The notes below the pieces were generated by a model, which saw only the letters and a program-made list of their open reading frames with translations, had not been told where the DNA came from and made no database searches. From IMG/VR virus record IMGVR_UViG_3300021519_000010, positions 1 to 61,347 of that record: a stretch of 61,347 nt of DNA, one strand, 5' to 3'. Position 1 is the first letter of the stretch, and each line of letters starts with the position of its first letter. Of this stretch, positions 1-61,347 are shown piece after piece. The translations under genes were made by a program, and so were the position numbers. This stretch comes from a virus (Duplodnaviria; Caudoviricetes).

Positions 1-14
1 CGACATGGCCTGCC

Positions 15-272
15 GTGTTCAACTACGTCGAGAGAAACCATTATGCGTCTGATCCGCAGTTCTGGAAGCGGTTTTTGGACTCGTGCAGCAAGAAGATCAA
101 AACTCCCGTAAAGCTGCACATGGATCGACACGGCAGGCTGCTCTGTATCGACGGCCACCACCGGGTATGGGCTGCCGTGAAGCTTAGTCTTACAAGCCTG
201 CCGGTTGTTTTCACCGAGCGATTGAAGCAGCCACACCCGTCAGAGCTGACTGAACGCGGTGTAATTATCTAA
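15..272 (+). CDS. ParB/Srx-like domain protein (possibly 5'-truncated by window edge)
   Basis: PVKL...LLCIDGHHRVWAA..L.L..LPV matches the ParB N-terminal DGHHR motif; ends in ELTE|RG like the leader family. Confidence 0.65.
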   Translation: MFNYVERNHYASDPQFWKRFLDSCSKKIKTPVKLHMDRHGRLLCIDGHHRVWAAVKLSLTSLPVVFTERLKQPHPSELTERGVII

Positions 273-281
273 GTATCTCAT

Positions 282-338
282 ATGAATCCAACCACATTTG
301 TGCAGCTGACTGAAGCCGGGCGGATGGCTGAAGGGTAA
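282..338 (+). pseudogene. Stranded capsid-targeting-like leader peptide MNPTTFVQLTE|AGRMAEG, out of frame with ORF 362
   Basis: Translated by eye; matches the leader consensus; stops after 18 aa. Confidence 0.5.
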
Positions 339-361
339 CCCGATCAAGTTCCTTAAGGGTT

Positions 362-1348
362 ATGCCAAGCGCAACCGTAAGTGACGGGACCATCGGACAC
401 CCCGGCAAAGAGGTGGTCAGGCGGGGGACGGCTGACAACACGGAACACGTTATCCTAACTGCTGACGGCAGGCACATTGCCACCGGCGGCGGAGATGACG
501 CTGGGTCTGCGAACATTCCAGCGCACTCGGAACACGAAAACGTGGAGGTTCATCACAACCATCCGGACAACAGCGGGTTCAGCTTCCAGGATGTGCAGGT
601 GTTTGCCAAATACCCACGCGTTAGCAAGGTTCACGCATACACACATGACGGCGTGGCGCACTCAATGGAGGTTGTGGGAGATCGAGACGCACTTTACCGC
701 CGGAGCCGGGAGTTGCAGTATGCGGTCAGCGACAAGGTGCACGAGTTCGCGTTGCGGTTTCACGGTCCGGTTTCAGATGCGGACCGACAGGAGTATGATG
801 CCTTCCGAATCGCCGAGACGCAAAGGGCTATCCTGCAATTGCAGAAGGAAGGACTAATTGCGTTGTCAACCGGTGTAATGGAGCGCACGATGAGACCAGC
901 CCGTTTCATGCAGCTGACTGAACGCGGTGTCAAGCTGTATCACTCGTCCGGAGAGGTGTTCCCGAACGGCAAGCCGGAGTTTGATGCCTTCTACGGTGGT
1001 GAGCAGTTCATCAAAGACTTCCCCAACGAGTTCGGCCAGCACCTTTACCAGATCACCCTTCCGGCCAGCGCTCGCGTACTGGACCTGAACGCCGGTTCGC
1101 CGGAGGCACGGCAGTTCAAGGCTGAGATGGCTCAGATAACGTGGCCGGATGATACGGAATTCGCCGAGATGTTGCTGGCTGGAGACCCCGAGGCCGAGAC
1201 CGACTTCTACGAAACGTGGACCGACAAGCACACGACCCTGCGCGTGATGCAGAAGCACCCGGAGTACGCCGCCGTACGATATCAGGATGAGTACGTGGTG
1301 CCAGCGTCAACCACCAGCAAGCTGGTTGGGAAGAAGCTGCGGAGGTAG
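362..1348 (+). CDS. Two-domain protein: JAB/MPN-like domain, internal leader (890), ADP-ribosyltransferase-like domain
   Basis: E...HNHP...FS.QD motif; MRPARFMQLTE| at 890; then LYHSS...FY...FG.HLY.I.L....VLDL. Confidence 0.5.
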   Translation: MPSATVSDGTIGHPGKEVVRRGTADNTEHVILTADGRHIATGGGDDAGSANIPAHSEHENVEVHHNHPDNSGFSFQDVQVFAKYPRVSKVHAYTHDGVAHSMEVVGDRDALYRRSRELQYAVSDKVHEFALRFHGPVSDADRQEYDAFRIAETQRAILQLQKEGLIALSTGVMERTMRPARFMQLTERGVKLYHSSGEVFPNGKPEFDAFYGGEQFIKDFPNEFGQHLYQITLPASARVLDLNAGSPEARQFKAEMAQITWPDDTEFAEMLLAGDPEAETDFYETWTDKHTTLRVMQKHPEYAAVRYQDEYVVPASTTSKLVGKKLRR

Positions 1349-1678
1349 TTACCGGAAACCGAACTCGTCACACATGGGAACTATCGGATTCCGCGCCCGA
1401 GCAGCCGTGAGTGCGGAGGTGGCGGCATCGAATTCTTCGTCAGATTCAACCCAGACCTGACTGTCACCTTGCTTGAGCATCTGCATCAGCGTGGCGCGAA
1501 TGTGCTCTCGGATTTCAAATTCCTTGGCACGCGCCTCGGCTTCCGGAACGTCGCCGGGCTTCGCGCGTTCGTCAAGCGCCGCCTCGATGGACGGGAAAAC
1601 GTCAATGACTCGGTCGAAGATAATGTCGGTGGCGTTATCAACGGCGCAGTGGGAGATGGTGGCAGGTAGGAACGCTCG
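1349..1678 (-). pseudogene. Open frame of 109 codons lacking a canonical start near its 5' end
   Basis: Protein-like translation (..DNATDIIFDRVIDVFPSIEAALDE..CDEFGFR*); in-frame TGA at 1679-1681 lies within a degenerate early-promoter copy. Confidence 0.35.
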
Positions 1679-1695
1679 TCAAGTGGGTGTTGCAG

Positions 1696-2298
1696 TTATT
1701 CTCGGCGTGCCGACCGCAAGTGCTTGTTGAATGCTTTGATCATCTGCACAACATCAGCCTCGCTCAGGTCGGCACCACGCTTGACGATCAAGCGACGACC
1801 CACAAACATATACGGGGTCGTACCTCGGACAGTGGGGCCGGAGCGCTTGTTGGACTCCAGATACGCACGCTGCGCCGCTATGTCGCGTACTCCGGATGCC
1901 CCAAACACCTGCTTGGCCTGATGGTTGGTGAGGTGGCGAATATCCGTATTGAGAGTGGACGGGCCGTCTGCATGCACCACTAGCACTTCAACGGTCCGGC
2001 CATACAGCGACTTTTGCGTTGAGTACGGCATGCGAGCCAGTGCGGCTTCGCCTGGGAGACCAGAAGGAATAGCCAGCTCGGGAAGCAGTTGTTTGCGGCC
2101 AATGCGTTCCAGCATGTGCAGCACCTCCATGCTGAGACGGGTGTCCGCTTCGTGGAGATCGTTAAGGACGAGCTGCCCATCATCCAGTTGCTGGACGAGG
2201 AGAGTGGCGGCATCATGAATGCACTTGATCCCCTGTGCCATTAGGCTGGTGATCTGCTGTGCGATGCTGGTGATGTTGGAGTCGAGCGATGGTGTCAT
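1696..2298 (-). CDS. Hypothetical protein
   Basis: ORF; start MTPSLDS follows a CA-rich leader. Confidence 0.6.
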   Translation of the reverse strand: MTPSLDSNITSIAQQITSLMAQGIKCIHDAATLLVQQLDDGQLVLNDLHEADTRLSMEVLHMLERIGRKQLLPELAIPSGLPGEAALARMPYSTQKSLYGRTVEVLVVHADGPSTLNTDIRHLTNHQAKQVFGASGVRDIAAQRAYLESNKRSGPTVRGTTPYMFVGRRLIVKRGADLSEADVVQMIKAFNKHLRSARRE

Positions 2299-3268
2299 GG
2301 ACTTGCAGTATGGTTGGTTGTGGTTGGAGAGGATTAAGACTTCCGTGCTGGCAAACACACTTAACGGTGTCTGGCGTCCACACTCGGATGCGACTGGTTG
2401 GGCGAATAGTTGGTACGCCACGGCTGTTGAACTCGGCTGCAATGGCGGTGTAGGCTGCCCACTTAGACGACTGTGGCTGCAGCATCTGCAACACTGAGCG
2501 TAATTCAATCAGCGCTGCAGATGTGCGCATCGCCATGGCCTGGCGACGGGCCACTGCTGCATTGCTGTAGTTGCGTGTCTTGCCACGTCTTCTGGATGTG
2601 GAAATGGTCGCGTAGTTAATGCGGCAGTAAGCCATAACCTGGTCATGTGTGAAATGTGGGTGGGCTACCCATCGACATTGTACCCCGGTCTGCCTGCAGA
2701 TGTCCTCCAGCGCTTGCAGTACCTGCATTTGACTGGCCAGACGTGTGATGGTTGGGAGGTGAACAATGGCAGGGGTCAAAACGGCTGCGCAGTGTACTGC
2801 CTCAGCAATTACCTCCACATCGTGTACGGTTATACCGCGTCCGCCCACTGCGATGCGATGCTCGTAATCTCCAAATTTAGCAAACTCGCTTGGACGGGTC
2901 ACGATAAGCAGGTGTTGTGTTGCGTCATCGCGGCCCGGAACCAACGGCGTATGTGATTCGAACCCCGCATGCGGAACCAGTTCTCGGACGCATGCTAATG
3001 CAGTCATAGCCGGATCGAGGCGCACGCCTTTAAATCCGCGCTTAAACGTGCCACCGCGCTTGATATCGTGTCTTTTGCACACACCATACCGAAGCTCCAC
3101 GGCATGTGCAAGTCTGATGGATAGAATAACCTCGCTGACCTTGTGAGCACCGGGACGATTATTGTACGCCTTGACCAGTTCGGCCATGGTGACGGTGGAT
3201 TCGGCGCAGCGTTGCGTATGCTGTTGAACGAACTGCTCAGTTGCGCGTGGCCTGACTCGAATGTGCAT
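2213..3268 (-). CDS. Divergent serine resolvase/recombinase-like protein with N-terminal extension
   Basis: IVTRPS (cf. IYxRVS), ITRLAS, YTAIAAEFNSRGVPT..WTPDTV recombinase HTH; leaderless promoter upstream. Confidence 0.5.
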   Translation of the reverse strand: MHIRVRPRATEQFVQQHTQRCAESTVTMAELVKAYNNRPGAHKVSEVILSIRLAHAVELRYGVCKRHDIKRGGTFKRGFKGVRLDPAMTALACVRELVPHAGFESHTPLVPGRDDATQHLLIVTRPSEFAKFGDYEHRIAVGGRGITVHDVEVIAEAVHCAAVLTPAIVHLPTITRLASQMQVLQALEDICRQTGVQCRWVAHPHFTHDQVMAYCRINYATISTSRRRGKTRNYSNAAVARRQAMAMRTSAALIELRSVLQMLQPQSSKWAAYTAIAAEFNSRGVPTIRPTSRIRVWTPDTVKCVCQHGSLNPLQPQPTILQVHDTIARLQHHQHRTADHQPNGTGDQVHS

Positions 3269-3657
3269 GGGCGAACAGTAGCAGAAGAACGCACGCTTGT
3301 CAAGTGGTCGGCAATTGCTTCCGCACCCGCATGATGAACTTTGGCCTTGCGAACATCGATATCATTATCGGAGCCGCGCAGCACGAACGGCACCGTGAAC
3401 ACTCTTCCAGACAGCTCGCTGAACCGCCCATCAGCCTCGGCCTGCTCGTAAAACTCAACCGCATCGTGCTTGGTGCAGGTGCTCACAACCGTAACCGGTA
3501 CGGGCTGGGCTGGTGGGCGCACGTAACATCGGCGGATGCGACGCGGTCGTCCTCCTTGCCCGTATATGCGAACCTCGCCATCCTTGGGTGTGTTGCCGAC
3601 GTACGGCCTCAACCACCCGTCTGCTGCCGCTGCTTCAACCGTGGTGTGGTAGATCAT
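3004..3657 (-). CDS. Hypothetical protein (3' end overlaps next gene)
   Basis: ORF in minus-strand gene train. Confidence 0.4.
   Translation of the reverse strand: MIYHTTVEAAAADGWLRPYVGNTPKDGEVRIYGQGGRPRRIRRCYVRPPAQPVPVTVVSTCTKHDAVEFYEQAEADGRFSELSGRVFTVPFVLRGSDNDIDVRKAKVHHAGAEAIADHLTSVRSSATVRPCTFESGHAQLSSSFNSIRNAAPNPPSPWPNWSRRTIIVPVLTRSARLFYPSDLHMPWSFGMVCAKDTISSAVARLSADLKACASIRL
3275..3303 (-). promoter_or_regulatory. Early sigma70-type promoter, leaderless
   Basis: TTGACA-17-TACTGT-6-ATG(3268). Confidence 0.8.
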
Positions 3658-3935
3658 GCTGGAAGTCCTTGGGTGTGAGCGTAGCCCGGCCCGGTTTTCA
3701 CCCCAAATAAAGTTAACAGACCGCCCTGACAGGTTATGCGTCCGTCGAAGTTCACACCGTCATTGCGAACCAAGTCCAGCCGCACATCATACCCGTCGAC
3801 TGTGAGGCTGCGGGAGGCAATAAACGGGCGAGTATATAGCATAATGGGGTGTGAATTAAGTGGGTCATCTACCTCCGTGCTGGAGTCCGTCACGCCCGGC
3901 AGCTACGAGCTGGTTACAACGGGGTGATCGTCTAG

Positions 3936-4160
3936 TTACCGGCCAAGAAACACGTCCCAGCCGGGCCAACCCTTGTCCTTGTAGTGCATGTCTGGGTGGC
4001 TGGGGAGCTTCGGGTCAGTCATAGATACCCGACGATCAAGTGTGGCTGGTTTGTGCAGAGCCAGCTTGCACCGGTCCTCCGATAGAGGGAGCGCTCCGGC
4101 GAGCGCCGTTATGATGGCCAGTAGTTGCCAACCCTCATGCTCGGTGGGCTTACATACCAC
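3936..4160 (-). CDS. Small protein with integrase-repeat-like motif
   Basis: LPSHPDMHYKDKGWPGWDVFLG resembles the P..Y...GW.GW..FLG repeat unit. Confidence 0.45.
   Translation of the reverse strand: MVCKPTEHEGWQLLAIITALAGALPLSEDRCKLALHKPATLDRRVSMTDPKLPSHPDMHYKDKGWPGWDVFLGR
4131..4154. repeat. 24-bp direct repeat, copy 1
   Basis: ACCCTCATGCTCGGTGGGCTTACA identical to 5051-5074. Confidence 0.9.
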
Positions 4161-4184
4161 AATACAATTAAGAACGCCTCCGAC

Positions 4185-4982
4185 CTAGCGCCTCGTAATG
4201 CCCGGAGGCAGCTCGGTGTAGCAGGCCTTGGACTCCATGGCCTTGGCTCGGCGAATGGCCTCATCGAGGCGGGGGTAAATGCGGTCGCGACATCCCTGCG
4301 CCACGGCCTTGCGCACCTCCACAATCAGCGTAATGAGCTTCTCGCGCAGGATCTGGTTGGACTCCAGCTGGATGTTATGCGTGATCAGGCAATCTGCCGC
4401 CCACACCCGTTCGCTCTTGCCGCCGTTGTCGGAGCGGATGAGCGTCTTGCTGACAAGGAGCAGTTCGCTGAACAGTTCCTGTTGCAGGGCTTCGATGCTC
4501 TTGCGCTGCCCACGAGGCGTTGGGTTTTCCGTATCTGCTCCAATGATCGTACCATCACCCCAGACGCGGATGTCGTCGTCCGTACCAGCACCGGGCTCCG
4601 GCGGGGCGTAGTACCGCTGCAGAAACTGCTGGCAGATGGTCATGTTGTTTGCGCCATCGGCCCCGGACAGGATGATACACCGGTCGATGACACCTCCTCC
4701 GACGCGGCGGCGCTCGATATGCAGGCCAAGACCATGACCACCGCAGGCGTCTCCGTGTGCCTTCAAGTCACCGTCATGGAGTTGCTTATCTTCAATAACC
4801 GGTTGATGCGTCCCCTTCCGGATAAGGGCGCGGATGGTGCGGACCCGGACAGCCTGTGCTTTGCTGGCAGCCCATGGTGCCTGGTTTTGCAGGAGGACCA
4901 GTGCGATGTTGTGTTGACGGTGATCCCGCGTAGTTTCAGGGATCAGTGTGAGTTGCATGGTGTTCAGTTTGTTTGGCTTCAT
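4185..4982 (-). CDS. Hypothetical protein
   Basis: 265-aa ORF between the 24-bp repeats. Confidence 0.65.
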   Translation of the reverse strand: MKPNKLNTMQLTLIPETTRDHRQHNIALVLLQNQAPWAASKAQAVRVRTIRALIRKGTHQPVIEDKQLHDGDLKAHGDACGGHGLGLHIERRRVGGGVIDRCIILSGADGANNMTICQQFLQRYYAPPEPGAGTDDDIRVWGDGTIIGADTENPTPRGQRKSIEALQQELFSELLLVSKTLIRSDNGGKSERVWAADCLITHNIQLESNQILREKLITLIVEVRKAVAQGCRDRIYPRLDEAIRRAKAMESKACYTELPPGITRR

Positions 4983-5050
4983 TTGGTTTGTTTTAAGTGC
5001 CTCAATGTGATGGGTGTGTTATAGCAGTCAACAAGGAATGCACATGTAGT

Positions 5051-5074
5051 ACCCTCATGCTCGGTGGGCTTACA
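5051..5074. repeat. 24-bp direct repeat, copy 2
   Basis: Identical to 4131-4154. Confidence 0.9.
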
Positions 5075-5087
5075 GATCGCTCAAGTA

Positions 5088-6557
5088 TCATAGCTCGGTG
5101 GAGGTGGCGGAAAGGTACTCGACGTACCATGAATCCAGCTTGATCACGGCAGCCGTGTGCAGGGCCTCAACATGGTGCACGAAAGCCTCGTCGTGGTATT
5201 GATGCGCGCGGTGGGCGATCTCGTGCGCGGCGAGCCTCAGCAGTTCAAAGAACAGCGTTTTCGGGTCGTAGGAGCGGGCGTGCAGCGGGTTGATCTGCAG
5301 GACGGATACTCCGTCAGCATTTTTGCTGTGGCAGGCCTCCATCTCCGGGTTCAGCGTCCAGCCGATAACCCACGACATATCATGCAGTACTGGGGCGTTG
5401 GCAGCAATGATGAGCTGGCAGCACCGCTTCCACAGGCGGGCGAGGCGGTTCTGGCGCTTACCCCATGCGTCGGGGCGGAGCCACTTGGGAAGCGTCAGGC
5501 GCGGGCCAAGGTCAACCACGAAGTCGTCCGAGTTGAATCCGGTCGTCATGACGGTGGTCTCTAGCTTCTTGCCATCCTTGGAGGTCTGGGCCGGTGCAGG
5601 AGTGACCATCATCGGCTTTATCGTCTCCATGAGGCGATTCAGTGTCTCGGGATCAATCACGCTCCGGTGAATGATGTGATCCAGGTTATCCGTGCCTCGG
5701 GCCGCAACTGCTTCGAGGACCGGTGGCTTCGGCTTGCCGAGGAATATGACCTGCCGTTCGACACTGGCCCGGTCGAAGGTCTTCTTGTCCACGCTCAGCT
5801 CGTAGATCAGCTCCTGAAAGCTCTGCCCCACGGTGTAGGCGAACCCATCCCGGTTCGCGGACAGCACGTCAACGGTCTTGCCAGTGATCTCGACCACGAC
5901 CTGCATCTTGCTGGAGCCGATCCAGTGCTTGAACATCGTTACACCGTTGGCACGGATGATTGCGTATGGGCAGGCTTCTGGTGTGCGGCGCGTATACACT
6001 CGGCCCCACGGCATCTCGCGAACCAGCTTGCCACACTTGAATGGCGCGATCCGGGTGTCGTTCACGTAGACTGCTGCTGCAGCTTCGCAGGTCATAAGAT
6101 AATCCTTGGCCTTTTGCACGAAGCGGTCATGGTTGAACTCATAGTCCTCGTGAAACATCACCGTGATCGACGTGCCGACATGTGGCGCATGGTCGCGTGT
6201 TATCGAGTACTGCAGGTGCTTGCCGTCCACCTGGATCGTACCAGTGCGGATGCAGTAAAACTCGTGTTGGAAAAGGATTATCTCTTTGGCCACCCCAAAT
6301 CCACCGACTGCTCCGGCATCCTTTACCGACCCGCTGTAGGTTAGCAGGCCGTCCCGCACCACTTGCTCGGTCATGCCACGTCCGTTATCCGTGACCCGCA
6401 GTGTTCCGATGTCCGTAACGGTGATGCGAATCTCAGTTGCTCCGGCATCCACAGAATTCTGTACCACCTCGCGGATAATGGCTGTGTCCGGGTCGCCGTA
6501 GAAGCGCTTGACGGATTTGCTGAAGTGGGAGGCCGGAATGGAAACTTGGAGAAGCAT
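5088..6557 (-). CDS. GHKL (Hsp90/MORC-like) ATPase with C-terminal HExxH zincin-like motif
   Basis: IREVVQNSVDA, DNGRGM, GGFGVA; AAHEIAH near the C-terminus. Confidence 0.75.
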   Translation of the reverse strand: MLLQVSIPASHFSKSVKRFYGDPDTAIIREVVQNSVDAGATEIRITVTDIGTLRVTDNGRGMTEQVVRDGLLTYSGSVKDAGAVGGFGVAKEIILFQHEFYCIRTGTIQVDGKHLQYSITRDHAPHVGTSITVMFHEDYEFNHDRFVQKAKDYLMTCEAAAAVYVNDTRIAPFKCGKLVREMPWGRVYTRRTPEACPYAIIRANGVTMFKHWIGSSKMQVVVEITGKTVDVLSANRDGFAYTVGQSFQELIYELSVDKKTFDRASVERQVIFLGKPKPPVLEAVAARGTDNLDHIIHRSVIDPETLNRLMETIKPMMVTPAPAQTSKDGKKLETTVMTTGFNSDDFVVDLGPRLTLPKWLRPDAWGKRQNRLARLWKRCCQLIIAANAPVLHDMSWVIGWTLNPEMEACHSKNADGVSVLQINPLHARSYDPKTLFFELLRLAAHEIAHRAHQYHDEAFVHHVEALHTAAVIKLDSWYVEYLSATSTEL

Positions 6558-6563
6558 GGGCGA

Positions 6564-6592
6564 ACATTAGCAGAGAAATGAACGCCTGTCAA
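6564..6592 (-). promoter_or_regulatory. Early promoter, leaderless
   Basis: TTGACA-17-TAATGT-6-ATG(6557). Confidence 0.85.
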
Positions 6593-6609
6593 GTGGTTGT
6601 CCAGAGGTG

Positions 6610-7050
6610 TCAGTGTGTAGCGGACATACTCGTTGTCCTTTCATGCCACTCCCAGATTGAGAGTGCCAAGTTTTGTTTGCTTGGCATGGTTCGGCAGAAG
6701 ACTTCGGCGCGTTGGGCGGCGGTGGCGGAGCGCAACGCTCCACACATTTGCTCAAACTCTATTGTTGCACTTCCACCTTCGGTGAAGAAAGGGATTTCGC
6801 GGTTGAATCCCAGAAGGATTAACAGTCGTCCGCTGTATTCTCGTGACTGCGCGTCTGTCAGCACCTTCTCCGCCTCGTGCATGGCATTGAGGTCGCAGAG
6901 GTAGTCGGGGAGGACGTCGATATCGTCAGAATACACGGCTGCGCCTTTTGGCGGTTGCCAGCCTTCACATTGGCCGTCTGGTTCAGACCATGTGAAACGT
7001 GTCCACCCACACGCCTCCGCTATCGCGATTCGTTGAGTTTCGGGGGTCAT
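6610..7050 (-). CDS. Phage hypothetical protein (ABA-sandwich-like family)
   Basis: IAEACGW...PDYLCDLNAMHEAEK...ATAAQRAE. Confidence 0.55.
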   Translation of the reverse strand: MTPETQRIAIAEACGWTRFTWSEPDGQCEGWQPPKGAAVYSDDIDVLPDYLCDLNAMHEAEKVLTDAQSREYSGRLLILLGFNREIPFFTEGGSATIEFEQMCGALRSATAAQRAEVFCRTMPSKQNLALSIWEWHERTTSMSATH

Positions 7051-7430
7051 CGTGATGCCTCCCATTGTTCGCAGAGGGTGGTGAGAGTGCGAAGCGCAAT
7101 CTTGCGTTCAGTTTTATCCTCCGCGCTGTCGTTATACCATGCAATCGCTTGCATCGCCGTCTTGAGACAGCGCAGGGAATTGGGCAGGAGCGTGCGGGAG
7201 GTGGCGATGAAGGCAACATCGTGTTCTGCGTCGTTAACTCTGCCGACAGTTGCAACGTGCGTTTCGGTGAGTGTATCTGATGCGACATTTTGCCGGACTC
7301 CAATCCAACCGGGAGGCCACTCGGCAGTAATGTATTGCGTCCACGGCCCCGGCGTTGCCTTCTTCGCTACTTCCAGCGCGGCGTCAATCTGTTGCAGCAC
7401 GAGGGCGCAACGGTCGGTGATGTTTTTCAT
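7047..7430 (-). CDS. Phage hypothetical protein (Ead/Ea22-like motif)
   Basis: KATPGPW...DVAFIA. Confidence 0.5.
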   Translation of the reverse strand: MKNITDRCALVLQQIDAALEVAKKATPGPWTQYITAEWPPGWIGVRQNVASDTLTETHVATVGRVNDAEHDVAFIATSRTLLPNSLRCLKTAMQAIAWYNDSAEDKTERKIALRTLTTLCEQWEASR

Positions 7431-7467
7431 AGCGAGGTATGGTCAAGTAGTCGTTGTGAGATCGTTT

Positions 7468-7779
7468 TCATTTTTTCTTGGGTTGTGATCTGTGAGGTCT
7501 GAGTGATTCGAGCGTCGGCCACTCCTGTGCCAGCATCAGCTGTGTGCCGATAATATCGCGTTCGGTGGGTAGTGGCAAAGGTAGGTCATCCTCCGGTTCG
7601 ACTGGTATTGGCACCGGGGTTGTCGGAATGGGAGTTTGAATGACGGGGGTCGGAACCGGAATCGCCGCCTCCGGGGTCGGAAGCGTCTGAGGCGCATCCT
7701 TTGGGAAGGTGCACACCTGCCAGATGATGGCAACCCAGCACGCACTGATGGACGAAACTTTGAAGACAGTGTGGTTCAT
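7468..7779 (-). CDS. Hypothetical Pro-rich protein with hydrophobic N-terminus
   Basis: ORF directly behind an early promoter. Confidence 0.55.
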   Translation of the reverse strand: MNHTVFKVSSISACWVAIIWQVCTFPKDAPQTLPTPEAAIPVPTPVIQTPIPTTPVPIPVEPEDDLPLPLPTERDIIGTQLMLAQEWPTLESLRPHRSQPKKK

Positions 7780-7785
7780 GGTCTT

Positions 7786-7814
7786 ACGATAGCACAGTCA
7801 CGAGTTGCTGTCAA
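7786..7814 (-). promoter_or_regulatory. Early promoter, leaderless
   Basis: TTGACA-17-TATCGT-6-ATG(7779). Confidence 0.8.
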
Positions 7815-8773
7815 GTACTGCGAAGGTCTGGTACGCCAAAGCGGGTGCGCACCATCTCCCTAAACAGGATGGCGTTAAGGCCGTGGGTCGTCACGAATTC
7901 GTTAAGCCAGCGGTTGTACTCGTCCCGGACCCGGAAGGCCTGCGCCCGCTCCGCTTCCGTTGAAATGAGTGGCAGATTAACCACGCAGGCTCGCTGCACG
8001 TAGGTGGTCTCACGCATGCGCTTGATCGTCGGTCGACGCACGAAAGGTGAGATGAGGAGCTGGCTGACGTGGGCGGCGTTCTCGCGGGTGAGTGGATTGG
8101 TGCTGGGCTTGCTGTGCGGGTATGTGCGCTGGTGATGAGCAATAGCTGCCACCACCACCTGCCGTTGGATGCTTTCATGCAGCTCGCGCGTCTCGGTTGC
8201 CATTCGCATTGTGGTTGGCGGGTGCAGGCAGATGGTGCGGAGTCCGTGGACAAATCCAACCGTACGTTCCGTACCAAAAAGTTGCATGGTAACATACCCG
8301 AGCATAATGGGATCACCATATGCTGCGGCCACATCTTGGAACCGGAACCTCACATGCACTTGCGTGTTGTTCGTGATGGTGGTGCGGACGATGAAGGACT
8401 GCTCGGCTGCGCCAAGGAAGGTGATCAGTTGTTGCTGAGTAACCTCGGTTTCGAGATACCGGCGGCACTTGGCTTCATTTTCCGGACCGATGGTGACGCG
8501 GCGGCGTGGCTCGGTCAGTCCCAGTACCTTGCAGGCATCTCCGGTAGCTTTTTTGTCGCCATTTATAGCTTCTTCCATGCTTCCATGAATAGGTTGGAGC
8601 TTGATGCACAGCGCGCGAAGGATAATGTTGCGTAGCGTGTCTCGCGTGGTGATCCACGGGCGGTCGGCGGGCTTGGTGGCACATGTGGCAAGCATGGCCA
8701 CGGCGAGGTTATGGGCGCGGGCCTTCCGGCGTCCACCGCATGGGTTGTGGTCGTCTTCGGGGTAGAAGGTCAT
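7811..8773 (-). CDS. Hypothetical protein
   Basis: 320-aa ORF, coupled to neighbours. Confidence 0.6.
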   Translation of the reverse strand: MTFYPEDDHNPCGGRRKARAHNLAVAMLATCATKPADRPWITTRDTLRNIILRALCIKLQPIHGSMEEAINGDKKATGDACKVLGLTEPRRRVTIGPENEAKCRRYLETEVTQQQLITFLGAAEQSFIVRTTITNNTQVHVRFRFQDVAAAYGDPIMLGYVTMQLFGTERTVGFVHGLRTICLHPPTTMRMATETRELHESIQRQVVVAAIAHHQRTYPHSKPSTNPLTRENAAHVSQLLISPFVRRPTIKRMRETTYVQRACVVNLPLISTEAERAQAFRVRDEYNRWLNEFVTTHGLNAILFREMVRTRFGVPDLRST

Positions 8774-9000
8774 TTCCAGCCACCCCCTTTAAGCTGTACC
8801 GCATGCTTACCATCGATAGTGGCTTGAAACATTGCCTCGAATGGGTACGCTTCCTGCATGATACTGAAGAATGCTGCAGCATCTGCCTGCTTCTCGAAGA
8901 CGGCAGCGTGATACATGCATACCTCGGTGACTGGGCGTTTGAGTCCACCGAGCTCATGAGAGAGGTAGATGAAGTGCGCGAGTGTGAGAAACTCACTCAT
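8770..9000 (-). CDS. Hypothetical protein
   Basis: ORF with overlapping start and stop. Confidence 0.5.
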   Translation of the reverse strand: MSEFLTLAHFIYLSHELGGLKRPVTEVCMYHAAVFEKQADAAAFFSIMQEAYPFEAMFQATIDGKHAVQLKGGGWK

Positions 9001-9361
9001 AAAGACCCTCCTCAAGGCTGGGTTGCCTCATTCTAATGAAGGCCAGGCACCTGCTTAAGGCCGAGGCCTTCCTGACCGCGTTGAAGGAGGCGATCGTAGC
9101 GTCATTCGCGTGGCCGAGCTCCATCAGAAGATACCCTGTCAGTTGTTTCTGTTCAAACTCAGAAAGACCCTTCTCCCACGTCAGACACGCGTCGACGGAA
9201 GAGGCATAGTCCAGCAGTTCCACGGCAGTTGTCCCGGTCTTGTCGTCGGGCTTGGCGTAGATCCACGTATCATCGTTGTTCTGGTAAAGAGTGGTCTTAA
9301 CCCTGTCGAAGCCTGGAACCAGTATTGTGGCAATTGCTACGTTGACTTTGTGCTTGTTCAT
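8993..9361 (-). CDS. Phage hypothetical protein (similar pattern to 6610-7050)
   Basis: NVAIA...LDYASSVDAC...SALSRCLAFI. Confidence 0.55.
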   Translation of the reverse strand: MNKHKVNVAIATILVPGFDRVKTTLYQNNDDTWIYAKPDDKTGTTAVELLDYASSVDACLTWEKGLSEFEQKQLTGYLLMELGHANDATIASFNAVRKASALSRCLAFIRMRQPSLEEGLYE

Positions 9362-9365
9362 AGAA

Positions 9366-9431
9366 TTATTGGGTGAGCAGGGTGATATGCGCCTCATCCG
9401 CAGCGGCGAGGTCTTTGTTTCGTGTTTTCAT
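9366..9431 (-). CDS. 21-aa leaderless upstream peptide MKTRNKDLAAADEAHITLLTQ
   Basis: ATG 7 nt after a promoter -10 element; stop 4 nt before the next ATG. Confidence 0.45.
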   Translation of the reverse strand: MKTRNKDLAAADEAHITLLTQ

Positions 9432-9438
9432 TGTCGAT

Positions 9439-9467
9439 ACAATAACAGAAGAACGAACGCTTGTCAA
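9439..9467 (-). promoter_or_regulatory. Early promoter
   Basis: TTGACA-17-TATTGT-7-ATG(9431). Confidence 0.8.
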
Positions 9468-9484
9468 GTTGCGTTCCTACGAGT

Positions 9485-10108
9485 ATGAGTCGCAAAAATC
9501 AGATATCCCCGACAATGAAGCCGTTCCAAGTGTCTGGCTGGGCCGTTGGCGACCACTGCGAAGCGGCGCATGAAATCACCGCTGGCAGCGAGGGTGTATG
9601 CGCCGAAGGGACGCCGTTCAAAGTTCTCGGACTGAGCGGAAATGCACTGCATCCAATTGCGGTATGTAAGCGCGCCGACCCATATTGGGTGATCGCGGTG
9701 TCGGTTCGGGACATTCGGCCCGTTACGAGTACCCGCAACCGCAACCGCACCGTCGCCCTGATCAACAAGCGCCTATTCCCAATGGGCTTCCGGTATACCG
9801 GCATGTTCCCCGCCACGCCCCGCACGAGGGGCAAGTTCATCCGCTGGTACGGCACGCGCTGCCTGTACATTGATAGCGCGAACATGGGTGGTCGCAACAT
9901 CATCGGCGTGTTCAAGTTGACGCCCAAGCAGAAGCGCCTCTGGCTGAAGGATAAAGCTACGCTGGTACCGCCCGGTCACTGCGCCCCGTGCGCAGGAGAT
10001 CGTGAGCAGATCGGTGGGAAGCAGTTTCTCCAACTCCACGTCGGACCGATTACGGAGAAACGATTGCTGGAAGTAATCAAGTTCGCCACGGCTCGTCATA
10101 CAACTTGA
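9485..10108 (+). CDS. Hypothetical protein
   Basis: ORF; its stop codon lies within the next promoter's TTGACA. Confidence 0.5.
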   Translation: MSRKNQISPTMKPFQVSGWAVGDHCEAAHEITAGSEGVCAEGTPFKVLGLSGNALHPIAVCKRADPYWVIAVSVRDIRPVTSTRNRNRTVALINKRLFPMGFRYTGMFPATPRTRGKFIRWYGTRCLYIDSANMGGRNIIGVFKLTPKQKRLWLKDKATLVPPGHCAPCAGDREQIGGKQFLQLHVGPITEKRLLEVIKFATARHTT

Positions 10109-10133
10109 CAAGCGTTCGTTGCTGTGCTAACGT
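10105..10133 (+). promoter_or_regulatory. Early promoter, leaderless
   Basis: TTGACA-17-TAACGT-6-ATG(10140). Confidence 0.85.
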
Positions 10134-10139
10134 TCCTCC

Positions 10140-10382
10140 ATGACCACACTCCATTACGCTCCCAGCGCTGAGCGCGCCAACATTGGATGCAAGCCTCTTG
10201 GACGCGGGGCCGTTCCCAGTCCGACCATACAGGAGGAGGTTCGCCTGCATAAGCTTTACGTGGCCGACATGGCCGCACTGCCTCCTGCGAATACGCCGGA
10301 GAACGCCCGCCAACACCGCAGTGTTCTGATGCGTCATAACCCCGGTCTGGCGCAGACCTTCCGTGAACTCGGCCTTATCTAA
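10140..10382 (+). CDS. Hypothetical protein
   Basis: ORF behind promoter. Confidence 0.6.
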   Translation: MTTLHYAPSAERANIGCKPLGRGAVPSPTIQEEVRLHKLYVADMAALPPANTPENARQHRSVLMRHNPGLAQTFRELGLI

Positions 10383-10389
10383 TGCACCT

Positions 10390-10785
10390 ATGAACACACT
10401 CGCCTCCCGCTGTCAAGCCACCTGCGTTACCACTACCTTTGACCCACGGACTCATATACTGGCAGGCGTCCTACGCGGTGGTCGCTGGCAGATGTCGGTT
10501 AGCATAGTCTCCTCCACCAATGCAGTAATCGTTAGCCGTGATCGCTTGTTCAATCATCTGATCACCGCACGCAATCTTGCAATGCAGCCATACAGCACAC
10601 TGCTCATCGACGGCTTGCATCCTTTGACTGTTGGTCCAAGCCGGTGCCGGTTCATCATATATGGGGCTGGCTTCAATTTCTCGCATTACCATTCGACGAG
10701 AGGCCGTGGTCCGTGGAAGGAAGTCACGCAGCAGCAGTTTGCGAACCGCGCCATGGGCGTCATCATCACAACCTCGAACAGCTGA
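10390..10785 (+). CDS. Hypothetical protein
   Basis: ORF in operon. Confidence 0.5.
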   Translation: MNTLASRCQATCVTTTFDPRTHILAGVLRGGRWQMSVSIVSSTNAVIVSRDRLFNHLITARNLAMQPYSTLLIDGLHPLTVGPSRCRFIIYGAGFNFSHYHSTRGRGPWKEVTQQQFANRAMGVIITTSNS

Positions 10786-11368
10786 TGGATTATTTCTCAT
10801 CTGACTTTCATATCGGCCATGCCAGGGTCATGATTGGGATTGTGCGCCGTTTGCCACCATCAGGGACCATGATGAGACCATTATCGAGCGCGTGAACGCC
10901 TTGGGGCCGAAGGCACGGCTTTTCTTTCTCGGCGATATGACACTCAAGAGCGGACGGCAGTACCTCATCGACCTTATCGCCCGGTTCAAGGTGGAGTTGC
11001 ACATGATTTGGGGCAATCACGATGATGCGCTGAGGAAACTCTATATCGGCCACCCGGAGCTCTTCCCGAACATCAAGTCTGCGCATGATGTGCTCTACCT
11101 CCGCATCAACAAGCAGAAGATTTTCATGAGCCACTACTCGCACCGTTCGTGGAGGTCCCAGCATCATGGCTCGTGGCACCTCTTTGGGCACAGCCACGGA
11201 AAGCTCGACTCGCAACCGCACGGCAAATCGTTTGACGTCGGCCTGAACTCACACAGTTACCACCCAATTAGCCTCGGCCAGGTCGAGTCCATAATGTCGG
11301 CTCGGAACGTGGAGAGCTTTGACCACGGCGTGCGTGATCCTCAACCAACTCAACCAATTCAACCATGA
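10785..11368 (+). pseudogene. Calcineurin-like metallophosphoesterase, frameshifted near 10830
   Basis: FSSDFHIGH in one frame; DWDCAPF..LGD..GNHD..SHY..GHSHG in another. Confidence 0.75.
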
Positions 11369-11781
11369 ACACCAAGCACTTCTTCATCATCACCGCAGTT
11401 CTCGTCCTCCTCGTCGGGTTTTATACCCTCTGCATCAACCACGTTCCGGCCAACTCGGTCGGTGTGCAGTTCGACGCCATCTCTGGCGAGATCGCCACGC
11501 AGCCACACCCCGGCTTCTACGTGACCCATCCGTTCGTGAAGGCAACGTCCGTTTCCACGCTCGCCATGTCCGTCCACGTTCCCAGCAACGCCAAGGTGAT
11601 CAATACCAAGGTGGTCCGGCTGCGTCCGGATAAGGTGCTGGAGTTCGTCCGGATTCAAGGGTTCAGTTATGACCTCGGACGCGGATTGGGAGAACTGCTC
11701 ATGGGGTACGCGTTCTCCGGGCAGCAGTTCTCATTTCTCGAAATCATACAGGAGGGCGGGCTTGAAAGCTTCGGTAAGTAA
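11365..11781 (+). CDS. Membrane-anchored protein, SPFH/Band-7-like N-terminus
   Basis: TM helix, then VPANSVGV...PGFY..HPF. Confidence 0.5.
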   Translation: MNTKHFFIITAVLVLLVGFYTLCINHVPANSVGVQFDAISGEIATQPHPGFYVTHPFVKATSVSTLAMSVHVPSNAKVINTKVVRLRPDKVLEFVRIQGFSYDLGRGLGELLMGYAFSGQQFSFLEIIQEGGLESFGK

Positions 11782-12021
11782 GCTCGCCATTTGCGCGCTG
11801 GCCGTGTGGATGTGGGTGGCGACGTTATACCTCACACCGTCCGTGCGCATTTCGTGGCTGGCAGCGGCTGAAATTGTGCGTTATTACCACATCCACCTGG
11901 TTGCTATCTGGCCATTGGTTATCACCTTACAGGCAGTCATACTTGTCGCACTATTTAGCATTTTGTCATTGGCAGCGCATTCTTTCCACATCAACACCAA
12001 CACCAACACCAACCATCGTAA

Positions 12022-13224
12022 ATGAACATCGTCAACTGGCTCAAGGGCCGTTACCGCACGCACTCGCAGGCCGTCATCGTGTCCTGCTTTTACAACCCGA
12101 CCAACTCGCCGTACCGCCTCGCTGCCTTCAATCGCTGGTATGAGACCATCAAGCACATGCCGCACAGAATCGCGGAGTGTCTGATTGGCGGTCAGGCCGA
12201 GTCGCAGCTGCCGGATACGGAGTCCATTATCAAGATTCGGACGCCGAGCCTGCTCTGGCACAAGGAAGCTTTGCTCAACCGTTTGATCAAGGCTCTGCCG
12301 GATAAGTTCCGTTACGTGTTTTGGGTTGATGCCGACGTCATCTTTCTCAACCCCAGGTGGGTGACCGATTCCGTGCGCCTGCTTCAGACCGGCACAGCCA
12401 TCCTGCAGCCGTTCGAGTACTGCACGCACATGGAAAAGGGTCAGGAGACGGTTGACAGGCTGATGCTGATGTCCCGGCATGAGGAACTGAATAGCGTAAG
12501 ATTCTACGAACACGACCTGCCGAGCACCCCGGTGCCTGGTACCATGCGAACGTGGCGCAGCTTCGGTTCCAACTACGGAAACGGTCGGTCCTGGCGCAAC
12601 AACTACGACCAACATGGTCATGTTGGCTTTGCATGGGCCGCGCGTCGTGAGGTACTGGACCGAATCCCGCTCTTCGACAAGGGGCTTATCGGCGGGGCCG
12701 ACCACGTTATCGCCCACGCTGCCGCCGGTCACATTCCTCATGCCTGCATCCGCCGGGCGTTCGCCGATGACATCGAAGCCGTGGTCAAGTGGTCCTATGA
12801 ATTCCGTGATGCGTGTACGGCCTTCTCAGCCTCTAGCGGTCGCCGGGTTGGCTTCGTGGAGGGGGACCTGCTCCACATCTGGCATGGTGATCTCAAGGAT
12901 CGGCAGTACGCGCAACGGATCAAGGAGTTTACCGGTATGACCAAGAACGTTCATGCGCGTGATGTCAATGGCCTCTTCGTTACAAACGACCCGGTCACAC
13001 AAGCCTACACGCATTCGTACTTCCAGAAGCGCGACGTTATTCGCAGCAGACCGGACGCCGTTGCCTTCGGAGCCGGGGCGCTTGTGGGAGCCGCAATCGA
13101 GCACCCCATGCACCCAGCGCCTCCGGCCCCTGGTCACGGCGGAGACTTCGGTGGCGGCGGAGCCGGTGACTCAGACGGAGACGCGCCACAGGCAACCGCA
13201 ACCGATGTTGGCAACTTCTCTTAG
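12022..13224 (+). CDS. GT-A-fold glycosyltransferase-like protein
   Basis: WHKEALLN, FWVDADVIF (DxD), GGAD, HIWHG. Confidence 0.65.
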   Translation: MNIVNWLKGRYRTHSQAVIVSCFYNPTNSPYRLAAFNRWYETIKHMPHRIAECLIGGQAESQLPDTESIIKIRTPSLLWHKEALLNRLIKALPDKFRYVFWVDADVIFLNPRWVTDSVRLLQTGTAILQPFEYCTHMEKGQETVDRLMLMSRHEELNSVRFYEHDLPSTPVPGTMRTWRSFGSNYGNGRSWRNNYDQHGHVGFAWAARREVLDRIPLFDKGLIGGADHVIAHAAAGHIPHACIRRAFADDIEAVVKWSYEFRDACTAFSASSGRRVGFVEGDLLHIWHGDLKDRQYAQRIKEFTGMTKNVHARDVNGLFVTNDPVTQAYTHSYFQKRDVIRSRPDAVAFGAGALVGAAIEHPMHPAPPAPGHGGDFGGGGAGDSDGDAPQATATDVGNFS

Positions 13225-13227
13225 TAT

Positions 13228-13488
13228 ATGACCAACCCCAATGATAGTGCAGTCCCATTCGTTGATAATGCCGGTCCGAAGGACGGCGTTGAATACGGGT
13301 TCACCAAGCGAGAAGCTATTGCCAAAGGGATAATGGAAGCGATGATGATTAACCAGCCAATCGACATGTCTGCGCTCCATATGGCCGCAACCGCCGTGGC
13401 CAGAACGGATGCACTCATAGCCGCCCTCAACGTTGAGGACGTTGAGGACGTTGAGGATGAGGAGGCCGAGCCACTAACTGCTGACTGA
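13228..13488 (+). CDS. Hypothetical protein
   Basis: GFTKRE.IA...AVARTDALIAAL, a common phage pattern; VED x3 tandem. Confidence 0.6.
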   Translation: MTNPNDSAVPFVDNAGPKDGVEYGFTKREAIAKGIMEAMMINQPIDMSALHMAATAVARTDALIAALNVEDVEDVEDEEAEPLTAD

Positions 13489-13513
13489 CGCCAACAGATT
13501 ACGTATTTACGCT

Positions 13514-14464
13514 ATGCTTTCACTTGCCGATATTCTCCTTAGTGGCGGGTCTCCCGTCCGCGCACGAACCTCCGCTCAGCCCGCGTGGCGTTCCCGGCTG
13601 GCCGAGGCCGTGCAGACGCGGCGTCCCATCCAGTTCTCGTTTGATGAGGCGCGGGTGCTCACCCGCATTCTGGAACAGTACGATGCCGACCCGTTCAAAG
13701 GCGGGCCAACCGACTTCATGCAGGCAGACGACATGGCCATCATTGGTCTGAAGACACTGGAGGCCGGAGGCTCGGATGGATCATCCACGCATGAAGAACC
13801 GGCGCAGCCTGCCGCCAGAGCTGCTTCTGGCCTAATCAGCGTGGAGAACGCCATTGTCGCCCCGTCTGCCACACCCGGTGGACACGAGGACATTCCGGCC
13901 TCCGTGATTTCAACCCTTGCCGTTTTGCACTCGGACGACGAGGCCAGGCCCGTTACCGAGATTCCCGACGCCAAGCCGCCGGTGGCACGCGTTCCAGCGC
14001 AGCATCGCGCCCCGGCTCCGCCAGCAGGCGAAGGGCCAATTCCGAGTGGGCTTCCGAAACCCGGCCTCTCCCCCGAAGACGAGGCTGAAGTGATTGAAAG
14101 CCTGCGGCTGGACCGGGAGCAGGCCATCCAGCGTACCCTGATGGAGCGCATGGGCGGTGGTAGTGCACGTGTCAACCTGCAGGAGGCTGCCGCATTCGCC
14201 GAGTCCACATCGGACGGCGTACCACACCCAGTGGACTTTGTGCGCAAGTTTCGCAAGAGCAAACAAAAGCTGACAGAGGGGAACCATTCGCAACGCGGAG
14301 GTGGAGCCACGCCGCCTCGTCGCCGCCCCACCGGAGGCTCCAATGTGCTTGACGTGCCCGGAGCCAGCACGACGCCCGCCAACACGGCGGCATTGGTGCA
14401 GAGGGCACAGGAAAGAGCCGGAGCGCTTGGGTTTGATGATCCGGAAGATCGCCCACGCTTCTAA
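13514..14464 (+). CDS. Low-complexity putative head-internal protein with many E| sites
   Basis: MLSLADILL start; RLAE|A, LQE|A, FAE|S, KLTE|G; TACGTATT upstream. Confidence 0.55.
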   Translation: MLSLADILLSGGSPVRARTSAQPAWRSRLAEAVQTRRPIQFSFDEARVLTRILEQYDADPFKGGPTDFMQADDMAIIGLKTLEAGGSDGSSTHEEPAQPAARAASGLISVENAIVAPSATPGGHEDIPASVISTLAVLHSDDEARPVTEIPDAKPPVARVPAQHRAPAPPAGEGPIPSGLPKPGLSPEDEAEVIESLRLDREQAIQRTLMERMGGGSARVNLQEAAAFAESTSDGVPHPVDFVRKFRKSKQKLTEGNHSQRGGGATPPRRRPTGGSNVLDVPGASTTPANTAALVQRAQERAGALGFDDPEDRPRF

Positions 14465-15579
14465 TGACGCCGTCACGCTTCATCAGTCTGGTTAGTATTG
14501 ATGAGGCCGTTATGCCTCCAAGGTCGGCGCTCGATGCACAGTACGCATCGTCCAATGCCGAGCACGGGTGGCAAACTGCCACGGTGTGGATGGATCGAGG
14601 CGGAATCCTGCGCGTTGATAGTACGACGCCAAACGGACCAGATCGACAAACAGGTTTGCGCGCAAGCGTGAATTTATGGCCGGAGACAAAGCAGATCGAT
14701 CCCGGTTATCGAAATCGACCCACCGGCAACACTGTCTCACCGGCCATGCACCAACTCGTGGCTGCGCTTTTGAAGGCCGGATGGGTTGACGCTACATGGA
14801 GCATTCGTGGTGAAACCATCAGTTATTACCTTGGCGGCACGTACTCTTATCGAGCCAACCCGCTTGCGCCGAGCTTAGCAGACTGGCATAAGGTTATCCG
14901 ATTTGATGCCACCACCATAAACCTTCAGTTGTTTCACGGCACGTCCAGTCTTGAACTTCCGGCAATTCTGCAAAATGGCATGCGCTCGCTCGGGAGCCGT
15001 GGTGGAACTGGGCAAGCCAGTGTGAACACTCGTTTACGTGCTGACTGGAACAAGGAACACACCTATTTGGCTACGAAACTGGAAGGAGCCTGGGGATATG
15101 CAAAGCACCGGGCGCTAGATATGTGGCGCAAGACCAACCGGAGTGGTTACGAATACGGGCAGTACCGGGAATGGGAACAGTGGGAGGTGCAGCCCGTGGT
15201 TCTTATTGTTACCGTACCAGACATGTCGCGGTTGCGCGCTGATGATGACATCATCATCACGGCCATTAAGAAGCGAGCTGAGGCGCTCTGGGGAAAGATG
15301 TCGGCGGAGGCACGGGAGGATCAGAAGGCAATGATGCGGCAGTGGTTTCCGAAGCACGCGGGGTTTCAGATCAAGGAAAATGATATGTCAGCATGGTATT
15401 GGGTTATGACGGATGCTGGTATGCAGACAGTTATGGACTCAATGCCTATGGAAAGGCTGGCAGCTGCTTGGAAAGCATCGATTCGGCGCAACGATCAAGT
15501 AGCATACGCTGGAGTCATTCCGCCAAGTCATCTGAAGGTGATGGATCTTCGCGACGTTACCACAAAGCGTTCCGTCTGA
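14464..15579 (+). CDS. Leader-tagged ADP-ribosyltransferase-fold protein
   Basis: MTPSRFISLVSIDE|A; LFHGTS...ILQNG...TYLA...A.GYA...PVVL.V. Confidence 0.6.
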   Translation: MTPSRFISLVSIDEAVMPPRSALDAQYASSNAEHGWQTATVWMDRGGILRVDSTTPNGPDRQTGLRASVNLWPETKQIDPGYRNRPTGNTVSPAMHQLVAALLKAGWVDATWSIRGETISYYLGGTYSYRANPLAPSLADWHKVIRFDATTINLQLFHGTSSLELPAILQNGMRSLGSRGGTGQASVNTRLRADWNKEHTYLATKLEGAWGYAKHRALDMWRKTNRSGYEYGQYREWEQWEVQPVVLIVTVPDMSRLRADDDIIITAIKKRAEALWGKMSAEAREDQKAMMRQWFPKHAGFQIKENDMSAWYWVMTDAGMQTVMDSMPMERLAAAWKASIRRNDQVAYAGVIPPSHLKVMDLRDVTTKRSV

Positions 15580-15580
15580 C

Positions 15581-15916
15581 ATGATCGAGGTGCTCACCGG
15601 ATCCCCACGCATGGTCCACAATGCGTACCTCGACCTGCTCATCGCGACCAAATGCGGACCATGCAGCGACGGTGAGTCGTGGGTGGCGGTGTTACGCGAC
15701 GACATGATCATCATCGCCGTCAGCAGTGGGTTCCCCGGAGATAACGAGTTCATCGTCGCCGCTGTCCGAAACGGCCAGATCGTTACACCGCTGCCGGGCG
15801 CATTGGTACAGCTCGCGCGAATGATGCCGACCGTGCACGCGAGCGCACCGGACTTGACACCGGAGATGCAGAAGGCGCTCCGGGTGGTGCACAGGCACCT
15901 GAAAGCTGGCGTCTGA
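15581..15916 (+). CDS. Hypothetical protein
   Basis: ORF. Confidence 0.5.
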   Translation: MIEVLTGSPRMVHNAYLDLLIATKCGPCSDGESWVAVLRDDMIIIAVSSGFPGDNEFIVAAVRNGQIVTPLPGALVQLARMMPTVHASAPDLTPEMQKALRVVHRHLKAGV

Positions 15917-15958
15917 AGGGATTAAAAGAAAGGACTACGTCTAACCCTACGTATTCAC

Positions 15959-16198
15959 ATGAACGCCAAGACCATCGAACGCCTCGCTGAGGAAGCCAAG
16001 AACCCGGACGAACTCCTCCGCAAGCTTTGCGAGGACATCAATCTGACCAACGGTCAGAAGGTGTACACCGTGCACGGCATGGGGCAATCGTCCGTCATTG
16101 GCACCTTCCAAGGCCTGACCAACGGCGGTATGGCCAAGGTGAAGAACCCAACCGGCACGTACACCGTCGCCGCGCACCTCGTCTTCCCCAAGCGCTAA
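15959..16198 (+). CDS. Small hypothetical protein
   Basis: Codon usage resembling the capsid gene; TACGTATT upstream. Confidence 0.65.
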   Translation: MNAKTIERLAEEAKNPDELLRKLCEDINLTNGQKVYTVHGMGQSSVIGTFQGLTNGGMAKVKNPTGTYTVAAHLVFPKR

Positions 16199-16201
16199 GG
16201 T

Positions 16202-16510
16202 ATGGGCAAGACTCTGGTAGAAATGCTGCTCGAGGCTCCGATGGAGACGCACCCGTCCGCATTCGAGTCTGGTAAAGTATTCGTGATCATGGATACAGCT
16301 GATGGGCGGTACATTACGCGTGGCACCGGAACGGCCCAGCTGGTGAGAACCCTGCCACAGCCGGAGCGTGCGACATTGTACCCGGACTTGCATGGTGCAA
16401 TTACCGGAGCACGCATTGCACAGAACCGCGACGCAAACCTCGGCGAGCTTCTTATCTGCCCGGTACAACTACACGTCGGCAGTCCGGTAAAGTCGATTCA
16501 GCGGAAATAA
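16202..16510 (+). CDS. Hypothetical protein with type-2 leader
   Basis: MGKTLVEMLLE|A. Confidence 0.6.
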   Translation: MGKTLVEMLLEAPMETHPSAFESGKVFVIMDTADGRYITRGTGTAQLVRTLPQPERATLYPDLHGAITGARIAQNRDANLGELLICPVQLHVGSPVKSIQRK

Positions 16511-16514
16511 CTCT

Positions 16515-17048
16515 ATGAGGCCGCGCGCCTTCATGGGGATGGTGGAATCACCAGAGGTGTGGTACCACGGGCGCACAACACAGTCCACAGCCTTTGACCT
16601 GGAACGCACCGGACAAGGAAACGATCAAGAAGGGCCTGGGTTTTACTTCACCAGCGACTTGGCTGATGCTCGCGGGTACGCGTGGCCAGACGGCATTGTT
16701 ATAACGGCAGAACTCACGCCACGCAGGCTGGTTAGTTCTGCCAGCCGTGCGCACATTACTGATCTAATTAAGGCGGCTCCAGAGCTCGAAATGAAGCTTG
16801 CAGACTGGGACGAGAACCCGGATGCAGCCATGCGCGCAGCGGTTGCCAGCTGCGTCGAAGATGAATACCCGTACCAGCAGGTTTGGGTATCCTTCTACCG
16901 ATATAATCCAGCGGAGTACCTGCGGGAGATGGTTAAGCTTGGGTTTGACGGGCACGAGGCCACATGGTTGTCCTCAGGAGTGCGGCACATGATCGTTTAT
17001 AACCCCGCATGCATCAAAGTGCTCTCTATGGAGCGGCACACTTCATAG
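16515..17048 (+). CDS. Leader-tagged ADP-ribosyltransferase (ART-PolyVal-like)
   Basis: MRPRAFMGMVE|S; WYHG..FD..GPGFYFT..A.GYA..GFDG..IVYNP..IK. Confidence 0.7.
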   Translation: MRPRAFMGMVESPEVWYHGRTTQSTAFDLERTGQGNDQEGPGFYFTSDLADARGYAWPDGIVITAELTPRRLVSSASRAHITDLIKAAPELEMKLADWDENPDAAMRAAVASCVEDEYPYQQVWVSFYRYNPAEYLREMVKLGFDGHEATWLSSGVRHMIVYNPACIKVLSMERHTS

Positions 17049-17050
17049 TC

Positions 17051-17806
17051 ATGAACCTTCTTCAAACCATCCGATCACTGGCTCCGCTGCTGGCATCAGT
17101 TGCGCAGGCAGAATATGATGCATGGGAGGTTGATGCGGGTGGCATGGACCCGGAAATTGGTGAGGGTGGAATTTGCGACCGCGTCGCCGACGCCATGGGT
17201 ACCGTTCTGGCGCAGCACGGTATCGACGTTACGGAGGGCGGGCAGGATGGCGACGACCACGCCTTCTTGTACGCTTACAATGAGACTGAGGCCGTGGAAG
17301 TCGATATTCCGCCGGGCGTTTATGAAACCGGCAGTGGGTACAGCTGGAAGAAGCGCCTCGGCGTCACCATTGGTGCGGACGATGTGATGATCAATCCGGT
17401 TCGCCGCGAGGACATTCTAGGCGAGTCCGTCGACTCGACGGGCTTCAACATTGAAAGAGTTTTTCTTAATCGCATTGGGCCAATGGAGTTATATGTCGTG
17501 CGTGATCCGGAGTTTACCGGAAGCAAAATCGACATGGGTATGGCAGACCAGCATAACATCATTGGGTTTGTTCGGTTAATTCTCTGGAATAAGGGGCAAG
17601 TGGATGTAGATAAAATTTGGACCCATCCGGACTACCGGCGGAGAGGCATCGGCACCGCGCTCATGAATCGAGTACGTGCAGACCACCACAATATTGCCCT
17701 ACCAATTGTGACGCGGATGGGTGCACCGTTCTTTCGCAGCCTCGGAATGGTGAGTGAAGCCTTGACACCTACGCAGTTTATGCAGATGGTTGAGGCTAAT
17801 TGTTAG
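17051..17806 (+). CDS. Polyprotein: Cys-His-Asp domain, GNAT, stranded C-terminal leader
   Basis: GICD..DHAF..VDI; ILGE|S; PDYRRRGIGTALM; LTPTQFMQMVE|ANC*. Confidence 0.6.
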   Translation: MNLLQTIRSLAPLLASVAQAEYDAWEVDAGGMDPEIGEGGICDRVADAMGTVLAQHGIDVTEGGQDGDDHAFLYAYNETEAVEVDIPPGVYETGSGYSWKKRLGVTIGADDVMINPVRREDILGESVDSTGFNIERVFLNRIGPMELYVVRDPEFTGSKIDMGMADQHNIIGFVRLILWNKGQVDVDKIWTHPDYRRRGIGTALMNRVRADHHNIALPIVTRMGAPFFRSLGMVSEALTPTQFMQMVEANC

Positions 17807-17807
17807 C

Positions 17808-18167
17808 ATGAGCAACCTTACCCCTGTTCCATTCGTTTATCGTGCCACCGTTACCGGCGTCCACGACGGAGACACGGTGACCATCACCATCGACCTCGGA
17901 TTCGACACCGCGCTGGTGGGCAAGGCCGTACGGCTTGCGGGCATCAACGCCCCGGAGCTGCGCACGCCAGCCGGTAAAGCCGCTCAACAGTGGCTTTGCA
18001 GCCGTCTGGTTGGCAAGGTCATCACACTGCAAAGCTTCAAGGACAAGACCGAGAAGTATGGTCGCATTCTCGGCGACATCTGGCTGGACGGCGTCCACAT
18101 CAACGAGGAAATTGTATCCGCCGGACATGCCGTGGTCTGGAATGGCAAGGGCGTTCGTCCTGTTTAA
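17808..18167 (+). CDS. Thermonuclease (SNase family)
   Basis: VHDGDTV, VRLAGINAPE, EKYGRILG. Confidence 0.9.
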   Translation: MSNLTPVPFVYRATVTGVHDGDTVTITIDLGFDTALVGKAVRLAGINAPELRTPAGKAAQQWLCSRLVGKVITLQSFKDKTEKYGRILGDIWLDGVHINEEIVSAGHAVVWNGKGVRPV

Positions 18168-18172
18168 CCGCT

Positions 18173-18625
18173 ATGACGCCCGCCCGATTCATGGTGCTGC
18201 TCGAGAAAGAATCCAATCAAATGCTTTCGACTTTAGTCGCTCAAGATCAGAGCGAACGAAAATCCTATCAGGCTTTCGTAAAGACTAAAGCGAATGGCGA
18301 TTGGCAGAAGGGTGCTCAGATGTATGCTAAGTTGCGTAATAGAGACGCCGATGACATCTTTGGCGAGAAGGATCGTTTGCAAAAATTCATTGGAGTGAAG
18401 TTTGATTTCGAAACATTCACTCCAGATGACTGGAACAATTACTGGCTCCTGGCTCAGCACTGCGATCATGATAGGCAATTTCAACAAAAAGCCTTGAATG
18501 CGATTGTCAAATACATAGGCAAAGAAAGTGGAGAATTCAAGTATCTGAGCGATCGAATCAGTTGCGGATTGAATGGAACACAAAAATACGGAACACAGGA
18601 TATCTGTGATAAAGACTCTCGATGA
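18173..18625 (+). CDS. Leader-tagged DUF6624-like protein, AT-rich body
   Basis: MTPARFMVLLE|K; WLLAQHCD..FQ..AL..YLSDR..QKYGTQ. Confidence 0.6.
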   Translation: MTPARFMVLLEKESNQMLSTLVAQDQSERKSYQAFVKTKANGDWQKGAQMYAKLRNRDADDIFGEKDRLQKFIGVKFDFETFTPDDWNNYWLLAQHCDHDRQFQQKALNAIVKYIGKESGEFKYLSDRISCGLNGTQKYGTQDICDKDSR

Positions 18626-18725
18626 GCAGTGGGAGCGGATCATCTAGCTCGGGTGGCGGAAGCTGGGGTGGCGGAAGCTTCGGCGGTAGGGGAGCCGGAG
18701 GGTCTGATTAGCGTTCCTTCACGCA

Positions 18726-19451
18726 ATGACACCCGAACAAAACGAGGAACGCCGCTGGATGATCGCCAATCTGCGCCAGCACTTTCCTGGCGCGACCATC
18801 GAGATTCCAGAGGACGGCCTGATGACCATCAACGGGGAGCCACTGCCTATTGATCGGGCCGACCGAGTGTTTGCTACCAATCGTGCTTCCATGGCTAAGG
18901 AGGATATGCTCACCGCCCTTATCCCGGAGGTTGCTGGTTTTTTGACGGAGCAGAATGATGAAGTGCAACGGGCCGCGCGTTTGCGAATGATTCGCACATC
19001 AATGCCGGAGCCAAAGCTGCTGGAACGATCTCCGGAGGAACAGCTGCTGGTGAAGTCCGGCATGGAGCTTGCGCGGAATCCGGACGGCACCCCAGCGATG
19101 GTGAACGGGATGCCGGTGCTAGTACCAGCGGGTATGGGAACAAACCCGAACGTCCACAAGAGCCTCGCTTTGTTGCAGGAGGACAACAAGGACATGATGC
19201 CGGAGACGCGCATTCATAAGCTGGTTGGGGTGTCCGACATGTCCTTGCTCATCGACACGGATAAGACGGATGAAGAGCTTATTGCGGACGGAATTCCCGT
19301 AACCAGCATCGGGTATGGTACACTCAAGGTGGACGGCAAGGAGAAGGTGCTGGAGGCCGAAGTTATCAATGAACAGCGGGAGGGGCTGCTGCGCGGACGC
19401 CCGGATAATGAGGACAGCCCGGCCACGGTTGGAGGGGTGCGCCTTGGATGA
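18726..19451 (+). CDS. Hypothetical protein
   Basis: 241-aa ORF. Confidence 0.6.
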   Translation: MTPEQNEERRWMIANLRQHFPGATIEIPEDGLMTINGEPLPIDRADRVFATNRASMAKEDMLTALIPEVAGFLTEQNDEVQRAARLRMIRTSMPEPKLLERSPEEQLLVKSGMELARNPDGTPAMVNGMPVLVPAGMGTNPNVHKSLALLQEDNKDMMPETRIHKLVGVSDMSLLIDTDKTDEELIADGIPVTSIGYGTLKVDGKEKVLEAEVINEQREGLLRGRPDNEDSPATVGGVRLG

Positions 19452-19525
19452 GCGGACGCCATATGTGCGGTTTCGGACGCTGCTGGATCAACGCCGAACT
19501 CTTATTGTGCGGAAGAGTGATTGGC

Positions 19526-20101
19526 TCAGTTCAGCCCAATGGGCTTGGTGTTCATGCGACCGGTGAGTGGTAACCCCGGCGGCTTGACGTTACCGTTCTT
19601 CTTCGCCGCCTTGATATCTGCAGCCGTTTGCAAGGCGTGTTCCACCTTCCCCTGTAGGGAGCGATCCTTGTCTGGCAGGAGCACGAGGCTTACCTTCAGG
19701 TTGAAAAGCTTGTCGGCCATGGCGTCCGTAACCGGGCGCTTGTCCATCTTTTCCATGAGGTTCACGATCTTCTTCCGGATGTCGGACTCCGCCTTCGTGT
19801 AGCTGTGGGGGCGTCCTTCCCGCAGCCAGTCGTGCGCCAGTTCCTTCAGTCCTTCCTTGTAGAGCGCCGCCATGATGACCTGCTCCGGAGCGGTAACCGG
19901 GCGTACCTCGCCCAGCGTGATGGTGGGTGGGCGTCCGTTATGTGGGTCAATGATGAGGCGACCCTCGTCCTCAACCCACTGCACGACCAGAATGGACGCG
20001 TTATCGAATGGTCCGAGCATTTCCTTAACCACACCAGGCCCATGGACCTTGTGAACGATGAGAGAACCAATAATGCGTGGAGGCTGATTAGGCTTGTTCA
20101 T
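19526..20101 (-). CDS. Hypothetical protein
   Basis: ORF in the dcd operon. Confidence 0.55.
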   Translation of the reverse strand: MNKPNQPPRIIGSLIVHKVHGPGVVKEMLGPFDNASILVVQWVEDEGRLIIDPHNGRPPTITLGEVRPVTAPEQVIMAALYKEGLKELAHDWLREGRPHSYTKAESDIRKKIVNLMEKMDKRPVTDAMADKLFNLKVSLVLLPDKDRSLQGKVEHALQTAADIKAAKKNGNVKPPGLPLTGRMNTKPIGLN

Positions 20102-20459
20102 AAAGTTTGTTGATAGGGATGCCGGTGTTGACTTCCACCTGCACCGCTCGATCATCCCACAATTCGATCATCCCGAAGTCTTTGATGTTGGTGACTTCGA
20201 GGGCCACGCCAATGTGCTCCATACACCACTTCTCAATTGGCGTTCGCGCATCTGCAACCCCACCACCAATCAATGCCGCCCCATGTCCGTGAACCCGTGC
20301 TGTGAACACCTTAACCGTCTTGCCAGCCGCTAACCACTTCTTCACGCGGTTCAGCATAGGCACCACTGGCGCACCAATATGATCTATGCCCCTCCAATTA
20401 TCATAGTGCGCAAGCGTGCCGTCAAGGTCCACGCCAATCCAACCGCTTGATCCGCTCAT
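20088..20459 (-). CDS. HAD-superfamily (PNKP phosphatase-like) protein
   Basis: WIGVDLDGTLA, FTAR, WDDR. Confidence 0.8.
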   Translation of the reverse strand: MSGSSGWIGVDLDGTLAHYDNWRGIDHIGAPVVPMLNRVKKWLAAGKTVKVFTARVHGHGAALIGGGVADARTPIEKWCMEHIGVALEVTNIKDFGMIELWDDRAVQVEVNTGIPINKLYEQA

Positions 20460-20707
20460 TCGTGCCCGGCTTCCTTGCAAAGGCGTGTAATCAGCTCAAT
20501 GGCGTGATCAACCGTCTCGCACTTTTCACAATCCTCGTCGTTGACTATGATATCGAACGTATCCTCGCAGGCCATAGCCAACTCGACTGCATCGAGGCTG
20601 TCCACACCGAGATCATCGATGAACTTTTTATCTCCGGTGATTTGGTCGATATCGACATGCAGTTGGTCTTGAATGAGGTCTTTGAGCTGTTGTTCAATGC
20701 TTTCCAT
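20456..20707 (-). CDS. acpP: Acyl carrier protein
   Basis: FIDDLGVDSLDAVEL phosphopantetheine motif; acidic, 83 aa. Confidence 0.9.
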   Translation of the reverse strand: MESIEQQLKDLIQDQLHVDIDQITGDKKFIDDLGVDSLDAVELAMACEDTFDIIVNDEDCEKCETVDHAIELITRLCKEAGHE

Positions 20708-20717
20708 AAAGAGTTGA

Positions 20718-21317
20718 TTATGTACGCGGGAGGGTGACTTCGTGCTTCTGGTGCTGGTATTTCCCTGCGCGCTGAGCGTAGGAGGTCTGGCAGGTATCAC
20801 CCTTGAAGAATAAGAGCTGCGTGACGCCTTCGTCGGCGTAGATGCGGCAGTCCGCCGGGCTAGCGTTGCTGAACTCCAGCGTTAGGTGCCCCTCCCACCC
20901 CGGTTCGGCTGGTGTGACGTTGCAAATGAGACCTGCACGAGCGTATGTGCTTTTGCCAATGGCAACAACGATGACGTCGGCTGGTACCTTCATGTGCTCA
21001 AGGGCCACGCCAAGTCCATAAGAATGTCCCGGCAGGATGAAGTAACGGGAGCCGTCCTCGTCCCTATGTAACTTAGCGGGTTCCAGGTTTGCCGGGTTGA
21101 ATCGCTTTGGGTCTACCACGGAACCGGGGACGTGCCGGAAGATGCGGAAGTCGCTAGGTGAGAGTCGCAGGTCGTATCCGAAGCTGGTTACGCCATAACT
21201 GATGACCTTGCGTAGTGGTCGGTCTGATGCGACGTGCACCTCCCGGATGTGATTTGGTTCGAACGGGTCAAAGATGTTGTAGCCGTGCTCGCGCAGCCAG
21301 TGGTCGTTGTAGATCAT
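20718..21317 (-). CDS. dcd: dCTP deaminase
   Basis: ISYGVTSFGYDLR, GKSTYARAG, EPGWEGHLTLE, GKYQ. Confidence 0.95.
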   Translation of the reverse strand: MIYNDHWLREHGYNIFDPFEPNHIREVHVASDRPLRKVISYGVTSFGYDLRLSPSDFRIFRHVPGSVVDPKRFNPANLEPAKLHRDEDGSRYFILPGHSYGLGVALEHMKVPADVIVVAIGKSTYARAGLICNVTPAEPGWEGHLTLEFSNASPADCRIYADEGVTQLLFFKGDTCQTSYAQRAGKYQHQKHEVTLPRT

Positions 21318-21526
21318 TGGTGAAATGTGGGTCGTCGTGTGCTACGGAGACTGGCGAGTTCGTGCTTCCACCACTCCCGCAGCACAATCGCCCGGTTTTC
21401 TGGAATGCCGTCTCCGTCGCCGATATGGTGCGTTTGCCCGCCGTAGTGAGCATCTAGAAGGTCGTGTAGCATTTCCCGCAGTTGCTCTGGCGTGGACGGG
21501 GCCGGTATTGAGTGGGGTAGTCCCAT
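21314..21526 (-). CDS. Hypothetical protein
   Basis: ORF overlapping the dcd start (ATGA). Confidence 0.5.
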   Translation of the reverse strand: MGLPHSIPAPSTPEQLREMLHDLLDAHYGGQTHHIGDGDGIPENRAIVLREWWKHELASLRSTRRPTFHQ

Positions 21527-21573
21527 GCTGTGAGGAACGCAGGTTGCGTGTACTCAGCTACATGTTGTTCTAG

Positions 21574-22665
21574 ATGCTTGCGCATCTACTTATCCACGTG
21601 CCTGATCCACTTGAACCGTCCCGCCCATGGCTGGGAGATACCCAGCTTGCTCCATACCAGATCAATGCTGGTTCCGGCGGAATTTATCAGCTGCCCGTGG
21701 ATGACCAGCTGGTTCTGCGTGTTTCCTGTGCCGCGTCCGGGAATAATGGCACCGCAATCCGGCTGATAGTGGACTGGGGCGACGGCAGCACCTCCGGGGC
21801 CGAAAGTTCGGTGCGCCGCGTGGAACAGTTCGTCCACAATTACCCTCGGTCCGCACCATATCGGATCGCCGTCCGCGCCATCAACTCGGACGGTGTTACC
21901 TCCCGATCCAACCTTCCTGGCGAGGTTCCAAATCCGTTAGCATGCTTCAGTCTGACCGTAATTGATCGACAGTCGGTTATTCCACCAGCGACGGCGCGAT
22001 GGGTTGGCCTTGGGCTACCCGGCACCACACTTGGCTCCGGCATTGCTGCAGTGCAGGAAGTGCTACTGCCCGTTACCACCACGCTGACTGGAGCAGCCAC
22101 CGCAGGGCAGCGATCCATTTCTGTAGCATCCATGGTAGACCAGTTCGTGTCAGAGTCCATTGCGTATATCTCTCAGGTCGGTCGAGCTCCAAGCATCGGG
22201 CGCGTTACCAAGACGATTGGTTCCACAGTATACCTGGATGCTGCGCTGTTGGACAGTTACACCGTGGCCGGAGCAACCGTGGAGCTGCGTCGCAGTGTGC
22301 TGATAACGAGTAGCGGCCATGTGGAACTGCCTCCGTCTAACTGGGTGTTCCCAAAGTCCGAAGATGTGACATTGGTGCGTTCCTCCATTCGAATGTTACT
22401 GGCTACGAAGCGCGGGGAACGCGTTATGCGACCGACGACTGGCAGCAACCTGCACCGCATTCCGTTTGAACAAAACGATGTGACATCTGGTAATGCGCTG
22501 CGGCAGGAGGTGGCGGACGTTATTCGGTTGCAGGAGCCGCGCGCCACCGTGCGCGGCGTGAAAACGAGTCGCAAGGATAATGATGTTCAGGTTTCTGCAG
22601 TGATCAGCCTGGCCGGGTCGCCGGACCAGTTTGACGTAACCTTCATGATGACGCCCACCCGATGA
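21574..22665 (+). CDS. Baseplate wedge gp25-like protein with N-terminal PKD/Ig-like domains
   Basis: SIRMLLATKRGERVMRP..GS.L..FE..QEPRA; VDWGDG..HNY. Confidence 0.8.
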   Translation: MLAHLLIHVPDPLEPSRPWLGDTQLAPYQINAGSGGIYQLPVDDQLVLRVSCAASGNNGTAIRLIVDWGDGSTSGAESSVRRVEQFVHNYPRSAPYRIAVRAINSDGVTSRSNLPGEVPNPLACFSLTVIDRQSVIPPATARWVGLGLPGTTLGSGIAAVQEVLLPVTTTLTGAATAGQRSISVASMVDQFVSESIAYISQVGRAPSIGRVTKTIGSTVYLDAALLDSYTVAGATVELRRSVLITSSGHVELPPSNWVFPKSEDVTLVRSSIRMLLATKRGERVMRPTTGSNLHRIPFEQNDVTSGNALRQEVADVIRLQEPRATVRGVKTSRKDNDVQVSAVISLAGSPDQFDVTFMMTPTR

Positions 22666-23114
22666 CGCCGTCCACATTCATGCGGCTGATAGAAGCGGAG
22701 GATCATGGTGACGTAAACATTCGTACATTGTTTGAAGCAGTAAAACCTCCAGAGGGTGATGTTCGTCTCGACGCAGACGAGCCTGCACCCTCAATGTTTT
22801 GGCTGTCTCCCACAGGAGAAGTGATCCATGTAAAAGGTGGTCATGATCACAATTCCAAAGCGCAGGAAATGCTAGGAGACGGAACCTCCTATGCAGATGC
22901 AGTAGATAAACTAAAGTCTAAAGGTTACGCAAGAGGGAGGCGGGAGGGAGATACAACTTATTACGAACTAGCCAGTGGCGCACACCGTGACTTGAGTTCT
23001 TCTCAGCGCCGCACAATGGAAAATATGGCGGCAGATCACTCTCTTCGCGTTACGAGAGACAAACAACAATGGGGTGAAAAAGATTTGTTTGATTATCGTA
23101 GGCAAAAACAATGA
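22662..23114 (+). CDS. Leader-tagged hypothetical protein, AT-rich body
   Basis: MTPSTFMRLIE|A; FWLSPTGE...H. Confidence 0.65.
   Translation: MTPSTFMRLIEAEDHGDVNIRTLFEAVKPPEGDVRLDADEPAPSMFWLSPTGEVIHVKGGHDHNSKAQEMLGDGTSYADAVDKLKSKGYARGRREGDTTYYELASGAHRDLSSSQRRTMENMAADHSLRVTRDKQQWGEKDLFDYRRQKQ
22668..22702 (+). repeat. 35-bp exact repeat encoding the leader (second copy 23117-23151)
   Basis: CCGTCCACATTCATGCGGCTGATAGAAGCGGAGGA. Confidence 0.9.
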
Positions 23115-23491
23115 TACCGTCCACATTCATGCGGCTGATAGAAGCGGAGGAAACGTACTCTTATGACTACGTGTGCAATCACATAGTCAGGTGTGGCACA
23201 GATGGCGCTCACGACGAAGACGAGGATGATGATGACGTAAGCATTCCCGGCGTGGGCCGAGACTGTCAGTTTGTGCTGCGGTACGTCCCTGTATCGTCTC
23301 TCCGTTGCGACCTGTCAGACACGGCAGACGGTCGCATGCTGGTGCAGAAGTATAAGGGGTGGTTGGATCATGGAAATGCTCCAGCGGTCGTTCTCGGTCA
23401 TGATAACGTTGTGATGGACGGACGGCATCGTGTACTAGCTGCGCGCGCTGCGGGGAAGTCACATATTAACGCTTTCGTTCCAATGAAATGA
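23111..23491 (+). CDS. Leader-tagged ParB/Srx-like protein
   Basis: MIPSTFMRLIE|A; PAVV...MDGRHRVLAA. Confidence 0.7.
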   Translation: MIPSTFMRLIEAEETYSYDYVCNHIVRCGTDGAHDEDEDDDDVSIPGVGRDCQFVLRYVPVSSLRCDLSDTADGRMLVQKYKGWLDHGNAPAVVLGHDNVVMDGRHRVLAARAAGKSHINAFVPMK

Positions 23492-24213
23492 GTGTCTCAC
23501 CACAATTTGCATCAACGCGCATTAGCCAACCTGGCACTCCACTGGAGCATTTTGCGCCGTGGTCTCCGCCGGTTTACGGAGTATCCGTGGAGAAGCTGTA
23601 CACGGTGGTGCAGTCTGATATCGGGCGACCGGACGCCATTGCCGAGCGCGTGTGGGAGCGGTCTGACCTCTGGTGGGTAATTTTGCACTACAACGGCGTT
23701 GCAGACGCGTTTACCCTGCAACCTGGGGACCGCCTGCTCATTCCGTCATTAAGTGTGGTGGAGGATACCTTGCTCCAGATGCAAACGCGTGGCCCGTCTA
23801 TCGGGTTGGACATGGACGACACAGACGTTCCGTTGTTGCCGCTGCAGGTGCCTAGCCCGGTGCAGCCGCTGACGCTCCTCCTACCTGCTCCGCTGGATGA
23901 ACGCGTGCCGGTTTCCATGTCCGGCGTCCTCACGTTTACGGTACCAGCGGCGGAGGCAGCCCATTATCAGCTGCAGGTCAGCCTCGACCCGGCGTTTGAT
24001 ACCATTTACCTGAGCCGTACGACCATGATTTCTGCTTCCGGATGGGAGTACTTGGGCAGTGCGGTGTGGACAGCGTTCCCGTCCGGAGCCGGTGGGATTA
24101 CTGCCGGGCAAACACAGGTGCGCCTCACTATTTCCGACCTCGGCCTGCCGCGCGCATACGTGCGATGGCGCGCGTGGTTGGCAGAACTCGATCAACCATG
24201 GCAAATTCTCTAA
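23488..24213 (+). CDS. Baseplate wedge gp53/LysM-like protein
   Basis: GRPDAIA..W..SDLWWVILHYNG...L.IP. Confidence 0.75.
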   Translation: MSVSPQFASTRISQPGTPLEHFAPWSPPVYGVSVEKLYTVVQSDIGRPDAIAERVWERSDLWWVILHYNGVADAFTLQPGDRLLIPSLSVVEDTLLQMQTRGPSIGLDMDDTDVPLLPLQVPSPVQPLTLLLPAPLDERVPVSMSGVLTFTVPAAEAAHYQLQVSLDPAFDTIYLSRTTMISASGWEYLGSAVWTAFPSGAGGITAGQTQVRLTISDLGLPRAYVRWRAWLAELDQPWQIL

Positions 24214-24581
24214 CACCACTGACATTCATTGATCTGCTGGAAGCGCGCCTTACGCTTCTCCCGTGGAACGTTATGAGCGCGGACGCGAAACAATACCCGG
24301 ACTGGAAGGACGCTGCAGCATGCACTGCCTGCCGCAAATGGCTGGAGCAGCGCGGTGTTCACCGTCTGCCACTCTCAATGCAGCGAGATGCGCGTAATAA
24401 GCTGGTAATCACGCGCAGTCAATCAGCAGGAGTGCGGGCCACATACTTTCGGCGATATCGTGATGGCGAGTGGGTTCCTAAAGATCATTTCGATGCGCCA
24501 AGCATAGAAGCAGCAGCGCTCCACGCATCTGAAAATGGGTACGAGTTTCTGTGTTCCGAACCGAACAGTATGCACTTATGA
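24198..24581 (+). CDS. Leader-tagged hypothetical protein
   Basis: MANS-LTPLTFIDLLE|A. Confidence 0.55.
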   Translation: MANSLTPLTFIDLLEARLTLLPWNVMSADAKQYPDWKDAAACTACRKWLEQRGVHRLPLSMQRDARNKLVITRSQSAGVRATYFRRYRDGEWVPKDHFDAPSIEAAALHASENGYEFLCSEPNSMHL

Positions 24582-25801
24582 ATGAACAGCTTCAGAACTT
24601 TGCCCGCGCCGCCGGAGCCGTCTATCATGGTGACGGCATGGGACTCCACCATTTCAAGGAACTGAGCACGAACAGCAACTTTAGCCTGCGCATTCCACCT
24701 GCCGCGTCGCGCGAGTGCATCACGTCCGACAAGATTTTGGTACGTGCACAAGAAGTGCGCCGTTCCTATGGTAAACCGGAACCAGAAGCTGTGACAGAAG
24801 CTGCAAAGAGCCTGCGTGTCCAATGTGGCAACGGGAACATGGTGAACGGGTGGTATGATAGACTAAGTCGCAACTGGATTGTACAGGTAAAGGATGACGA
24901 GGAAACACAGATTGGAGACGCGGAATACTCTGGCAGCCGTGGCAGTTTTGAAAACTCCATGCAGCGTCTGATTGATCAAAACGGTGGGCGCGTATGCGAG
25001 ACAACCGGTACGGCCAGCGTTGGTGCAGGCAGCACGGTGACGGCGGAGGCTGTGCTGAAACGCGCCTGTGAAGTGCGGAAGTCTTACGGGGAACCAGAAC
25101 CAGTAACTGAAGCTGCATCATCGTTTCTGCCAGTACACCTGGCTATTCGTCATTTATATCCGGAACCCAAATGGTCACAAGGCAACTGTGCCACGCTGGC
25201 GTTTGGTGTGTATCAGTATTTGCAGCAGGCGGGTAAGTCCGCCTCCGTGTGGGTTAATGCGGCTGGCGACCACGCCTTTGCAAAGTGTGGGCGAGACACT
25301 TTTGATGCTGATCCGCACTCGTTGCAGGATACTGCGCCAGCAGCTAACATTACGCAGCTTACTCCAGATGAGATACGAACACGTTACCAGATGCGCGTGA
25401 ATCTGGCACTGGCTAAGCGTATTGCGCGTGACTTGCACGATGCTGTTGCTCTCGGGGAGACGACGGGTACGGCCAGCGTTGGGGCTGGCAGCACGGCACG
25501 TACGCGCAAGAGATTTGATCTCGCACGACTCCGACAGCGGCGTGACCCGGAAGGCCTGGAGGATCACGATCTGCCCATTGATTTGATTGAGAGCATCGCG
25601 GAGATTCCATCCACGGATGATGCGGACGAACCGAGTGGTTACATGCTCGATGGTAATGACTTAATCGCACTTCAACAGACGGTATCTGGAGAAGCAGCCG
25701 ACTCCGAGGTACAATCCTGGCTGGAGGAATGCGGCCTGATTGCAGACGGGCAGGTCACACCACACGGTCAGAGAATCCTTGACGGAAATGCGGCGCACTG
25801 A
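24578..25801 (+). CDS. Polyprotein with duplicated linkers and a Cys-His-Asp domain
   Basis: E|TTGTASVGAGST x2; EVR.SYG.PEP..VTE|AA x2; GNCATLA..DHAF..FDA. Confidence 0.6.
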   Translation: MNEQLQNFARAAGAVYHGDGMGLHHFKELSTNSNFSLRIPPAASRECITSDKILVRAQEVRRSYGKPEPEAVTEAAKSLRVQCGNGNMVNGWYDRLSRNWIVQVKDDEETQIGDAEYSGSRGSFENSMQRLIDQNGGRVCETTGTASVGAGSTVTAEAVLKRACEVRKSYGEPEPVTEAASSFLPVHLAIRHLYPEPKWSQGNCATLAFGVYQYLQQAGKSASVWVNAAGDHAFAKCGRDTFDADPHSLQDTAPAANITQLTPDEIRTRYQMRVNLALAKRIARDLHDAVALGETTGTASVGAGSTARTRKRFDLARLRQRRDPEGLEDHDLPIDLIESIAEIPSTDDADEPSGYMLDGNDLIALQQTVSGEAADSEVQSWLEECGLIADGQVTPHGQRILDGNAAH

Positions 25802-25893
25802 TGGCTCACATACCTGCCGTTGCCTTGCTAACCATTTGTAATCCACCCCGCAGTCCGTCAGTCATCGTGTATTTCTTTTCCCACTAATCCTTT

Positions 25894-28800
25894 ATGAATC
25901 CATCATCCGTCGTCGTCCACAAGCGTTCAGGGTCCAGCCAGCCATTCGATCTCACCAAGCTCCGTCGCGGCATTGAGGCTGCGTTTGCTGACCGGAAGAT
26001 CATCCCCAACGGAGAACTGATCAAGATTGAAGCCGACATGCTGCTAGCAATGTCGGCGTCAGACGTGACGCACGTGGATGAGCTGCGCAACCGGGTAATG
26101 GGTAGGCTGGTGGGTCTTGGCCTTGACGAGGTGGCGCGAGCTTATCAGGACGGGTCCGTTATCTCCCGCGCCCGGCGGGAGTCGCAGCGCTCGCAGGAGG
26201 CGCAGGAGGCTGGACGGTGGCAGCGCGTGCTGTCCACGGCAGGTGTGCATCCGTTCGATACCGTGAAGTGGCGCACGACTGACGCCGTCATCACCAAGCC
26301 CAACGGCTCCATTGCCTTTGAGCAACGCGGCGTGGAAGTGCCGGAGTTCTGGAGCCAGCAGACGGTCAACATCGTCGCGGACAAGTTTTTCCGCATGGTC
26401 AACGGCGTCCGCGAGAATTCAGCCCGGCAGATGTTCCTTCGGGTCGTCAACGTTCTGGTGACGTGGGCAGACGATCAGCAGTACTTCAGCACGATTGCAG
26501 ATCGCGAGGTGTACCGGGATGAACTGCTCACACTCCTGCTGCTGCAGTACGGCGCATTCAATAGCCCTGTGTGGTTCAACCTTGGCGTTCCCGGCAGGCG
26601 GCAGGCGGCGTCGGCCTGCTTTATCAGCTCAGTGGAGGACAACCTCGATGCCATTCTCGATTTTCAGAAGGCAGAGGTGCGCATATTCGCAGGTGGGTCT
26701 GGTAGCGGGTTCAACGTTTCGAGCCTGCGTAGCTCGTGGGAGACAATCGAGGCCGGTGCGTACACCAGCGGTCCGCTGGCATGGATGGAGGCTGGTGACA
26801 AGTTCGCCAAGGCCATGAAGTCTGGTGGTGGTACGCGCAATGCGGCAAAGATGGTGGTGATGGACGCCGGACACCCTGATATTTTGAAGACGCGCGACGG
26901 ACGTCCAGGCTTCATTCCGTGCAAGGCAGTGGAGGAGAAGCGGGCGCATCGGCTGATCGCCGCCGGAGACCCGTCTGGGTACGATGATCCGAACTCTGCT
27001 TACAAGTGGGTCAGCTTCCAGAATGCCAACCACTCGGTGCGCGCCAATGATGAGTTCATGACGTCAGTGAAGCGGGACCTGGCCTGGCCGCTGAAAGATC
27101 GGTACGGCAACTTGGTCGCCACGCATAAGGCGCGAGAGATTTGGGATGCCATCTCCGAAGCGGCATGGGTCTGTGGTGATCCAGGCATGCAGTTCGAGAC
27201 CACGATCAACTCATGGCACACCACGCCGGTTACCGGTCCGATTCGCGCCAGTAATCCATGCAGCGAGTTTCTGCACTGCGACGACACGGCGTGCAATCTT
27301 GCCGCCCTCAACCTGGTCAAGTTCTTCGACTTCGGCAGTTCGGGCAAGGCCGTCTTTGATGCCGTGAAGTATCAGCACTGCGTCCGGGTGCTTACGACCG
27401 CCCAGAGTGCCATCATCGCCAAGGCTGCCTATCCGACCGCCAAGATCGAGGCCAACTCACACGCCCTTCGCCCCATCGGCCTGAACTACGGAAATCTCGG
27501 CGCACTGCTCATGCAGCTCGGGCTTGCCTATGACTCTGACGCGGGCCGCAATGTGGCTGCCCGTCTCGCCAGCTTGATGACTGCTGGGGCATATCTCACC
27601 TCGGCTCGGATCGCCGCTCGTACTGCACCGTTCCCCGAGTTTGCCAAGAACCGGGAACCCATGCTGGCTATCATGCAGAGGCATCGCGAGGCGGATGCGC
27701 TCATTAACACCGACAACGTTATGGATAACCGTGCAGACAGTGGTGAACTGTGGGATGAGACTATCCGCATGGGTGAACGCCATGGGTACAACATCTCGCA
27801 GGCCACGCTGCAGGCTCCACTCGGCACCATTTCCTTCCTCATGGGTATGGATACGACTGGAATTGAACCTGCGTATGCCCTGATTGCATACAAGACTATG
27901 GTTGGCGGCGGCGCGGAGAAGCTGGTGTGCGGCTCCGTGCGTGCAGGCCTGCGGGCGCTCGGTTATCAGAACGACGGCATCACTCGTATCTGCAACCACC
28001 TGACAGCCACCGGCACCATGGTTGACTCCGAGCTGGATATCAAGGACTTGCCCGTCTTCGATACGGCGGCGGAGTCCGGCGGTCGTTGTATCAGCCCGGA
28101 CGGCCACATGTTAATGATGGCAGCCATCCAACCGCTCATCACCTGCGCGCAGAGCAAGACCGTTAACCTTCCCAATTCGGTCACGCCGAAGGAAATCGGC
28201 GACATCTACATGCGCGCATGGGAGCTCGGCATCAAGTGCATCGCCCTGTACCGTGACGGCTGCAAGGCCAGTCAGCCAATGTCCACCAAGAAGGAAGCGC
28301 CGAAATCGGTGGAGAAACTGGCGCACGGGAGCATCGAGCGTCTACGTGAGATTGGTATTGTTCCGGACGATGAATCGGCACGTCCGGTTGACCAACTGAA
28401 CCTCGCGCCGATCAACAAGCGCCGCCGCCTCCCCATTGACTGCACGGCTAAGCGCCATCGCTTCGACATCTCCGGCCACAAGGGATACATCATCGTCTCA
28501 GAATACGCCGATGGTGCGCCTGGCGAGGTGTTCATGGAACTTGGCAAGGAGGGTAGCACAATGAGCGGGTTGTTGGACGGGTTCACCAAGCTGCTGTCTC
28601 TTTCCCTGCAGTATGGGACGCCGTTGGAGAAGCTTATCAGCGGCTTTGCCGGGATGAGGTTTGAACCGTGCGGCATCACAGACAATGCCGCCATCCGCAG
28701 CACATCCAGCATCTTCGACTACCTTGTCCGTTGGCTGGCGCAACACTACCTGACCGGTGAAGGACAGCCGCATCAGGCACCACCAGCACCACCCGCTGCA

Positions 28801-28920
28801 TCTGCAGCGCGCCATGTTGACGTGGATGCTCCACCGTGTTCCTCGTGCGGCTCAATGACGCAGAGGAATGGGAGATGCTACGTGTGCATCATTTGTGGTA
28901 CTTCGAGCGGGTGCAGCTAA
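25894..28920 (+). CDS. nrdJ: Class II (B12-dependent) ribonucleotide reductase with ATP cone and C-terminal TSCPD/Zn ribbon
   Basis: FNSPVWFN, SACFI, NPCSE, CNLA, APLGTIS, SKTVN, YRDG, terminal CxxC..CxxCG. Confidence 0.95.
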   Translation: MNPSSVVVHKRSGSSQPFDLTKLRRGIEAAFADRKIIPNGELIKIEADMLLAMSASDVTHVDELRNRVMGRLVGLGLDEVARAYQDGSVISRARRESQRSQEAQEAGRWQRVLSTAGVHPFDTVKWRTTDAVITKPNGSIAFEQRGVEVPEFWSQQTVNIVADKFFRMVNGVRENSARQMFLRVVNVLVTWADDQQYFSTIADREVYRDELLTLLLLQYGAFNSPVWFNLGVPGRRQAASACFISSVEDNLDAILDFQKAEVRIFAGGSGSGFNVSSLRSSWETIEAGAYTSGPLAWMEAGDKFAKAMKSGGGTRNAAKMVVMDAGHPDILKTRDGRPGFIPCKAVEEKRAHRLIAAGDPSGYDDPNSAYKWVSFQNANHSVRANDEFMTSVKRDLAWPLKDRYGNLVATHKAREIWDAISEAAWVCGDPGMQFETTINSWHTTPVTGPIRASNPCSEFLHCDDTACNLAALNLVKFFDFGSSGKAVFDAVKYQHCVRVLTTAQSAIIAKAAYPTAKIEANSHALRPIGLNYGNLGALLMQLGLAYDSDAGRNVAARLASLMTAGAYLTSARIAARTAPFPEFAKNREPMLAIMQRHREADALINTDNVMDNRADSGELWDETIRMGERHGYNISQATLQAPLGTISFLMGMDTTGIEPAYALIAYKTMVGGGAEKLVCGSVRAGLRALGYQNDGITRICNHLTATGTMVDSELDIKDLPVFDTAAESGGRCISPDGHMLMMAAIQPLITCAQSKTVNLPNSVTPKEIGDIYMRAWELGIKCIALYRDGCKASQPMSTKKEAPKSVEKLAHGSIERLREIGIVPDDESARPVDQLNLAPINKRRRLPIDCTAKRHRFDISGHKGYIIVSEYADGAPGEVFMELGKEGSTMSGLLDGFTKLLSLSLQYGTPLEKLISGFAGMRFEPCGITDNAAIRSTSSIFDYLVRWLAQHYLTGEGQPHQAPPAPPAASAARHVDVDAPPCSSCGSMTQRNGRCYVCIICGTSSGCS

Positions 28921-28951
28921 TTTACCGTAACGTTGCAGGCTACTTGTTAGC

Positions 28952-29830
28952 ATGACACCACGCGCCTTTCTCAGGTTGGTTGAAACCGACGTAACACCAT
29001 CGTTCTTCATTACCGGCAACCACCCAACACGAGAAGTTGATCCGGCGGACTGCGGTGGAGAGCCTATGTGGGTGGTTCACTTTCCGCGAGGTTTCGAGAC
29101 GCTGGACGTGGCGGTGATCGGCCACGGTCTGTGCGATGCAGATGTCATTGATGCTGCCATGGAATTCCTGAATGCGGAACATCCTGAATCGCTTACGGCG
29201 GAGGAGCGAGATGCGGCATTCCCAGATGAACACGGAATCGCGGTGACGCCTCCGTTGCGCTCGAAGAAGGCGTGGGAGCCAACACCTGCGCAAACTGCTG
29301 CGAATGATGATGAAATGCGCGCCAACGGCTCCTTCCAGGAGGGCCGTCGCAAACCCGTTGCAGAGCGCAACGGAGACATTCACCGCATGAGTTTTGCAAA
29401 AAGCGAAACCGAGGCCCGCTGCTCCTGTGGATGGCACAAGAAGTACGCCAATGCCGGTCCGAACTGGCGCGGTAAGGCGCAGAGCGAACACATACCAAAC
29501 CGCATTGGGCATATGGCAGAGTCGGAGTCCAGCCAGGAACTCAGCTACGAAGAAACACTGTACCGTGGCGACGAGCAGGCAGAAGTTAAGGTGGTAATTA
29601 CAGCCACATACTACGGGGCCGAGGCTGGAATGCCGCAGTCGTATGCAAGTGGTGGCTCACCTCCGGACGCCGCCCGCGTTGACTTTGATAGCATCCGCGC
29701 ATTCAAGGTAGACGGCTCGCACGAGAAGGTTGAGCTTGATGATGATGAGCTTGCCGCTGCTGAAGCCCGGCTTTCCACAATGGCGGAAGGCGGGTTTGTG
29801 GTTGACCTCGGAGCGGACGACCGCGACTAA
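28952..29830 (+). CDS. Leader-tagged multi-module hypothetical protein
   Basis: MTPRAFLRLVE|T; internal PVAE|, MAE|S. Confidence 0.65.
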   Translation: MTPRAFLRLVETDVTPSFFITGNHPTREVDPADCGGEPMWVVHFPRGFETLDVAVIGHGLCDADVIDAAMEFLNAEHPESLTAEERDAAFPDEHGIAVTPPLRSKKAWEPTPAQTAANDDEMRANGSFQEGRRKPVAERNGDIHRMSFAKSETEARCSCGWHKKYANAGPNWRGKAQSEHIPNRIGHMAESESSQELSYEETLYRGDEQAEVKVVITATYYGAEAGMPQSYASGGSPPDAARVDFDSIRAFKVDGSHEKVELDDDELAAAEARLSTMAEGGFVVDLGADDRD

Positions 29831-29998
29831 CGCCCGCTGGCCACGGAGTACTTCAAATGTGGGAAGGTTCGGGTAAATCGTTACTTATCACCCGGTCTTC
29901 CAATACCGGATAACTGTCTTGTCCACATTTCATTTTTCGAGCGTTGGACTGCTGATGATACTTTCCGCCGCTCCGTTTGTAGATGTGCAGTATCATGG

Positions 29999-30184
29999 TT
30001 AACGCCGATTCGCGAAGGCCTTGGTTTGTGCCTCCGCTTTCTCAAGCTCCGCAATATCCTTAGCAGATGCCCCGCGCCACCCGGCAAAGTTCACATTGAC
30101 GCGGGTGCCAGAAATCTGGAACTCGACCCGGTTTGCACCACTTGGTTGATGTTGTGGGTTATGAAGGTAGAATCGTGTTGCCAT
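29999..30184 (-). CDS. Small early hypothetical protein
   Basis: ATG 6 nt after a promoter. Confidence 0.6.
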   Translation of the reverse strand: MATRFYLHNPQHQPSGANRVEFQISGTRVNVNFAGWRGASAKDIAELEKAEAQTKAFANRR

Positions 30185-30190
30185 AATTGA

Positions 30191-30219
30191 AGATTAGCAC
30201 ACGAGCGGACGTTTGTCAA
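30191..30219 (-). promoter_or_regulatory. Early promoter, leaderless
   Basis: TTGACA-17-TAATCT-6-ATG(30184). Confidence 0.85.
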
Positions 30220-30284
30220 GTTTATTTGCGACTGCACGGTCTGGCAGTGCTCGCAGAGTCTAGTTATTGCCACAATCAATTATT

Positions 30285-33032
30285 ATGCCAACTAGAATCG
30301 CTCCCGGTGTTTACGTTCAGGAAAACGACTTCAGCAACTACGTGGCGGGCACGCAGACCACCCCGTGTGGTCTTGTTGGCACGGCGCGCAAGGGTCCGCT
30401 GAATGTTCCAACTATCTGCACGAGTGGGAATCAGTTTTCTAGTATCTTCGGCATGCCGACCGTGAACCACTACGCCGTGATTGCGGCATCGAACTACCTG
30501 CAGTACGGCAACTCGTTGGTCTTCGTTCGCGTCGCCCGGCAGTACGTGGAGAACTCGGCCACGCTCAGTGCAGAACTGGCAGCAGACGGCACATCCGTCA
30601 CTGTAGATACTGGACACCTCTTTGCGGAGATTATTACCTCTGGTAACTACGGCTACGTTCGCATTTCACAGTCCGGCAAGCGTACCACACAAAACGTGCT
30701 GGTTACCAATGCTACAAGCACCACGCTGACACTCGCGTCCGGAGCACTCGACACGTACGATGCAGGCGTGGCCACCATTGCCCGTGCCGAAGCTGCTAAC
30801 GCGGCGGCGAATGCTGAGGTGACGCTGTTGGGTCGCCGCGCAAGCGCTGTTTCCAGCCTCGTTTCCGTGCAGGCCATCGACCCCGGACAGTGGGGCAACT
30901 TCGGTACCAGTGCAGGCCTCGAGGTGGTCGTTGAAGACGGAGGACAGTTCTCCAACATCGACCCGTCCACTGGTCTGGCGTACCAAAGTTCCGGCGGCAC
31001 CACCCTGCAGGGTGTTATGCCCAGTCAGCCATCGGTGGATACGAAGAAAGACCTGCGTGCGTTGACGGGCATGGTGTCAGGGGAAACGCGTGGCGTCAAC
31101 CGCGATTCAATCCTGAACTCGGTTCTGTCAGTTTCCAAATCCGGCAGCAACTGCACGGCGGCGCTCGCCCTGTACGGCGGCGTCGCGCACGGATTGTCCG
31201 TGGGGGATATCTTTGACATTGTCGGCACCACCAGCGCCACCAATGATATTGAAGGTGCCGAGGTTACGGCGCTCGTGGCAGCCGGAGTTTACCAGGTTGA
31301 AACGGCCACGGTGGTTGCGGCTGGCGGTATCACTGGCAACGGCACGGTTACCATTGTCATCACTTCAGCATCGCTCACTGCGCCGATCACGCTGACCCCA
31401 ACAATGACGACTGGCGTGCAGACCACTGCCACGCTGATTGCTACGGCGGTTGCGGCTGCCATCAACGGCAACGCCACGCTGGCAGCCCTGTTCACGGCGG
31501 CAGGCGTCGCAGCTACCGTTGTCCTGACTGCTGATGCCTACCGGGATCACGATAAGACGCTGAACATCAGCATTGCCAACGGGACCGCCACCGGCATTAC
31601 CACGGCTGCCACCAGCGCGATGACGACCGTTGGATACGCAGCCAACTCCCGCGTGACGTACGTGAATGCAAGCGGCGCAACCGTGGCTCCGGAGACCGGT
31701 GAAGCTGCAACGGCCACGGCAGAGAACGTTGGAGGTGAACACTACGCTGTGATCTACCGTTACAATGGTACTGCATGGGTGGCCATGGGCGTCCACACCA
31801 AGCGCGTCCGAGTGTTTTATCAGGGTCGTCAGGTGGAAATCTTCGACAACCTCATCGGCTACGATGCTACTTCCCCGTACTTCTGGGAGACCGTCATCGG
31901 TACGCAGGCAGACCCAGTTAGCAAGTACATCACGGTTACTTATACTGGCAGCGGCGAACAGCCCATCAACTCCTACAACCGAACAAAGAACCCGAACAAT
32001 CCGCGTTACCTGTTTGGGCAGAACACGGTGGTTAGGCTGACGGACAGCAGCGGCGCATCGACCTCGACGCTCTCCAATGCATCCGGTCAGGATGGTGAGA
32101 ACCCGTCCGCGTCGGACTACATTGGCACCATCGATGGGTCCACGTACACCGGCCTCCAGCACTTCCGCAAGGTCGAGCAGTTCGAAATCAGTATCCTCGC
32201 CGTTCCGTCCGTGACTGATGCCTCCGTTATTACCGAACTCCTTGCCGTCTGTGAAAAACGGCACGACTGCCTTGGTATTGTCGATCCTCCGATGGCCCTC
32301 AGCCCGCAGGAAGTGACCGACTGGCACAACGGAGCCGGTGCCTACACCGGAAGTCACTCGGCCTTTGTCAGCAACTGTGCTGCCCTGTTCTACCCATGGG
32401 TTAAGGTGTTCGAACCGACGCTTCAGCGTCAGATGTGGATGCCGCCCACCGTGTTCATTCCCGGCATCATCGCCCGTTCGGACGGTCTCAAGGATGAATG
32501 GTGGGCTCCCGCAGGCATCGTGCGCGGCAAGGTGAACAACGCCATTGCCGTCGAGTATCAGGTCACCGAAGGTGACGTGGATGGGTTCTACGGTCCTGGC
32601 AACGGTAACGCAGTTAACCCGATCATGAACTTCGCCCGTGACGGCATTACAGTCTGGGGTCAGCGCACCATGCAGCGCACGTCCACGGCGCTGGATCGCA
32701 TCAACGTTCGCCGCCTGATGTTCAGCATCGAGAAGAACGTGGCAAACGCCAGCCGTGTCCTTGCCTTCGATCAGGATGATACCATTCTGTGGGGTCAGCT
32801 CCGCTCACTCATCGAGCCATACCTGCAGCAGTTAACCGGACGCCGAGCACTGGAAGCGTATGTGGTCACATGCGACGAGACCACAAACACGCCGCAGATG
32901 CGCAATAACAATGAAGTCGGGGCACGCATTGTCGTCATCCCGGTGAAGTCAGCCGAGAAGATCTTCCTAGACTTCGTGATCGTACCATCCGGTGCATCGG
33001 TGACCGAGTTTGTGGTGGCTAACCCGACCTAG
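30285..33032 (+). CDS. Tail sheath protein (T4 gp18-like)
   Basis: APGVYVQE.DFS, KGP, YPW, WWAPAG..RG, VNPI, WGQRT, RINVRRL. Confidence 0.95.
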   Translation: MPTRIAPGVYVQENDFSNYVAGTQTTPCGLVGTARKGPLNVPTICTSGNQFSSIFGMPTVNHYAVIAASNYLQYGNSLVFVRVARQYVENSATLSAELAADGTSVTVDTGHLFAEIITSGNYGYVRISQSGKRTTQNVLVTNATSTTLTLASGALDTYDAGVATIARAEAANAAANAEVTLLGRRASAVSSLVSVQAIDPGQWGNFGTSAGLEVVVEDGGQFSNIDPSTGLAYQSSGGTTLQGVMPSQPSVDTKKDLRALTGMVSGETRGVNRDSILNSVLSVSKSGSNCTAALALYGGVAHGLSVGDIFDIVGTTSATNDIEGAEVTALVAAGVYQVETATVVAAGGITGNGTVTIVITSASLTAPITLTPTMTTGVQTTATLIATAVAAAINGNATLAALFTAAGVAATVVLTADAYRDHDKTLNISIANGTATGITTAATSAMTTVGYAANSRVTYVNASGATVAPETGEAATATAENVGGEHYAVIYRYNGTAWVAMGVHTKRVRVFYQGRQVEIFDNLIGYDATSPYFWETVIGTQADPVSKYITVTYTGSGEQPINSYNRTKNPNNPRYLFGQNTVVRLTDSSGASTSTLSNASGQDGENPSASDYIGTIDGSTYTGLQHFRKVEQFEISILAVPSVTDASVITELLAVCEKRHDCLGIVDPPMALSPQEVTDWHNGAGAYTGSHSAFVSNCAALFYPWVKVFEPTLQRQMWMPPTVFIPGIIARSDGLKDEWWAPAGIVRGKVNNAIAVEYQVTEGDVDGFYGPGNGNAVNPIMNFARDGITVWGQRTMQRTSTALDRINVRRLMFSIEKNVANASRVLAFDQDDTILWGQLRSLIEPYLQQLTGRRALEAYVVTCDETTNTPQMRNNNEVGARIVVIPVKSAEKIFLDFVIVPSGASVTEFVVANPT

Positions 33033-33084
33033 TCGAGCGTTCCTTAGTTACTGCTCGACATCTCGAGCCGTTCTTTGAATTTCT

Positions 33085-33468
33085 GGGCGCGTAATGGTCT
33101 CGATTGAGGAGACAACGTTGCTGCTGCATGCCGAGGATGACCCGTTGGCCTCGCTAAAACCTCAGGTCAAAACACAATAGGCACTAACGCCATTGATGAC
33201 AACGCTGGAAGCGTTGCCGATGCCGATGCGATCCTCGCACGGTTCGGCTTCGTTGAAAGTGAAGTTGCCGTAGCCTAGCTACCCGTCCCTCCACAGACTC
33301 CGCTATGTGGCAGGGGCGACGACAGCGGAATAACAGTCTGGGTTCTGACAATAATCCAGTGGTGGAAGTGCGGCTGGAAACAGTCGCCCCTTGCCGGAAA
33401 CGGCGAAGCATGTGATTCAGCAGCAGCAGAGACTTTTCAAGACAGGGGTTCGACTCCCCTCGCGTCCA
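33085..33468 (+). ncRNA. ssrA: tmRNA
   Basis: Acceptor stem GGGCGCG/CGCGTCC-A with G3:U70; T-arm AGGGGTTCGACTCCCCT; helix-2 pairings; pk1 GAGG/CCTC and TGACC/GGTCA; tag frame ending VAVA-TAG (33276-33278). Confidence 0.9.
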
Positions 33469-33538
33469 CTTTCAACGTCCCCGGCGGTTCCGGCGACCAC
33501 GCCGTGCAGCCCATGTGCTGAGCGGCTTGCCAATACCG
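33445..33538 (+). repeat. 94-bp imperfect direct repeat, copy 1 (tmRNA 3' end plus downstream)
   Basis: Aligns without gaps to 33885-33978. Confidence 0.9.
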
Positions 33539-33571
33539 GGGGACTTCCAAACAAGCAACAAACTAAAATTC

Positions 33572-33961
33572 ATGTTCATTCTCCAACTGAATCCAATGAC
33601 GGCGAACTACGAGAGCCTCGTGGCCGTGGCGTGCGCAGAAACAGTCGATGCGCTGCGAGCCCTGGTCGAGTCCGAGCGCGTCGAACCATACACCGACGAA
33701 GACGGCTCGAATATGTGCGGCGGTCGGCTGTGCAAGAGCTTCCGTAAGGGCGGGCCGCTCGAATACCTGAACCCTCCCGACCGCGAAGCGTGCATCGTCG
33801 ATGTCGGAACACCTGACGATTGGGCGCGAAATGCTCGCGAGCAATTCAATCGACAGGTGTTGTCGCTGCCTTTTGCGGGCGGCGGGGGTTCGATTCCCCT
33901 CGCGTCCACTTTCAACGTCCCCGGCGGTTCCGGGAACCACGCTGTGCAACCCAGGTGCTGA
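33572..33961 (+). CDS. Hypothetical protein between the tmRNA repeats
   Basis: ORF behind an A/C-rich leader; reads into repeat copy 2. Confidence 0.6.
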   Translation: MFILQLNPMTANYESLVAVACAETVDALRALVESERVEPYTDEDGSNMCGGRLCKSFRKGGPLEYLNPPDREACIVDVGTPDDWARNAREQFNRQVLSLPFAGGGGSIPLASTFNVPGGSGNHAVQPRC

Positions 33962-33978
33962 GCGGCTTGCCAACACCG
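33885..33978 (+). repeat. 94-bp imperfect direct repeat, copy 2
   Basis: GGGGTTCGATTCCCCTCGCGTCCACTTTCAACG... Confidence 0.9.
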
Positions 33979-34072
33979 AAGTAAGTGGTGGTTGCACCGA
34001 CTAACGCGAGTGCGAGGATTTTAACGCTGATAATGGAGATTCCGGTCAGGATTTCGAAGTATTGGTGCATGC

Positions 34073-34318
34073 TTAGAGTTTGATACCGTCAACCTCGTCT
34101 ACAACGGCAAGAACCTCGCCCTCCATGAACTTGCCAATGATGTCGAGGCCGTCGCCGAATTTCTGCCTGGCGAGCACGGCAACGATCTGCTTGTCGACAT
34201 GGCCAGCAGTGATGCCAGCGTACCCGAACTCCACCATCTGCTTGGCCTTGGCCATGCAGTACTGGTCACGGGAAACCACCAGTTCATTGCCATCGAGTTT
34301 AATCTTGATTTGTTGCAT
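34073..34318 (-). CDS. Small early hypothetical protein
   Basis: ATG 6 nt after a promoter. Confidence 0.65.
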   Translation of the reverse strand: MQQIKIKLDGNELVVSRDQYCMAKAKQMVEFGYAGITAGHVDKQIVAVLARQKFGDGLDIIGKFMEGEVLAVVDEVDGIKL

Positions 34319-34324
34319 GTGTTG

Positions 34325-34353
34325 ACGTTAGCAGATGGAACGCTGCTTGTCAA
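34325..34353 (-). promoter_or_regulatory. Early promoter, leaderless
   Basis: TTGACA-17-TAACGT-6-ATG(34318). Confidence 0.85.
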
Positions 34354-34441
34354 GTTCCACTAGAAGAATTGGGAAGGCAAGAAGCTGTGCTTCACGTTTG
34401 GAGGCTAAGTATCAGCACACAACCTCACACCAATACATCAT

Positions 34442-35008
34442 ATGAGCGCCGTTTCCCACTTCGCAGGTTCTTCACTCCTCCATCAGGGCGGCAACTACGA
34501 GCCGCAACGCAAGGCCAACTTCGCCGTAGTCATCTACGGCCTGGCAGATACGGATACGCTCGTTCTCAGCCTTGCCAAGGCCACCATTCCTGATGTTCAG
34601 ATTGTCGAGGGCAAGATCAAGTACTTCAATGAGACGATGAAGTATGCCGGTTCGGTGTCGCCGTTCCCGGACGGTGAGCTGTCGTTCACCGACTACATCG
34701 ATCGTTCCACGCTTACCACGCTCAGCAAGTGGATGAAGCAGGTTTGGAACCCGGCCACCGGTGCCATCGGGTGGGCATCCACCTACAAGAAGACCGGCGA
34801 CATCATGCTCCTGCCTCCGGGTATGCCTGCTAACACGCCAGGTGCCGTGAGCAGCACGGCGTATAATCAGCGCGTGTGGCGGCTCGGTGGCGTCTGGATC
34901 AAGGGTCTCAAGTATGACCCGCTCGACCATTCAGACGACGGCTCCACTCCGGCCATGGTGAATGTGACGCTCTGCGTGGATCGCTGCATTCCGGCCTTCA
35001 TGGAGTAA
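34442..35008 (+). CDS. Tail tube protein (T4 gp19-like)
   Basis: EPQR..NF, KYAG, W...V.NP.TG.IG....YKK, LD; follows the sheath gene. Confidence 0.85.
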   Translation: MSAVSHFAGSSLLHQGGNYEPQRKANFAVVIYGLADTDTLVLSLAKATIPDVQIVEGKIKYFNETMKYAGSVSPFPDGELSFTDYIDRSTLTTLSKWMKQVWNPATGAIGWASTYKKTGDIMLLPPGMPANTPGAVSSTAYNQRVWRLGGVWIKGLKYDPLDHSDDGSTPAMVNVTLCVDRCIPAFME

Positions 35009-37293
35009 TGGTCGACTGGGACTCCAACGCTGACGGCTCGTCCTCACATCCGGACTGTCCGCTTTGCGGCAGGCAAACCGAGTTGCGGACAGTTCGTCAT
35101 GTAGAGAAGCACGTCTGCCACCGTTGTCGCAAGATGTGGTCTGTTACAATGGACAATAGTACCAAGCACGGTCTGAAGAAGCTTCGCGAAGACCAAGTTC
35201 CAGCTCCGTCAGAGAACATTGGCACCCGCATCCAGCTGGCCATGCAAGCAGCAGGCCTTTGTGAAATTGACTCCGGGGAGGGCAAGGACCGGTTCTGGGC
35301 TACCGGTGAACGGAAGCGAGCCAAGCATGTCACCTCTGCTGTGGTCCGCCGGGCCATCAAGAATCTCTTCGCACATTCGTCCATCAAGCCAGTGGCTATT
35401 CAGGTTACCCGGCGCAACAATACTATTCACGTCATCGTCATGAAACCAACCATACAGGCCGAGGCCGCGCACATTACCAGCAACATCCTTAACCTGCTGG
35501 AGGGTCGCGGGCTGCACCGGGACGCTGCCTTCACGGCACTGGCGACGAGAATCACGCATGCTCGCAAGATGGCTCGTGGTGGGTTTGGAGATGATGCACC
35601 CCTGGTTGCGGCACAGATTGAACTGCGCCAATACCTGTCCGGGAAGCAAATTGACATTCACTCGGACCCTGAGGTCATCGAACTGCTGGAGAACTCCCGC
35701 AGCAAGCACATTATTAGCACGTATGGCGGTTGGCGGCGTCTAGCGATGCATAACGGTGCAACACGGTTTGAAGGAGACAAGGATATTGCCAACGCTTTCA
35801 ATGCTAAAGGTCGAGCCGTTGGCGAGTGGGGTGGAGACGTCGGGTGGGTAACCATGATCTCCAAGTCCGTCGCGGACTGGCTGAGGTCCCCAAAGATTGG
35901 CGAGGGGCGCAGTGATGCTCCGTTCAGGGTTGGAGACCGTGTTGTGCGGGACGGTGGGGATGAGGGCACGGTCAAGCGCATGATCAAGAATGGTGACGAA
36001 GCCATGGACTGGATTTGCGAGGTGCGCTTCGACAACGGCAGCTACGACACGGTTGGGCAGCATTACCTCACCAAGGCCGAACCAGCTGACCAAACCAGAC
36101 TATGTGGTACGCACGGGTGGCAAGGCAACAGGGCGTGGCACCACGACTTCACCACCAACCGCAAGGTGTGGTCACCAAAGCTTGGGGAGGGTGATGGTCG
36201 CCAAGGATTTGATGTTCCCTACGACCATGGTTCCGAGGAGGTCGACTTCCAGTGTTTCAAGTGCAAGAAGCCGTTTCACGCACCGTGGAACTGGGACCCG
36301 GCGCAGTATCCATCATGCCCGCACTGCCGGTCTGGGGACGTTGGCGAGGTGCACCCGGTCGCAAGCGTCGGTCCGGAACAACGCCACCGCCGCCCGGTAG
36401 CTGAAGGAGGCGACCTGCATGAGGGTCGCTTCAGTTACAATGTTGGCGACGTGGTCAAAGGGCCGTTCGGCAATGCCGAGATTCTTCGCATTGACCCGCC
36501 GACCATGAAGAACTTCAACGGTGCGATTCATTGCAGGCAGCTCGACGAGTTCAACGAGGAAATCAAGCCTGGGTTCGAGTTCGAGTCCAACACATTTCAG
36601 TTTCACGGCCATGCAGACACGGGTCACGCAAAGCGGCTCTCGCAGCACACGGGCGGGACATGGCCAGCCAATGAGTCCCTTGCCGACCGCATCCTTAAGG
36701 GCAGCCTCCGGGAATGTGAGGAGTTGATTGACGAATTGGAAGCGCGCGGATGCGGCGAATACCGTGATGCCGGGCTCGGCGTACTGCAGAAGGTGCAGGG
36801 CGACGGTGCGCAGCGCATCACGTACGACCCGAAGACCGGGCAGTTCACCAGCAACATCTGGGGTCGAGAGGCTGATGTGTGGATGGACGAGTCTGAAGAC
36901 AAGATGCTGCTTGCAGATCTGCTGAAGCAGACAGGGCACTACAGTCAGCCGTATCCGGGCGGCGGAATACAGGTGTTCCATCAACCTGGCACAACCGGCG
37001 GCGACCGCCGATACTGGCACTTGAAGGATGCGCATGTCGTCGGCACGTTATCCGGTCCGTCCATTCATGTGATGCCGCACCCTCTTCGTGAGAACTGCGT
37101 CCGTACGCCGATCACGGCCACCACATCGAATCTTGGACGTTATATTGCATCTTGCTGCATTGCCAAGGTGAAAAAGCTCAAACCCGGCAAGAAGTCAACG
37201 GTCAAGGGGATCGATGATTGCAAGCTGAAGGTGACGAATCTGCAGAAAAAGGGCGCAACGGGCGCTGCGACCTACCGGGTCGAGCCAGTATAA
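35008..37293 (+). CDS. Large polyprotein of small modules (Zn ribbons, SH3/KOW-like) separated by E| sites
   Basis: KLRE|D, LLE|G, LLE|N, PKIGE|G, PKLGE|G, PVAE|G, LHE|G, ANE|SLADRIL, PLRE|N. Confidence 0.65.
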   Translation: MVDWDSNADGSSSHPDCPLCGRQTELRTVRHVEKHVCHRCRKMWSVTMDNSTKHGLKKLREDQVPAPSENIGTRIQLAMQAAGLCEIDSGEGKDRFWATGERKRAKHVTSAVVRRAIKNLFAHSSIKPVAIQVTRRNNTIHVIVMKPTIQAEAAHITSNILNLLEGRGLHRDAAFTALATRITHARKMARGGFGDDAPLVAAQIELRQYLSGKQIDIHSDPEVIELLENSRSKHIISTYGGWRRLAMHNGATRFEGDKDIANAFNAKGRAVGEWGGDVGWVTMISKSVADWLRSPKIGEGRSDAPFRVGDRVVRDGGDEGTVKRMIKNGDEAMDWICEVRFDNGSYDTVGQHYLTKAEPADQTRLCGTHGWQGNRAWHHDFTTNRKVWSPKLGEGDGRQGFDVPYDHGSEEVDFQCFKCKKPFHAPWNWDPAQYPSCPHCRSGDVGEVHPVASVGPEQRHRRPVAEGGDLHEGRFSYNVGDVVKGPFGNAEILRIDPPTMKNFNGAIHCRQLDEFNEEIKPGFEFESNTFQFHGHADTGHAKRLSQHTGGTWPANESLADRILKGSLRECEELIDELEARGCGEYRDAGLGVLQKVQGDGAQRITYDPKTGQFTSNIWGREADVWMDESEDKMLLADLLKQTGHYSQPYPGGGIQVFHQPGTTGGDRRYWHLKDAHVVGTLSGPSIHVMPHPLRENCVRTPITATTSNLGRYIASCCIAKVKKLKPGKKSTVKGIDDCKLKVTNLQKKGATGAATYRVEPV

Positions 37294-37313
37294 CACCAAA
37301 CACCAAACACACC

Positions 37314-37598
37314 ATGAGACCATACAACTTCATCAGCATAACGGAGGGCGATGACTTCAACCCGAGACCCGGAGAATCCGTTCGTGTAACCTCGACTGGC
37401 AGCGTGTCCGATGAGTCATGGTGGCGTGTGGATGGCACACTGAGTCGCGCACGTGTTGCTGGCACGGTAACGCTGCATCATGGCGGTGGTATGGAGTATG
37501 CGTCGGATGACGGCTCTGTTCTGGATCAAGAGGCATACGACACACTGGTCGATATCATGGGTGATGCTGACCCGTCATGGCACGGGCAGGAGGAATAG
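37314..37598 (+). CDS. Leader-tagged hypothetical protein
   Basis: MRPYNFISITE|G. Confidence 0.65.
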   Translation: MRPYNFISITEGDDFNPRPGESVRVTSTGSVSDESWWRVDGTLSRARVAGTVTLHHGGGMEYASDDGSVLDQEAYDTLVDIMGDADPSWHGQEE

Positions 37599-37601
37599 CC
37601 A

Positions 37602-38069
37602 ATGCCGATCTACGGCGCACCAGGTGAAGAAACAAACAGTGGCCTGTACTCGCAGGCTGAGTACGATTACTCGTTGATCATGGCTTTCTTCAACGACCTG
37701 AACCGCGTCCTGTCTCCGCAGGGTCGCAACGGAGGAGATACTGACCCGATGCACAGCGCCGCCTTGATCGGGCGAAACTCCTTGGATATCCGCTTCATGC
37801 CCAAGTTTTGCACCGTACCGGCTGTGACGGCGCTGTTTGCCGAGCTGGAGAATGAGGCTGGTGATCAAGCCGAGATCGAGCTGCCGTTCCCGGCAGGTGA
37901 ACCAGAAACGGTCACGACCCGCACGGCAGCATGGCTGGCTGAGTTTCATGCTGCTGTGACGACACAGCTGGCAGCACTACGCATGCCGATTCGACTGGCC
38001 GTTATTCGACCAACTGTTCACACCATCGCACCGGTAGGTCTGGTGCCGTCAGAGTGGGTTGCAGCCTAG
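37602..38069 (+). CDS. Hypothetical protein
   Basis: ORF. Confidence 0.55.
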   Translation: MPIYGAPGEETNSGLYSQAEYDYSLIMAFFNDLNRVLSPQGRNGGDTDPMHSAALIGRNSLDIRFMPKFCTVPAVTALFAELENEAGDQAEIELPFPAGEPETVTTRTAAWLAEFHAAVTTQLAALRMPIRLAVIRPTVHTIAPVGLVPSEWVAA

Positions 38070-38077
38070 TTATCACC

Positions 38078-38452
38078 ATGATCGTCACTCAATCCTTCAG
38101 CAAGCACCTTCCCGTTGCGGACGGTACCATCTTCGACATGATCGGCGCACCGCCCGCAGGACTGCAGGTGACGCTAGCCAACATGGACGATTCGGCCACC
38201 ATGGTGTACAAATTCCAGTCTTCAGATGACGGTGTTACATGGACGGACATTGCACTCCCCATTGATAATGATGGCGGCACGGCTGCCGTGTTCAGCATCG
38301 TGGCCGGTGGTACGCCGCACGCCCTGCGCATCGCCCCGGCCCACCCCCGCGTCCGCATGGTGGCGCGCGGCGACCTCAACGCCGAAATCGGGCTTATGTG
38401 GTGCAAGGTCACAGACTTTGACGTTCCTCCTTCCGTAAACCTCATCTTCTAG
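38078..38452 (+). CDS. Putative beta-rich virion protein
   Basis: YKFQSSDDGVTWTDI; TAGTTATC upstream. Confidence 0.55.
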   Translation: MIVTQSFSKHLPVADGTIFDMIGAPPAGLQVTLANMDDSATMVYKFQSSDDGVTWTDIALPIDNDGGTAAVFSIVAGGTPHALRIAPAHPRVRMVARGDLNAEIGLMWCKVTDFDVPPSVNLIF

Positions 38453-38461
38453 TCGAACCTT

Positions 38462-38824
38462 ATGAAACTGAAACCGAACACCATGAAACCGAACACCATG
38501 AAACCGAACACGCTGGCCGAACGGTTGTTGCAATCGTGCGGTCGTCGAGTCACCGAAACCAAACGTGGTCGCAATCCCGGTGTTCCGGCAGACATGGATG
38601 TTTGCACGTTCAATGCAGATACAGATTGCTTTGAAGACGGCAACGGAACCGCCGACATTATGGGGTTTATGCTGCGCACGAAGCAGGGTGATCCAATTAT
38701 CGATGAAGAAGATGAAGGTGAATATGGGTATGGCATTTACGAGCAGCTGGCCGTCGCACAGGCAAAACTGCCTGCTCATCCGGGCGCAGATATCGTCGCC
38801 ATTGACGATATCAGGAAGTGGTAG
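38462..38824 (+). CDS. Hypothetical protein with type-2 leader and tandem-duplicated start
   Basis: (MKPNT)n-LAERLL..VTE|T; 15-bp tandem at 38469-38511. Confidence 0.6.
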   Translation: MKLKPNTMKPNTMKPNTLAERLLQSCGRRVTETKRGRNPGVPADMDVCTFNADTDCFEDGNGTADIMGFMLRTKQGDPIIDEEDEGEYGYGIYEQLAVAQAKLPAHPGADIVAIDDIRKW

Positions 38825-38832
38825 TGAGTTTC

Positions 38833-39696
38833 ATGAACCCATTTCAATTCATCTCCCTCATTGATCCGGATGCCACACGCGTGGAGGAGGCGTTCATGTA
38901 CGCCGTCATCTCCGCTCCGGACTTTGAAACGCTGCTGGAGCAGTATCCGGAGCGTGCCGTGGAGGCCCGTCGTCTGTATGAAAGCGTTCAGGCGGCTCAA
39001 CGTAGCGTCTCCCGCCTGCAGGCCAGCGTTCGCCGCCAGTGCCCGCCAGAGCTGCACCGGTTTCTGACTGAGGCTGCCGTCATCTCCGACCGCGCCCGCA
39101 AGAACTGCACCCCGCAGCTCATTGAATGCATAGTACTTGCCGGAGTCGAAGCTACCCGGTTGACCGAGTCCATGCAGATTAGTGCTTACGACGACCGGAT
39201 GGCCCGTGCAGCATGTGCCAGGTTGCATGAAGAGCTGGCCGTGGATGCTGAAGACCAGTTGAAGATGATTGGCAAGGCCAAGGGTGGAGCCACTCATGGC
39301 GGTGATACGCTCGGAGCCGAGCTGGCCAAGGAGCATGACACTTTTGTTCGGGCACTCGAGAAGGAGTTCAAGTTTAAGGCTCACCACTGGGAACCGGTGC
39401 GCGAAGGCGTGATGGTTTTCCTCGATCAGGAAGCCGTGGACGCCTTGACGCGTGGCCTAACCTACAATGCCGTCTTGCAGCGCATCACCGGGGAGCTCGG
39501 GTACCTGATGGTTCAGCGCGGAGGAGCTCCGGATGACCTCGGCGGATTCGGTGAGTCACTTAGCAAGTGGATGTTCATCAAGTGTCCGCATGAGCTGGAG
39601 GACACCAACGACGCCAAGGCCTCTGCCAAGATTGGCAAGGATCGGGAGAAGGCGGCACAGAAGCTCCTCAAGGAAATCGAAAAACTTACTGACTAA
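38833..39696 (+). CDS. Leader-variant protein rich in E| sites (putative prohead core/internal protein)
   Basis: MNPFQFISLID; LYE|S, FLTE|A, RLTE|S, PVRE|G. Confidence 0.6.
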   Translation: MNPFQFISLIDPDATRVEEAFMYAVISAPDFETLLEQYPERAVEARRLYESVQAAQRSVSRLQASVRRQCPPELHRFLTEAAVISDRARKNCTPQLIECIVLAGVEATRLTESMQISAYDDRMARAACARLHEELAVDAEDQLKMIGKAKGGATHGGDTLGAELAKEHDTFVRALEKEFKFKAHHWEPVREGVMVFLDQEAVDALTRGLTYNAVLQRITGELGYLMVQRGGAPDDLGGFGESLSKWMFIKCPHELEDTNDAKASAKIGKDREKAAQKLLKEIEKLTD

Positions 39697-40106
39697 TGGC
39701 TGACAACGTTCACATTCGAAAGGGTAACGGGTTCTTTTACGCGGTACCAACACAGCAGACTCACAAAACTGTGGCTCGTGCAGGTTCGCACGCCACACTC
39801 CGCCGCAAGTTGATTCAGGCTGGACATGTTATCATTCCAGAGCCAGAGCCAGACACGATGGCAGAGGCCATGACGCCCACCACATTTACTACGTTAACTG
39901 AAACCGGTATCTGGCCCGACAGCCCGACCGGCACCACGCTGCGGTCCGACCTGTACCAAAAAGCATGGACGCTGGCAAAGGCACAACCGGACTTCAATGC
40001 CTTCTGCACCATGATGGCATCACAGCTTGACGTGCGCTATCACAACCTCGACTCGGAAATTCAGCGCCAGTTGCGTGATATGTTTCAAGACGCCCGACGC
40101 CAATGA
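39696..40106 (+). CDS. Two-module protein with internal leader at 39870
   Basis: MAE|A-MTPTTFTTLTE|T. Confidence 0.6.
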   Translation: MADNVHIRKGNGFFYAVPTQQTHKTVARAGSHATLRRKLIQAGHVIIPEPEPDTMAEAMTPTTFTTLTETGIWPDSPTGTTLRSDLYQKAWTLAKAQPDFNAFCTMMASQLDVRYHNLDSEIQRQLRDMFQDARRQ

Positions 40107-40408
40107 ACCCACGCCGATTCACATCGCTAACCGAAGCGGACCAATCTGTGCGGTTTGACTGCGACGCTCGCGCTGAGGTGTGGGTGACCATGGGAGACTT
40201 GGAAGATGACGGAGCTATTCAGAAGCTAAAGGCGTCTGCCTTGCCCGTAGAGGCCAAGATTATCGTTGCCAAGCGCCGTGCACTGGAAATGGCTCGACAC
40301 GAGCTGGAGAATGTGCATGGAGTGACCATTACGGCAGACCTGAGCTTGTCCAACATTAACGTGGATCGGGTCGACTGGGTGGCGCTGGTCAGCCCATACG
40401 AGGACTAA
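40103..40408 (+). CDS. Leader-tagged hypothetical protein
   Basis: MNPRRFTSLTE|A. Confidence 0.65.
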   Translation: MNPRRFTSLTEADQSVRFDCDARAEVWVTMGDLEDDGAIQKLKASALPVEAKIIVAKRRALEMARHELENVHGVTITADLSLSNINVDRVDWVALVSPYED

Positions 40409-40653
40409 CGAACGCTTCGGTTGCGCGCCCGTTGACATCGCTGACAGATCTGTCCCTTCTTTTTCACATCTGCGCCACATGGAGCACACTTCCAGACAGT
40501 GATCTTATCTGGTACAACCACCGGGCACCGATCCATTACAACCCACTCGAACCGCGTCATGCTTGAGGTTGCAGTACGACACGAAGTAACCGTAACCACG
40601 TTCGAGCAGCCATCAGTATGCGACGTAATCGTGTGTGGCGTAATCGTGACCAT
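40405..40653 (-). CDS. Small Zn-finger protein
   Basis: CAPC...CQRC. Confidence 0.45.
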   Translation of the reverse strand: MVTITPHTITSHTDGCSNVVTVTSCRTATSSMTRFEWVVMDRCPVVVPDKITVWKCAPCGADVKKKGQICQRCQRARNRSVR

Positions 40654-40656
40654 TGC

Positions 40657-41154
40657 TTAGGCCGCTTGCCGAGGCGCGAAGAACGCCTTGGCACTGAATG
40701 CAGGGACCAGATTGTTCTCCAGCAACCATGCGAGGTTCATGCTGGCATCACGCGGGGAGATACGCTTGCAATTCCAGAACATCCTGGCGTCGAGCTGCAC
40801 CCACCCTGCCCCCTCACAGCGCCAGAACGAATTCTCATCACCCTGCCGGATGTGAACCATATCCCCGACGCTTGTGGAGCGCGTGCGGATGTTCTTCTGA
40901 TCGCGCAGCCAGCAGTTCGGGCCGTCATGGTGGTTGGTCTGGCAGAATATCACCTCGAGAGCATCGGCAATTGACAGACCATGCAGCGTTGCCACGTCGC
41001 GCTGCGGGTTATCAGCGGTGTGGTCGGGCTTGGTGATCATCCATAGGGCCGGGAACTGATACTCACCAACCACGCCTGCCGGACGCTCCGGGTCGTGTGG
41101 GTGAATAACGGTTACGGTAATGTCGATGTTGCTGAGGATGGTTTCAGGTGTCAT
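40657..41154 (-). CDS. Early hypothetical protein
   Basis: RSTSVGD..FW.C...GW; promoter fixes the start at 41154. Confidence 0.65.
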   Translation of the reverse strand: MTPETILSNIDITVTVIHPHDPERPAGVVGEYQFPALWMITKPDHTADNPQRDVATLHGLSIADALEVIFCQTNHHDGPNCWLRDQKNIRTRSTSVGDMVHIRQGDENSFWRCEGAGWVQLDARMFWNCKRISPRDASMNLAWLLENNLVPAFSAKAFFAPRQAA

Positions 41155-41160
41155 GCCCAA

Positions 41161-41189
41161 ACGTTAGCAGCTCAGCCGCCGCCTGTCAA
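41161..41189 (-). promoter_or_regulatory. Early promoter, leaderless
   Basis: TTGACA-17-TAACGT-6-ATG(41154). Confidence 0.85.
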
Positions 41190-41509
41190 GTTTGATAGAA
41201 GTCGACGTCCGGGACGTGCAGGTGGTGCAGAACCCACGGGTTGATGTTGAGCCACTCGCCGTTGTTGTCAGCAACGAACCGGAGCAGGCTGATGGAGGGC
41301 AAGGTCATTATGGTAAACTGCCCGGTGTAGCCACGATAGAGCATGTCACGCATGTTCATTCCACCCTGCCGTATCCAGTGTGCTGCGACACATCCGCGAA
41401 CCTCCCTGCCCACTTCCAGCAGCTTGCGAATGTTGTGAATAGCTCTGCAGCGCTTTTTCCAGTAGCGCTTTTGCTCGGGCGTGTCGGGTGCGGGGTCGGT
41501 GGTATGCAT
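41186..41509 (-). CDS. Early hypothetical protein
   Basis: Bracketed by two promoter copies. Confidence 0.55.
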   Translation of the reverse strand: MHTTDPAPDTPEQKRYWKKRCRAIHNIRKLLEVGREVRGCVAAHWIRQGGMNMRDMLYRGYTGQFTIMTLPSISLLRFVADNNGEWLNINPWVLHHLHVPDVDFYQT

Positions 41510-41517
41510 AGGCTGCC

Positions 41518-41546
41518 ACACTAGCAGAATGCGCGCTATCTGTCAA
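41518..41546 (-). promoter_or_regulatory. Early promoter
   Basis: TTGACA-17-TAGTGT-8-ATG(41509). Confidence 0.75.
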
Positions 41547-41549
41547 GTG

Positions 41550-42722
41550 TTACAACCACTTGACCATGTGAGCGCTATATCGACCATCTGGCATACCTTC
41601 GCTTTCCATCTCAAATCCAAGATGCGTCAGCAGTTTTGCTGCCACCGGATTAATCACCCAGTTGCGACAGCGTACCGGCAGGTCACCACCGCCTTCCGCC
41701 TTGGCTTCCTTAAGCATCGCCTGTATCAATTGCAGTCCGAGCAACCCGCCTTGATATTGTGGCAGAATAGCAATGTCGAAGGTGTAATCCAGAAACGGTT
41801 CATCGGGTTCGCCGTTGTCCGGGTCACCGTGGCCGTTGGAGAAGGTGGAATATACGGCTCCAACCACCTTCTCGCCAAACCGTGCCTTCTGGTCTGCAAC
41901 CAGTGCAACAAAGCTCAGCTTGCGGTTCCACATCACCCGCAGTCCGCAGGCCTTGAAGACTTCCTCGGCCTGCGCGTACACATCGCTATCATCCAACCCC
42001 ATGGAGTTCTCCGCATCTTCATCATCGGAGTAATGCTCGTCATCTCCGGTGAACCGCTGAATGCGGATGCCTGCGTCCTCGCAGAGTGCAATAAAGGCAG
42101 CTGGCTTCATAGATTCCTCGGTCCGCTCGTCATACCAGATAACGTCTGCCGGAATGGTGCTCATCTTGAGAAACCATGCCGTGCCTCTAGCCCTGTGCTG
42201 CCCCTCTATGAGCCAGAATTCCTTCATGTCATACGTGCCAACCACCACGCATTCAAACCACCCTTCATCCTGCTTGATGGTGCGCGCCAGCTGTTCGATA
42301 TATCGTGCTTCCCCCTCGTATCTGTCTCCTGCCGGACTACGCTGAATGTCAAGCGCCCGTAACGGTAGGAACTGCTTCCGCTTGATTGTAAAGTTTGCTG
42401 TCTCATTGGCCTGTGCGATCTGCACCAGCTCCTCATGTGGCGTTGAACGGATGGTACATGATGCCCACGTCCACTTTGGCTTGCGGCTGTACGCGAGGCT
42501 CGGTCTGCCGACCTTCCAGCAGGTTTTGAGCTTGTAAACTGGCATAGCAGCGGCGAAGGCGGCGTTCTTTTCCGACCCTTGCACTCCAAACAGGGAACCA
42601 TGATCGTGATCCGACTGCTCCAGCCGCCGGAAGATAAAGTCACGAGCCTCCTGCTCCGTTGTAAACTGGCGACGGGAGAGGTACTTCGACCAGTGGGCGA
42701 TGTCTTTCTGGCTTAGCGTCAC
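41550..42722 (-). CDS. Polyprotein: ParB-like domain, internal leader (42110), GNAT
   Basis: LIEGQHRARG; TEE|S-MKPAAFIALCE|D; FDIAILPQYQGGLLG.QLI..L..LGF. Confidence 0.65.
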   Translation of the reverse strand: MTLSQKDIAHWSKYLSRRQFTTEQEARDFIFRRLEQSDHDHGSLFGVQGSEKNAAFAAAMPVYKLKTCWKVGRPSLAYSRKPKWTWASCTIRSTPHEELVQIAQANETANFTIKRKQFLPLRALDIQRSPAGDRYEGEARYIEQLARTIKQDEGWFECVVVGTYDMKEFWLIEGQHRARGTAWFLKMSTIPADVIWYDERTEESMKPAAFIALCEDAGIRIQRFTGDDEHYSDDEDAENSMGLDDSDVYAQAEEVFKACGLRVMWNRKLSFVALVADQKARFGEKVVGAVYSTFSNGHGDPDNGEPDEPFLDYTFDIAILPQYQGGLLGLQLIQAMLKEAKAEGGGDLPVRCRNWVINPVAAKLLTHLGFEMESEGMPDGRYSAHMVKWL

Positions 42723-43576
42723 GGCTCGTTCTCCGGCGAGGTGATTGGTGTGACATCTGGGTCAATTTCGGCGACCTCCAGATCCTTGCCGTCCTCATCC
42801 TTTGGTTCCTCCTTTGGTACCATCGGTTTGGGTTCCGGCTTCGGTTTAGGCTTTGGACGGGTTGGACTGCGTGGTTCACTCGCCATGGTGGTCAGCAGCT
42901 TGTTATAGTCCACGGACCGCGCTGTGAGGTACAAGCTCACTGCTGCAAGGTGTTTGCATACTCCAATGTGACCCTCCGGGTTCGTATGGTTTGGAGCCGA
43001 GTTTATGGCCTCGCCGCCAATTCCCGTTGGTGTATGGCTGGCCCCGGCCCGCGCCAGTATGTAGTGCCAGTGAAATTTGAAGTCTCTGCAAGTACAAAAA
43101 CAGTGACACTTGTTGCCGAATTGATACCTCGCCCGCTTGTCTGGTAAGAAGCGAACATACCCACGTGCCCGTTGACCGGTGGTGCTGCTATCCGGACGGG
43201 ACTTAAAGCTGAAGTAAACAACGGCGCTGCCGTCCTCCGCCTTGGTAACGGACGGTGGCTTGGTGATAACGAACCGGCTGTTTTCAACGCGTCCCGGCAC
43301 TGTTGGATCAATGACCCATATACCCTGTCGCAGCCGCATGGCTCCACCCTGCCGATACCACCCATTCTGTTGTGCAGCCTGCAGGAGTTGCTTGAAGCTC
43401 ATCTCCATGAGCAGCTGTGGAGACTCAACCAGCAGCTGTGCAGTTTTATGATCCTCTTCCAGATCAACCTGTGCGGCCTCGGCCTGTGCACGACGATTTC
43501 TGGCACGGCGGCGCTGCGCGGCGGTTCCGTAATATAGGACAGCAATGGATGTTCCGCTCGTGACGTTGGCTGGCAT
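42719..43576 (-). CDS. SWIM-like Zn-finger protein
   Basis: CTCRDF...CKHL; LLVE|S, LLME|M. Confidence 0.6.
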   Translation of the reverse strand: MPANVTSGTSIAVLYYGTAAQRRRARNRRAQAEAAQVDLEEDHKTAQLLVESPQLLMEMSFKQLLQAAQQNGWYRQGGAMRLRQGIWVIDPTVPGRVENSRFVITKPPSVTKAEDGSAVVYFSFKSRPDSSTTGQRARGYVRFLPDKRARYQFGNKCHCFCTCRDFKFHWHYILARAGASHTPTGIGGEAINSAPNHTNPEGHIGVCKHLAAVSLYLTARSVDYNKLLTTMASEPRSPTRPKPKPKPEPKPMVPKEEPKDEDGKDLEVAEIDPDVTPITSPENEP

Positions 43577-43597
43577 CGCAAACAATTAGTTATTTAT

Positions 43598-44140
43598 ATG
43601 AATCCGCCGTACCAGCTCACCGACACTGCGTTTCTCCGTAGCGCCTCATTTGCGGCCACTCGATGGCAGATTAGCGGAGTAAACGGTGGCCTGGTTGGAG
43701 CAAAGGTGCAGGTTTTGGTGACGAACACAGGTGGGGTCACCACATCCTTCAAGTTCCAGACCGCGCCGCAGCCGCTGGACTCAGCAGTAACCGAGGCTCC
43801 GGCGCTGGACAATTTGCTGGAGTTAGCCATCCCCAGCTCCGGCGCGGACCCAAGTGCAGTGGTGTCCACGGAAACGTTGGGTGGGTTCAATAGCACGTTC
43901 ACCACAATCACCACCTTCTTGAACACGGTTGCTAATACAGCAGGCGATATTACCATGACGCCTGGAGCCCGGATGCTGATCAGTTTCAAAGCCGGAGCAT
44001 TCGTGCAACTGGTACCAGTATCACCAACCAGCGTTCCAACCAGCGTGGGTCCGGGTATCCTCCGGTTGGAAGCATCCTGTAACCTGCCAATTGCCTGTGT
44101 TAGCCACGACCACCAACGGACGGCCATCTCACTTCGCTAA
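43598..44140 (+). CDS. Putative virion protein
   Basis: Thr/Ser/Gly-rich; TAGTTATT upstream. Confidence 0.5.
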   Translation: MNPPYQLTDTAFLRSASFAATRWQISGVNGGLVGAKVQVLVTNTGGVTTSFKFQTAPQPLDSAVTEAPALDNLLELAIPSSGADPSAVVSTETLGGFNSTFTTITTFLNTVANTAGDITMTPGARMLISFKAGAFVQLVPVSPTSVPTSVGPGILRLEASCNLPIACVSHDHQRTAISLR

Positions 44141-44547
44141 TGAACCCATCACGCTTTCTCAGCATGATTGAAGATGCCCCCGCCCGTGCCCACGCATGGA
44201 ACGACATGCCGGAGTATGCGCGCCGGGAGGCAGTGCAGCACAACCCCGAATTCCTGAAATACGTGCACCTGTCGTGGGAACGCCTGCCGCCGGTTATCAA
44301 GTCAGGGCTTTCTCACCTCGGCGAATCCGAATCGTGGCAGGAGTACTCGGTTTGTGCAACCCCGGATCGCGGTAATGACGGGTTCTGGCATGTGGCCGCA
44401 ACCGGCAAAGTATCTGCACGACAAACTTTCTTACAAAGCCCGGATGGGCGCGGCGCAAAAATTCACTCTGTGCAGCGGGTTGAGGCTGACGATGTCCACC
44501 TCTGCACAAAGGTTGGTGACGTTGTATTTGGTAGCACTGCACTATGA
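44140..44547 (+). CDS. Leader-tagged hypothetical protein
   Basis: MNPSRFLSMIE|D; HLGE|S. Confidence 0.65.
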   Translation: MNPSRFLSMIEDAPARAHAWNDMPEYARREAVQHNPEFLKYVHLSWERLPPVIKSGLSHLGESESWQEYSVCATPDRGNDGFWHVAATGKVSARQTFLQSPDGRGAKIHSVQRVEADDVHLCTKVGDVVFGSTAL

Positions 44548-45062
44548 CACCACGACGCTTCATTCACCTGATCGAATCCGGATCGGCAGTCCAGCAGTAT
44601 GGACAGATTTGGTTACAGGCACGTGCCTTCTTTAGTGAGCAGCAGGACGCGCTAGCCAGCCTCCCGGAAGAATCCGAGGATCGTTCCCGCGTGGAAGCAG
44701 CTCTCGGTGTCATTGGTCAATACAAGCTGGATGATAACTCCACGGACCAGCGTGCCCGTGACACGGCGCTGCTGCTGGCGGATCGTCTTGAAGGCATGGT
44801 GGATCGCCCGGTTGCCACCGGATATGAGGATGACTCCTCGTACGAGAGAGTTCACGCATTCATTCACCAGCTGGCTAATGACCTGCGAGAATTTCATGGT
44901 AGTACGCGGTCCAGTGATGTCGGGGCGGAGCCTGAAGGTACTGGAGAAGCGGAAGATGAAACGCCAGGTGGTGAACGCCGCCCGCATCTGAACAAAACCA
45001 AGGAGAAGCCAACGGACGGTCCGCGTGATCGGGATGCCACCATTAAGCAGGAAGTACCATAA
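44544..45062 (+). CDS. Leader-tagged hypothetical protein
   Basis: MTPRRFIHLIE|S. Confidence 0.65.
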   Translation: MTPRRFIHLIESGSAVQQYGQIWLQARAFFSEQQDALASLPEESEDRSRVEAALGVIGQYKLDDNSTDQRARDTALLLADRLEGMVDRPVATGYEDDSSYERVHAFIHQLANDLREFHGSTRSSDVGAEPEGTGEAEDETPGGERRPHLNKTKEKPTDGPRDRDATIKQEVP

Positions 45063-45064
45063 AC

Positions 45065-45628
45065 ATGAAGAAGAATACCATAAACATGAAGAAGAATATC
45101 ACACTCGCAGACCGGTTGCTGACCGAAGCAGACACTGATGCCAGGATACGAACGCACCGAGGACGTCTGTTTGCACAGCAGTCAGCAAATGACGCTGCTA
45201 ACATCATACAGCATTTGCTGGCTGCACTGCAGGCACAGGACCTAGATCAGGCGATCAAGCTGGCTGACCAGGTTGCGGGAAAGTTGCGCCAGGCGCAGCG
45301 TACTGCACGCGCCGACGCCTCAGGGCCAGATGACCCGGAGTCCATTACGGGCAGGCTGAAGGTTGCTGCCATGTCTTACCTACAGCGTCAGCAGTGGCAT
45401 GCGGGCGACCGTCGAGAGTTTCGGCGACCATCGCATCGCGATTTGCTGGAATTGCGCGCGGCAAAGGACGTTCGTGCATGGGGTGACGCCATCTATGGCT
45501 TGGCGCAGCAGGTCGGTGAACGTAAAGGGTGGGGTGATGAAGGGGTTGGTGACTTGCACTCAGAGATGATGACCGCCATTGCGGCTGAGGCTGGTATTGA
45601 CTGGGACACGGTAGATAACCAATTGTGA
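45065..45628 (+). CDS. Hypothetical protein with type-2 leader and tandem-duplicated start
   Basis: MKKNTINMKKNITLADRLLTE|A; 21-bp tandem at 45055-45096. Confidence 0.65.
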   Translation: MKKNTINMKKNITLADRLLTEADTDARIRTHRGRLFAQQSANDAANIIQHLLAALQAQDLDQAIKLADQVAGKLRQAQRTARADASGPDDPESITGRLKVAAMSYLQRQQWHAGDRREFRRPSHRDLLELRAAKDVRAWGDAIYGLAQQVGERKGWGDEGVGDLHSEMMTAIAAEAGIDWDTVDNQL

Positions 45629-45864
45629 TGACACCAACGTTCTTTGCAGTACTGACCGAAACCGCAGATATGACGTTACCATTTCCAACACTGGATAAGG
45701 CCAAGGAGGTGTACTCCGCCCTGTTGCGTGCAGCTAAGGCTGGACAGATGTCCGGATGGCCGGAACTGCAGGAAAACCCACCCGCCGTCATTGTTAAGTA
45801 CTCCGGCACATCCGCGAAGCCGTCTCCGGCCCAAGCCTACATTCAGAAGCTACCAACTCGATAA
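45628..45864 (+). CDS. Leader-tagged small protein
   Basis: MTPTFFAVLTE|T. Confidence 0.6.
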   Translation: MTPTFFAVLTETADMTLPFPTLDKAKEVYSALLRAAKAGQMSGWPELQENPPAVIVKYSGTSAKPSPAQAYIQKLPTR

Positions 45865-45865
45865 C

Positions 45866-47683
45866 ATGAACCAGCACCTTTCCGATTTAAAGCTCATCAC
45901 CACGCTCCACGGGCGGTTTACCGAGGGACGCCTGCTTGCCCTTGGCATCGCCAAGACAGCTATCCGCACAGCCGTTACGTCCCGGCTTTTGGGTGAGGCA
46001 TCTGGGGTGCTTACCACCATTCCAGCGTTTCGTCGAACTGAACGCCTGCGAACTGCCGGTTTGACTGAGGCAGTGGACCAGGCGGCTATGGACAAGGCCA
46101 ATTACGTTCGTCGCATTGTGGACGGCAAGCCTGTCCTCCTGCGCGTCGTCAACCGTCAGAATGGTAAGCTAATGGTGCCTGATCCGGCCAACCCGAACCG
46201 CAACATGGAGGTTGACCCAAATGATGTGGCCCCCGTGTCCGATGATGATGCCAAGAAGGAGCAGGACGCCGAGAAGGCTGACAAACCAGCACCAGGGCAG
46301 GCTCCCGTAACGGAGGCGGTACGCTTCAAAAACGGTGACCGCGTTACCATCGAGGGAGAGAACGGAGTATTTGTGCTTTCCCAGTGGGATGATACACGTC
46401 AGCGCGGATGGGCCGGTGAGGAGTCTGGACCCGGAGATGCTGGGTGGTACGTTGGCGCTTACCAACTTCAGCACGCAGGTCCAAGGCAGGCTCCGGTGAC
46501 TGAGGCTCATGGCGTCGCCACGCTGGACCAGTACAAGGCTGCCTTGTCCGGTCACGTACGCGATCATAAGGATCGACTTGAATTTTGGACGAATTGGCTG
46601 TCCGATATTGCCGATGCTCAAAATGTGGGTCAGCTTAACATTATTGCGCAAAAGTGCGGCGTGGATCACGAGTTTCGCGATGCCAAGCGCCGCCTGAATA
46701 GGCAACTCTGCACGGAAGGCGGAGTGCCGATGTGGTCTGCCCGTAATGAACACCCGGAGCATGCGTACTCCGAGTGGCAGACGGAGCACCACAGCAGTCA
46801 TGGGCGTTGCCCGAAGTACCACGACTGGGTGGAGGGAAAGCTGGAGGGTGCGCAACATCGCCCTAACTGCCAGTTCTTTGCCGGTGCCGCTTGCTCATGC
46901 GGCGGCCAACAGCCGGTGCGTGAAGCCATCCACCCGGACAATCAGTTCGCCGTTGACGATCAAGTATGCACACCAGATGGATCACCCGGCGTAATTGTGA
47001 GTGTTGGACCCGCCACGGCAATGGTGCAGTTTCCTAATGGTCCAGCAAAGGAAATCAAGCTAACCAAGTTGCAACTGAACCAGCCACCGCGCCGTCCGGT
47101 GCGAGAATCCGAGGAAACCTTCAATGAGGAGGACTGGATCAAGGTGGTCGGGCGCGTCAGCGGACAAGGCAAACGTGGTAAAGTAACTGGTGTTGCACCA
47201 AGCGGTCATTTTTCTGTTGTGAAGTTTGACGACGGCACGAGCGCCTCTTATCACAACTCGGACCTGGAACATTCGGATGAACCAGATGAGGATGAAGACG
47301 ATAACCTTTTCGCAGAGTCTGCATCAAAGTCCCTTGCCGACCGCATTCTCTCTGAAGCCGAAACACCTCGCAGCCTCGCCCATCGCATTGAACGCCTTGG
47401 TGATCAGTTCAGCAGAAAGCCGCACCGGTGGGGGGACATCAAGAAGGTTCGCATTCCTCGTCATGAGCTATCTGATCTGCAAACAATTCCGGCGTCAGAG
47501 TTGTTTGCAAATGATGGCGGAGACGAGGCACCTCCGGGAGCACACTTCTCCTCCCCGCCGGATCGCTACTTCGTACTGGAACGCAAGGGGCAGTTGTACC
47601 TTGTGGACACAAGCGGCCACGACTATGCCCGTTATATCGTCGAGTTGAGCAGCACTGGTGCAGACCCTAACGCCGGACGCTAA
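45866..47683 (+). CDS. Polyprotein with several SH3/KOW-like modules separated by E| sites
   Basis: GLTE|A, QAPVTE|A x2, LCTE|G, PVRE|A, PVRE|S, FAE|S, SLADRILSE|A. Confidence 0.65.
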   Translation: MNQHLSDLKLITTLHGRFTEGRLLALGIAKTAIRTAVTSRLLGEASGVLTTIPAFRRTERLRTAGLTEAVDQAAMDKANYVRRIVDGKPVLLRVVNRQNGKLMVPDPANPNRNMEVDPNDVAPVSDDDAKKEQDAEKADKPAPGQAPVTEAVRFKNGDRVTIEGENGVFVLSQWDDTRQRGWAGEESGPGDAGWYVGAYQLQHAGPRQAPVTEAHGVATLDQYKAALSGHVRDHKDRLEFWTNWLSDIADAQNVGQLNIIAQKCGVDHEFRDAKRRLNRQLCTEGGVPMWSARNEHPEHAYSEWQTEHHSSHGRCPKYHDWVEGKLEGAQHRPNCQFFAGAACSCGGQQPVREAIHPDNQFAVDDQVCTPDGSPGVIVSVGPATAMVQFPNGPAKEIKLTKLQLNQPPRRPVRESEETFNEEDWIKVVGRVSGQGKRGKVTGVAPSGHFSVVKFDDGTSASYHNSDLEHSDEPDEDEDDNLFAESASKSLADRILSEAETPRSLAHRIERLGDQFSRKPHRWGDIKKVRIPRHELSDLQTIPASELFANDGGDEAPPGAHFSSPPDRYFVLERKGQLYLVDTSGHDYARYIVELSSTGADPNAGR

Positions 47684-48423
47684 TGCCCGCCACACTACCA
47701 CTCCCTTTTGTTCCTTCATTTATTGGCTCAAGCCGCCAGTACATGCATCGGATGTCCGCTTTTGTAGAAGCCGTCCCCGACATCTTCAACCGTGTCAAAG
47801 TGCTTGGTCTTGAGAGGTCGTACACTGGACTGCGCGATTTGCGTTTTATCGAGAAGCTGGAGCGTGGTAGCAGCTGCCCAGTCTGGTTGGACAAGGCGCA
47901 CGACATCTTGAATGTGTACCCAATGGCCTTCCAGGCCGGAGCACGCCTTGATCTGCAGCTGTACGCGGCCCTCGGTACGCGGTACTGGTTCCAGGCCGTC
48001 CCGTCTGGTCGGCAGGGTGCATGGGTGAACAAGCTCATTTACCCGGATCGCGCAGTCATCGAGCGGCTGGCTGCCATGCTCAAGCTCGGCACCGACTACC
48101 ACAAGGCGCTGGAGAGCTTCCACCTTGCTAGCGAGCGCCTGCAGGTGATTCATGTGCTGAACGCGTTAATCGCCAACCATGTCTCATCCAACACGGCGAA
48201 GACCGTCAACCTCGACGAATACCCGCCGACGCGTGAGTTCTGTGGTGCCCGCCGTCCGTACTCGCTCAAACCGCTACTGAGCGTGTACACTGGCCCCGGC
48301 CTCGCGCATTACGAGACGGCGTTCGCACAATACTGCTCGCACAATGGTAAGATTCCAGCCAGCGAACCGTCGACCGAGTCAGCACTGGCCGCTTTGTTCG
48401 ACTTCGTCACATTCGGCAAGTAG
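47683..48423 (+). CDS. Hypothetical protein
   Basis: 246-aa ORF. Confidence 0.6.
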   Translation: MPATLPLPFVPSFIGSSRQYMHRMSAFVEAVPDIFNRVKVLGLERSYTGLRDLRFIEKLERGSSCPVWLDKAHDILNVYPMAFQAGARLDLQLYAALGTRYWFQAVPSGRQGAWVNKLIYPDRAVIERLAAMLKLGTDYHKALESFHLASERLQVIHVLNALIANHVSSNTAKTVNLDEYPPTREFCGARRPYSLKPLLSVYTGPGLAHYETAFAQYCSHNGKIPASEPSTESALAALFDFVTFGK

Positions 48424-48430
48424 TATTCTT

Positions 48431-49177
48431 ATGCAACTAATGACACCTGCAGCATTCCACGCACTCATTGAGGCAGTAGCCAGCAAGCAAGTTATGCTTG
48501 ATCACGATCAGGAACATCGTGACAGCACCAGTCAGGTGTACAGAGACGCTGTGGCAGCAACGGAGGCTGGCATTCCGAGTTACCTGCAAATGCACGGAGA
48601 ATTTAAGAACCCGTCTGGCGCGCAGTGTTACTACGGGGACACGCCGATCCGGTTGTGCAACATTGCGCGATGGGCAACAAATAACCGGTTTGGTGTGATG
48701 GCGGATGGACGTGTTATTGTCGTACATCCACCAGGGTTAAGCTCTGTGCCATTTACCGGCCCAACAGTGTGGGGGTGGGACATTGAGAAGTTGGTTGATG
48801 AGGCCAAGGCCAAAGCGTTTGACCCAGACCAATGGCTTAGCGCACAAGAAGCAGAGGCGAGTGCTGCTTCAAGTGAGCGATCTAAAAAGGCTGCGAAGTT
48901 AAAGCAGCATGGGCCGTCAATAAATAAGTCGCCGCATTGGTTCAACAAAACGTTGCTTACAACATCTGCTCCGTTAGACGGCGAGGATGATGCCGAGTAC
49001 TACGATAAGGTTTCTCCGTTCTTCATGATTGTCAATGACCACGGCGAGGTACCTCCTGAAGTCGACAATGATGAGGACAATATGTTCCAAACTGCCAAAG
49101 CTGCGGTCGAATACGCTATGGCGCACGTACCATCTGCTGATGAGGTGATTCGAGTTGTTCGCATGCGCACTGACTAA
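48431..49177 (+). CDS. Leader-tagged hypothetical protein
   Basis: MTPAAFHALIE|A at 48440. Confidence 0.65.
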   Translation: MQLMTPAAFHALIEAVASKQVMLDHDQEHRDSTSQVYRDAVAATEAGIPSYLQMHGEFKNPSGAQCYYGDTPIRLCNIARWATNNRFGVMADGRVIVVHPPGLSSVPFTGPTVWGWDIEKLVDEAKAKAFDPDQWLSAQEAEASAASSERSKKAAKLKQHGPSINKSPHWFNKTLLTTSAPLDGEDDAEYYDKVSPFFMIVNDHGEVPPEVDNDEDNMFQTAKAAVEYAMAHVPSADEVIRVVRMRTD

Positions 49178-49182
49178 GTTAT

Positions 49183-49416
49183 ATGACACCCAAAGCATTT
49201 CACGCACTCATTGAGAACCCGGATGACCTGCTCGAGTTGATCGAGTTGGCCAAGGGTGTGCAGGAGCGCAATGATCCAGCGGAAATTGCGTCATTTCTTG
49301 AGCACAACCGCGCCGGGTCGATACAGGAGTATATCGCCATGTTGGATCAAAGGCGGACCGCCGCCCAGCGATCGGTAGCGCTGGATCGGGCGGCACTCGG
49401 TGGCGATACCTACTAG
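49183..49416 (+). CDS. Leader-tagged small protein
   Basis: MTPKAFHALIE|N; leader DNA near-identical to 48440. Confidence 0.65.
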   Translation: MTPKAFHALIENPDDLLELIELAKGVQERNDPAEIASFLEHNRAGSIQEYIAMLDQRRTAAQRSVALDRAALGGDTY

Positions 49417-49421
49417 CCCTT

Positions 49422-49787
49422 ATGCACCAGATCGCCCGCCCGCTGATTGACCCACGGCACCAGCTTATTCGGTTCGTGCAGGGTCGTCCGCAGCTGCGCC
49501 TTCCGAACCCCGGCCCGCGCGTGGCCGCTGACACCATTGATGTTCCGGAGATGCATGTGTTGCTGGAGCGTATCGGAGCCGGAACGGCAGCCATCCGCAT
49601 CGTTTACCCAGACAAGCAGTCCGAGCGTCTTACCTGCGACCGTAACATCCAGCTTGAACTAACGCGTCGTGGCCTGCCTCCGGAGAAAATCGAACGTGCT
49701 CTCGATTACACTTGGAACTTTGACCGGGTGCTGGTCGCATGCGACCGAGAACCAGCTCCGTTAGCCCTCCGAGTGGACTCAATCTGA
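49422..49787 (+). CDS. Hypothetical protein
   Basis: ORF. Confidence 0.55.
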   Translation: MHQIARPLIDPRHQLIRFVQGRPQLRLPNPGPRVAADTIDVPEMHVLLERIGAGTAAIRIVYPDKQSERLTCDRNIQLELTRRGLPPEKIERALDYTWNFDRVLVACDREPAPLALRVDSI

Positions 49788-49804
49788 CGGGGTTGAATTA
49801 AGAG

Positions 49805-49845
49805 TCGGATTGAGATCGGATTGAAATCGGATTGAGATCGGATTG
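49805..49845. repeat. 11-bp tandem repeat (TCGGATTGARA) x3.7, intergenic
   Basis: Seen directly upstream of the protease gene. Confidence 0.85.
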
Positions 49846-49936
49846 CGGTTGGTAACGAGGTACGATTGAAGACAAGCCGTTAGGTTCAACTTGTATCTTT
49901 GGGAAGGTGCAATCATGAGAGCCGTAATTCTCCTGT

Positions 49937-51646
49937 ATGCCTTCTCTGCCTTTTCGCCCTCTTTTTGAGACCATGGAGTTCCGTCCGGTCGGAAAGCCCG
50001 TGTTGGTGGAGGATGCGTCCACGCCCGGACGTCAGGTGACCCGGCAGAGCGGCACATTCCAGAACTTCTTGAAGCAGAACGCTAACAAGCGCACCTATCC
50101 CAAGGGAATCTGGGAAGGTCTGTTCAAGGACGGCAGCGACTTCATGAACCGGATTAAGAACCGGGCGATGATCGGTCTTCTGGAGCATCCGGAAGACGGC
50201 GTAACGCGATTGGATCGCATTCCGAGCCACCTCATTGTCGAGGTTCATTTCGCAACCCCGCAGGAGATCAATGAAACTCGCAACGATAAGCACCCAATTG
50301 ATGAGGGTGACATTGTTGGTACGCTCGAAGTTCTCGGCACCTCTACTGGCAAGGAACTGCTGGCACTGATCGAGGCCGGTGTGCTTTTCGGCGTTTCCAG
50401 CCGTGGCGGCGGATCGCTCCGCGAGGATGGTGATGGTTACATCGTCGAAAACGATTTTGAATGCGAGACCTGGGACGTTGTGGCGGTCCCGTCCGTGACC
50501 CGTGCCACGCCGCATGTGACCACCCGCACCACCGAGGCGGCTCCCGCGTCGGCCAAGCCGGTTGTGGTGGAGGCCTCGCCCCATCAGCCGCTACCCGCAC
50601 CGGCAGTCGTACCTGTACCGGCCCCCGCCGCAGCACCAGTTTCCGCTTCTCCGACTCCAAAACTCACTGAATCCACAAAACCATCCATGAAGACCATCCG
50701 CGATCTCCAAATCGAACTCACGCAACTCCGGGCGACTCCCCTCAAGGGGCTGAAGCCCACTGACCGCGCCAACATCATCGAGGCCGTCCTCCAGATGCAG
50801 GTGAACCTCGGCAAAATCCTCGTTGAGGACGCCTCACAGAAGCCCCTGGCGGACCGCCTCGGCAAGCACCTCAATGAATTCATGGACGATCTCGACGAGC
50901 CCGAAACGGTCGACGCGACTCCGGCAGCTCCTGCGGCTGGTGAAGGCGATGAAGAGGGTGGCGAAGGAAATGAAACGATTCAGGCGGCTGCCGACAAGCT
51001 CCGCGAACTCGCTCCGGAAGATGAGGCAGTCACCGAGCTGGCCGACGAGCTCGAAGCCCTCTCCGACGAGTGCGCCCCGGTGGACGATGACTCCGCCCCG
51101 GTCGAAGGTGAACCGGTCTCCGAGACCATCAAGCGCCTTCGCAAGAAGCTCGCCACTGAGTCCGCGAAGCGTACCCGCGTCGAGTCCACTCTCAGCAAGC
51201 TCAGCAAGGCCTCCGCGAAGCTCGTCGAGCGCCACAATGCGGTGCTCGCCCGCGTCAAGACCCTCGAGGAATCGGGTGGCAAGGACGGCGAGGCCATGAA
51301 GGCAGCTCGCGAACTCGCCACGCGTTACAACCGCGACATGATCGAATTCGCCAGCCTGCAGCTGCAGCGCACTCGCCCGGCACTGGCCGAAGCCAACGCC
51401 CCGGCCCTCAATGCCTGCAAGACGTGGAATGCGTACAGCGCGCTGGTCGAGCGCCTCATCAAGGCCGAGCCCAAGAAGGTCCGCAAGGTCCGCAAACCTT
51501 TCACTGAGGCGGCTCCGGCTCCCGGCACCAAGCCGAAGTATGAGTCGCGGTTCATTCGCGCGGCTGTCAAGCCCGCGCTGACCGAAGCCGTGGCCAACCA
51601 TCCGTCACTCCGCATGGCTACCCGCCACCGCCCGGTCGCGGCCTAA
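49937..51646 (+). CDS. Prohead protease (T4 gp21-like) fused to a scaffold/core-like C-terminal region
   Basis: N.N.R.Y, LEHP, GVSSRGGGS, WDVVAVPS; acidic coiled-coil tail with many TE|A sites; precedes the MCP gene. Confidence 0.9.
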   Translation: MPSLPFRPLFETMEFRPVGKPVLVEDASTPGRQVTRQSGTFQNFLKQNANKRTYPKGIWEGLFKDGSDFMNRIKNRAMIGLLEHPEDGVTRLDRIPSHLIVEVHFATPQEINETRNDKHPIDEGDIVGTLEVLGTSTGKELLALIEAGVLFGVSSRGGGSLREDGDGYIVENDFECETWDVVAVPSVTRATPHVTTRTTEAAPASAKPVVVEASPHQPLPAPAVVPVPAPAAAPVSASPTPKLTESTKPSMKTIRDLQIELTQLRATPLKGLKPTDRANIIEAVLQMQVNLGKILVEDASQKPLADRLGKHLNEFMDDLDEPETVDATPAAPAAGEGDEEGGEGNETIQAAADKLRELAPEDEAVTELADELEALSDECAPVDDDSAPVEGEPVSETIKRLRKKLATESAKRTRVESTLSKLSKASAKLVERHNAVLARVKTLEESGGKDGEAMKAARELATRYNRDMIEFASLQLQRTRPALAEANAPALNACKTWNAYSALVERLIKAEPKKVRKVRKPFTEAAPAPGTKPKYESRFIRAAVKPALTEAVANHPSLRMATRHRPVAA

Positions 51647-51704
51647 TCCACGAATCAGTCACACGAATCACCACAGAAACAACTCACTCACACAAACCAC
51701 CACG

Positions 51705-53150
51705 ATGAAAATCAACTCGCAACAGCTCGCCGAGACCTACATCCGGGGCCACCGCCTCGCTGAAGCAGGAATGGGCATCACCTCCAAACAATCTCTTACC
51801 GAAGCCAAGGGCTGGAAGGAGATGGTGGAGTCAATCCGGGACCCGCAGAAGCGCGCCTTCACCGCCATCATGCTCGAAAACTACCGGAAGTACCGTTCCG
51901 GCCTCGATGAGGCAACCTCGACGCTCCAGATCGGCAACTACGACAAGTGGGCGTTCCCGATGATTTCCATCGTGTCGGAGAACCTCATCGCCCAGGACCT
52001 CGTCTCGGTGCAGCCGCTCGAAGGCCCCAACGGCACGGTGTTCTTCATGAACTTCAACGCCGGTCAGACCAAGGGCAACGTTGCTCGTGGCTCGAAGATC
52101 TGGGATGCGCGCACCGGCCACGCCGACCGCTACCTTGACTCCTCGGATCGCGTCGAGTCTGAGACCATCGCGATGAACAATGGTGCGATTACGGACGGCA
52201 CCTCCCTCACCTACGGTCCGGTTCAGCCCGGCACGGTGACGGTGACCCCGGCAAGCACCGGACCGCTCAAGGATGACGGCGCGGGAGCCATTGTGGACTC
52301 CGCCGGTACGCAGGTTGGTACCATTGACTACTCCACCGGCGCATTCAGCTCGTTCCAGACCGTGGACATTGGCCCCGGTGCAGTGGCGAGCGATGACTCG
52401 GCGACCGTCAGCTACAACTACAACTCGGAAATGAATCCCGAGGCGCAGCAGATCGACATCGAAATCCAGTCGAGCCCGATCTACGCCGAGGAGCGCAAGC
52501 TCCGGGCGCGCTGGTCCACGGAGGCGGCAAACGCCCTCCAGGCCCTGCACGAGATCAACGCTGAAGACATGGTGTCCACCGCGATCACCAACCACCTCCA
52601 GTGGGAAATCGACCGCGAGATCATCGAAGACCTCCGCCGGTCCGCTGGTGCAGGCCTCGTCCGCTGGTCCGCTGCCATCCCGGCGGCGTCGTACATCAGC
52701 TACACCGAGCACAAGCTGAGCTTCGTGGACGCGCTGGTTTATGGCAGCAACTACATCTACCGTGCGACCAACCGCGTCAAGGCGAACTGGTTCCTCGGCG
52801 GCATTCAGGCGACGAACGTCCTCGAGACGCTTCCGAGCTTCGAGCCCGCCGCAGCTGGTGAGACCGAGACCGAAGGCGTCTCGCACCTCGGCAGCATCGG
52901 TCGCATGAAGTGCTACGCCGACCCGCATTACCGTACCGATGAAGGCCTCATGGGCTACAAGGGCCGGGACTTCGTCCGCGCAGGCTACATCTTCGCACCG
53001 TGGATTCTGCTCTACAGCACCATGCTGATCACCCTCGACGACTTCGTCAGCCGTAAAGGCTTCGCTTCGCAATATGGCAAAAAGATGATAAACAACAAGT
53101 TCTACTCGAAGCTGAAGCTCAGCGGCTTCTCGAGTTCCTTCGGCGGCTAA
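51705..53150 (+). CDS. Major capsid protein (T4 gp23-like)
   Basis: LVSVQPLEGP.G.VF, RKLRARWS.E, EIDREII, GYKG, GYIFAP. Confidence 0.95.
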   Translation: MKINSQQLAETYIRGHRLAEAGMGITSKQSLTEAKGWKEMVESIRDPQKRAFTAIMLENYRKYRSGLDEATSTLQIGNYDKWAFPMISIVSENLIAQDLVSVQPLEGPNGTVFFMNFNAGQTKGNVARGSKIWDARTGHADRYLDSSDRVESETIAMNNGAITDGTSLTYGPVQPGTVTVTPASTGPLKDDGAGAIVDSAGTQVGTIDYSTGAFSSFQTVDIGPGAVASDDSATVSYNYNSEMNPEAQQIDIEIQSSPIYAEERKLRARWSTEAANALQALHEINAEDMVSTAITNHLQWEIDREIIEDLRRSAGAGLVRWSAAIPAASYISYTEHKLSFVDALVYGSNYIYRATNRVKANWFLGGIQATNVLETLPSFEPAAAGETETEGVSHLGSIGRMKCYADPHYRTDEGLMGYKGRDFVRAGYIFAPWILLYSTMLITLDDFVSRKGFASQYGKKMINNKFYSKLKLSGFSSSFGG

Positions 53151-53185
53151 GCGCTGGTCACTAGTCAATTCTGACATCACAACAA

Positions 53186-53225
53186 CGATGGCGTTCCGGG
53201 TAACTGGGACGCCATCGCTTTATTT
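53186..53225 (+). terminator. Intrinsic terminator after MCP
   Basis: CGATGGCGTTCC..GGGACGCCATCG followed by CTTTATTT. Confidence 0.75.
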
Positions 53226-53253
53226 ACGTTCTTTTGGTTTCGCAACTACTGTC

Positions 53254-54033
53254 GTGCCACATAAAGATCGCGCCACCAAGCTCCAATACCTGAAGGACTA
53301 TCGTGCAGGACTGCGCCTAAAAGGACTGCCGACTGGTGGACGCGGTACGAAGTACACGCCGGAACCTGAGCAGCACGCGGCGAATAGTCGAGCATGGTTA
53401 AAGAAGCTGTACGCCGATCCGGAGCGCCATAAGGCTTTCCGTACCAAGCAAAAGAAACACTACCACAAGCACAAGGTTAAGCTGTCCGCGAAGTCACGGG
53501 CCAAGCGACAGGCTCTTAAGCTTCTGGTGATAACCCATTATGGCGGCAAGTGCGCCCACTGTCCCGAGACGGAACTAGAATTCCTGACGCTGGACCATGT
53601 AGCGGATGACGGCAACGCTCACCGCGCTGAGCTGGGTAAGAAGTGCATCTACCGTTTCGCTCGAGATGCAGGGTTTCCTCCACGCTTCCAGTGCCTGTGC
53701 TTCAATTGCAACTTCAAGAAGTCTCGTGGTGCTCCCGGCACATCCGTCTCCGCACGGAGCCTAGTTGCTCTGCGCCTGACCGTGCTGACAGCCTATGGAG
53801 CCGCCTGTACGTGCTGTGGCGAGGACGAGGAGGTCAAGCTGGCGCTGGACCATGTAGATGGTGGAGGCCGGGAGCACCGGGGAGGCAGCATTCGTGGAGC
53901 TGCTTACCGCGATGCCCGTGATCGTGGTTATCCGCCGGATTACCAGATCCTCTGTCACAACTGCAATGCTTCCAAGGCCTTCGGCGGCACCTGCGTCCAT
54001 CAGCGGGGGTTGGCAGGGTTGGCAGGTTCATAA
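53254..54033 (+). CDS. Tandem double HNH (EndoVII-like) endonuclease
   Basis: Two YG..CxxC..L.LDHV...QxLCxNCN units; start uncertain. Confidence 0.8.
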   Translation: MPHKDRATKLQYLKDYRAGLRLKGLPTGGRGTKYTPEPEQHAANSRAWLKKLYADPERHKAFRTKQKKHYHKHKVKLSAKSRAKRQALKLLVITHYGGKCAHCPETELEFLTLDHVADDGNAHRAELGKKCIYRFARDAGFPPRFQCLCFNCNFKKSRGAPGTSVSARSLVALRLTVLTAYGAACTCCGEDEEVKLALDHVDGGGREHRGGSIRGAAYRDARDRGYPPDYQILCHNCNASKAFGGTCVHQRGLAGLAGS

Positions 54034-54035
54034 GA

Positions 54036-54236
54036 TTACTCTTCGCGGGTGAACCCGTTCTGCCCGCTGGCACTGGCTTTGGCGCAGATGACGCTGGGGT
54101 CGTTGATCCTCTTTGGGCCATGCTTCTCAACGCACCGGACGCAATACAGCGTGTCAGGCAGCGCCTCGACGCGCTCCGCCGGAATTTCAGAGGAGCAGAT
54201 GGTGCAAAGGCGTCCGAGCTTGGTGGTAAGTGTCAT
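54036..54236 (-). CDS. TraR/DksA C4 zinc-finger protein
   Basis: CTIC..EIPAERVEALP....CVRC. Confidence 0.85.
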   Translation of the reverse strand: MTLTTKLGRLCTICSSEIPAERVEALPDTLYCVRCVEKHGPKRINDPSVICAKASASGQNGFTREE

Positions 54237-54242
54237 GAGTGG

Positions 54243-54271
54243 AGCTTAGCAGACCGTCGTGCGCCTGTCAA
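54243..54271 (-). promoter_or_regulatory. Early promoter, leaderless
   Basis: TTGACA-17-TAAGCT-6-ATG(54236). Confidence 0.85.
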
Positions 54272-54695
54272 GTAATCCTGCCTCCAGCTCTTCGATGCTG
54301 ATGCGGGTCCACCCGCCCAGAATTCCCCAGACACCAGATCGCTGTATCGTGCGGAGCAGAAATTCCGTGGTGAACGCGGCTCCGAAGTAACAATCCATAC
54401 CCCTACCGTCCTTGAGCGTAGGATCAATAACCACGCCGGAGTCATCGATGCACCAGGCGTGTTCAATCGGAATGGAACCCATCAGGCGAACGTACCCCTC
54501 CACGTAAGTCATCTCCGGATTGGCAATGGCCAAATTCCCGGCGTTCATGAAACATAACTTGGGCGTGCCGCGTGGGCCGGAGTAAGTGTGTCGACCGGTT
54601 CGGAAGCCCCGTCCTCGGCGCAGAAGAAACCGAGCGCGGTCAGCCATCGGCCCGGACATCTTAGATATGGTCCCGAGGTATTGGCGGGGCGTCAT
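54246..54695 (-). CDS. Transglutaminase/papain-like Cys-His-Asp protein
   Basis: CFMNA..YVEGY..IEHAW..VIDPT. Confidence 0.6.
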   Translation of the reverse strand: MTPRQYLGTISKMSGPMADRARFLLRRGRGFRTGRHTYSGPRGTPKLCFMNAGNLAIANPEMTYVEGYVRLMGSIPIEHAWCIDDSGVVIDPTLKDGRGMDCYFGAAFTTEFLLRTIQRSGVWGILGGWTRISIEELEAGLLDRRTTVC

Positions 54696-54913
54696 GACTT
54701 GGCTGCTTCCTCGGCTCGTAGAGTGCTCGTGGGTCGCAGACAACATTTCTTGGCTTTCCTGCCACTTCGACATGGACATGGGTCGTTGCGCTCCACAACC
54801 TTGGGCCACGGATAAACCGGGCGAACTGGGGTTTGATGCCTATGAATGATCTGCAGTATGGCAGCCGCCTCCGGCTCCAGTGCTTCAAACGGTGGAGGAG
54901 TCTCCGGGTTCAC
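54692..54913 (-). CDS. SEC-C motif protein
   Basis: RNDPCPCRSGRKAKKCC. Confidence 0.75.
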   Translation of the reverse strand: MNPETPPPFEALEPEAAAILQIIHRHQTPVRPVYPWPKVVERNDPCPCRSGRKAKKCCLRPTSTLRAEEAAKS

Positions 54914-55068
54914 TTGAGCTCCTCGGTAAACGTTTGAACTATCTTAAGCTTCCGACCGTCTGGTGTGATCTTTTGTAAACCGTGCTTGGTTAAGCGTTTT
55001 GCCGCAGCCAGCGAGTCAGCGTTGACGGATTCGGCGACGCCGTCGTTCCAGAAGAAGGTGAATTTCAT
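54910..55068 (-). CDS. 52-aa early protein (not in ORF track)
   Basis: MKFTFFWNDG...; ATG 6 nt after a promoter; stop overlaps the next GTG. Confidence 0.65.
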   Translation of the reverse strand: MKFTFFWNDGVAESVNADSLAAAKRLTKHGLQKITPDGRKLKIVQTFTEELK

Positions 55069-55074
55069 GCATGT

Positions 55075-55103
55075 ACAGTAGCAGCAGACCGGACGTTTGT
55101 CAA
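55075..55103 (-). promoter_or_regulatory. Early promoter, leaderless
   Basis: TTGACA-17-TACTGT-6-ATG(55068). Confidence 0.85.
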
Positions 55104-55251
55104 GTTACGCCGATGTTCGCTGAATTGTGCGGGCGGGCCGCTTACTACACCGCCAGTCCAGCTTTGAGCCGCTTAATCGTTTTTCTCGATCTGTCTTGCG
55201 GCTGGCACTCGCACAATTCAAAGAACATCAACCCCTCGAGCAAGAATCGAG

Positions 55252-55722
55252 TTACCAGCTTTCGACTATTTTCTTGATGAATGCAGCGTCCAGCCCGGCC
55301 AGTATCTGGCAGGTTATACGAATGGTGGTGGATGATACGAGGATGCTCGGCTTGTGCATAATCTTCCAGTGTATGAAACGCGGCTTAGCCTCCAGCCCGG
55401 TCATAAGCGCAGTTGGTGTCTGTCGGTTTGGCAGTATTACCACCGTCTGCCCGTCTCTATGGATAGAGAATGCAGCGCTACCATTTTCTGAGCCAGATCT
55501 TGGCGCAATCTGACAGTGGTTGAGGAGCTTGGCGCTTGGGAACATACCGTCCATCATTCCCCATACCGGTTCGGGGATGGCAGCGCGTTCTGCCTTGGTC
55601 ATTCCGGCGAGCGTGTTTTGTACGGCGGACTGCATACGATCCATGCTGAGATCCGAGGTAAGTTCAAGGCCAAGTGCAGCTCCGATTAGTGATAGGTCAA
55701 CGGCGGTGAAGGAGTCAGTCAT
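55252..55722 (-). CDS. Hypothetical protein
   Basis: ORF, start MTDSF. Confidence 0.5.
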   Translation of the reverse strand: MTDSFTAVDLSLIGAALGLELTSDLSMDRMQSAVQNTLAGMTKAERAAIPEPVWGMMDGMFPSAKLLNHCQIAPRSGSENGSAAFSIHRDGQTVVILPNRQTPTALMTGLEAKPRFIHWKIMHKPSILVSSTTIRITCQILAGLDAAFIKKIVESW

Positions 55723-56179
55723 GGATAAGGGTGGTGGCGCTGCGTCGAATTTGTGTGGAAAGGTAAGTATAAGCCGATGGTGCCTGCCGCCATGAGACCA
55801 CCCACGCGGCAATGCACCCACCCAGCCTCTTCCGCACCATTGGTGGCTGCAGTCCGAGCTGGGTGGAAATGACATCCATGAGCGGGTGAACGGCAGCCTC
55901 AATGCGCCGCAAAACCTTCGGATCGCGCGAGTTTTGGTAACGTATACAGTCCTTGCCAACGGCTATGGTATCAAAAGCCATGGTAGCGGGTGCGGGTTGC
56001 CGGATTTGCGATGAATGTTGAACGAACCCGTGCTTGCTGTCCCTGCATGTGCAGTGCCATGCCCACCCTGCCATACCACTTGACCATGAAGGCTTGCATC
56101 CGTCTTTTATAGCATTTTGAACTGCGGCATACCTCTTGGTTCGCGCCATGGTCTGTGCCATTGTTTCCCTCTTTTTCAT
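55715..56179 (-). CDS. Hypothetical protein
   Basis: ORF coupled to neighbours. Confidence 0.5.
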   Translation of the reverse strand: MKKRETMAQTMARTKRYAAVQNAIKDGCKPSWSSGMAGWAWHCTCRDSKHGFVQHSSQIRQPAPATMAFDTIAVGKDCIRYQNSRDPKVLRRIEAAVHPLMDVISTQLGLQPPMVRKRLGGCIAAWVVSWRQAPSAYTYLSTQIRRSATTLIHD

Positions 56180-57198
56180 ACGGCGGCGACGGTGAGGGCG
56201 TTGCCCGGACGATGCTGTCGCATAGCATCATAAATGTCGGATTTGTGCTTCATCATGAATGATACGGCCTCGGTCCAAAGAACGTCAAAATCCTTGCGTC
56301 CTATTTGCATCTTGTTGCGTACTCCCACCTTCGGGTCCTTGCCATCGTAGTGCCCGTAAATGCTGCAAAGCAGGATGCGCTGCACCATGATGTTGGGTGC
56401 CTGACTGACGATTGGCATCAAGATGTCGCGCAGGTTCACAGCCCCATCGGCCTCGGCAATGTCCGTGCCGCCGTTATCCTGATCCATTGACGGTGGAGCG
56501 GCATTCAGTTCAATGACGGGAGCGCGAAGAATGTCGCCACGGCACCGAGACTTAACGTGCTTCCGGTAGTGTCCCATGCAGGCATTTTTGCAGCTGATGT
56601 ACAATGCCTTGCGGAATGATGCCGTGGAGCCGTAATAAGATGCATTGCGCTTCAGATTCGGCACAAACTTCTTCAGGACCACGGTTTCGAATAAGTGCTG
56701 CTCCATATCCTTGTCGTCCCACCCGATGCGAGCATAAACGTTGTGGTTGGACGGGTAGTACTGGCTAACCACGCGCGGCACCACGGCCTTGGAGATTTCG
56801 ATGATCAGGTTGTACGTGAGCGTGAACTTTTCCTTTTCGTCCCATGAGACCACCTGCGTGCGTGCCGACTCCAGCAGGTATGCAAGGATACCGTCCCCGT
56901 TACCCATGCGAGATGCAACCATGGCAATGGCCTCCCGCCTGGTGCGTGCCGTTACCTGTTCTCGCCGGGTGTCCCCAGCAGTGGTTTTAAACGTTACCGC
57001 ATACTTGTAGTACGTACGGGCTCCGGTGGTGTCACCAATGTGCTGGCTGAACGCGGCGTCCACAGCTTGAATGAAGTCGTTTTGATCGCGCACGTCGCGC
57101 GTAGCATCGCGCCATGCGCGAATCAGGCCGGTGCAGTCTTCAATATCTGCGTACATAGCACGCAGATCAGGGTGTTCAAGGCTAATGGTGTTGGTCAT
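56176..57198 (-). CDS. Putative sigma-factor-like protein
   Basis: DDKDMEQHLF...SFRKALYISCKNACMGHYRK resembles sigma70 region 2. Confidence 0.45.
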   Translation of the reverse strand: MTNTISLEHPDLRAMYADIEDCTGLIRAWRDATRDVRDQNDFIQAVDAAFSQHIGDTTGARTYYKYAVTFKTTAGDTRREQVTARTRREAIAMVASRMGNGDGILAYLLESARTQVVSWDEKEKFTLTYNLIIEISKAVVPRVVSQYYPSNHNVYARIGWDDKDMEQHLFETVVLKKFVPNLKRNASYYGSTASFRKALYISCKNACMGHYRKHVKSRCRGDILRAPVIELNAAPPSMDQDNGGTDIAEADGAVNLRDILMPIVSQAPNIMVQRILLCSIYGHYDGKDPKVGVRNKMQIGRKDFDVLWTEAVSFMMKHKSDIYDAMRQHRPGNALTVAAV

Positions 57199-57228
57199 TT
57201 TAGAGAGTTGGGCAGGTGCGGCCTCGGT

Positions 57229-58269
57229 TCATAGTCTGGATGGAACTCCAATATCAAATGTGGTGCGGGAACGTTGCATGGCGGAGCGCATCAGGTCGTC
57301 CGAGGCCTCGTTGGGGTCGCCGTAGTCCAGCTTGCCAGCATACGCATTGAGGCCGCATTCTTCAAGTTCTGCGGCTACCAGCGCCGCCTTACCATAAGCG
57401 CCCTTATCTGTTGCATGCTTGGGTCCGTCAAATAACACACAAATTTCAGAAGGTTCCAATGCAATGATCTTACCCAGTTGGCTTTGCAGCCAATGCTCGT
57501 CGGGCTTGGGGTGTCCAACCGAGGTGCCGAGCAGTCCGAGAGCGTAATGCTGGTCGCCAAACTCCCTGCGGACGAAGTCATGAGCGGAAATGCGGTCCAG
57601 CCCACCCTCTACAAGCGTCATGCTACCACCGATGACGGCGTCATCCACGCCGTACAGCCAGTAGGACTTGCCCATCTCCACCTCGTCCTTGTACGGGTTC
57701 TTCTTCGGTGGCAGGTCGTCCCGGACGGCTCGCGCCTGCCAGTACACTAGCTCATCATCCTCGTAGACGGGGAAGATGCAGTACCCGGCCAATCTTCCCT
57801 CTACAGCGTACATGATTCGTGCATTCAGGACTTGCTCCATGGTCAGGCGCTTGTCGAGCATGTTTTGAATGAACGGGGTGGCGGCGACGTCGTCTTCCTG
57901 AATGAACCGGCACCCGCGTGGCAGCTCAATGCGTTGTTGCTTATACTCTGGCGGCTTCTCCAACGCGTCTCGCTCCGCCCAGAACTCGCGCGGGTTGGCC
58001 CGGATGACCGAGGCGACATACGGGGTCTCGATGTTGCGCCTGGCCAGCCACTGGTGAATGTTTTTTAAACCGGCTCCGCAGCGCACACAGAATCCGACAT
58101 TCTTCTTGAAATTCAGGCCGAGGTGACCAGCAGCTGACTTTCCGCTGCCGTCCGCTCCCATTCCTCGGTGAACACAAAACGGGCAGGCAATTTGTACCTC
58201 GCCGTTCGGTCCGATGAAGGCTACGCTGAACGTACTGCGTAGCTGCTGGAGGAGCAGGTCGCTAATCAT
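57229..58269 (-). CDS. DNA primase (Zn finger plus TOPRIM)
   Basis: CPFC..H..CVRC; IFPVY..YWQAR; LVEGGLD; VLFD..DPNE. Confidence 0.9.
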   Translation of the reverse strand: MISDLLLQQLRSTFSVAFIGPNGEVQIACPFCVHRGMGADGSGKSAAGHLGLNFKKNVGFCVRCGAGLKNIHQWLARRNIETPYVASVIRANPREFWAERDALEKPPEYKQQRIELPRGCRFIQEDDVAATPFIQNMLDKRLTMEQVLNARIMYAVEGRLAGYCIFPVYEDDELVYWQARAVRDDLPPKKNPYKDEVEMGKSYWLYGVDDAVIGGSMTLVEGGLDRISAHDFVRREFGDQHYALGLLGTSVGHPKPDEHWLQSQLGKIIALEPSEICVLFDGPKHATDKGAYGKAALVAAELEECGLNAYAGKLDYGDPNEASDDLMRSAMQRSRTTFDIGVPSRL

Positions 58270-58301
58270 CGGGCTTTCATAATTTGCCAAGAACTTGACA
58301 T
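58266..58301 (-). CDS. 11-aa leaderless uORF coupled to primase
   Basis: MSSSWQIMKAR*; its TGA overlaps the primase ATG. Confidence 0.45.
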   Translation of the reverse strand: MSSSWQIMKAR

Positions 58302-58307
58302 GTGGGT

Positions 58308-58336
58308 ACGTTAGCACACCGCCGCAAGCTTGTCAA
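58308..58336 (-). promoter_or_regulatory. Early promoter, leaderless
   Basis: TTGACA-17-TAACGT-6-ATG(58301). Confidence 0.85.
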
Positions 58337-58360
58337 GTCCTGCCTTTCCACCCGGATACA

Positions 58361-58392
58361 GAAGCGGCGCACCGTCTCTGATGCGCCGCTTC
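58361..58392 (-). terminator. Hairpin, probable terminator after 58427-59035
   Basis: GAAGCGGCGCA..TGCGCCGCTTC; weak U-tract. Confidence 0.55.
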
Positions 58393-58426
58393 CTCCCCCG
58401 CCCAAGGGGCCAACAGTTGTCTGCGA

Positions 58427-59035
58427 TTACGCGCCGAGCGTGTACTCGACGAACAGCGTGGCTTTACCAGCTGTGAGGGCCTCAACCGCCACGGTTGCCG
58501 TGATCAAGCGATCCACAGTGACGCCGATCATGGTGGCAGCGAACAATGCCGCTACCTCCACCTGTGTGTCATGTGCTGCATCCGCGCCGAGACTTGGGAA
58601 TCCGGGCTTGCCTGCATGGATTCCGGCGTCGAACATGTTCGTCGCGTCGCTGATGGCGATGGCTGCAAGCAGGTCGCCAGTGCTCTCCACCTTGAAGGCG
58701 ATGGTGGCTGCATCGGTCGCCGAGGTGAACGTAGTGTTGACCTGATAGAAGAACCGCGTGACAACGGCGAGCGCCGGGATGGTGACGCCGAGTGTGTGAG
58801 CCGCGATGGTGCGATCACCAGTGACGGCGGATGGATCGAAGACGGCCTGTGCAAGAAACTTTTCCGCCCCGCCGGAAGCGAGGAATCCAAGATCTTGTAG
58901 CGCCTGCCGCGCCGAGCGCGTACTAGCAGGTTGCAGCCCAGGTGTAGTGCCGAATGCTCCGAGCTTGCCCAGAATGGACTGCCCGAGCTTCGTACCATCC
59001 TTGGTAGTGCTGATTTTGTTTGCGTTGACTGCCAT
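58427..59035 (-). CDS. Putative virion (decoration/cement-like) protein
   Basis: Ala/Thr/Gly-rich, beta-like; capsid-like codon bias. Confidence 0.55.
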   Translation of the reverse strand: MAVNANKISTTKDGTKLGQSILGKLGAFGTTPGLQPASTRSARQALQDLGFLASGGAEKFLAQAVFDPSAVTGDRTIAAHTLGVTIPALAVVTRFFYQVNTTFTSATDAATIAFKVESTGDLLAAIAISDATNMFDAGIHAGKPGFPSLGADAAHDTQVEVAALFAATMIGVTVDRLITATVAVEALTAGKATLFVEYTLGA

Positions 59036-59089
59036 ATGATTGGTGCTTTATGCGAGTTCGAAGTTGCTTGTTGATTCGCCGAGGCGACC

Positions 59090-59578
59090 TTATTCCGGCC
59101 AACTTGCCGCAGAGTAGTCTGCAATTCCGTTGTCGGTGTCCGGAGCTGTCCCGTCCTTGCCGAATCCGGACTTGCCGATCTGCTCGATAGTGATGTTGCC
59201 CTGGTACTGCGCACCAGAGTACATGGCATCGAGGCGAAGTGCGCCACTGGACGTGGTGCCGTAGCCGGTGAGCTTGAGGTACTTCTTGGTCGGTGTGAGC
59301 GCGACCGTCTGCTGTCCGCCGGGCGCGACCGCGAGGTAGGAGCCGCCGGAGATGACAGCCCACGCGTCAGCGACGCCACGGTCGTCAGATGCCCAGACTT
59401 TGAAGTTCAGGATGCTGGCTGCCTTGGCACCGGCAGGGATGTTGGCGCGCTCCATGAGCGACTGAACGAGGAGGCTGACTTTGCCGACCTTGGGCTCGAC
59501 TGCGAGGATGCAAAGGTCTGCGACGTTGGCGACGCCCGAGGGCACCGCGAGTTGTCCGAGTTGTAAGATTCCAGCCAT
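59090..59578 (-). CDS. Putative virion protein
   Basis: Capsid-like codon bias; CA-rich leader. Confidence 0.55.
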   Translation of the reverse strand: MAGILQLGQLAVPSGVANVADLCILAVEPKVGKVSLLVQSLMERANIPAGAKAASILNFKVWASDDRGVADAWAVISGGSYLAVAPGGQQTVALTPTKKYLKLTGYGTTSSGALRLDAMYSGAQYQGNITIEQIGKSGFGKDGTAPDTDNGIADYSAASWPE

Positions 59579-59598
59579 TGGTAGTAGTAGTTAGTGGT

Positions 59599-60288
59599 TT
59601 AGTGTTTGTTATGTTTGCTTGTGCTCTGAGAATTAGGCGCTTGCGCATCTGGTGCAGACAGTTGCCGAGAGGTTGGTGACGCTCCGCACTTGTCACCCTT
59701 CCGGTAGTTGTCCTCAGCCCATAACGGTTGCAGGTTTGTGTAGTGGAAGCACTGCTTTTGTTGCTCCGGGTCTAGCATATCAAACTTTGCACACGGGACG
59801 CGATGGTCGATGTGCCACAGGTGGCGGTTATTCCATGTCATGCCCGGCAAAAACTTCGACTCAGTGTAGACCTTTAGGAACTCCGCAGTGCAGCCAAGCA
59901 ATGCTGCGGAGGTTGCGGCTTTACCAGCTTGTGCTGCATGAATGGCGTGGCTCATTCTGGTGCGCAGGCGTCTGGTGATGGCGTAGGCTGGGTCGTTGGC
60001 GAGACGCTCGCGTCTGCGTTTAGCTTTTAAGGCCTTCGTCTCTGGACGGGCAAGATACTTCCGCTTTTGTGCTTTAGCCGCGTCAGAAGAATTTCGCTTT
60101 GATCTGCGTGCACGCACCTCTGGTTTTGCGTAATACTCACCTAGCTTGACCTTTACCTCCGGACGCGCCAAGTATTCCCGCATGCGTACACATCGCTTTG
60201 CCTGCGACAGTGCCATTACTTGATCTGCGGTTTGATTGCGAACACGATGTTGATGGCGTCGCGGACCCTCAGCAACTGATACTGACAC
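59599..60288 (-). CDS. HNH/endonuclease VII-like homing endonuclease
   Basis: LLGC..F..GMTW.N..WHIDH..PC..FD..CFHYTNLQPLWA.DN..K. Confidence 0.85.
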   Translation of the reverse strand: MSVSVAEGPRRHQHRVRNQTADQVMALSQAKRCVRMREYLARPEVKVKLGEYYAKPEVRARRSKRNSSDAAKAQKRKYLARPETKALKAKRRRERLANDPAYAITRRLRTRMSHAIHAAQAGKAATSAALLGCTAEFLKVYTESKFLPGMTWNNRHLWHIDHRVPCAKFDMLDPEQQKQCFHYTNLQPLWAEDNYRKGDKCGASPTSRQLSAPDAQAPNSQSTSKHNKH

Positions 60289-60494
60289 GTGATCTTGACC
60301 CTTTCGGCTAGTTCACGAAGCGCATCCATCGCTGCAAGTCCACCTTCCCGCCACTCCATCTGGTTCAGTGGTTGTACTCGGACCAGCAGCGCATCTTCAG
60401 CCTTGTTCCAATGCATGCCCACCACGGAATCCATCAGTCGGATGTCGCTGGTGAGAGCGCCTGTTACTTTGTCTGCGAATGCGTTACGGTCCAT
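60216..60494 (-). CDS. Hypothetical protein
   Basis: TACGTATT upstream of MDRNAF. Confidence 0.5.
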   Translation of the reverse strand: MDRNAFADKVTGALTSDIRLMDSVVGMHWNKAEDALLVRVQPLNQMEWREGGLAAMDALRELAERVKITCQYQLLRVRDAINIVFAIKPQIK

Positions 60495-60544
60495 TGAAGT
60501 AATACGTAACCATTTGTGCGCACACCACAAAGCCCGCCGAAACC

Positions 60545-61141
60545 TTAGGCGCAGTTTGCCAGCAGACGTTCAACCAACCGTTCCGTCTGCTGCTTCGCAG
60601 ATGCCACCGTCACCCGGATGTTGTTATCAACCGCCGGTTCCACGTTCCACGACCGATCACCGAGCTTGGTGGTCTTCAGACCCTTGGCCAGCAGTTGGTA
60701 AAACCACGAATACTCCTTCGCCGCAGGTGTGATGATGTTCGGCTGCTTAGTTGAGAGATTGAGTCTCCCCTCCGTGACGGTGGATGACTCAGAATCACTC
60801 GTGGAGCCAAACGCAATGGCATCAGGGTCATCAAAAGACTGGACCTCCTTAACCCACCCAGCCTCCCACACTCCTCTTGACGGTGCCGCTGATGCTGCGG
60901 TTGGACCACACTTTTCTACGTCCCATTCACCATCCGATCTGCGGTCAAGCCGAACCCATCCGCCGCCATTTTCAAACACATCTCTCACCCCATGGCGATT
61001 TCCGTGCTGCGCGATGATTCGAGGAGTAATGCGAGTCAAAATAGACTGGTTGCCATATACTTGCCCAGCATCAGCGTTGCGCCTCCATTGATACAAATAG
61101 AACGGCTTTTTCACTCCATCTGGTAGTGCGCGCTTGCTCAT
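60545..61141 (-). CDS. Hypothetical protein with E| site
   Basis: TVTE|G; ends LVERLLANCA; TAGGTATT upstream. Confidence 0.55.
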   Translation of the reverse strand: MSKRALPDGVKKPFYLYQWRRNADAGQVYGNQSILTRITPRIIAQHGNRHGVRDVFENGGGWVRLDRRSDGEWDVEKCGPTAASAAPSRGVWEAGWVKEVQSFDDPDAIAFGSTSDSESSTVTEGRLNLSTKQPNIITPAAKEYSWFYQLLAKGLKTTKLGDRSWNVEPAVDNNIRVTVASAKQQTERLVERLLANCA

Positions 61142-61347
61142 CTTTAATACCTACTCTCCGTCATTCGTCGAGTTCGTCCGTATCCGGTGCGACCCCGTCC
61201 GGATACACCGGGCGATCCTCCAGTACCCCGGCGTGCTGGTTGGCACAGGTGTCATCGTAAATTTCCTGCACACGTGCTACAGGAATTTTGAGCCGCCGAG
61301 ACAGGTCTACCGGCCCGTTTGGTGTGACATCCTCCTTCATGTGCTCA

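Follow-up and report, generated by a model that had tools for sequence, protein, structure and literature searches.

The closest described system is the capsid-targeting sequence (CTS) of T4, which, as far as the available parts of PMC3012670, PMC12373910, PMC9026906 and PMC5694885 describe it, is a short N-terminal propeptide on the unrelated, non-essential and fast-evolving proteins IPI, IPII, IPIII and Alt, the last an ADP-ribosyltransferase, and is removed by gp21. T4 propeptides are described as ending in [LMI]-x-E (PMC9026906, PMC5694885), and the T4 record agrees: ipII and ipIII read MKTYQEFIAE/A and ipI ...ITE/A (slash, cut), so that these leaders end after Glu, as stated in the first-pass annotation. 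According to PMC9026906, CTS residues 4 and 7 act in targeting and residues 8 and 10 in processing, and T4 gp21 itself has LIE-9. In T-even phages it is already an established principle that unrelated injected proteins have a leader in common. In the giant phages phiKZ, 201phi2-1 and SPN3US, many head-internal proteins are likewise cut after Glu by a T4-related protease, and conserved N-termini occur on diverged paralogues, but most of the propeptides exceed 100 residues and the cut motif is A/S/G-x-E, and the available part of PMC5694885 does not report that unrelated proteins share a short tag. Polyvalent proteins (Iyer et al. 2017, PMC5512222) are described as combining 2-15 domains per polypeptide, some being protease-processed; their ART, ParB-like, acetyltransferase and nuclease domains are predicted to accompany the DNA, with ART and ParB-like domains among the proteins predicted as packaged.

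The window, a whole IMG/VR contig of 61,347 nucleotides estimated to be 23% complete, comes from an uncultured large T4-type phage. It carries 20 copies of an 11-residue leader, M-x-P-x-x-F-x-x-[LMI]-x-E, which is probably a lineage-specific dialect of the T4 CTS. Judging from sequence, the leader-bearing proteins would be targeted, cleaved, packaged and injected. The locus shares with T4 the [L/I]-x-E end, the S77 protease with a similar N-terminal peptide, the Gp23-type capsid protein and an ADP-ribosyltransferase among the cargo, which here belongs to the ART-PolyVal family and not to Alt/VIP2 (PMC5512222). In contrast, the T4 CTS has 10 residues, its similarity to the leader is limited to Met1, an aromatic residue and x-E, and its register is Y4/F7/I8/E10 instead of F6/L9/E11. 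The description of the set as much expanded is fair, since 20 copies lie in 61 kb of one genome, compared to three Ips in T4 and at least 10 reported across all T-even phages (PMC12373910). Unlike the giant phages, this phage has a common short tag on unrelated proteins, and unlike polyvalent proteins, the cargo consists mostly of separate small tagged genes, with only three ORFs joining two parts, via the tag.

The head genes are the following:

49937-51646, plus strand: prohead protease, S77 (T4 gp21-type), Peptidase_S77 domain at about residues 1-195, followed by a linker rich in Pro and Ala and by a C-terminal part that is acidic and scaffold-like; N-terminus MPSLPFRPLFE/T, further on ...PVLVE/D
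51705-53150, plus strand: Gp23-type major capsid protein with a conserved L-A-E (18-20) and L-x-E/AKGWKEM (31-33) in its N-terminal segment

The Peptidase_S77 match scores 35.6 bits (Pfam cut-off 27), and the Gp23 match has an E-value of 1.6e-46, with an identity to the capsid proteins of cultured phages of only about 26-35%. His84 and Ser154/155 are invariant among 17 clade proteases, most but not all of which have a short N-terminal peptide with an L-x-E end. The protease does start with MPSLPFRPLFE, as first annotated, and its F6, L9 and E11 stand in the leader register.

The leaders and the genes that carry them are as follows:

282-338, plus strand: orphan leader MNPTTFVQLTE in an 18-aa ORF that closes with a stop after 7 more codons; the ORF that follows (362-1348) lies in the -1 frame
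362-1348, plus strand: 328-aa ORF, coding throughout, internal leader MRPARFMQLTE at 890-922, residue 177; no match in Pfam or PHROG
14464-15579, plus strand: leader variant MTPSRFISLVSIDE with a 3-residue insertion, 371-aa cargo with only weak leads, to ART-fold families
16515-17048, plus strand: leader MRPRAFMGMVE on an ADP-ribosyltransferase (ART-PolyVal)
17051-17806, plus strand: GNAT acetyltransferase ORF that ends in a leader starting with TTG, LTPTQFMQMVE, then ANC and the stop (last 14 codons, 17762-17806)
17808-18167: SNase-domain gene after the GNAT ORF, in a different frame
18173-18625, plus strand: leader MTPARFMVLLE, 150-aa orphan cargo
22662-23114, plus strand: leader MTPSTFMRLIE, 150-aa orphan cargo, with an ATGA that overlaps the stop of the gene before it
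23111-23491, plus strand: leader MIPSTFMRLIE, 126-aa orphan cargo
24198-24581, plus strand: 127-aa ORF opening MANS-LTPLTFIDLLE, a 4-residue N-terminal extension of the leader
28952-29830, plus strand: leader MTPRAFLRLVE, 292-aa orphan cargo, flanked by ribonucleotide reductase and tail sheath genes
37314-37598, plus strand: leader MRPYNFISITE, 94-aa cargo
38833-39696, plus strand: leader MNPFQFISLID (Asp at 11, then Pro), 287-aa cargo
39696-40106, plus strand: 136-aa ORF, internal leader MTPTTFTTLTE at 39870, residue 59
40103-40408, plus strand: leader MNPRRFTSLTE, 101-aa cargo
41550-42722, minus strand: 390-aa ORF with an internal leader MKPAAFIALCE at 42110-42078 (residue 205) between a weakly ParB_N-like N-terminal and a GNAT-like C-terminal half
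44140-44547, plus strand: leader MNPSRFLSMIE, 135-aa cargo
44544-45062, plus strand: leader MTPRRFIHLIE, 172-aa cargo
45628-45864, plus strand: leader MTPTFFAVLTE, 78-aa cargo
48440-49177, plus strand: leader MTPAAFHALIE, 245-aa cargo
49183-49416, plus strand: leader MTPKAFHALIE, 77-aa cargo

All 20 motif positions of the first-pass annotation translate as given there. Its count of about 20 leader-bearing genes holds for 15 copies at gene N-termini (14464, 16515, 18173, 22662, 23111, 24210, 28952, 37314, 38833, 40103, 44140, 44544, 45628, 48440 and 49183), but three are internal to longer coding ORFs (890, 39870 and 42110) and two (282 and 17762) are orphan stubs that tag nothing. Position 24210 is CTA and not a start, the true ATG being four codons upstream at 24198. 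The leader is on the structural-gene strand in 19 of the 20 cases, and it is absent from all 8 genes with TGCTA..nT 15-17 nt 5' of the ATG, in line with its reported absence from early-promoter genes.

The motif is far more frequent than expected by chance. Searching the whole contig in six frames with the regular expression.P..F..[LMIV].[ED] gave 20 matches, 19 of them on the plus strand; 19 are listed leaders and one is a chance match in the wrong frame of the capsid gene (51953), while the 14464 variant is matched only by a looser expression. Without Met, 200 mononucleotide shuffles yielded a mean of 2.57 matches (maximum 7) and 200 residue shuffles 2.66 (maximum 10). With Met in front, 17 matches were observed against a mean of 0.035 in shuffles (maximum 1), so that the motif stood up to the comparison with shuffled controls proposed earlier. 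When the first 14 residues after all 908 ATGs opening at least 45 codons were clustered blindly, a 17-member leader family was recovered, the next-largest cluster having 3 members. A PSSM trained on 19 leaders, and thus circular for those 19, found 20 matches of at least 18.5 bits and none between 12 and 18.5 bits, compared to a mean of 1.0 match of at least 12 bits in shuffles. Across these 19 leaders, Pro3, Phe6 and L/M/I at position 9 occur in 19 and Glu11 in 18. The sequences after the Glu are unrelated, as had been stated: a blastp comparison of the mature parts of 18 leader ORFs of at least 40 aa, the protease among them, gave no pair with E<0.01 (best 0.012). The leader DNAs of 23111 and 22662 are nearly identical, and their mature parts are unrelated.

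One alternative is that the leader is a processing site only, a removable propeptide serving enzyme latency or polyprotein joints, with head incorporation brought about by the mature parts or other factors. The earlier view of an N-terminal targeting tag is supported overall, but the three copies at domain joints of longer ORFs indicate that the tag can be a processing site within a protein as well, which sets it apart from the T4 CTS. Two of these joints can be followed in the relative G001 (98% capsid identity): the 58-residue part upstream of the 39870 leader is in frame there too, with in-frame indels, and the half of 41550-42722 upstream of its internal leader differs by 7 nucleotides, all 7 synonymous. 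G001 also has an in-frame fusion of the 39870 and 40103 cargos by ...NRFTSLTE/ADQ, a joint that retains just F..L.E, and [LMI]-x-E is what the leader has in common with the protease, with the capsid protein and with the dialects of other phages. However, Pro3 and Phe6, invariant in the leaders, are absent from the putative capsid cut sites QQLAE, HRLAE and SLTE and are therefore unnecessary for a cut site as such, and the equivalent N-terminal residues are targeting determinants in T4 according to PMC9026906. Since a separate incorporation signal on each of 17 unrelated mature parts would also be needed, a pure processing role appears unlikely. Nevertheless, Pro3 and Phe6, the most conserved residues besides L-x-E, might interact with a different partner than the prohead core.

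Even less probable is a tag that addresses or docks proteins elsewhere than in the capsid interior, for instance to the tail or baseplate, to a host factor or phage chaperone, into a membrane or secretion route, or towards degradation. One tagged gene, 41550-42722 on the minus strand, would fit this reading, being surrounded by genes with early-type promoter boxes. The mostly acidic cargo (median pI 5.2 for 17 mature parts) would fit as well, whereas T4 Ips are basic. Against this, the end of the tag is the head protease family's cut motif, the register of the head protease matches, and the leaders have neither a hydrophobic span nor signal-peptide character. Further counter-evidence comes from the ADP-ribosyltransferase cargo, whose closest match among solved folds is a virion protein that is ejected, the cyanophage pre-ejectosome chain 9k3a_B (E 5.7e-5, query-normalised TM 0.53). 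In this gene the leader is modular, an appendage to its cargo: the ART-PolyVal Pfam match starts at residue 13 and homology to 25 relatives at WYHGR, residue 16, and the AlphaFold model, with a mean pLDDT of 91.1 but an average of 59 for residues 1-10, has no secondary structure before residue 15. Among these relatives, 17 have other short [LIMV]-x-E leaders, such as MIKLKSLLLE, MKFVFQILAE and the T4-like MKTFKQHLRE, 2 are leaderless and 6 have no such site. In another phage contig, MK..IK..LRE is common to an ART homologue and its unrelated AAA_33 neighbour.

The exact motif is limited to close relatives, with 11 copies in G001 and 5 in G002 (72% capsid identity), where one is on a 2H phosphoesterase with an Acb1 match; this match, like those to ParB_N and GNAT in 41550-42722, is below the curated Pfam cut-offs. 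G003 (65%) has three leaders, all without Pro, and in relatives further away, one of them a 94%-complete 208-kb genome, the family was not found, which suggests that a general head-loading code would change fast or be dispensable. In the cargo, 82 codon changes are non-synonymous and 53 synonymous, compared to 69:130 for four long non-leader genes including capsid and sheath. Homology to G001 breaks at four leader starts. It picks up again exactly at the leader of the 44544 gene, and the gene before the 45628 leader (45065-45628) is missing from G001, the break falling where that leader starts. At the position of 48440, G001 has a different leader gene (MNPTKFVTLTE, 142 aa). Conservation of the leader acts at the peptide level: pairwise identity averages 0.62 and 0.63 at the first and second codon positions, 0.37 at the third and, at background level, 0.27-0.28 in the 30-nt flanks, Pro, Phe, Leu and Glu are each encoded by 2-6 different codons, and relatives preserve residues rather than bases. 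Given these data, it is very improbable that the element works as DNA or RNA with the peptide as a by-product, either as a cassette-exchange recombination joint, for which the four breakpoints speak, although breakpoints at gene starts are expected from phage mosaicism regardless of leader function, or as a translation-initiation context based on ATGA stop-start coupling in a genome almost lacking Shine-Dalgarno boxes (5 of 90 called genes), with which the 1- or 4-nt overlap of 7 of the 15 N-terminal leaders with the preceding stop agrees. Position-2 conservation may nevertheless be partly nucleotide- or translation-level, as all 20 copies have A at +4 compared to 33 of 59 other ATG genes.

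A capsid-targeting dialect is therefore the preferred reading, and each of its sequence-level expectations that could be examined was borne out (S77 protease, Gp23 capsid, [LMI]-x-E end, protease register and modularity). The leader would be a short flexible propeptide with two jobs: Pro3 and Phe6 in the front half would send tagged proteins to the prohead core during its assembly, and [LMI]9-x-Glu11 in the back half would be the site at which the gp21-type protease cuts after Glu and releases the mature protein in the head. An internal leader would be a processing joint between two cargos. The freed cargo, which includes GNAT acetyltransferases and an ADP-ribosyltransferase besides many fast-evolving orphans, would exit the head with the DNA at infection. 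Since the same module opens every cassette, we propose that cassettes are easily swapped, fused or beheaded. If this is true, the set of proteins injected by a phage would be readable from its sequence alone.

All 20 sites that the first-pass annotation had listed for the 11-residue leader M-x-P-x-x-F-x-x-[LMI]-x-E translate as written, and their excess over shuffled controls was confirmed. The pattern.P..F..[LMIV].[ED] gave 20 six-frame matches compared to 2.6 expected from nucleotide or residue shuffles, and 17 matches compared to 0.035 expected when a preceding Met was required. A 17-member family was also recovered by blind N-terminal clustering of 908 candidate ATGs, in which the next cluster had 3 members. 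Scanning with a PSSM, which was trained on the very sites it rescored, returned 20 matches of at least 18.5 bits and none between 12 and 18.5 bits. Identity is 0.62 and 0.63 at the first and second codon positions, 0.37 at the third and 0.27-0.28 in the flanks, and the invariant residues are each encoded by several codons. Therefore, the conservation points to selection on the peptide.

In the consensus (n=19), Pro3, Phe6 and L, M or I at position 9 are present in all sequences, Met1 in 17 and Glu11 in 18, with Asp in the remaining one. Position 2 is T, N, R, K or I, position 7 is mostly M, I or L, and position 10 is I, T, V, L or C; the variant at 14464 ends in I-D-E. The fourth base is A in 20/20 leader copies compared to 33/59 other ATG genes. 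This suggests a constraint on position 2 that comes from the ATGA stop-start overlap or the initiation context and not from the peptide. The sequences after the Glu had been described as unrelated between genes and proved to be so, since among 18 of them no pair reaches E<0.01.

Fifteen copies lie at, or at most 4 codons from, a position where an ORF of 77-371 aa plausibly starts, and 7 of these 15 share 1 or 4 nt with the stop codon before them. The copies at 890, 39870 and 42110(-) are internal to longer ORFs, with coding scores that hold on both sides. Only in three ORFs (362-1348, 39696-40106 and 41550-42722) are two parts joined via the tag. The half of 41550-42722 upstream of the internal copy has 7 base differences to G001, a near relative with 98% capsid identity, and since all 7 are synonymous, this half is translated. 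In 39696-40106, the 58 residues upstream of the internal leader stay in frame in G001, with in-frame indels.

Two further copies in the window tag nothing. The copy at 17762 makes up the final 14 codons of a GNAT gene, with an SNase gene next to it in another frame, and the copy at 282 is an 18-codon stub (282-338). A third orphan, again an 18-codon stub, was found in G002, a relative with 72% capsid identity (locus L015, 1070-1126), where its TGA and the ATG of a SWIB/MDM2-domain gene (PF02201, E 4e-22) overlap. These orphans are read as remnants of cassette exchange. Alternatively, they may be coupled upstream ORFs or programmed -1 frameshift sites. The stubs at 282 and in G002 each precede a gene in the -1 frame; no slippery site was seen at the orphan leaders on reading the sequence. 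Stop-codon recoding at leader 282 was dropped because the coding scores drop after its stop. A frameshift joining leader 45628 to a 605-aa ORF was also dropped: the two are adjacent genes (stop at 45864, ATG at 45866) with an identical layout in G001.

Two small ORFs adjoining the ART (ADP-ribosyltransferase) gene, 15959-16198 (MNAKTIERLAE) and 16202-16510 (MGKTLVEMLLE), combine a hydrophobic position 6 with L-x-E at 9-11 but lack Pro3 and Phe6, and are possibly degenerate relatives of the leader genes. One tagged ORF sits among minus-strand genes carrying early-type promoter boxes, a point against the head-loading reading. No promoter common to the leader genes was found in the window, and the single T4 late-promoter box TATAAATA in it lies away from the leader genes. 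Separately, eight genes, most of them on the minus strand, have an extended -10-like box, TGCTA(A)nnT, whose first base lies exactly 15 nt (17 nt in one case) ahead of the ATG:

6572, minus strand, gene preceded by the box
10125, plus strand, gene preceded by the box
30199, minus strand, gene preceded by the box
34333, minus strand, gene preceded by the box
41169, minus strand, gene preceded by the box
41526, minus strand, gene preceded by the box
54251, minus strand, gene preceded by the box
55083, minus strand, gene preceded by the box

This spacing would place the transcript start at or beside the start codon and give leaderless mRNAs. A Shine-Dalgarno-like 5-mer precedes only 5 of 90 called genes.

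The closest known parallel is the capsid-targeting sequence (CTS) of T4. In the T4 record, ipII and ipIII begin with MKTYQEFIAE/A (the slash marking the cut) and the ipI leader ends in ITE/A. According to PMC9026906, the N-terminal 10 residues of IPIII are enough for incorporation, targeting involves CTS residues 4 and 7 and processing involves residues 8 and 10, an Asp at position 10 prevents processing while targeting is kept, and the prohead protease gp21 has an LIE-9 site near its own N-terminus. Likewise, according to PMC3012670 and PMC12373910, the only sequence common to the unrelated injected proteins of T-even phages is an N-terminal packaging leader removed by the head protease. The latter source counts at least 10 internal proteins (Ips) across T-evens, three of them in T4, where Ip1-3 each block a distinct GmrSD enzyme.

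The tag resembles the CTS in being a short N-terminal peptide on otherwise unrelated proteins (15 N-terminal copies in the window), in ending in the hydrophobic-x-Glu cut motif of a prohead protease, in its two-part logic of an aromatic-centred front and a hydrophobic-x-Glu end, and in occurring alongside an S77 protease and a Gp23-type capsid protein with a putative propeptide. Unlike the CTS, it differs in residues and spacing from the ipI, ipII and ipIII N-termini (MKTYQEFIAE / MKTFKEF...), and it is present 20 times in 61 kb of one genome, on about a fifth of roughly 90 ORFs returned by a crude gene caller, with internal joints also in use. Polyvalent proteins (Iyer et al. 2017) carry 2-15 effector domains per polypeptide, whereas mostly single small ORFs are found here. 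The tag appears to be an analogue or dialect of the CTS; the sequence is not the same. The shared-leader principle is already known from T-evens; what differs here are the tag sequence and register, the copy number, the internal joints and the remote lineage. In a limited set of literature searches, no description of the motif or lineage was seen in print.

The protease ORF (49937-51646) has an N-terminal Peptidase_S77 domain (PF03420, 35.6 bits, cut-off 27), the family to which gp21 belongs. Beyond about residue 195, a Pro/Ala-rich linker leads to a scaffold-like, acidic region in which L/I/V-x-E sites are numerous. H84, S154 and S155, which we take to be the catalytic residues of the S77 family, are invariant in 17 clade proteases. 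The protease N-terminus carries F6, L9 and E11 in the register of the leader, and most of the 17 proteases open with a short peptide ending in L-x-E. The capsid ORF (51705-53150) matches Gp23 (PF07068, E 1.6e-46) from residue 77, and its N-terminal segment contains conserved L-x-E sites. Pro3 and Phe6 are not part of the structural-protein cut sites, which argues that these two residues do something besides specifying cleavage. A complex prediction for protease residues 12-200 (17-row alignment) with the 77-aa leader protein 49183 gave no verdict (score 0.00, controls not run) and counts neither for nor against binding. Based on the T4 record, the two-part logic of the CTS, the protease register and the L-x-E sites of the clade proteases and capsid protein, the best reading is that the tag is a head-targeting, protease-cut leader, and it probably works like the T4 CTS.

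The protease region also differs between close strains. Relative to window positions 49792-50039, G001 carries about 970 bp of additional sequence immediately before the protease (G001 23313-24283), and its protease begins MSRISLTE/TFEF... compared to MPSLPFRPLFE/TMEF... in the window. The protease's own leader is therefore subject to exchange even between strains with 98% capsid identity. An HNH endonuclease-like ORF (53188-54033; PHROG 2255, E 8e-11) directly follows the major capsid gene.

The best characterised cargo is ORF 16515, which matches ART-PolyVal (PF18760, 32.3 bits, cut-off 31.2) from residue 13. Its AlphaFold model has a pLDDT of 91.1, with a mean of 59 and no secondary structure for residues 1-10. 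The best solved fold match is a cyanophage pre-ejectosome chain (9k3a_B, E 5.7e-5), followed by ART folds (6kyf, MbcT, PARPs) with weak E-values of 0.008-0.3. This cargo is therefore a predicted ADP-ribosyltransferase. In 25 homologues from a large protein set, homology starts at WYHGR, and 17 have other short [LIMV]-x-E leaders, often of exactly 10 residues, such as MIKLKSLLLE, MKFVFQILAE and the T4-like MKTFKQHLRE; 2 have no leader and 6 have N-termini without an [LIMV]-x-E site. On one unrelated low-GC phage contig, MK..IK..LRE/N is common to an ART homologue and a neighbouring AAA_33-domain gene with unrelated mature parts. The dialects on the ART family and its neighbours in other uncultured phages are located as follows:

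L064, 2811-4338, locus with leader dialects
L063, 2263-3456, locus with leader dialects
P0003-P0026, proteins with leader dialects

Such a pattern would be expected if each T4-type lineage tags a shifting cargo set in its own way. A survey of leader dialects across T4-type phages looks feasible.

The other cargo includes two GNAT-like domains, of which one passes the Pfam cut-off and the other falls short of it, and a weak ParB_N match. The G002 leader protein VNPFDFAQLLE... (L016, 10590-11132) matches 2H phosphoesterase (PF13563, 29.7 bits, cut-off 27), and its match to the anti-CBASS protein Acb1 is sub-threshold (24.4 bits, cut-off 27). The remaining cargos are orphans, and the cargo is mostly acidic (median pI 5.2), which likewise speaks against the head-loading reading. 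In PHROGs searches with 20 window ORFs, cargos gave just two weak matches of unknown function, and HNH matches were obtained for ORF 53188. PDB sequence searches with four cargos gave nothing useful. Atlas searches gave no usable match for cargo 38833 and sub-threshold ART-fold leads only for cargo 14464.

The taxonomic range of the tag is narrow. G001 (43 kb) contains 11 leader copies, G002 (53 kb) contains 5 (MNPKDFSKLVE, MTPILFNQLLE, VNPFDFAQLLE, MSPTDFDQLLE and MSPEKFNTLIE), and G003 (65% capsid identity, 65 kb) contains 3, without the Pro. In ten records from more remote relatives, among them the 208-kb G006, matches to a DNA pattern for M....F..[LMIV].E were at control level, and blind N-terminal clustering of G006 gave noise only, with no N-terminal family. 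Therefore, the exact tag appears to be young and lineage-specific, and its expansion specific to the window's genome and G001.

Homology between these two genomes breaks at the leader starts 38829/38833, 44544, 45628 and 49183; there is also an insertion of one gene immediately ahead of a leader and a swap of one leader cassette for another. This would fit a role of the leader as a joint, without being proof, because phage homology often breaks at gene starts. In G001, two cargos encoded separately in the window are fused in frame at the joint ...NRFTSLTE/ADQ, where Met-Asn-Pro is gone and F..L.E is kept. The cargo evolves faster at the protein level than four long non-leader genes (capsid, sheath and two unnamed ORFs). 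By a crude count, with recombined segments included, the cargo has 82 non-synonymous and 53 synonymous codon changes, and the four genes have 69 non-synonymous and 130 synonymous ones.

A 207-bp segment (24785-24991) within ORF 24551-25801 has a 94% identical copy at G001 3677-3883, where it sits in the homologue of leader cargo 28952 (335 aa, compared to 292 aa in the window), an instance of domain-scale shuffling between accessory genes. ORFs 38462-38824 (MKLKPNT-MKPNT-MKPNT-LAERLL...) and 45065-45628 (MKKNTIN-MKKNIT-LADRLLTE...) have similar repeated N-termini and no family match; the latter is missing from G001.

The window covers a whole IMG/VR virus record of 61,347 bp. The record is linear, has an estimated completeness of 23% (CheckV), and encodes a class II-type ribonucleotide reductase and a tail sheath protein. 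Since its IMG/VR relatives include records of 203-238 kb with an estimated completeness of 89-96%, it probably belongs to a jumbo phage. A near-DNA search of GenBank phages with 49900-54100 gave no match, and in a search with the capsid protein no protein of a cultured phage exceeded about 35% identity. The lineage carrying the tag thus appears to be far from cultured phages.

A more ambitious interpretation, which we put forward tentatively and consider somewhat doubtful, is that of a high-capacity, programmable injection system. Here, the prohead core would read the 11-residue address label and the head protease would then remove it, so that dozens of unrelated effectors, enzymes as well as inhibitors, could be loaded into a jumbo capsid. 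Some of them would be made as polyproteins joined by the label and be separated within the head. The label would also be the standard connector by means of which strains swap, fuse and behead effector cassettes. The 20 labels fall in the quarter of the genome in hand. If this holds, every T4-type lineage would use a label dialect of its own, a pattern that the ART homologues hint at, and the injected proteomes of uncultured phages would be readable from sequence.

Proteins injected with the phage DNA act before any phage gene expression, and those of T4 are first-line inhibitors of host defence. They are hard to find because they have no common sequence beyond the tag. The internal copies suggest a polyprotein loading route that is not described for T4, and the tag could also package foreign proteins, as the T4 CTS does. 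If the tag is a head-loading signal, a sequence search would answer which proteins are injected by an uncultured jumbo phage, and would point to about 17 candidate effectors within 61 kb, mostly from families that are not known. The different leaders of the ART homologues suggest that this approach extends to other T4-type lineages.
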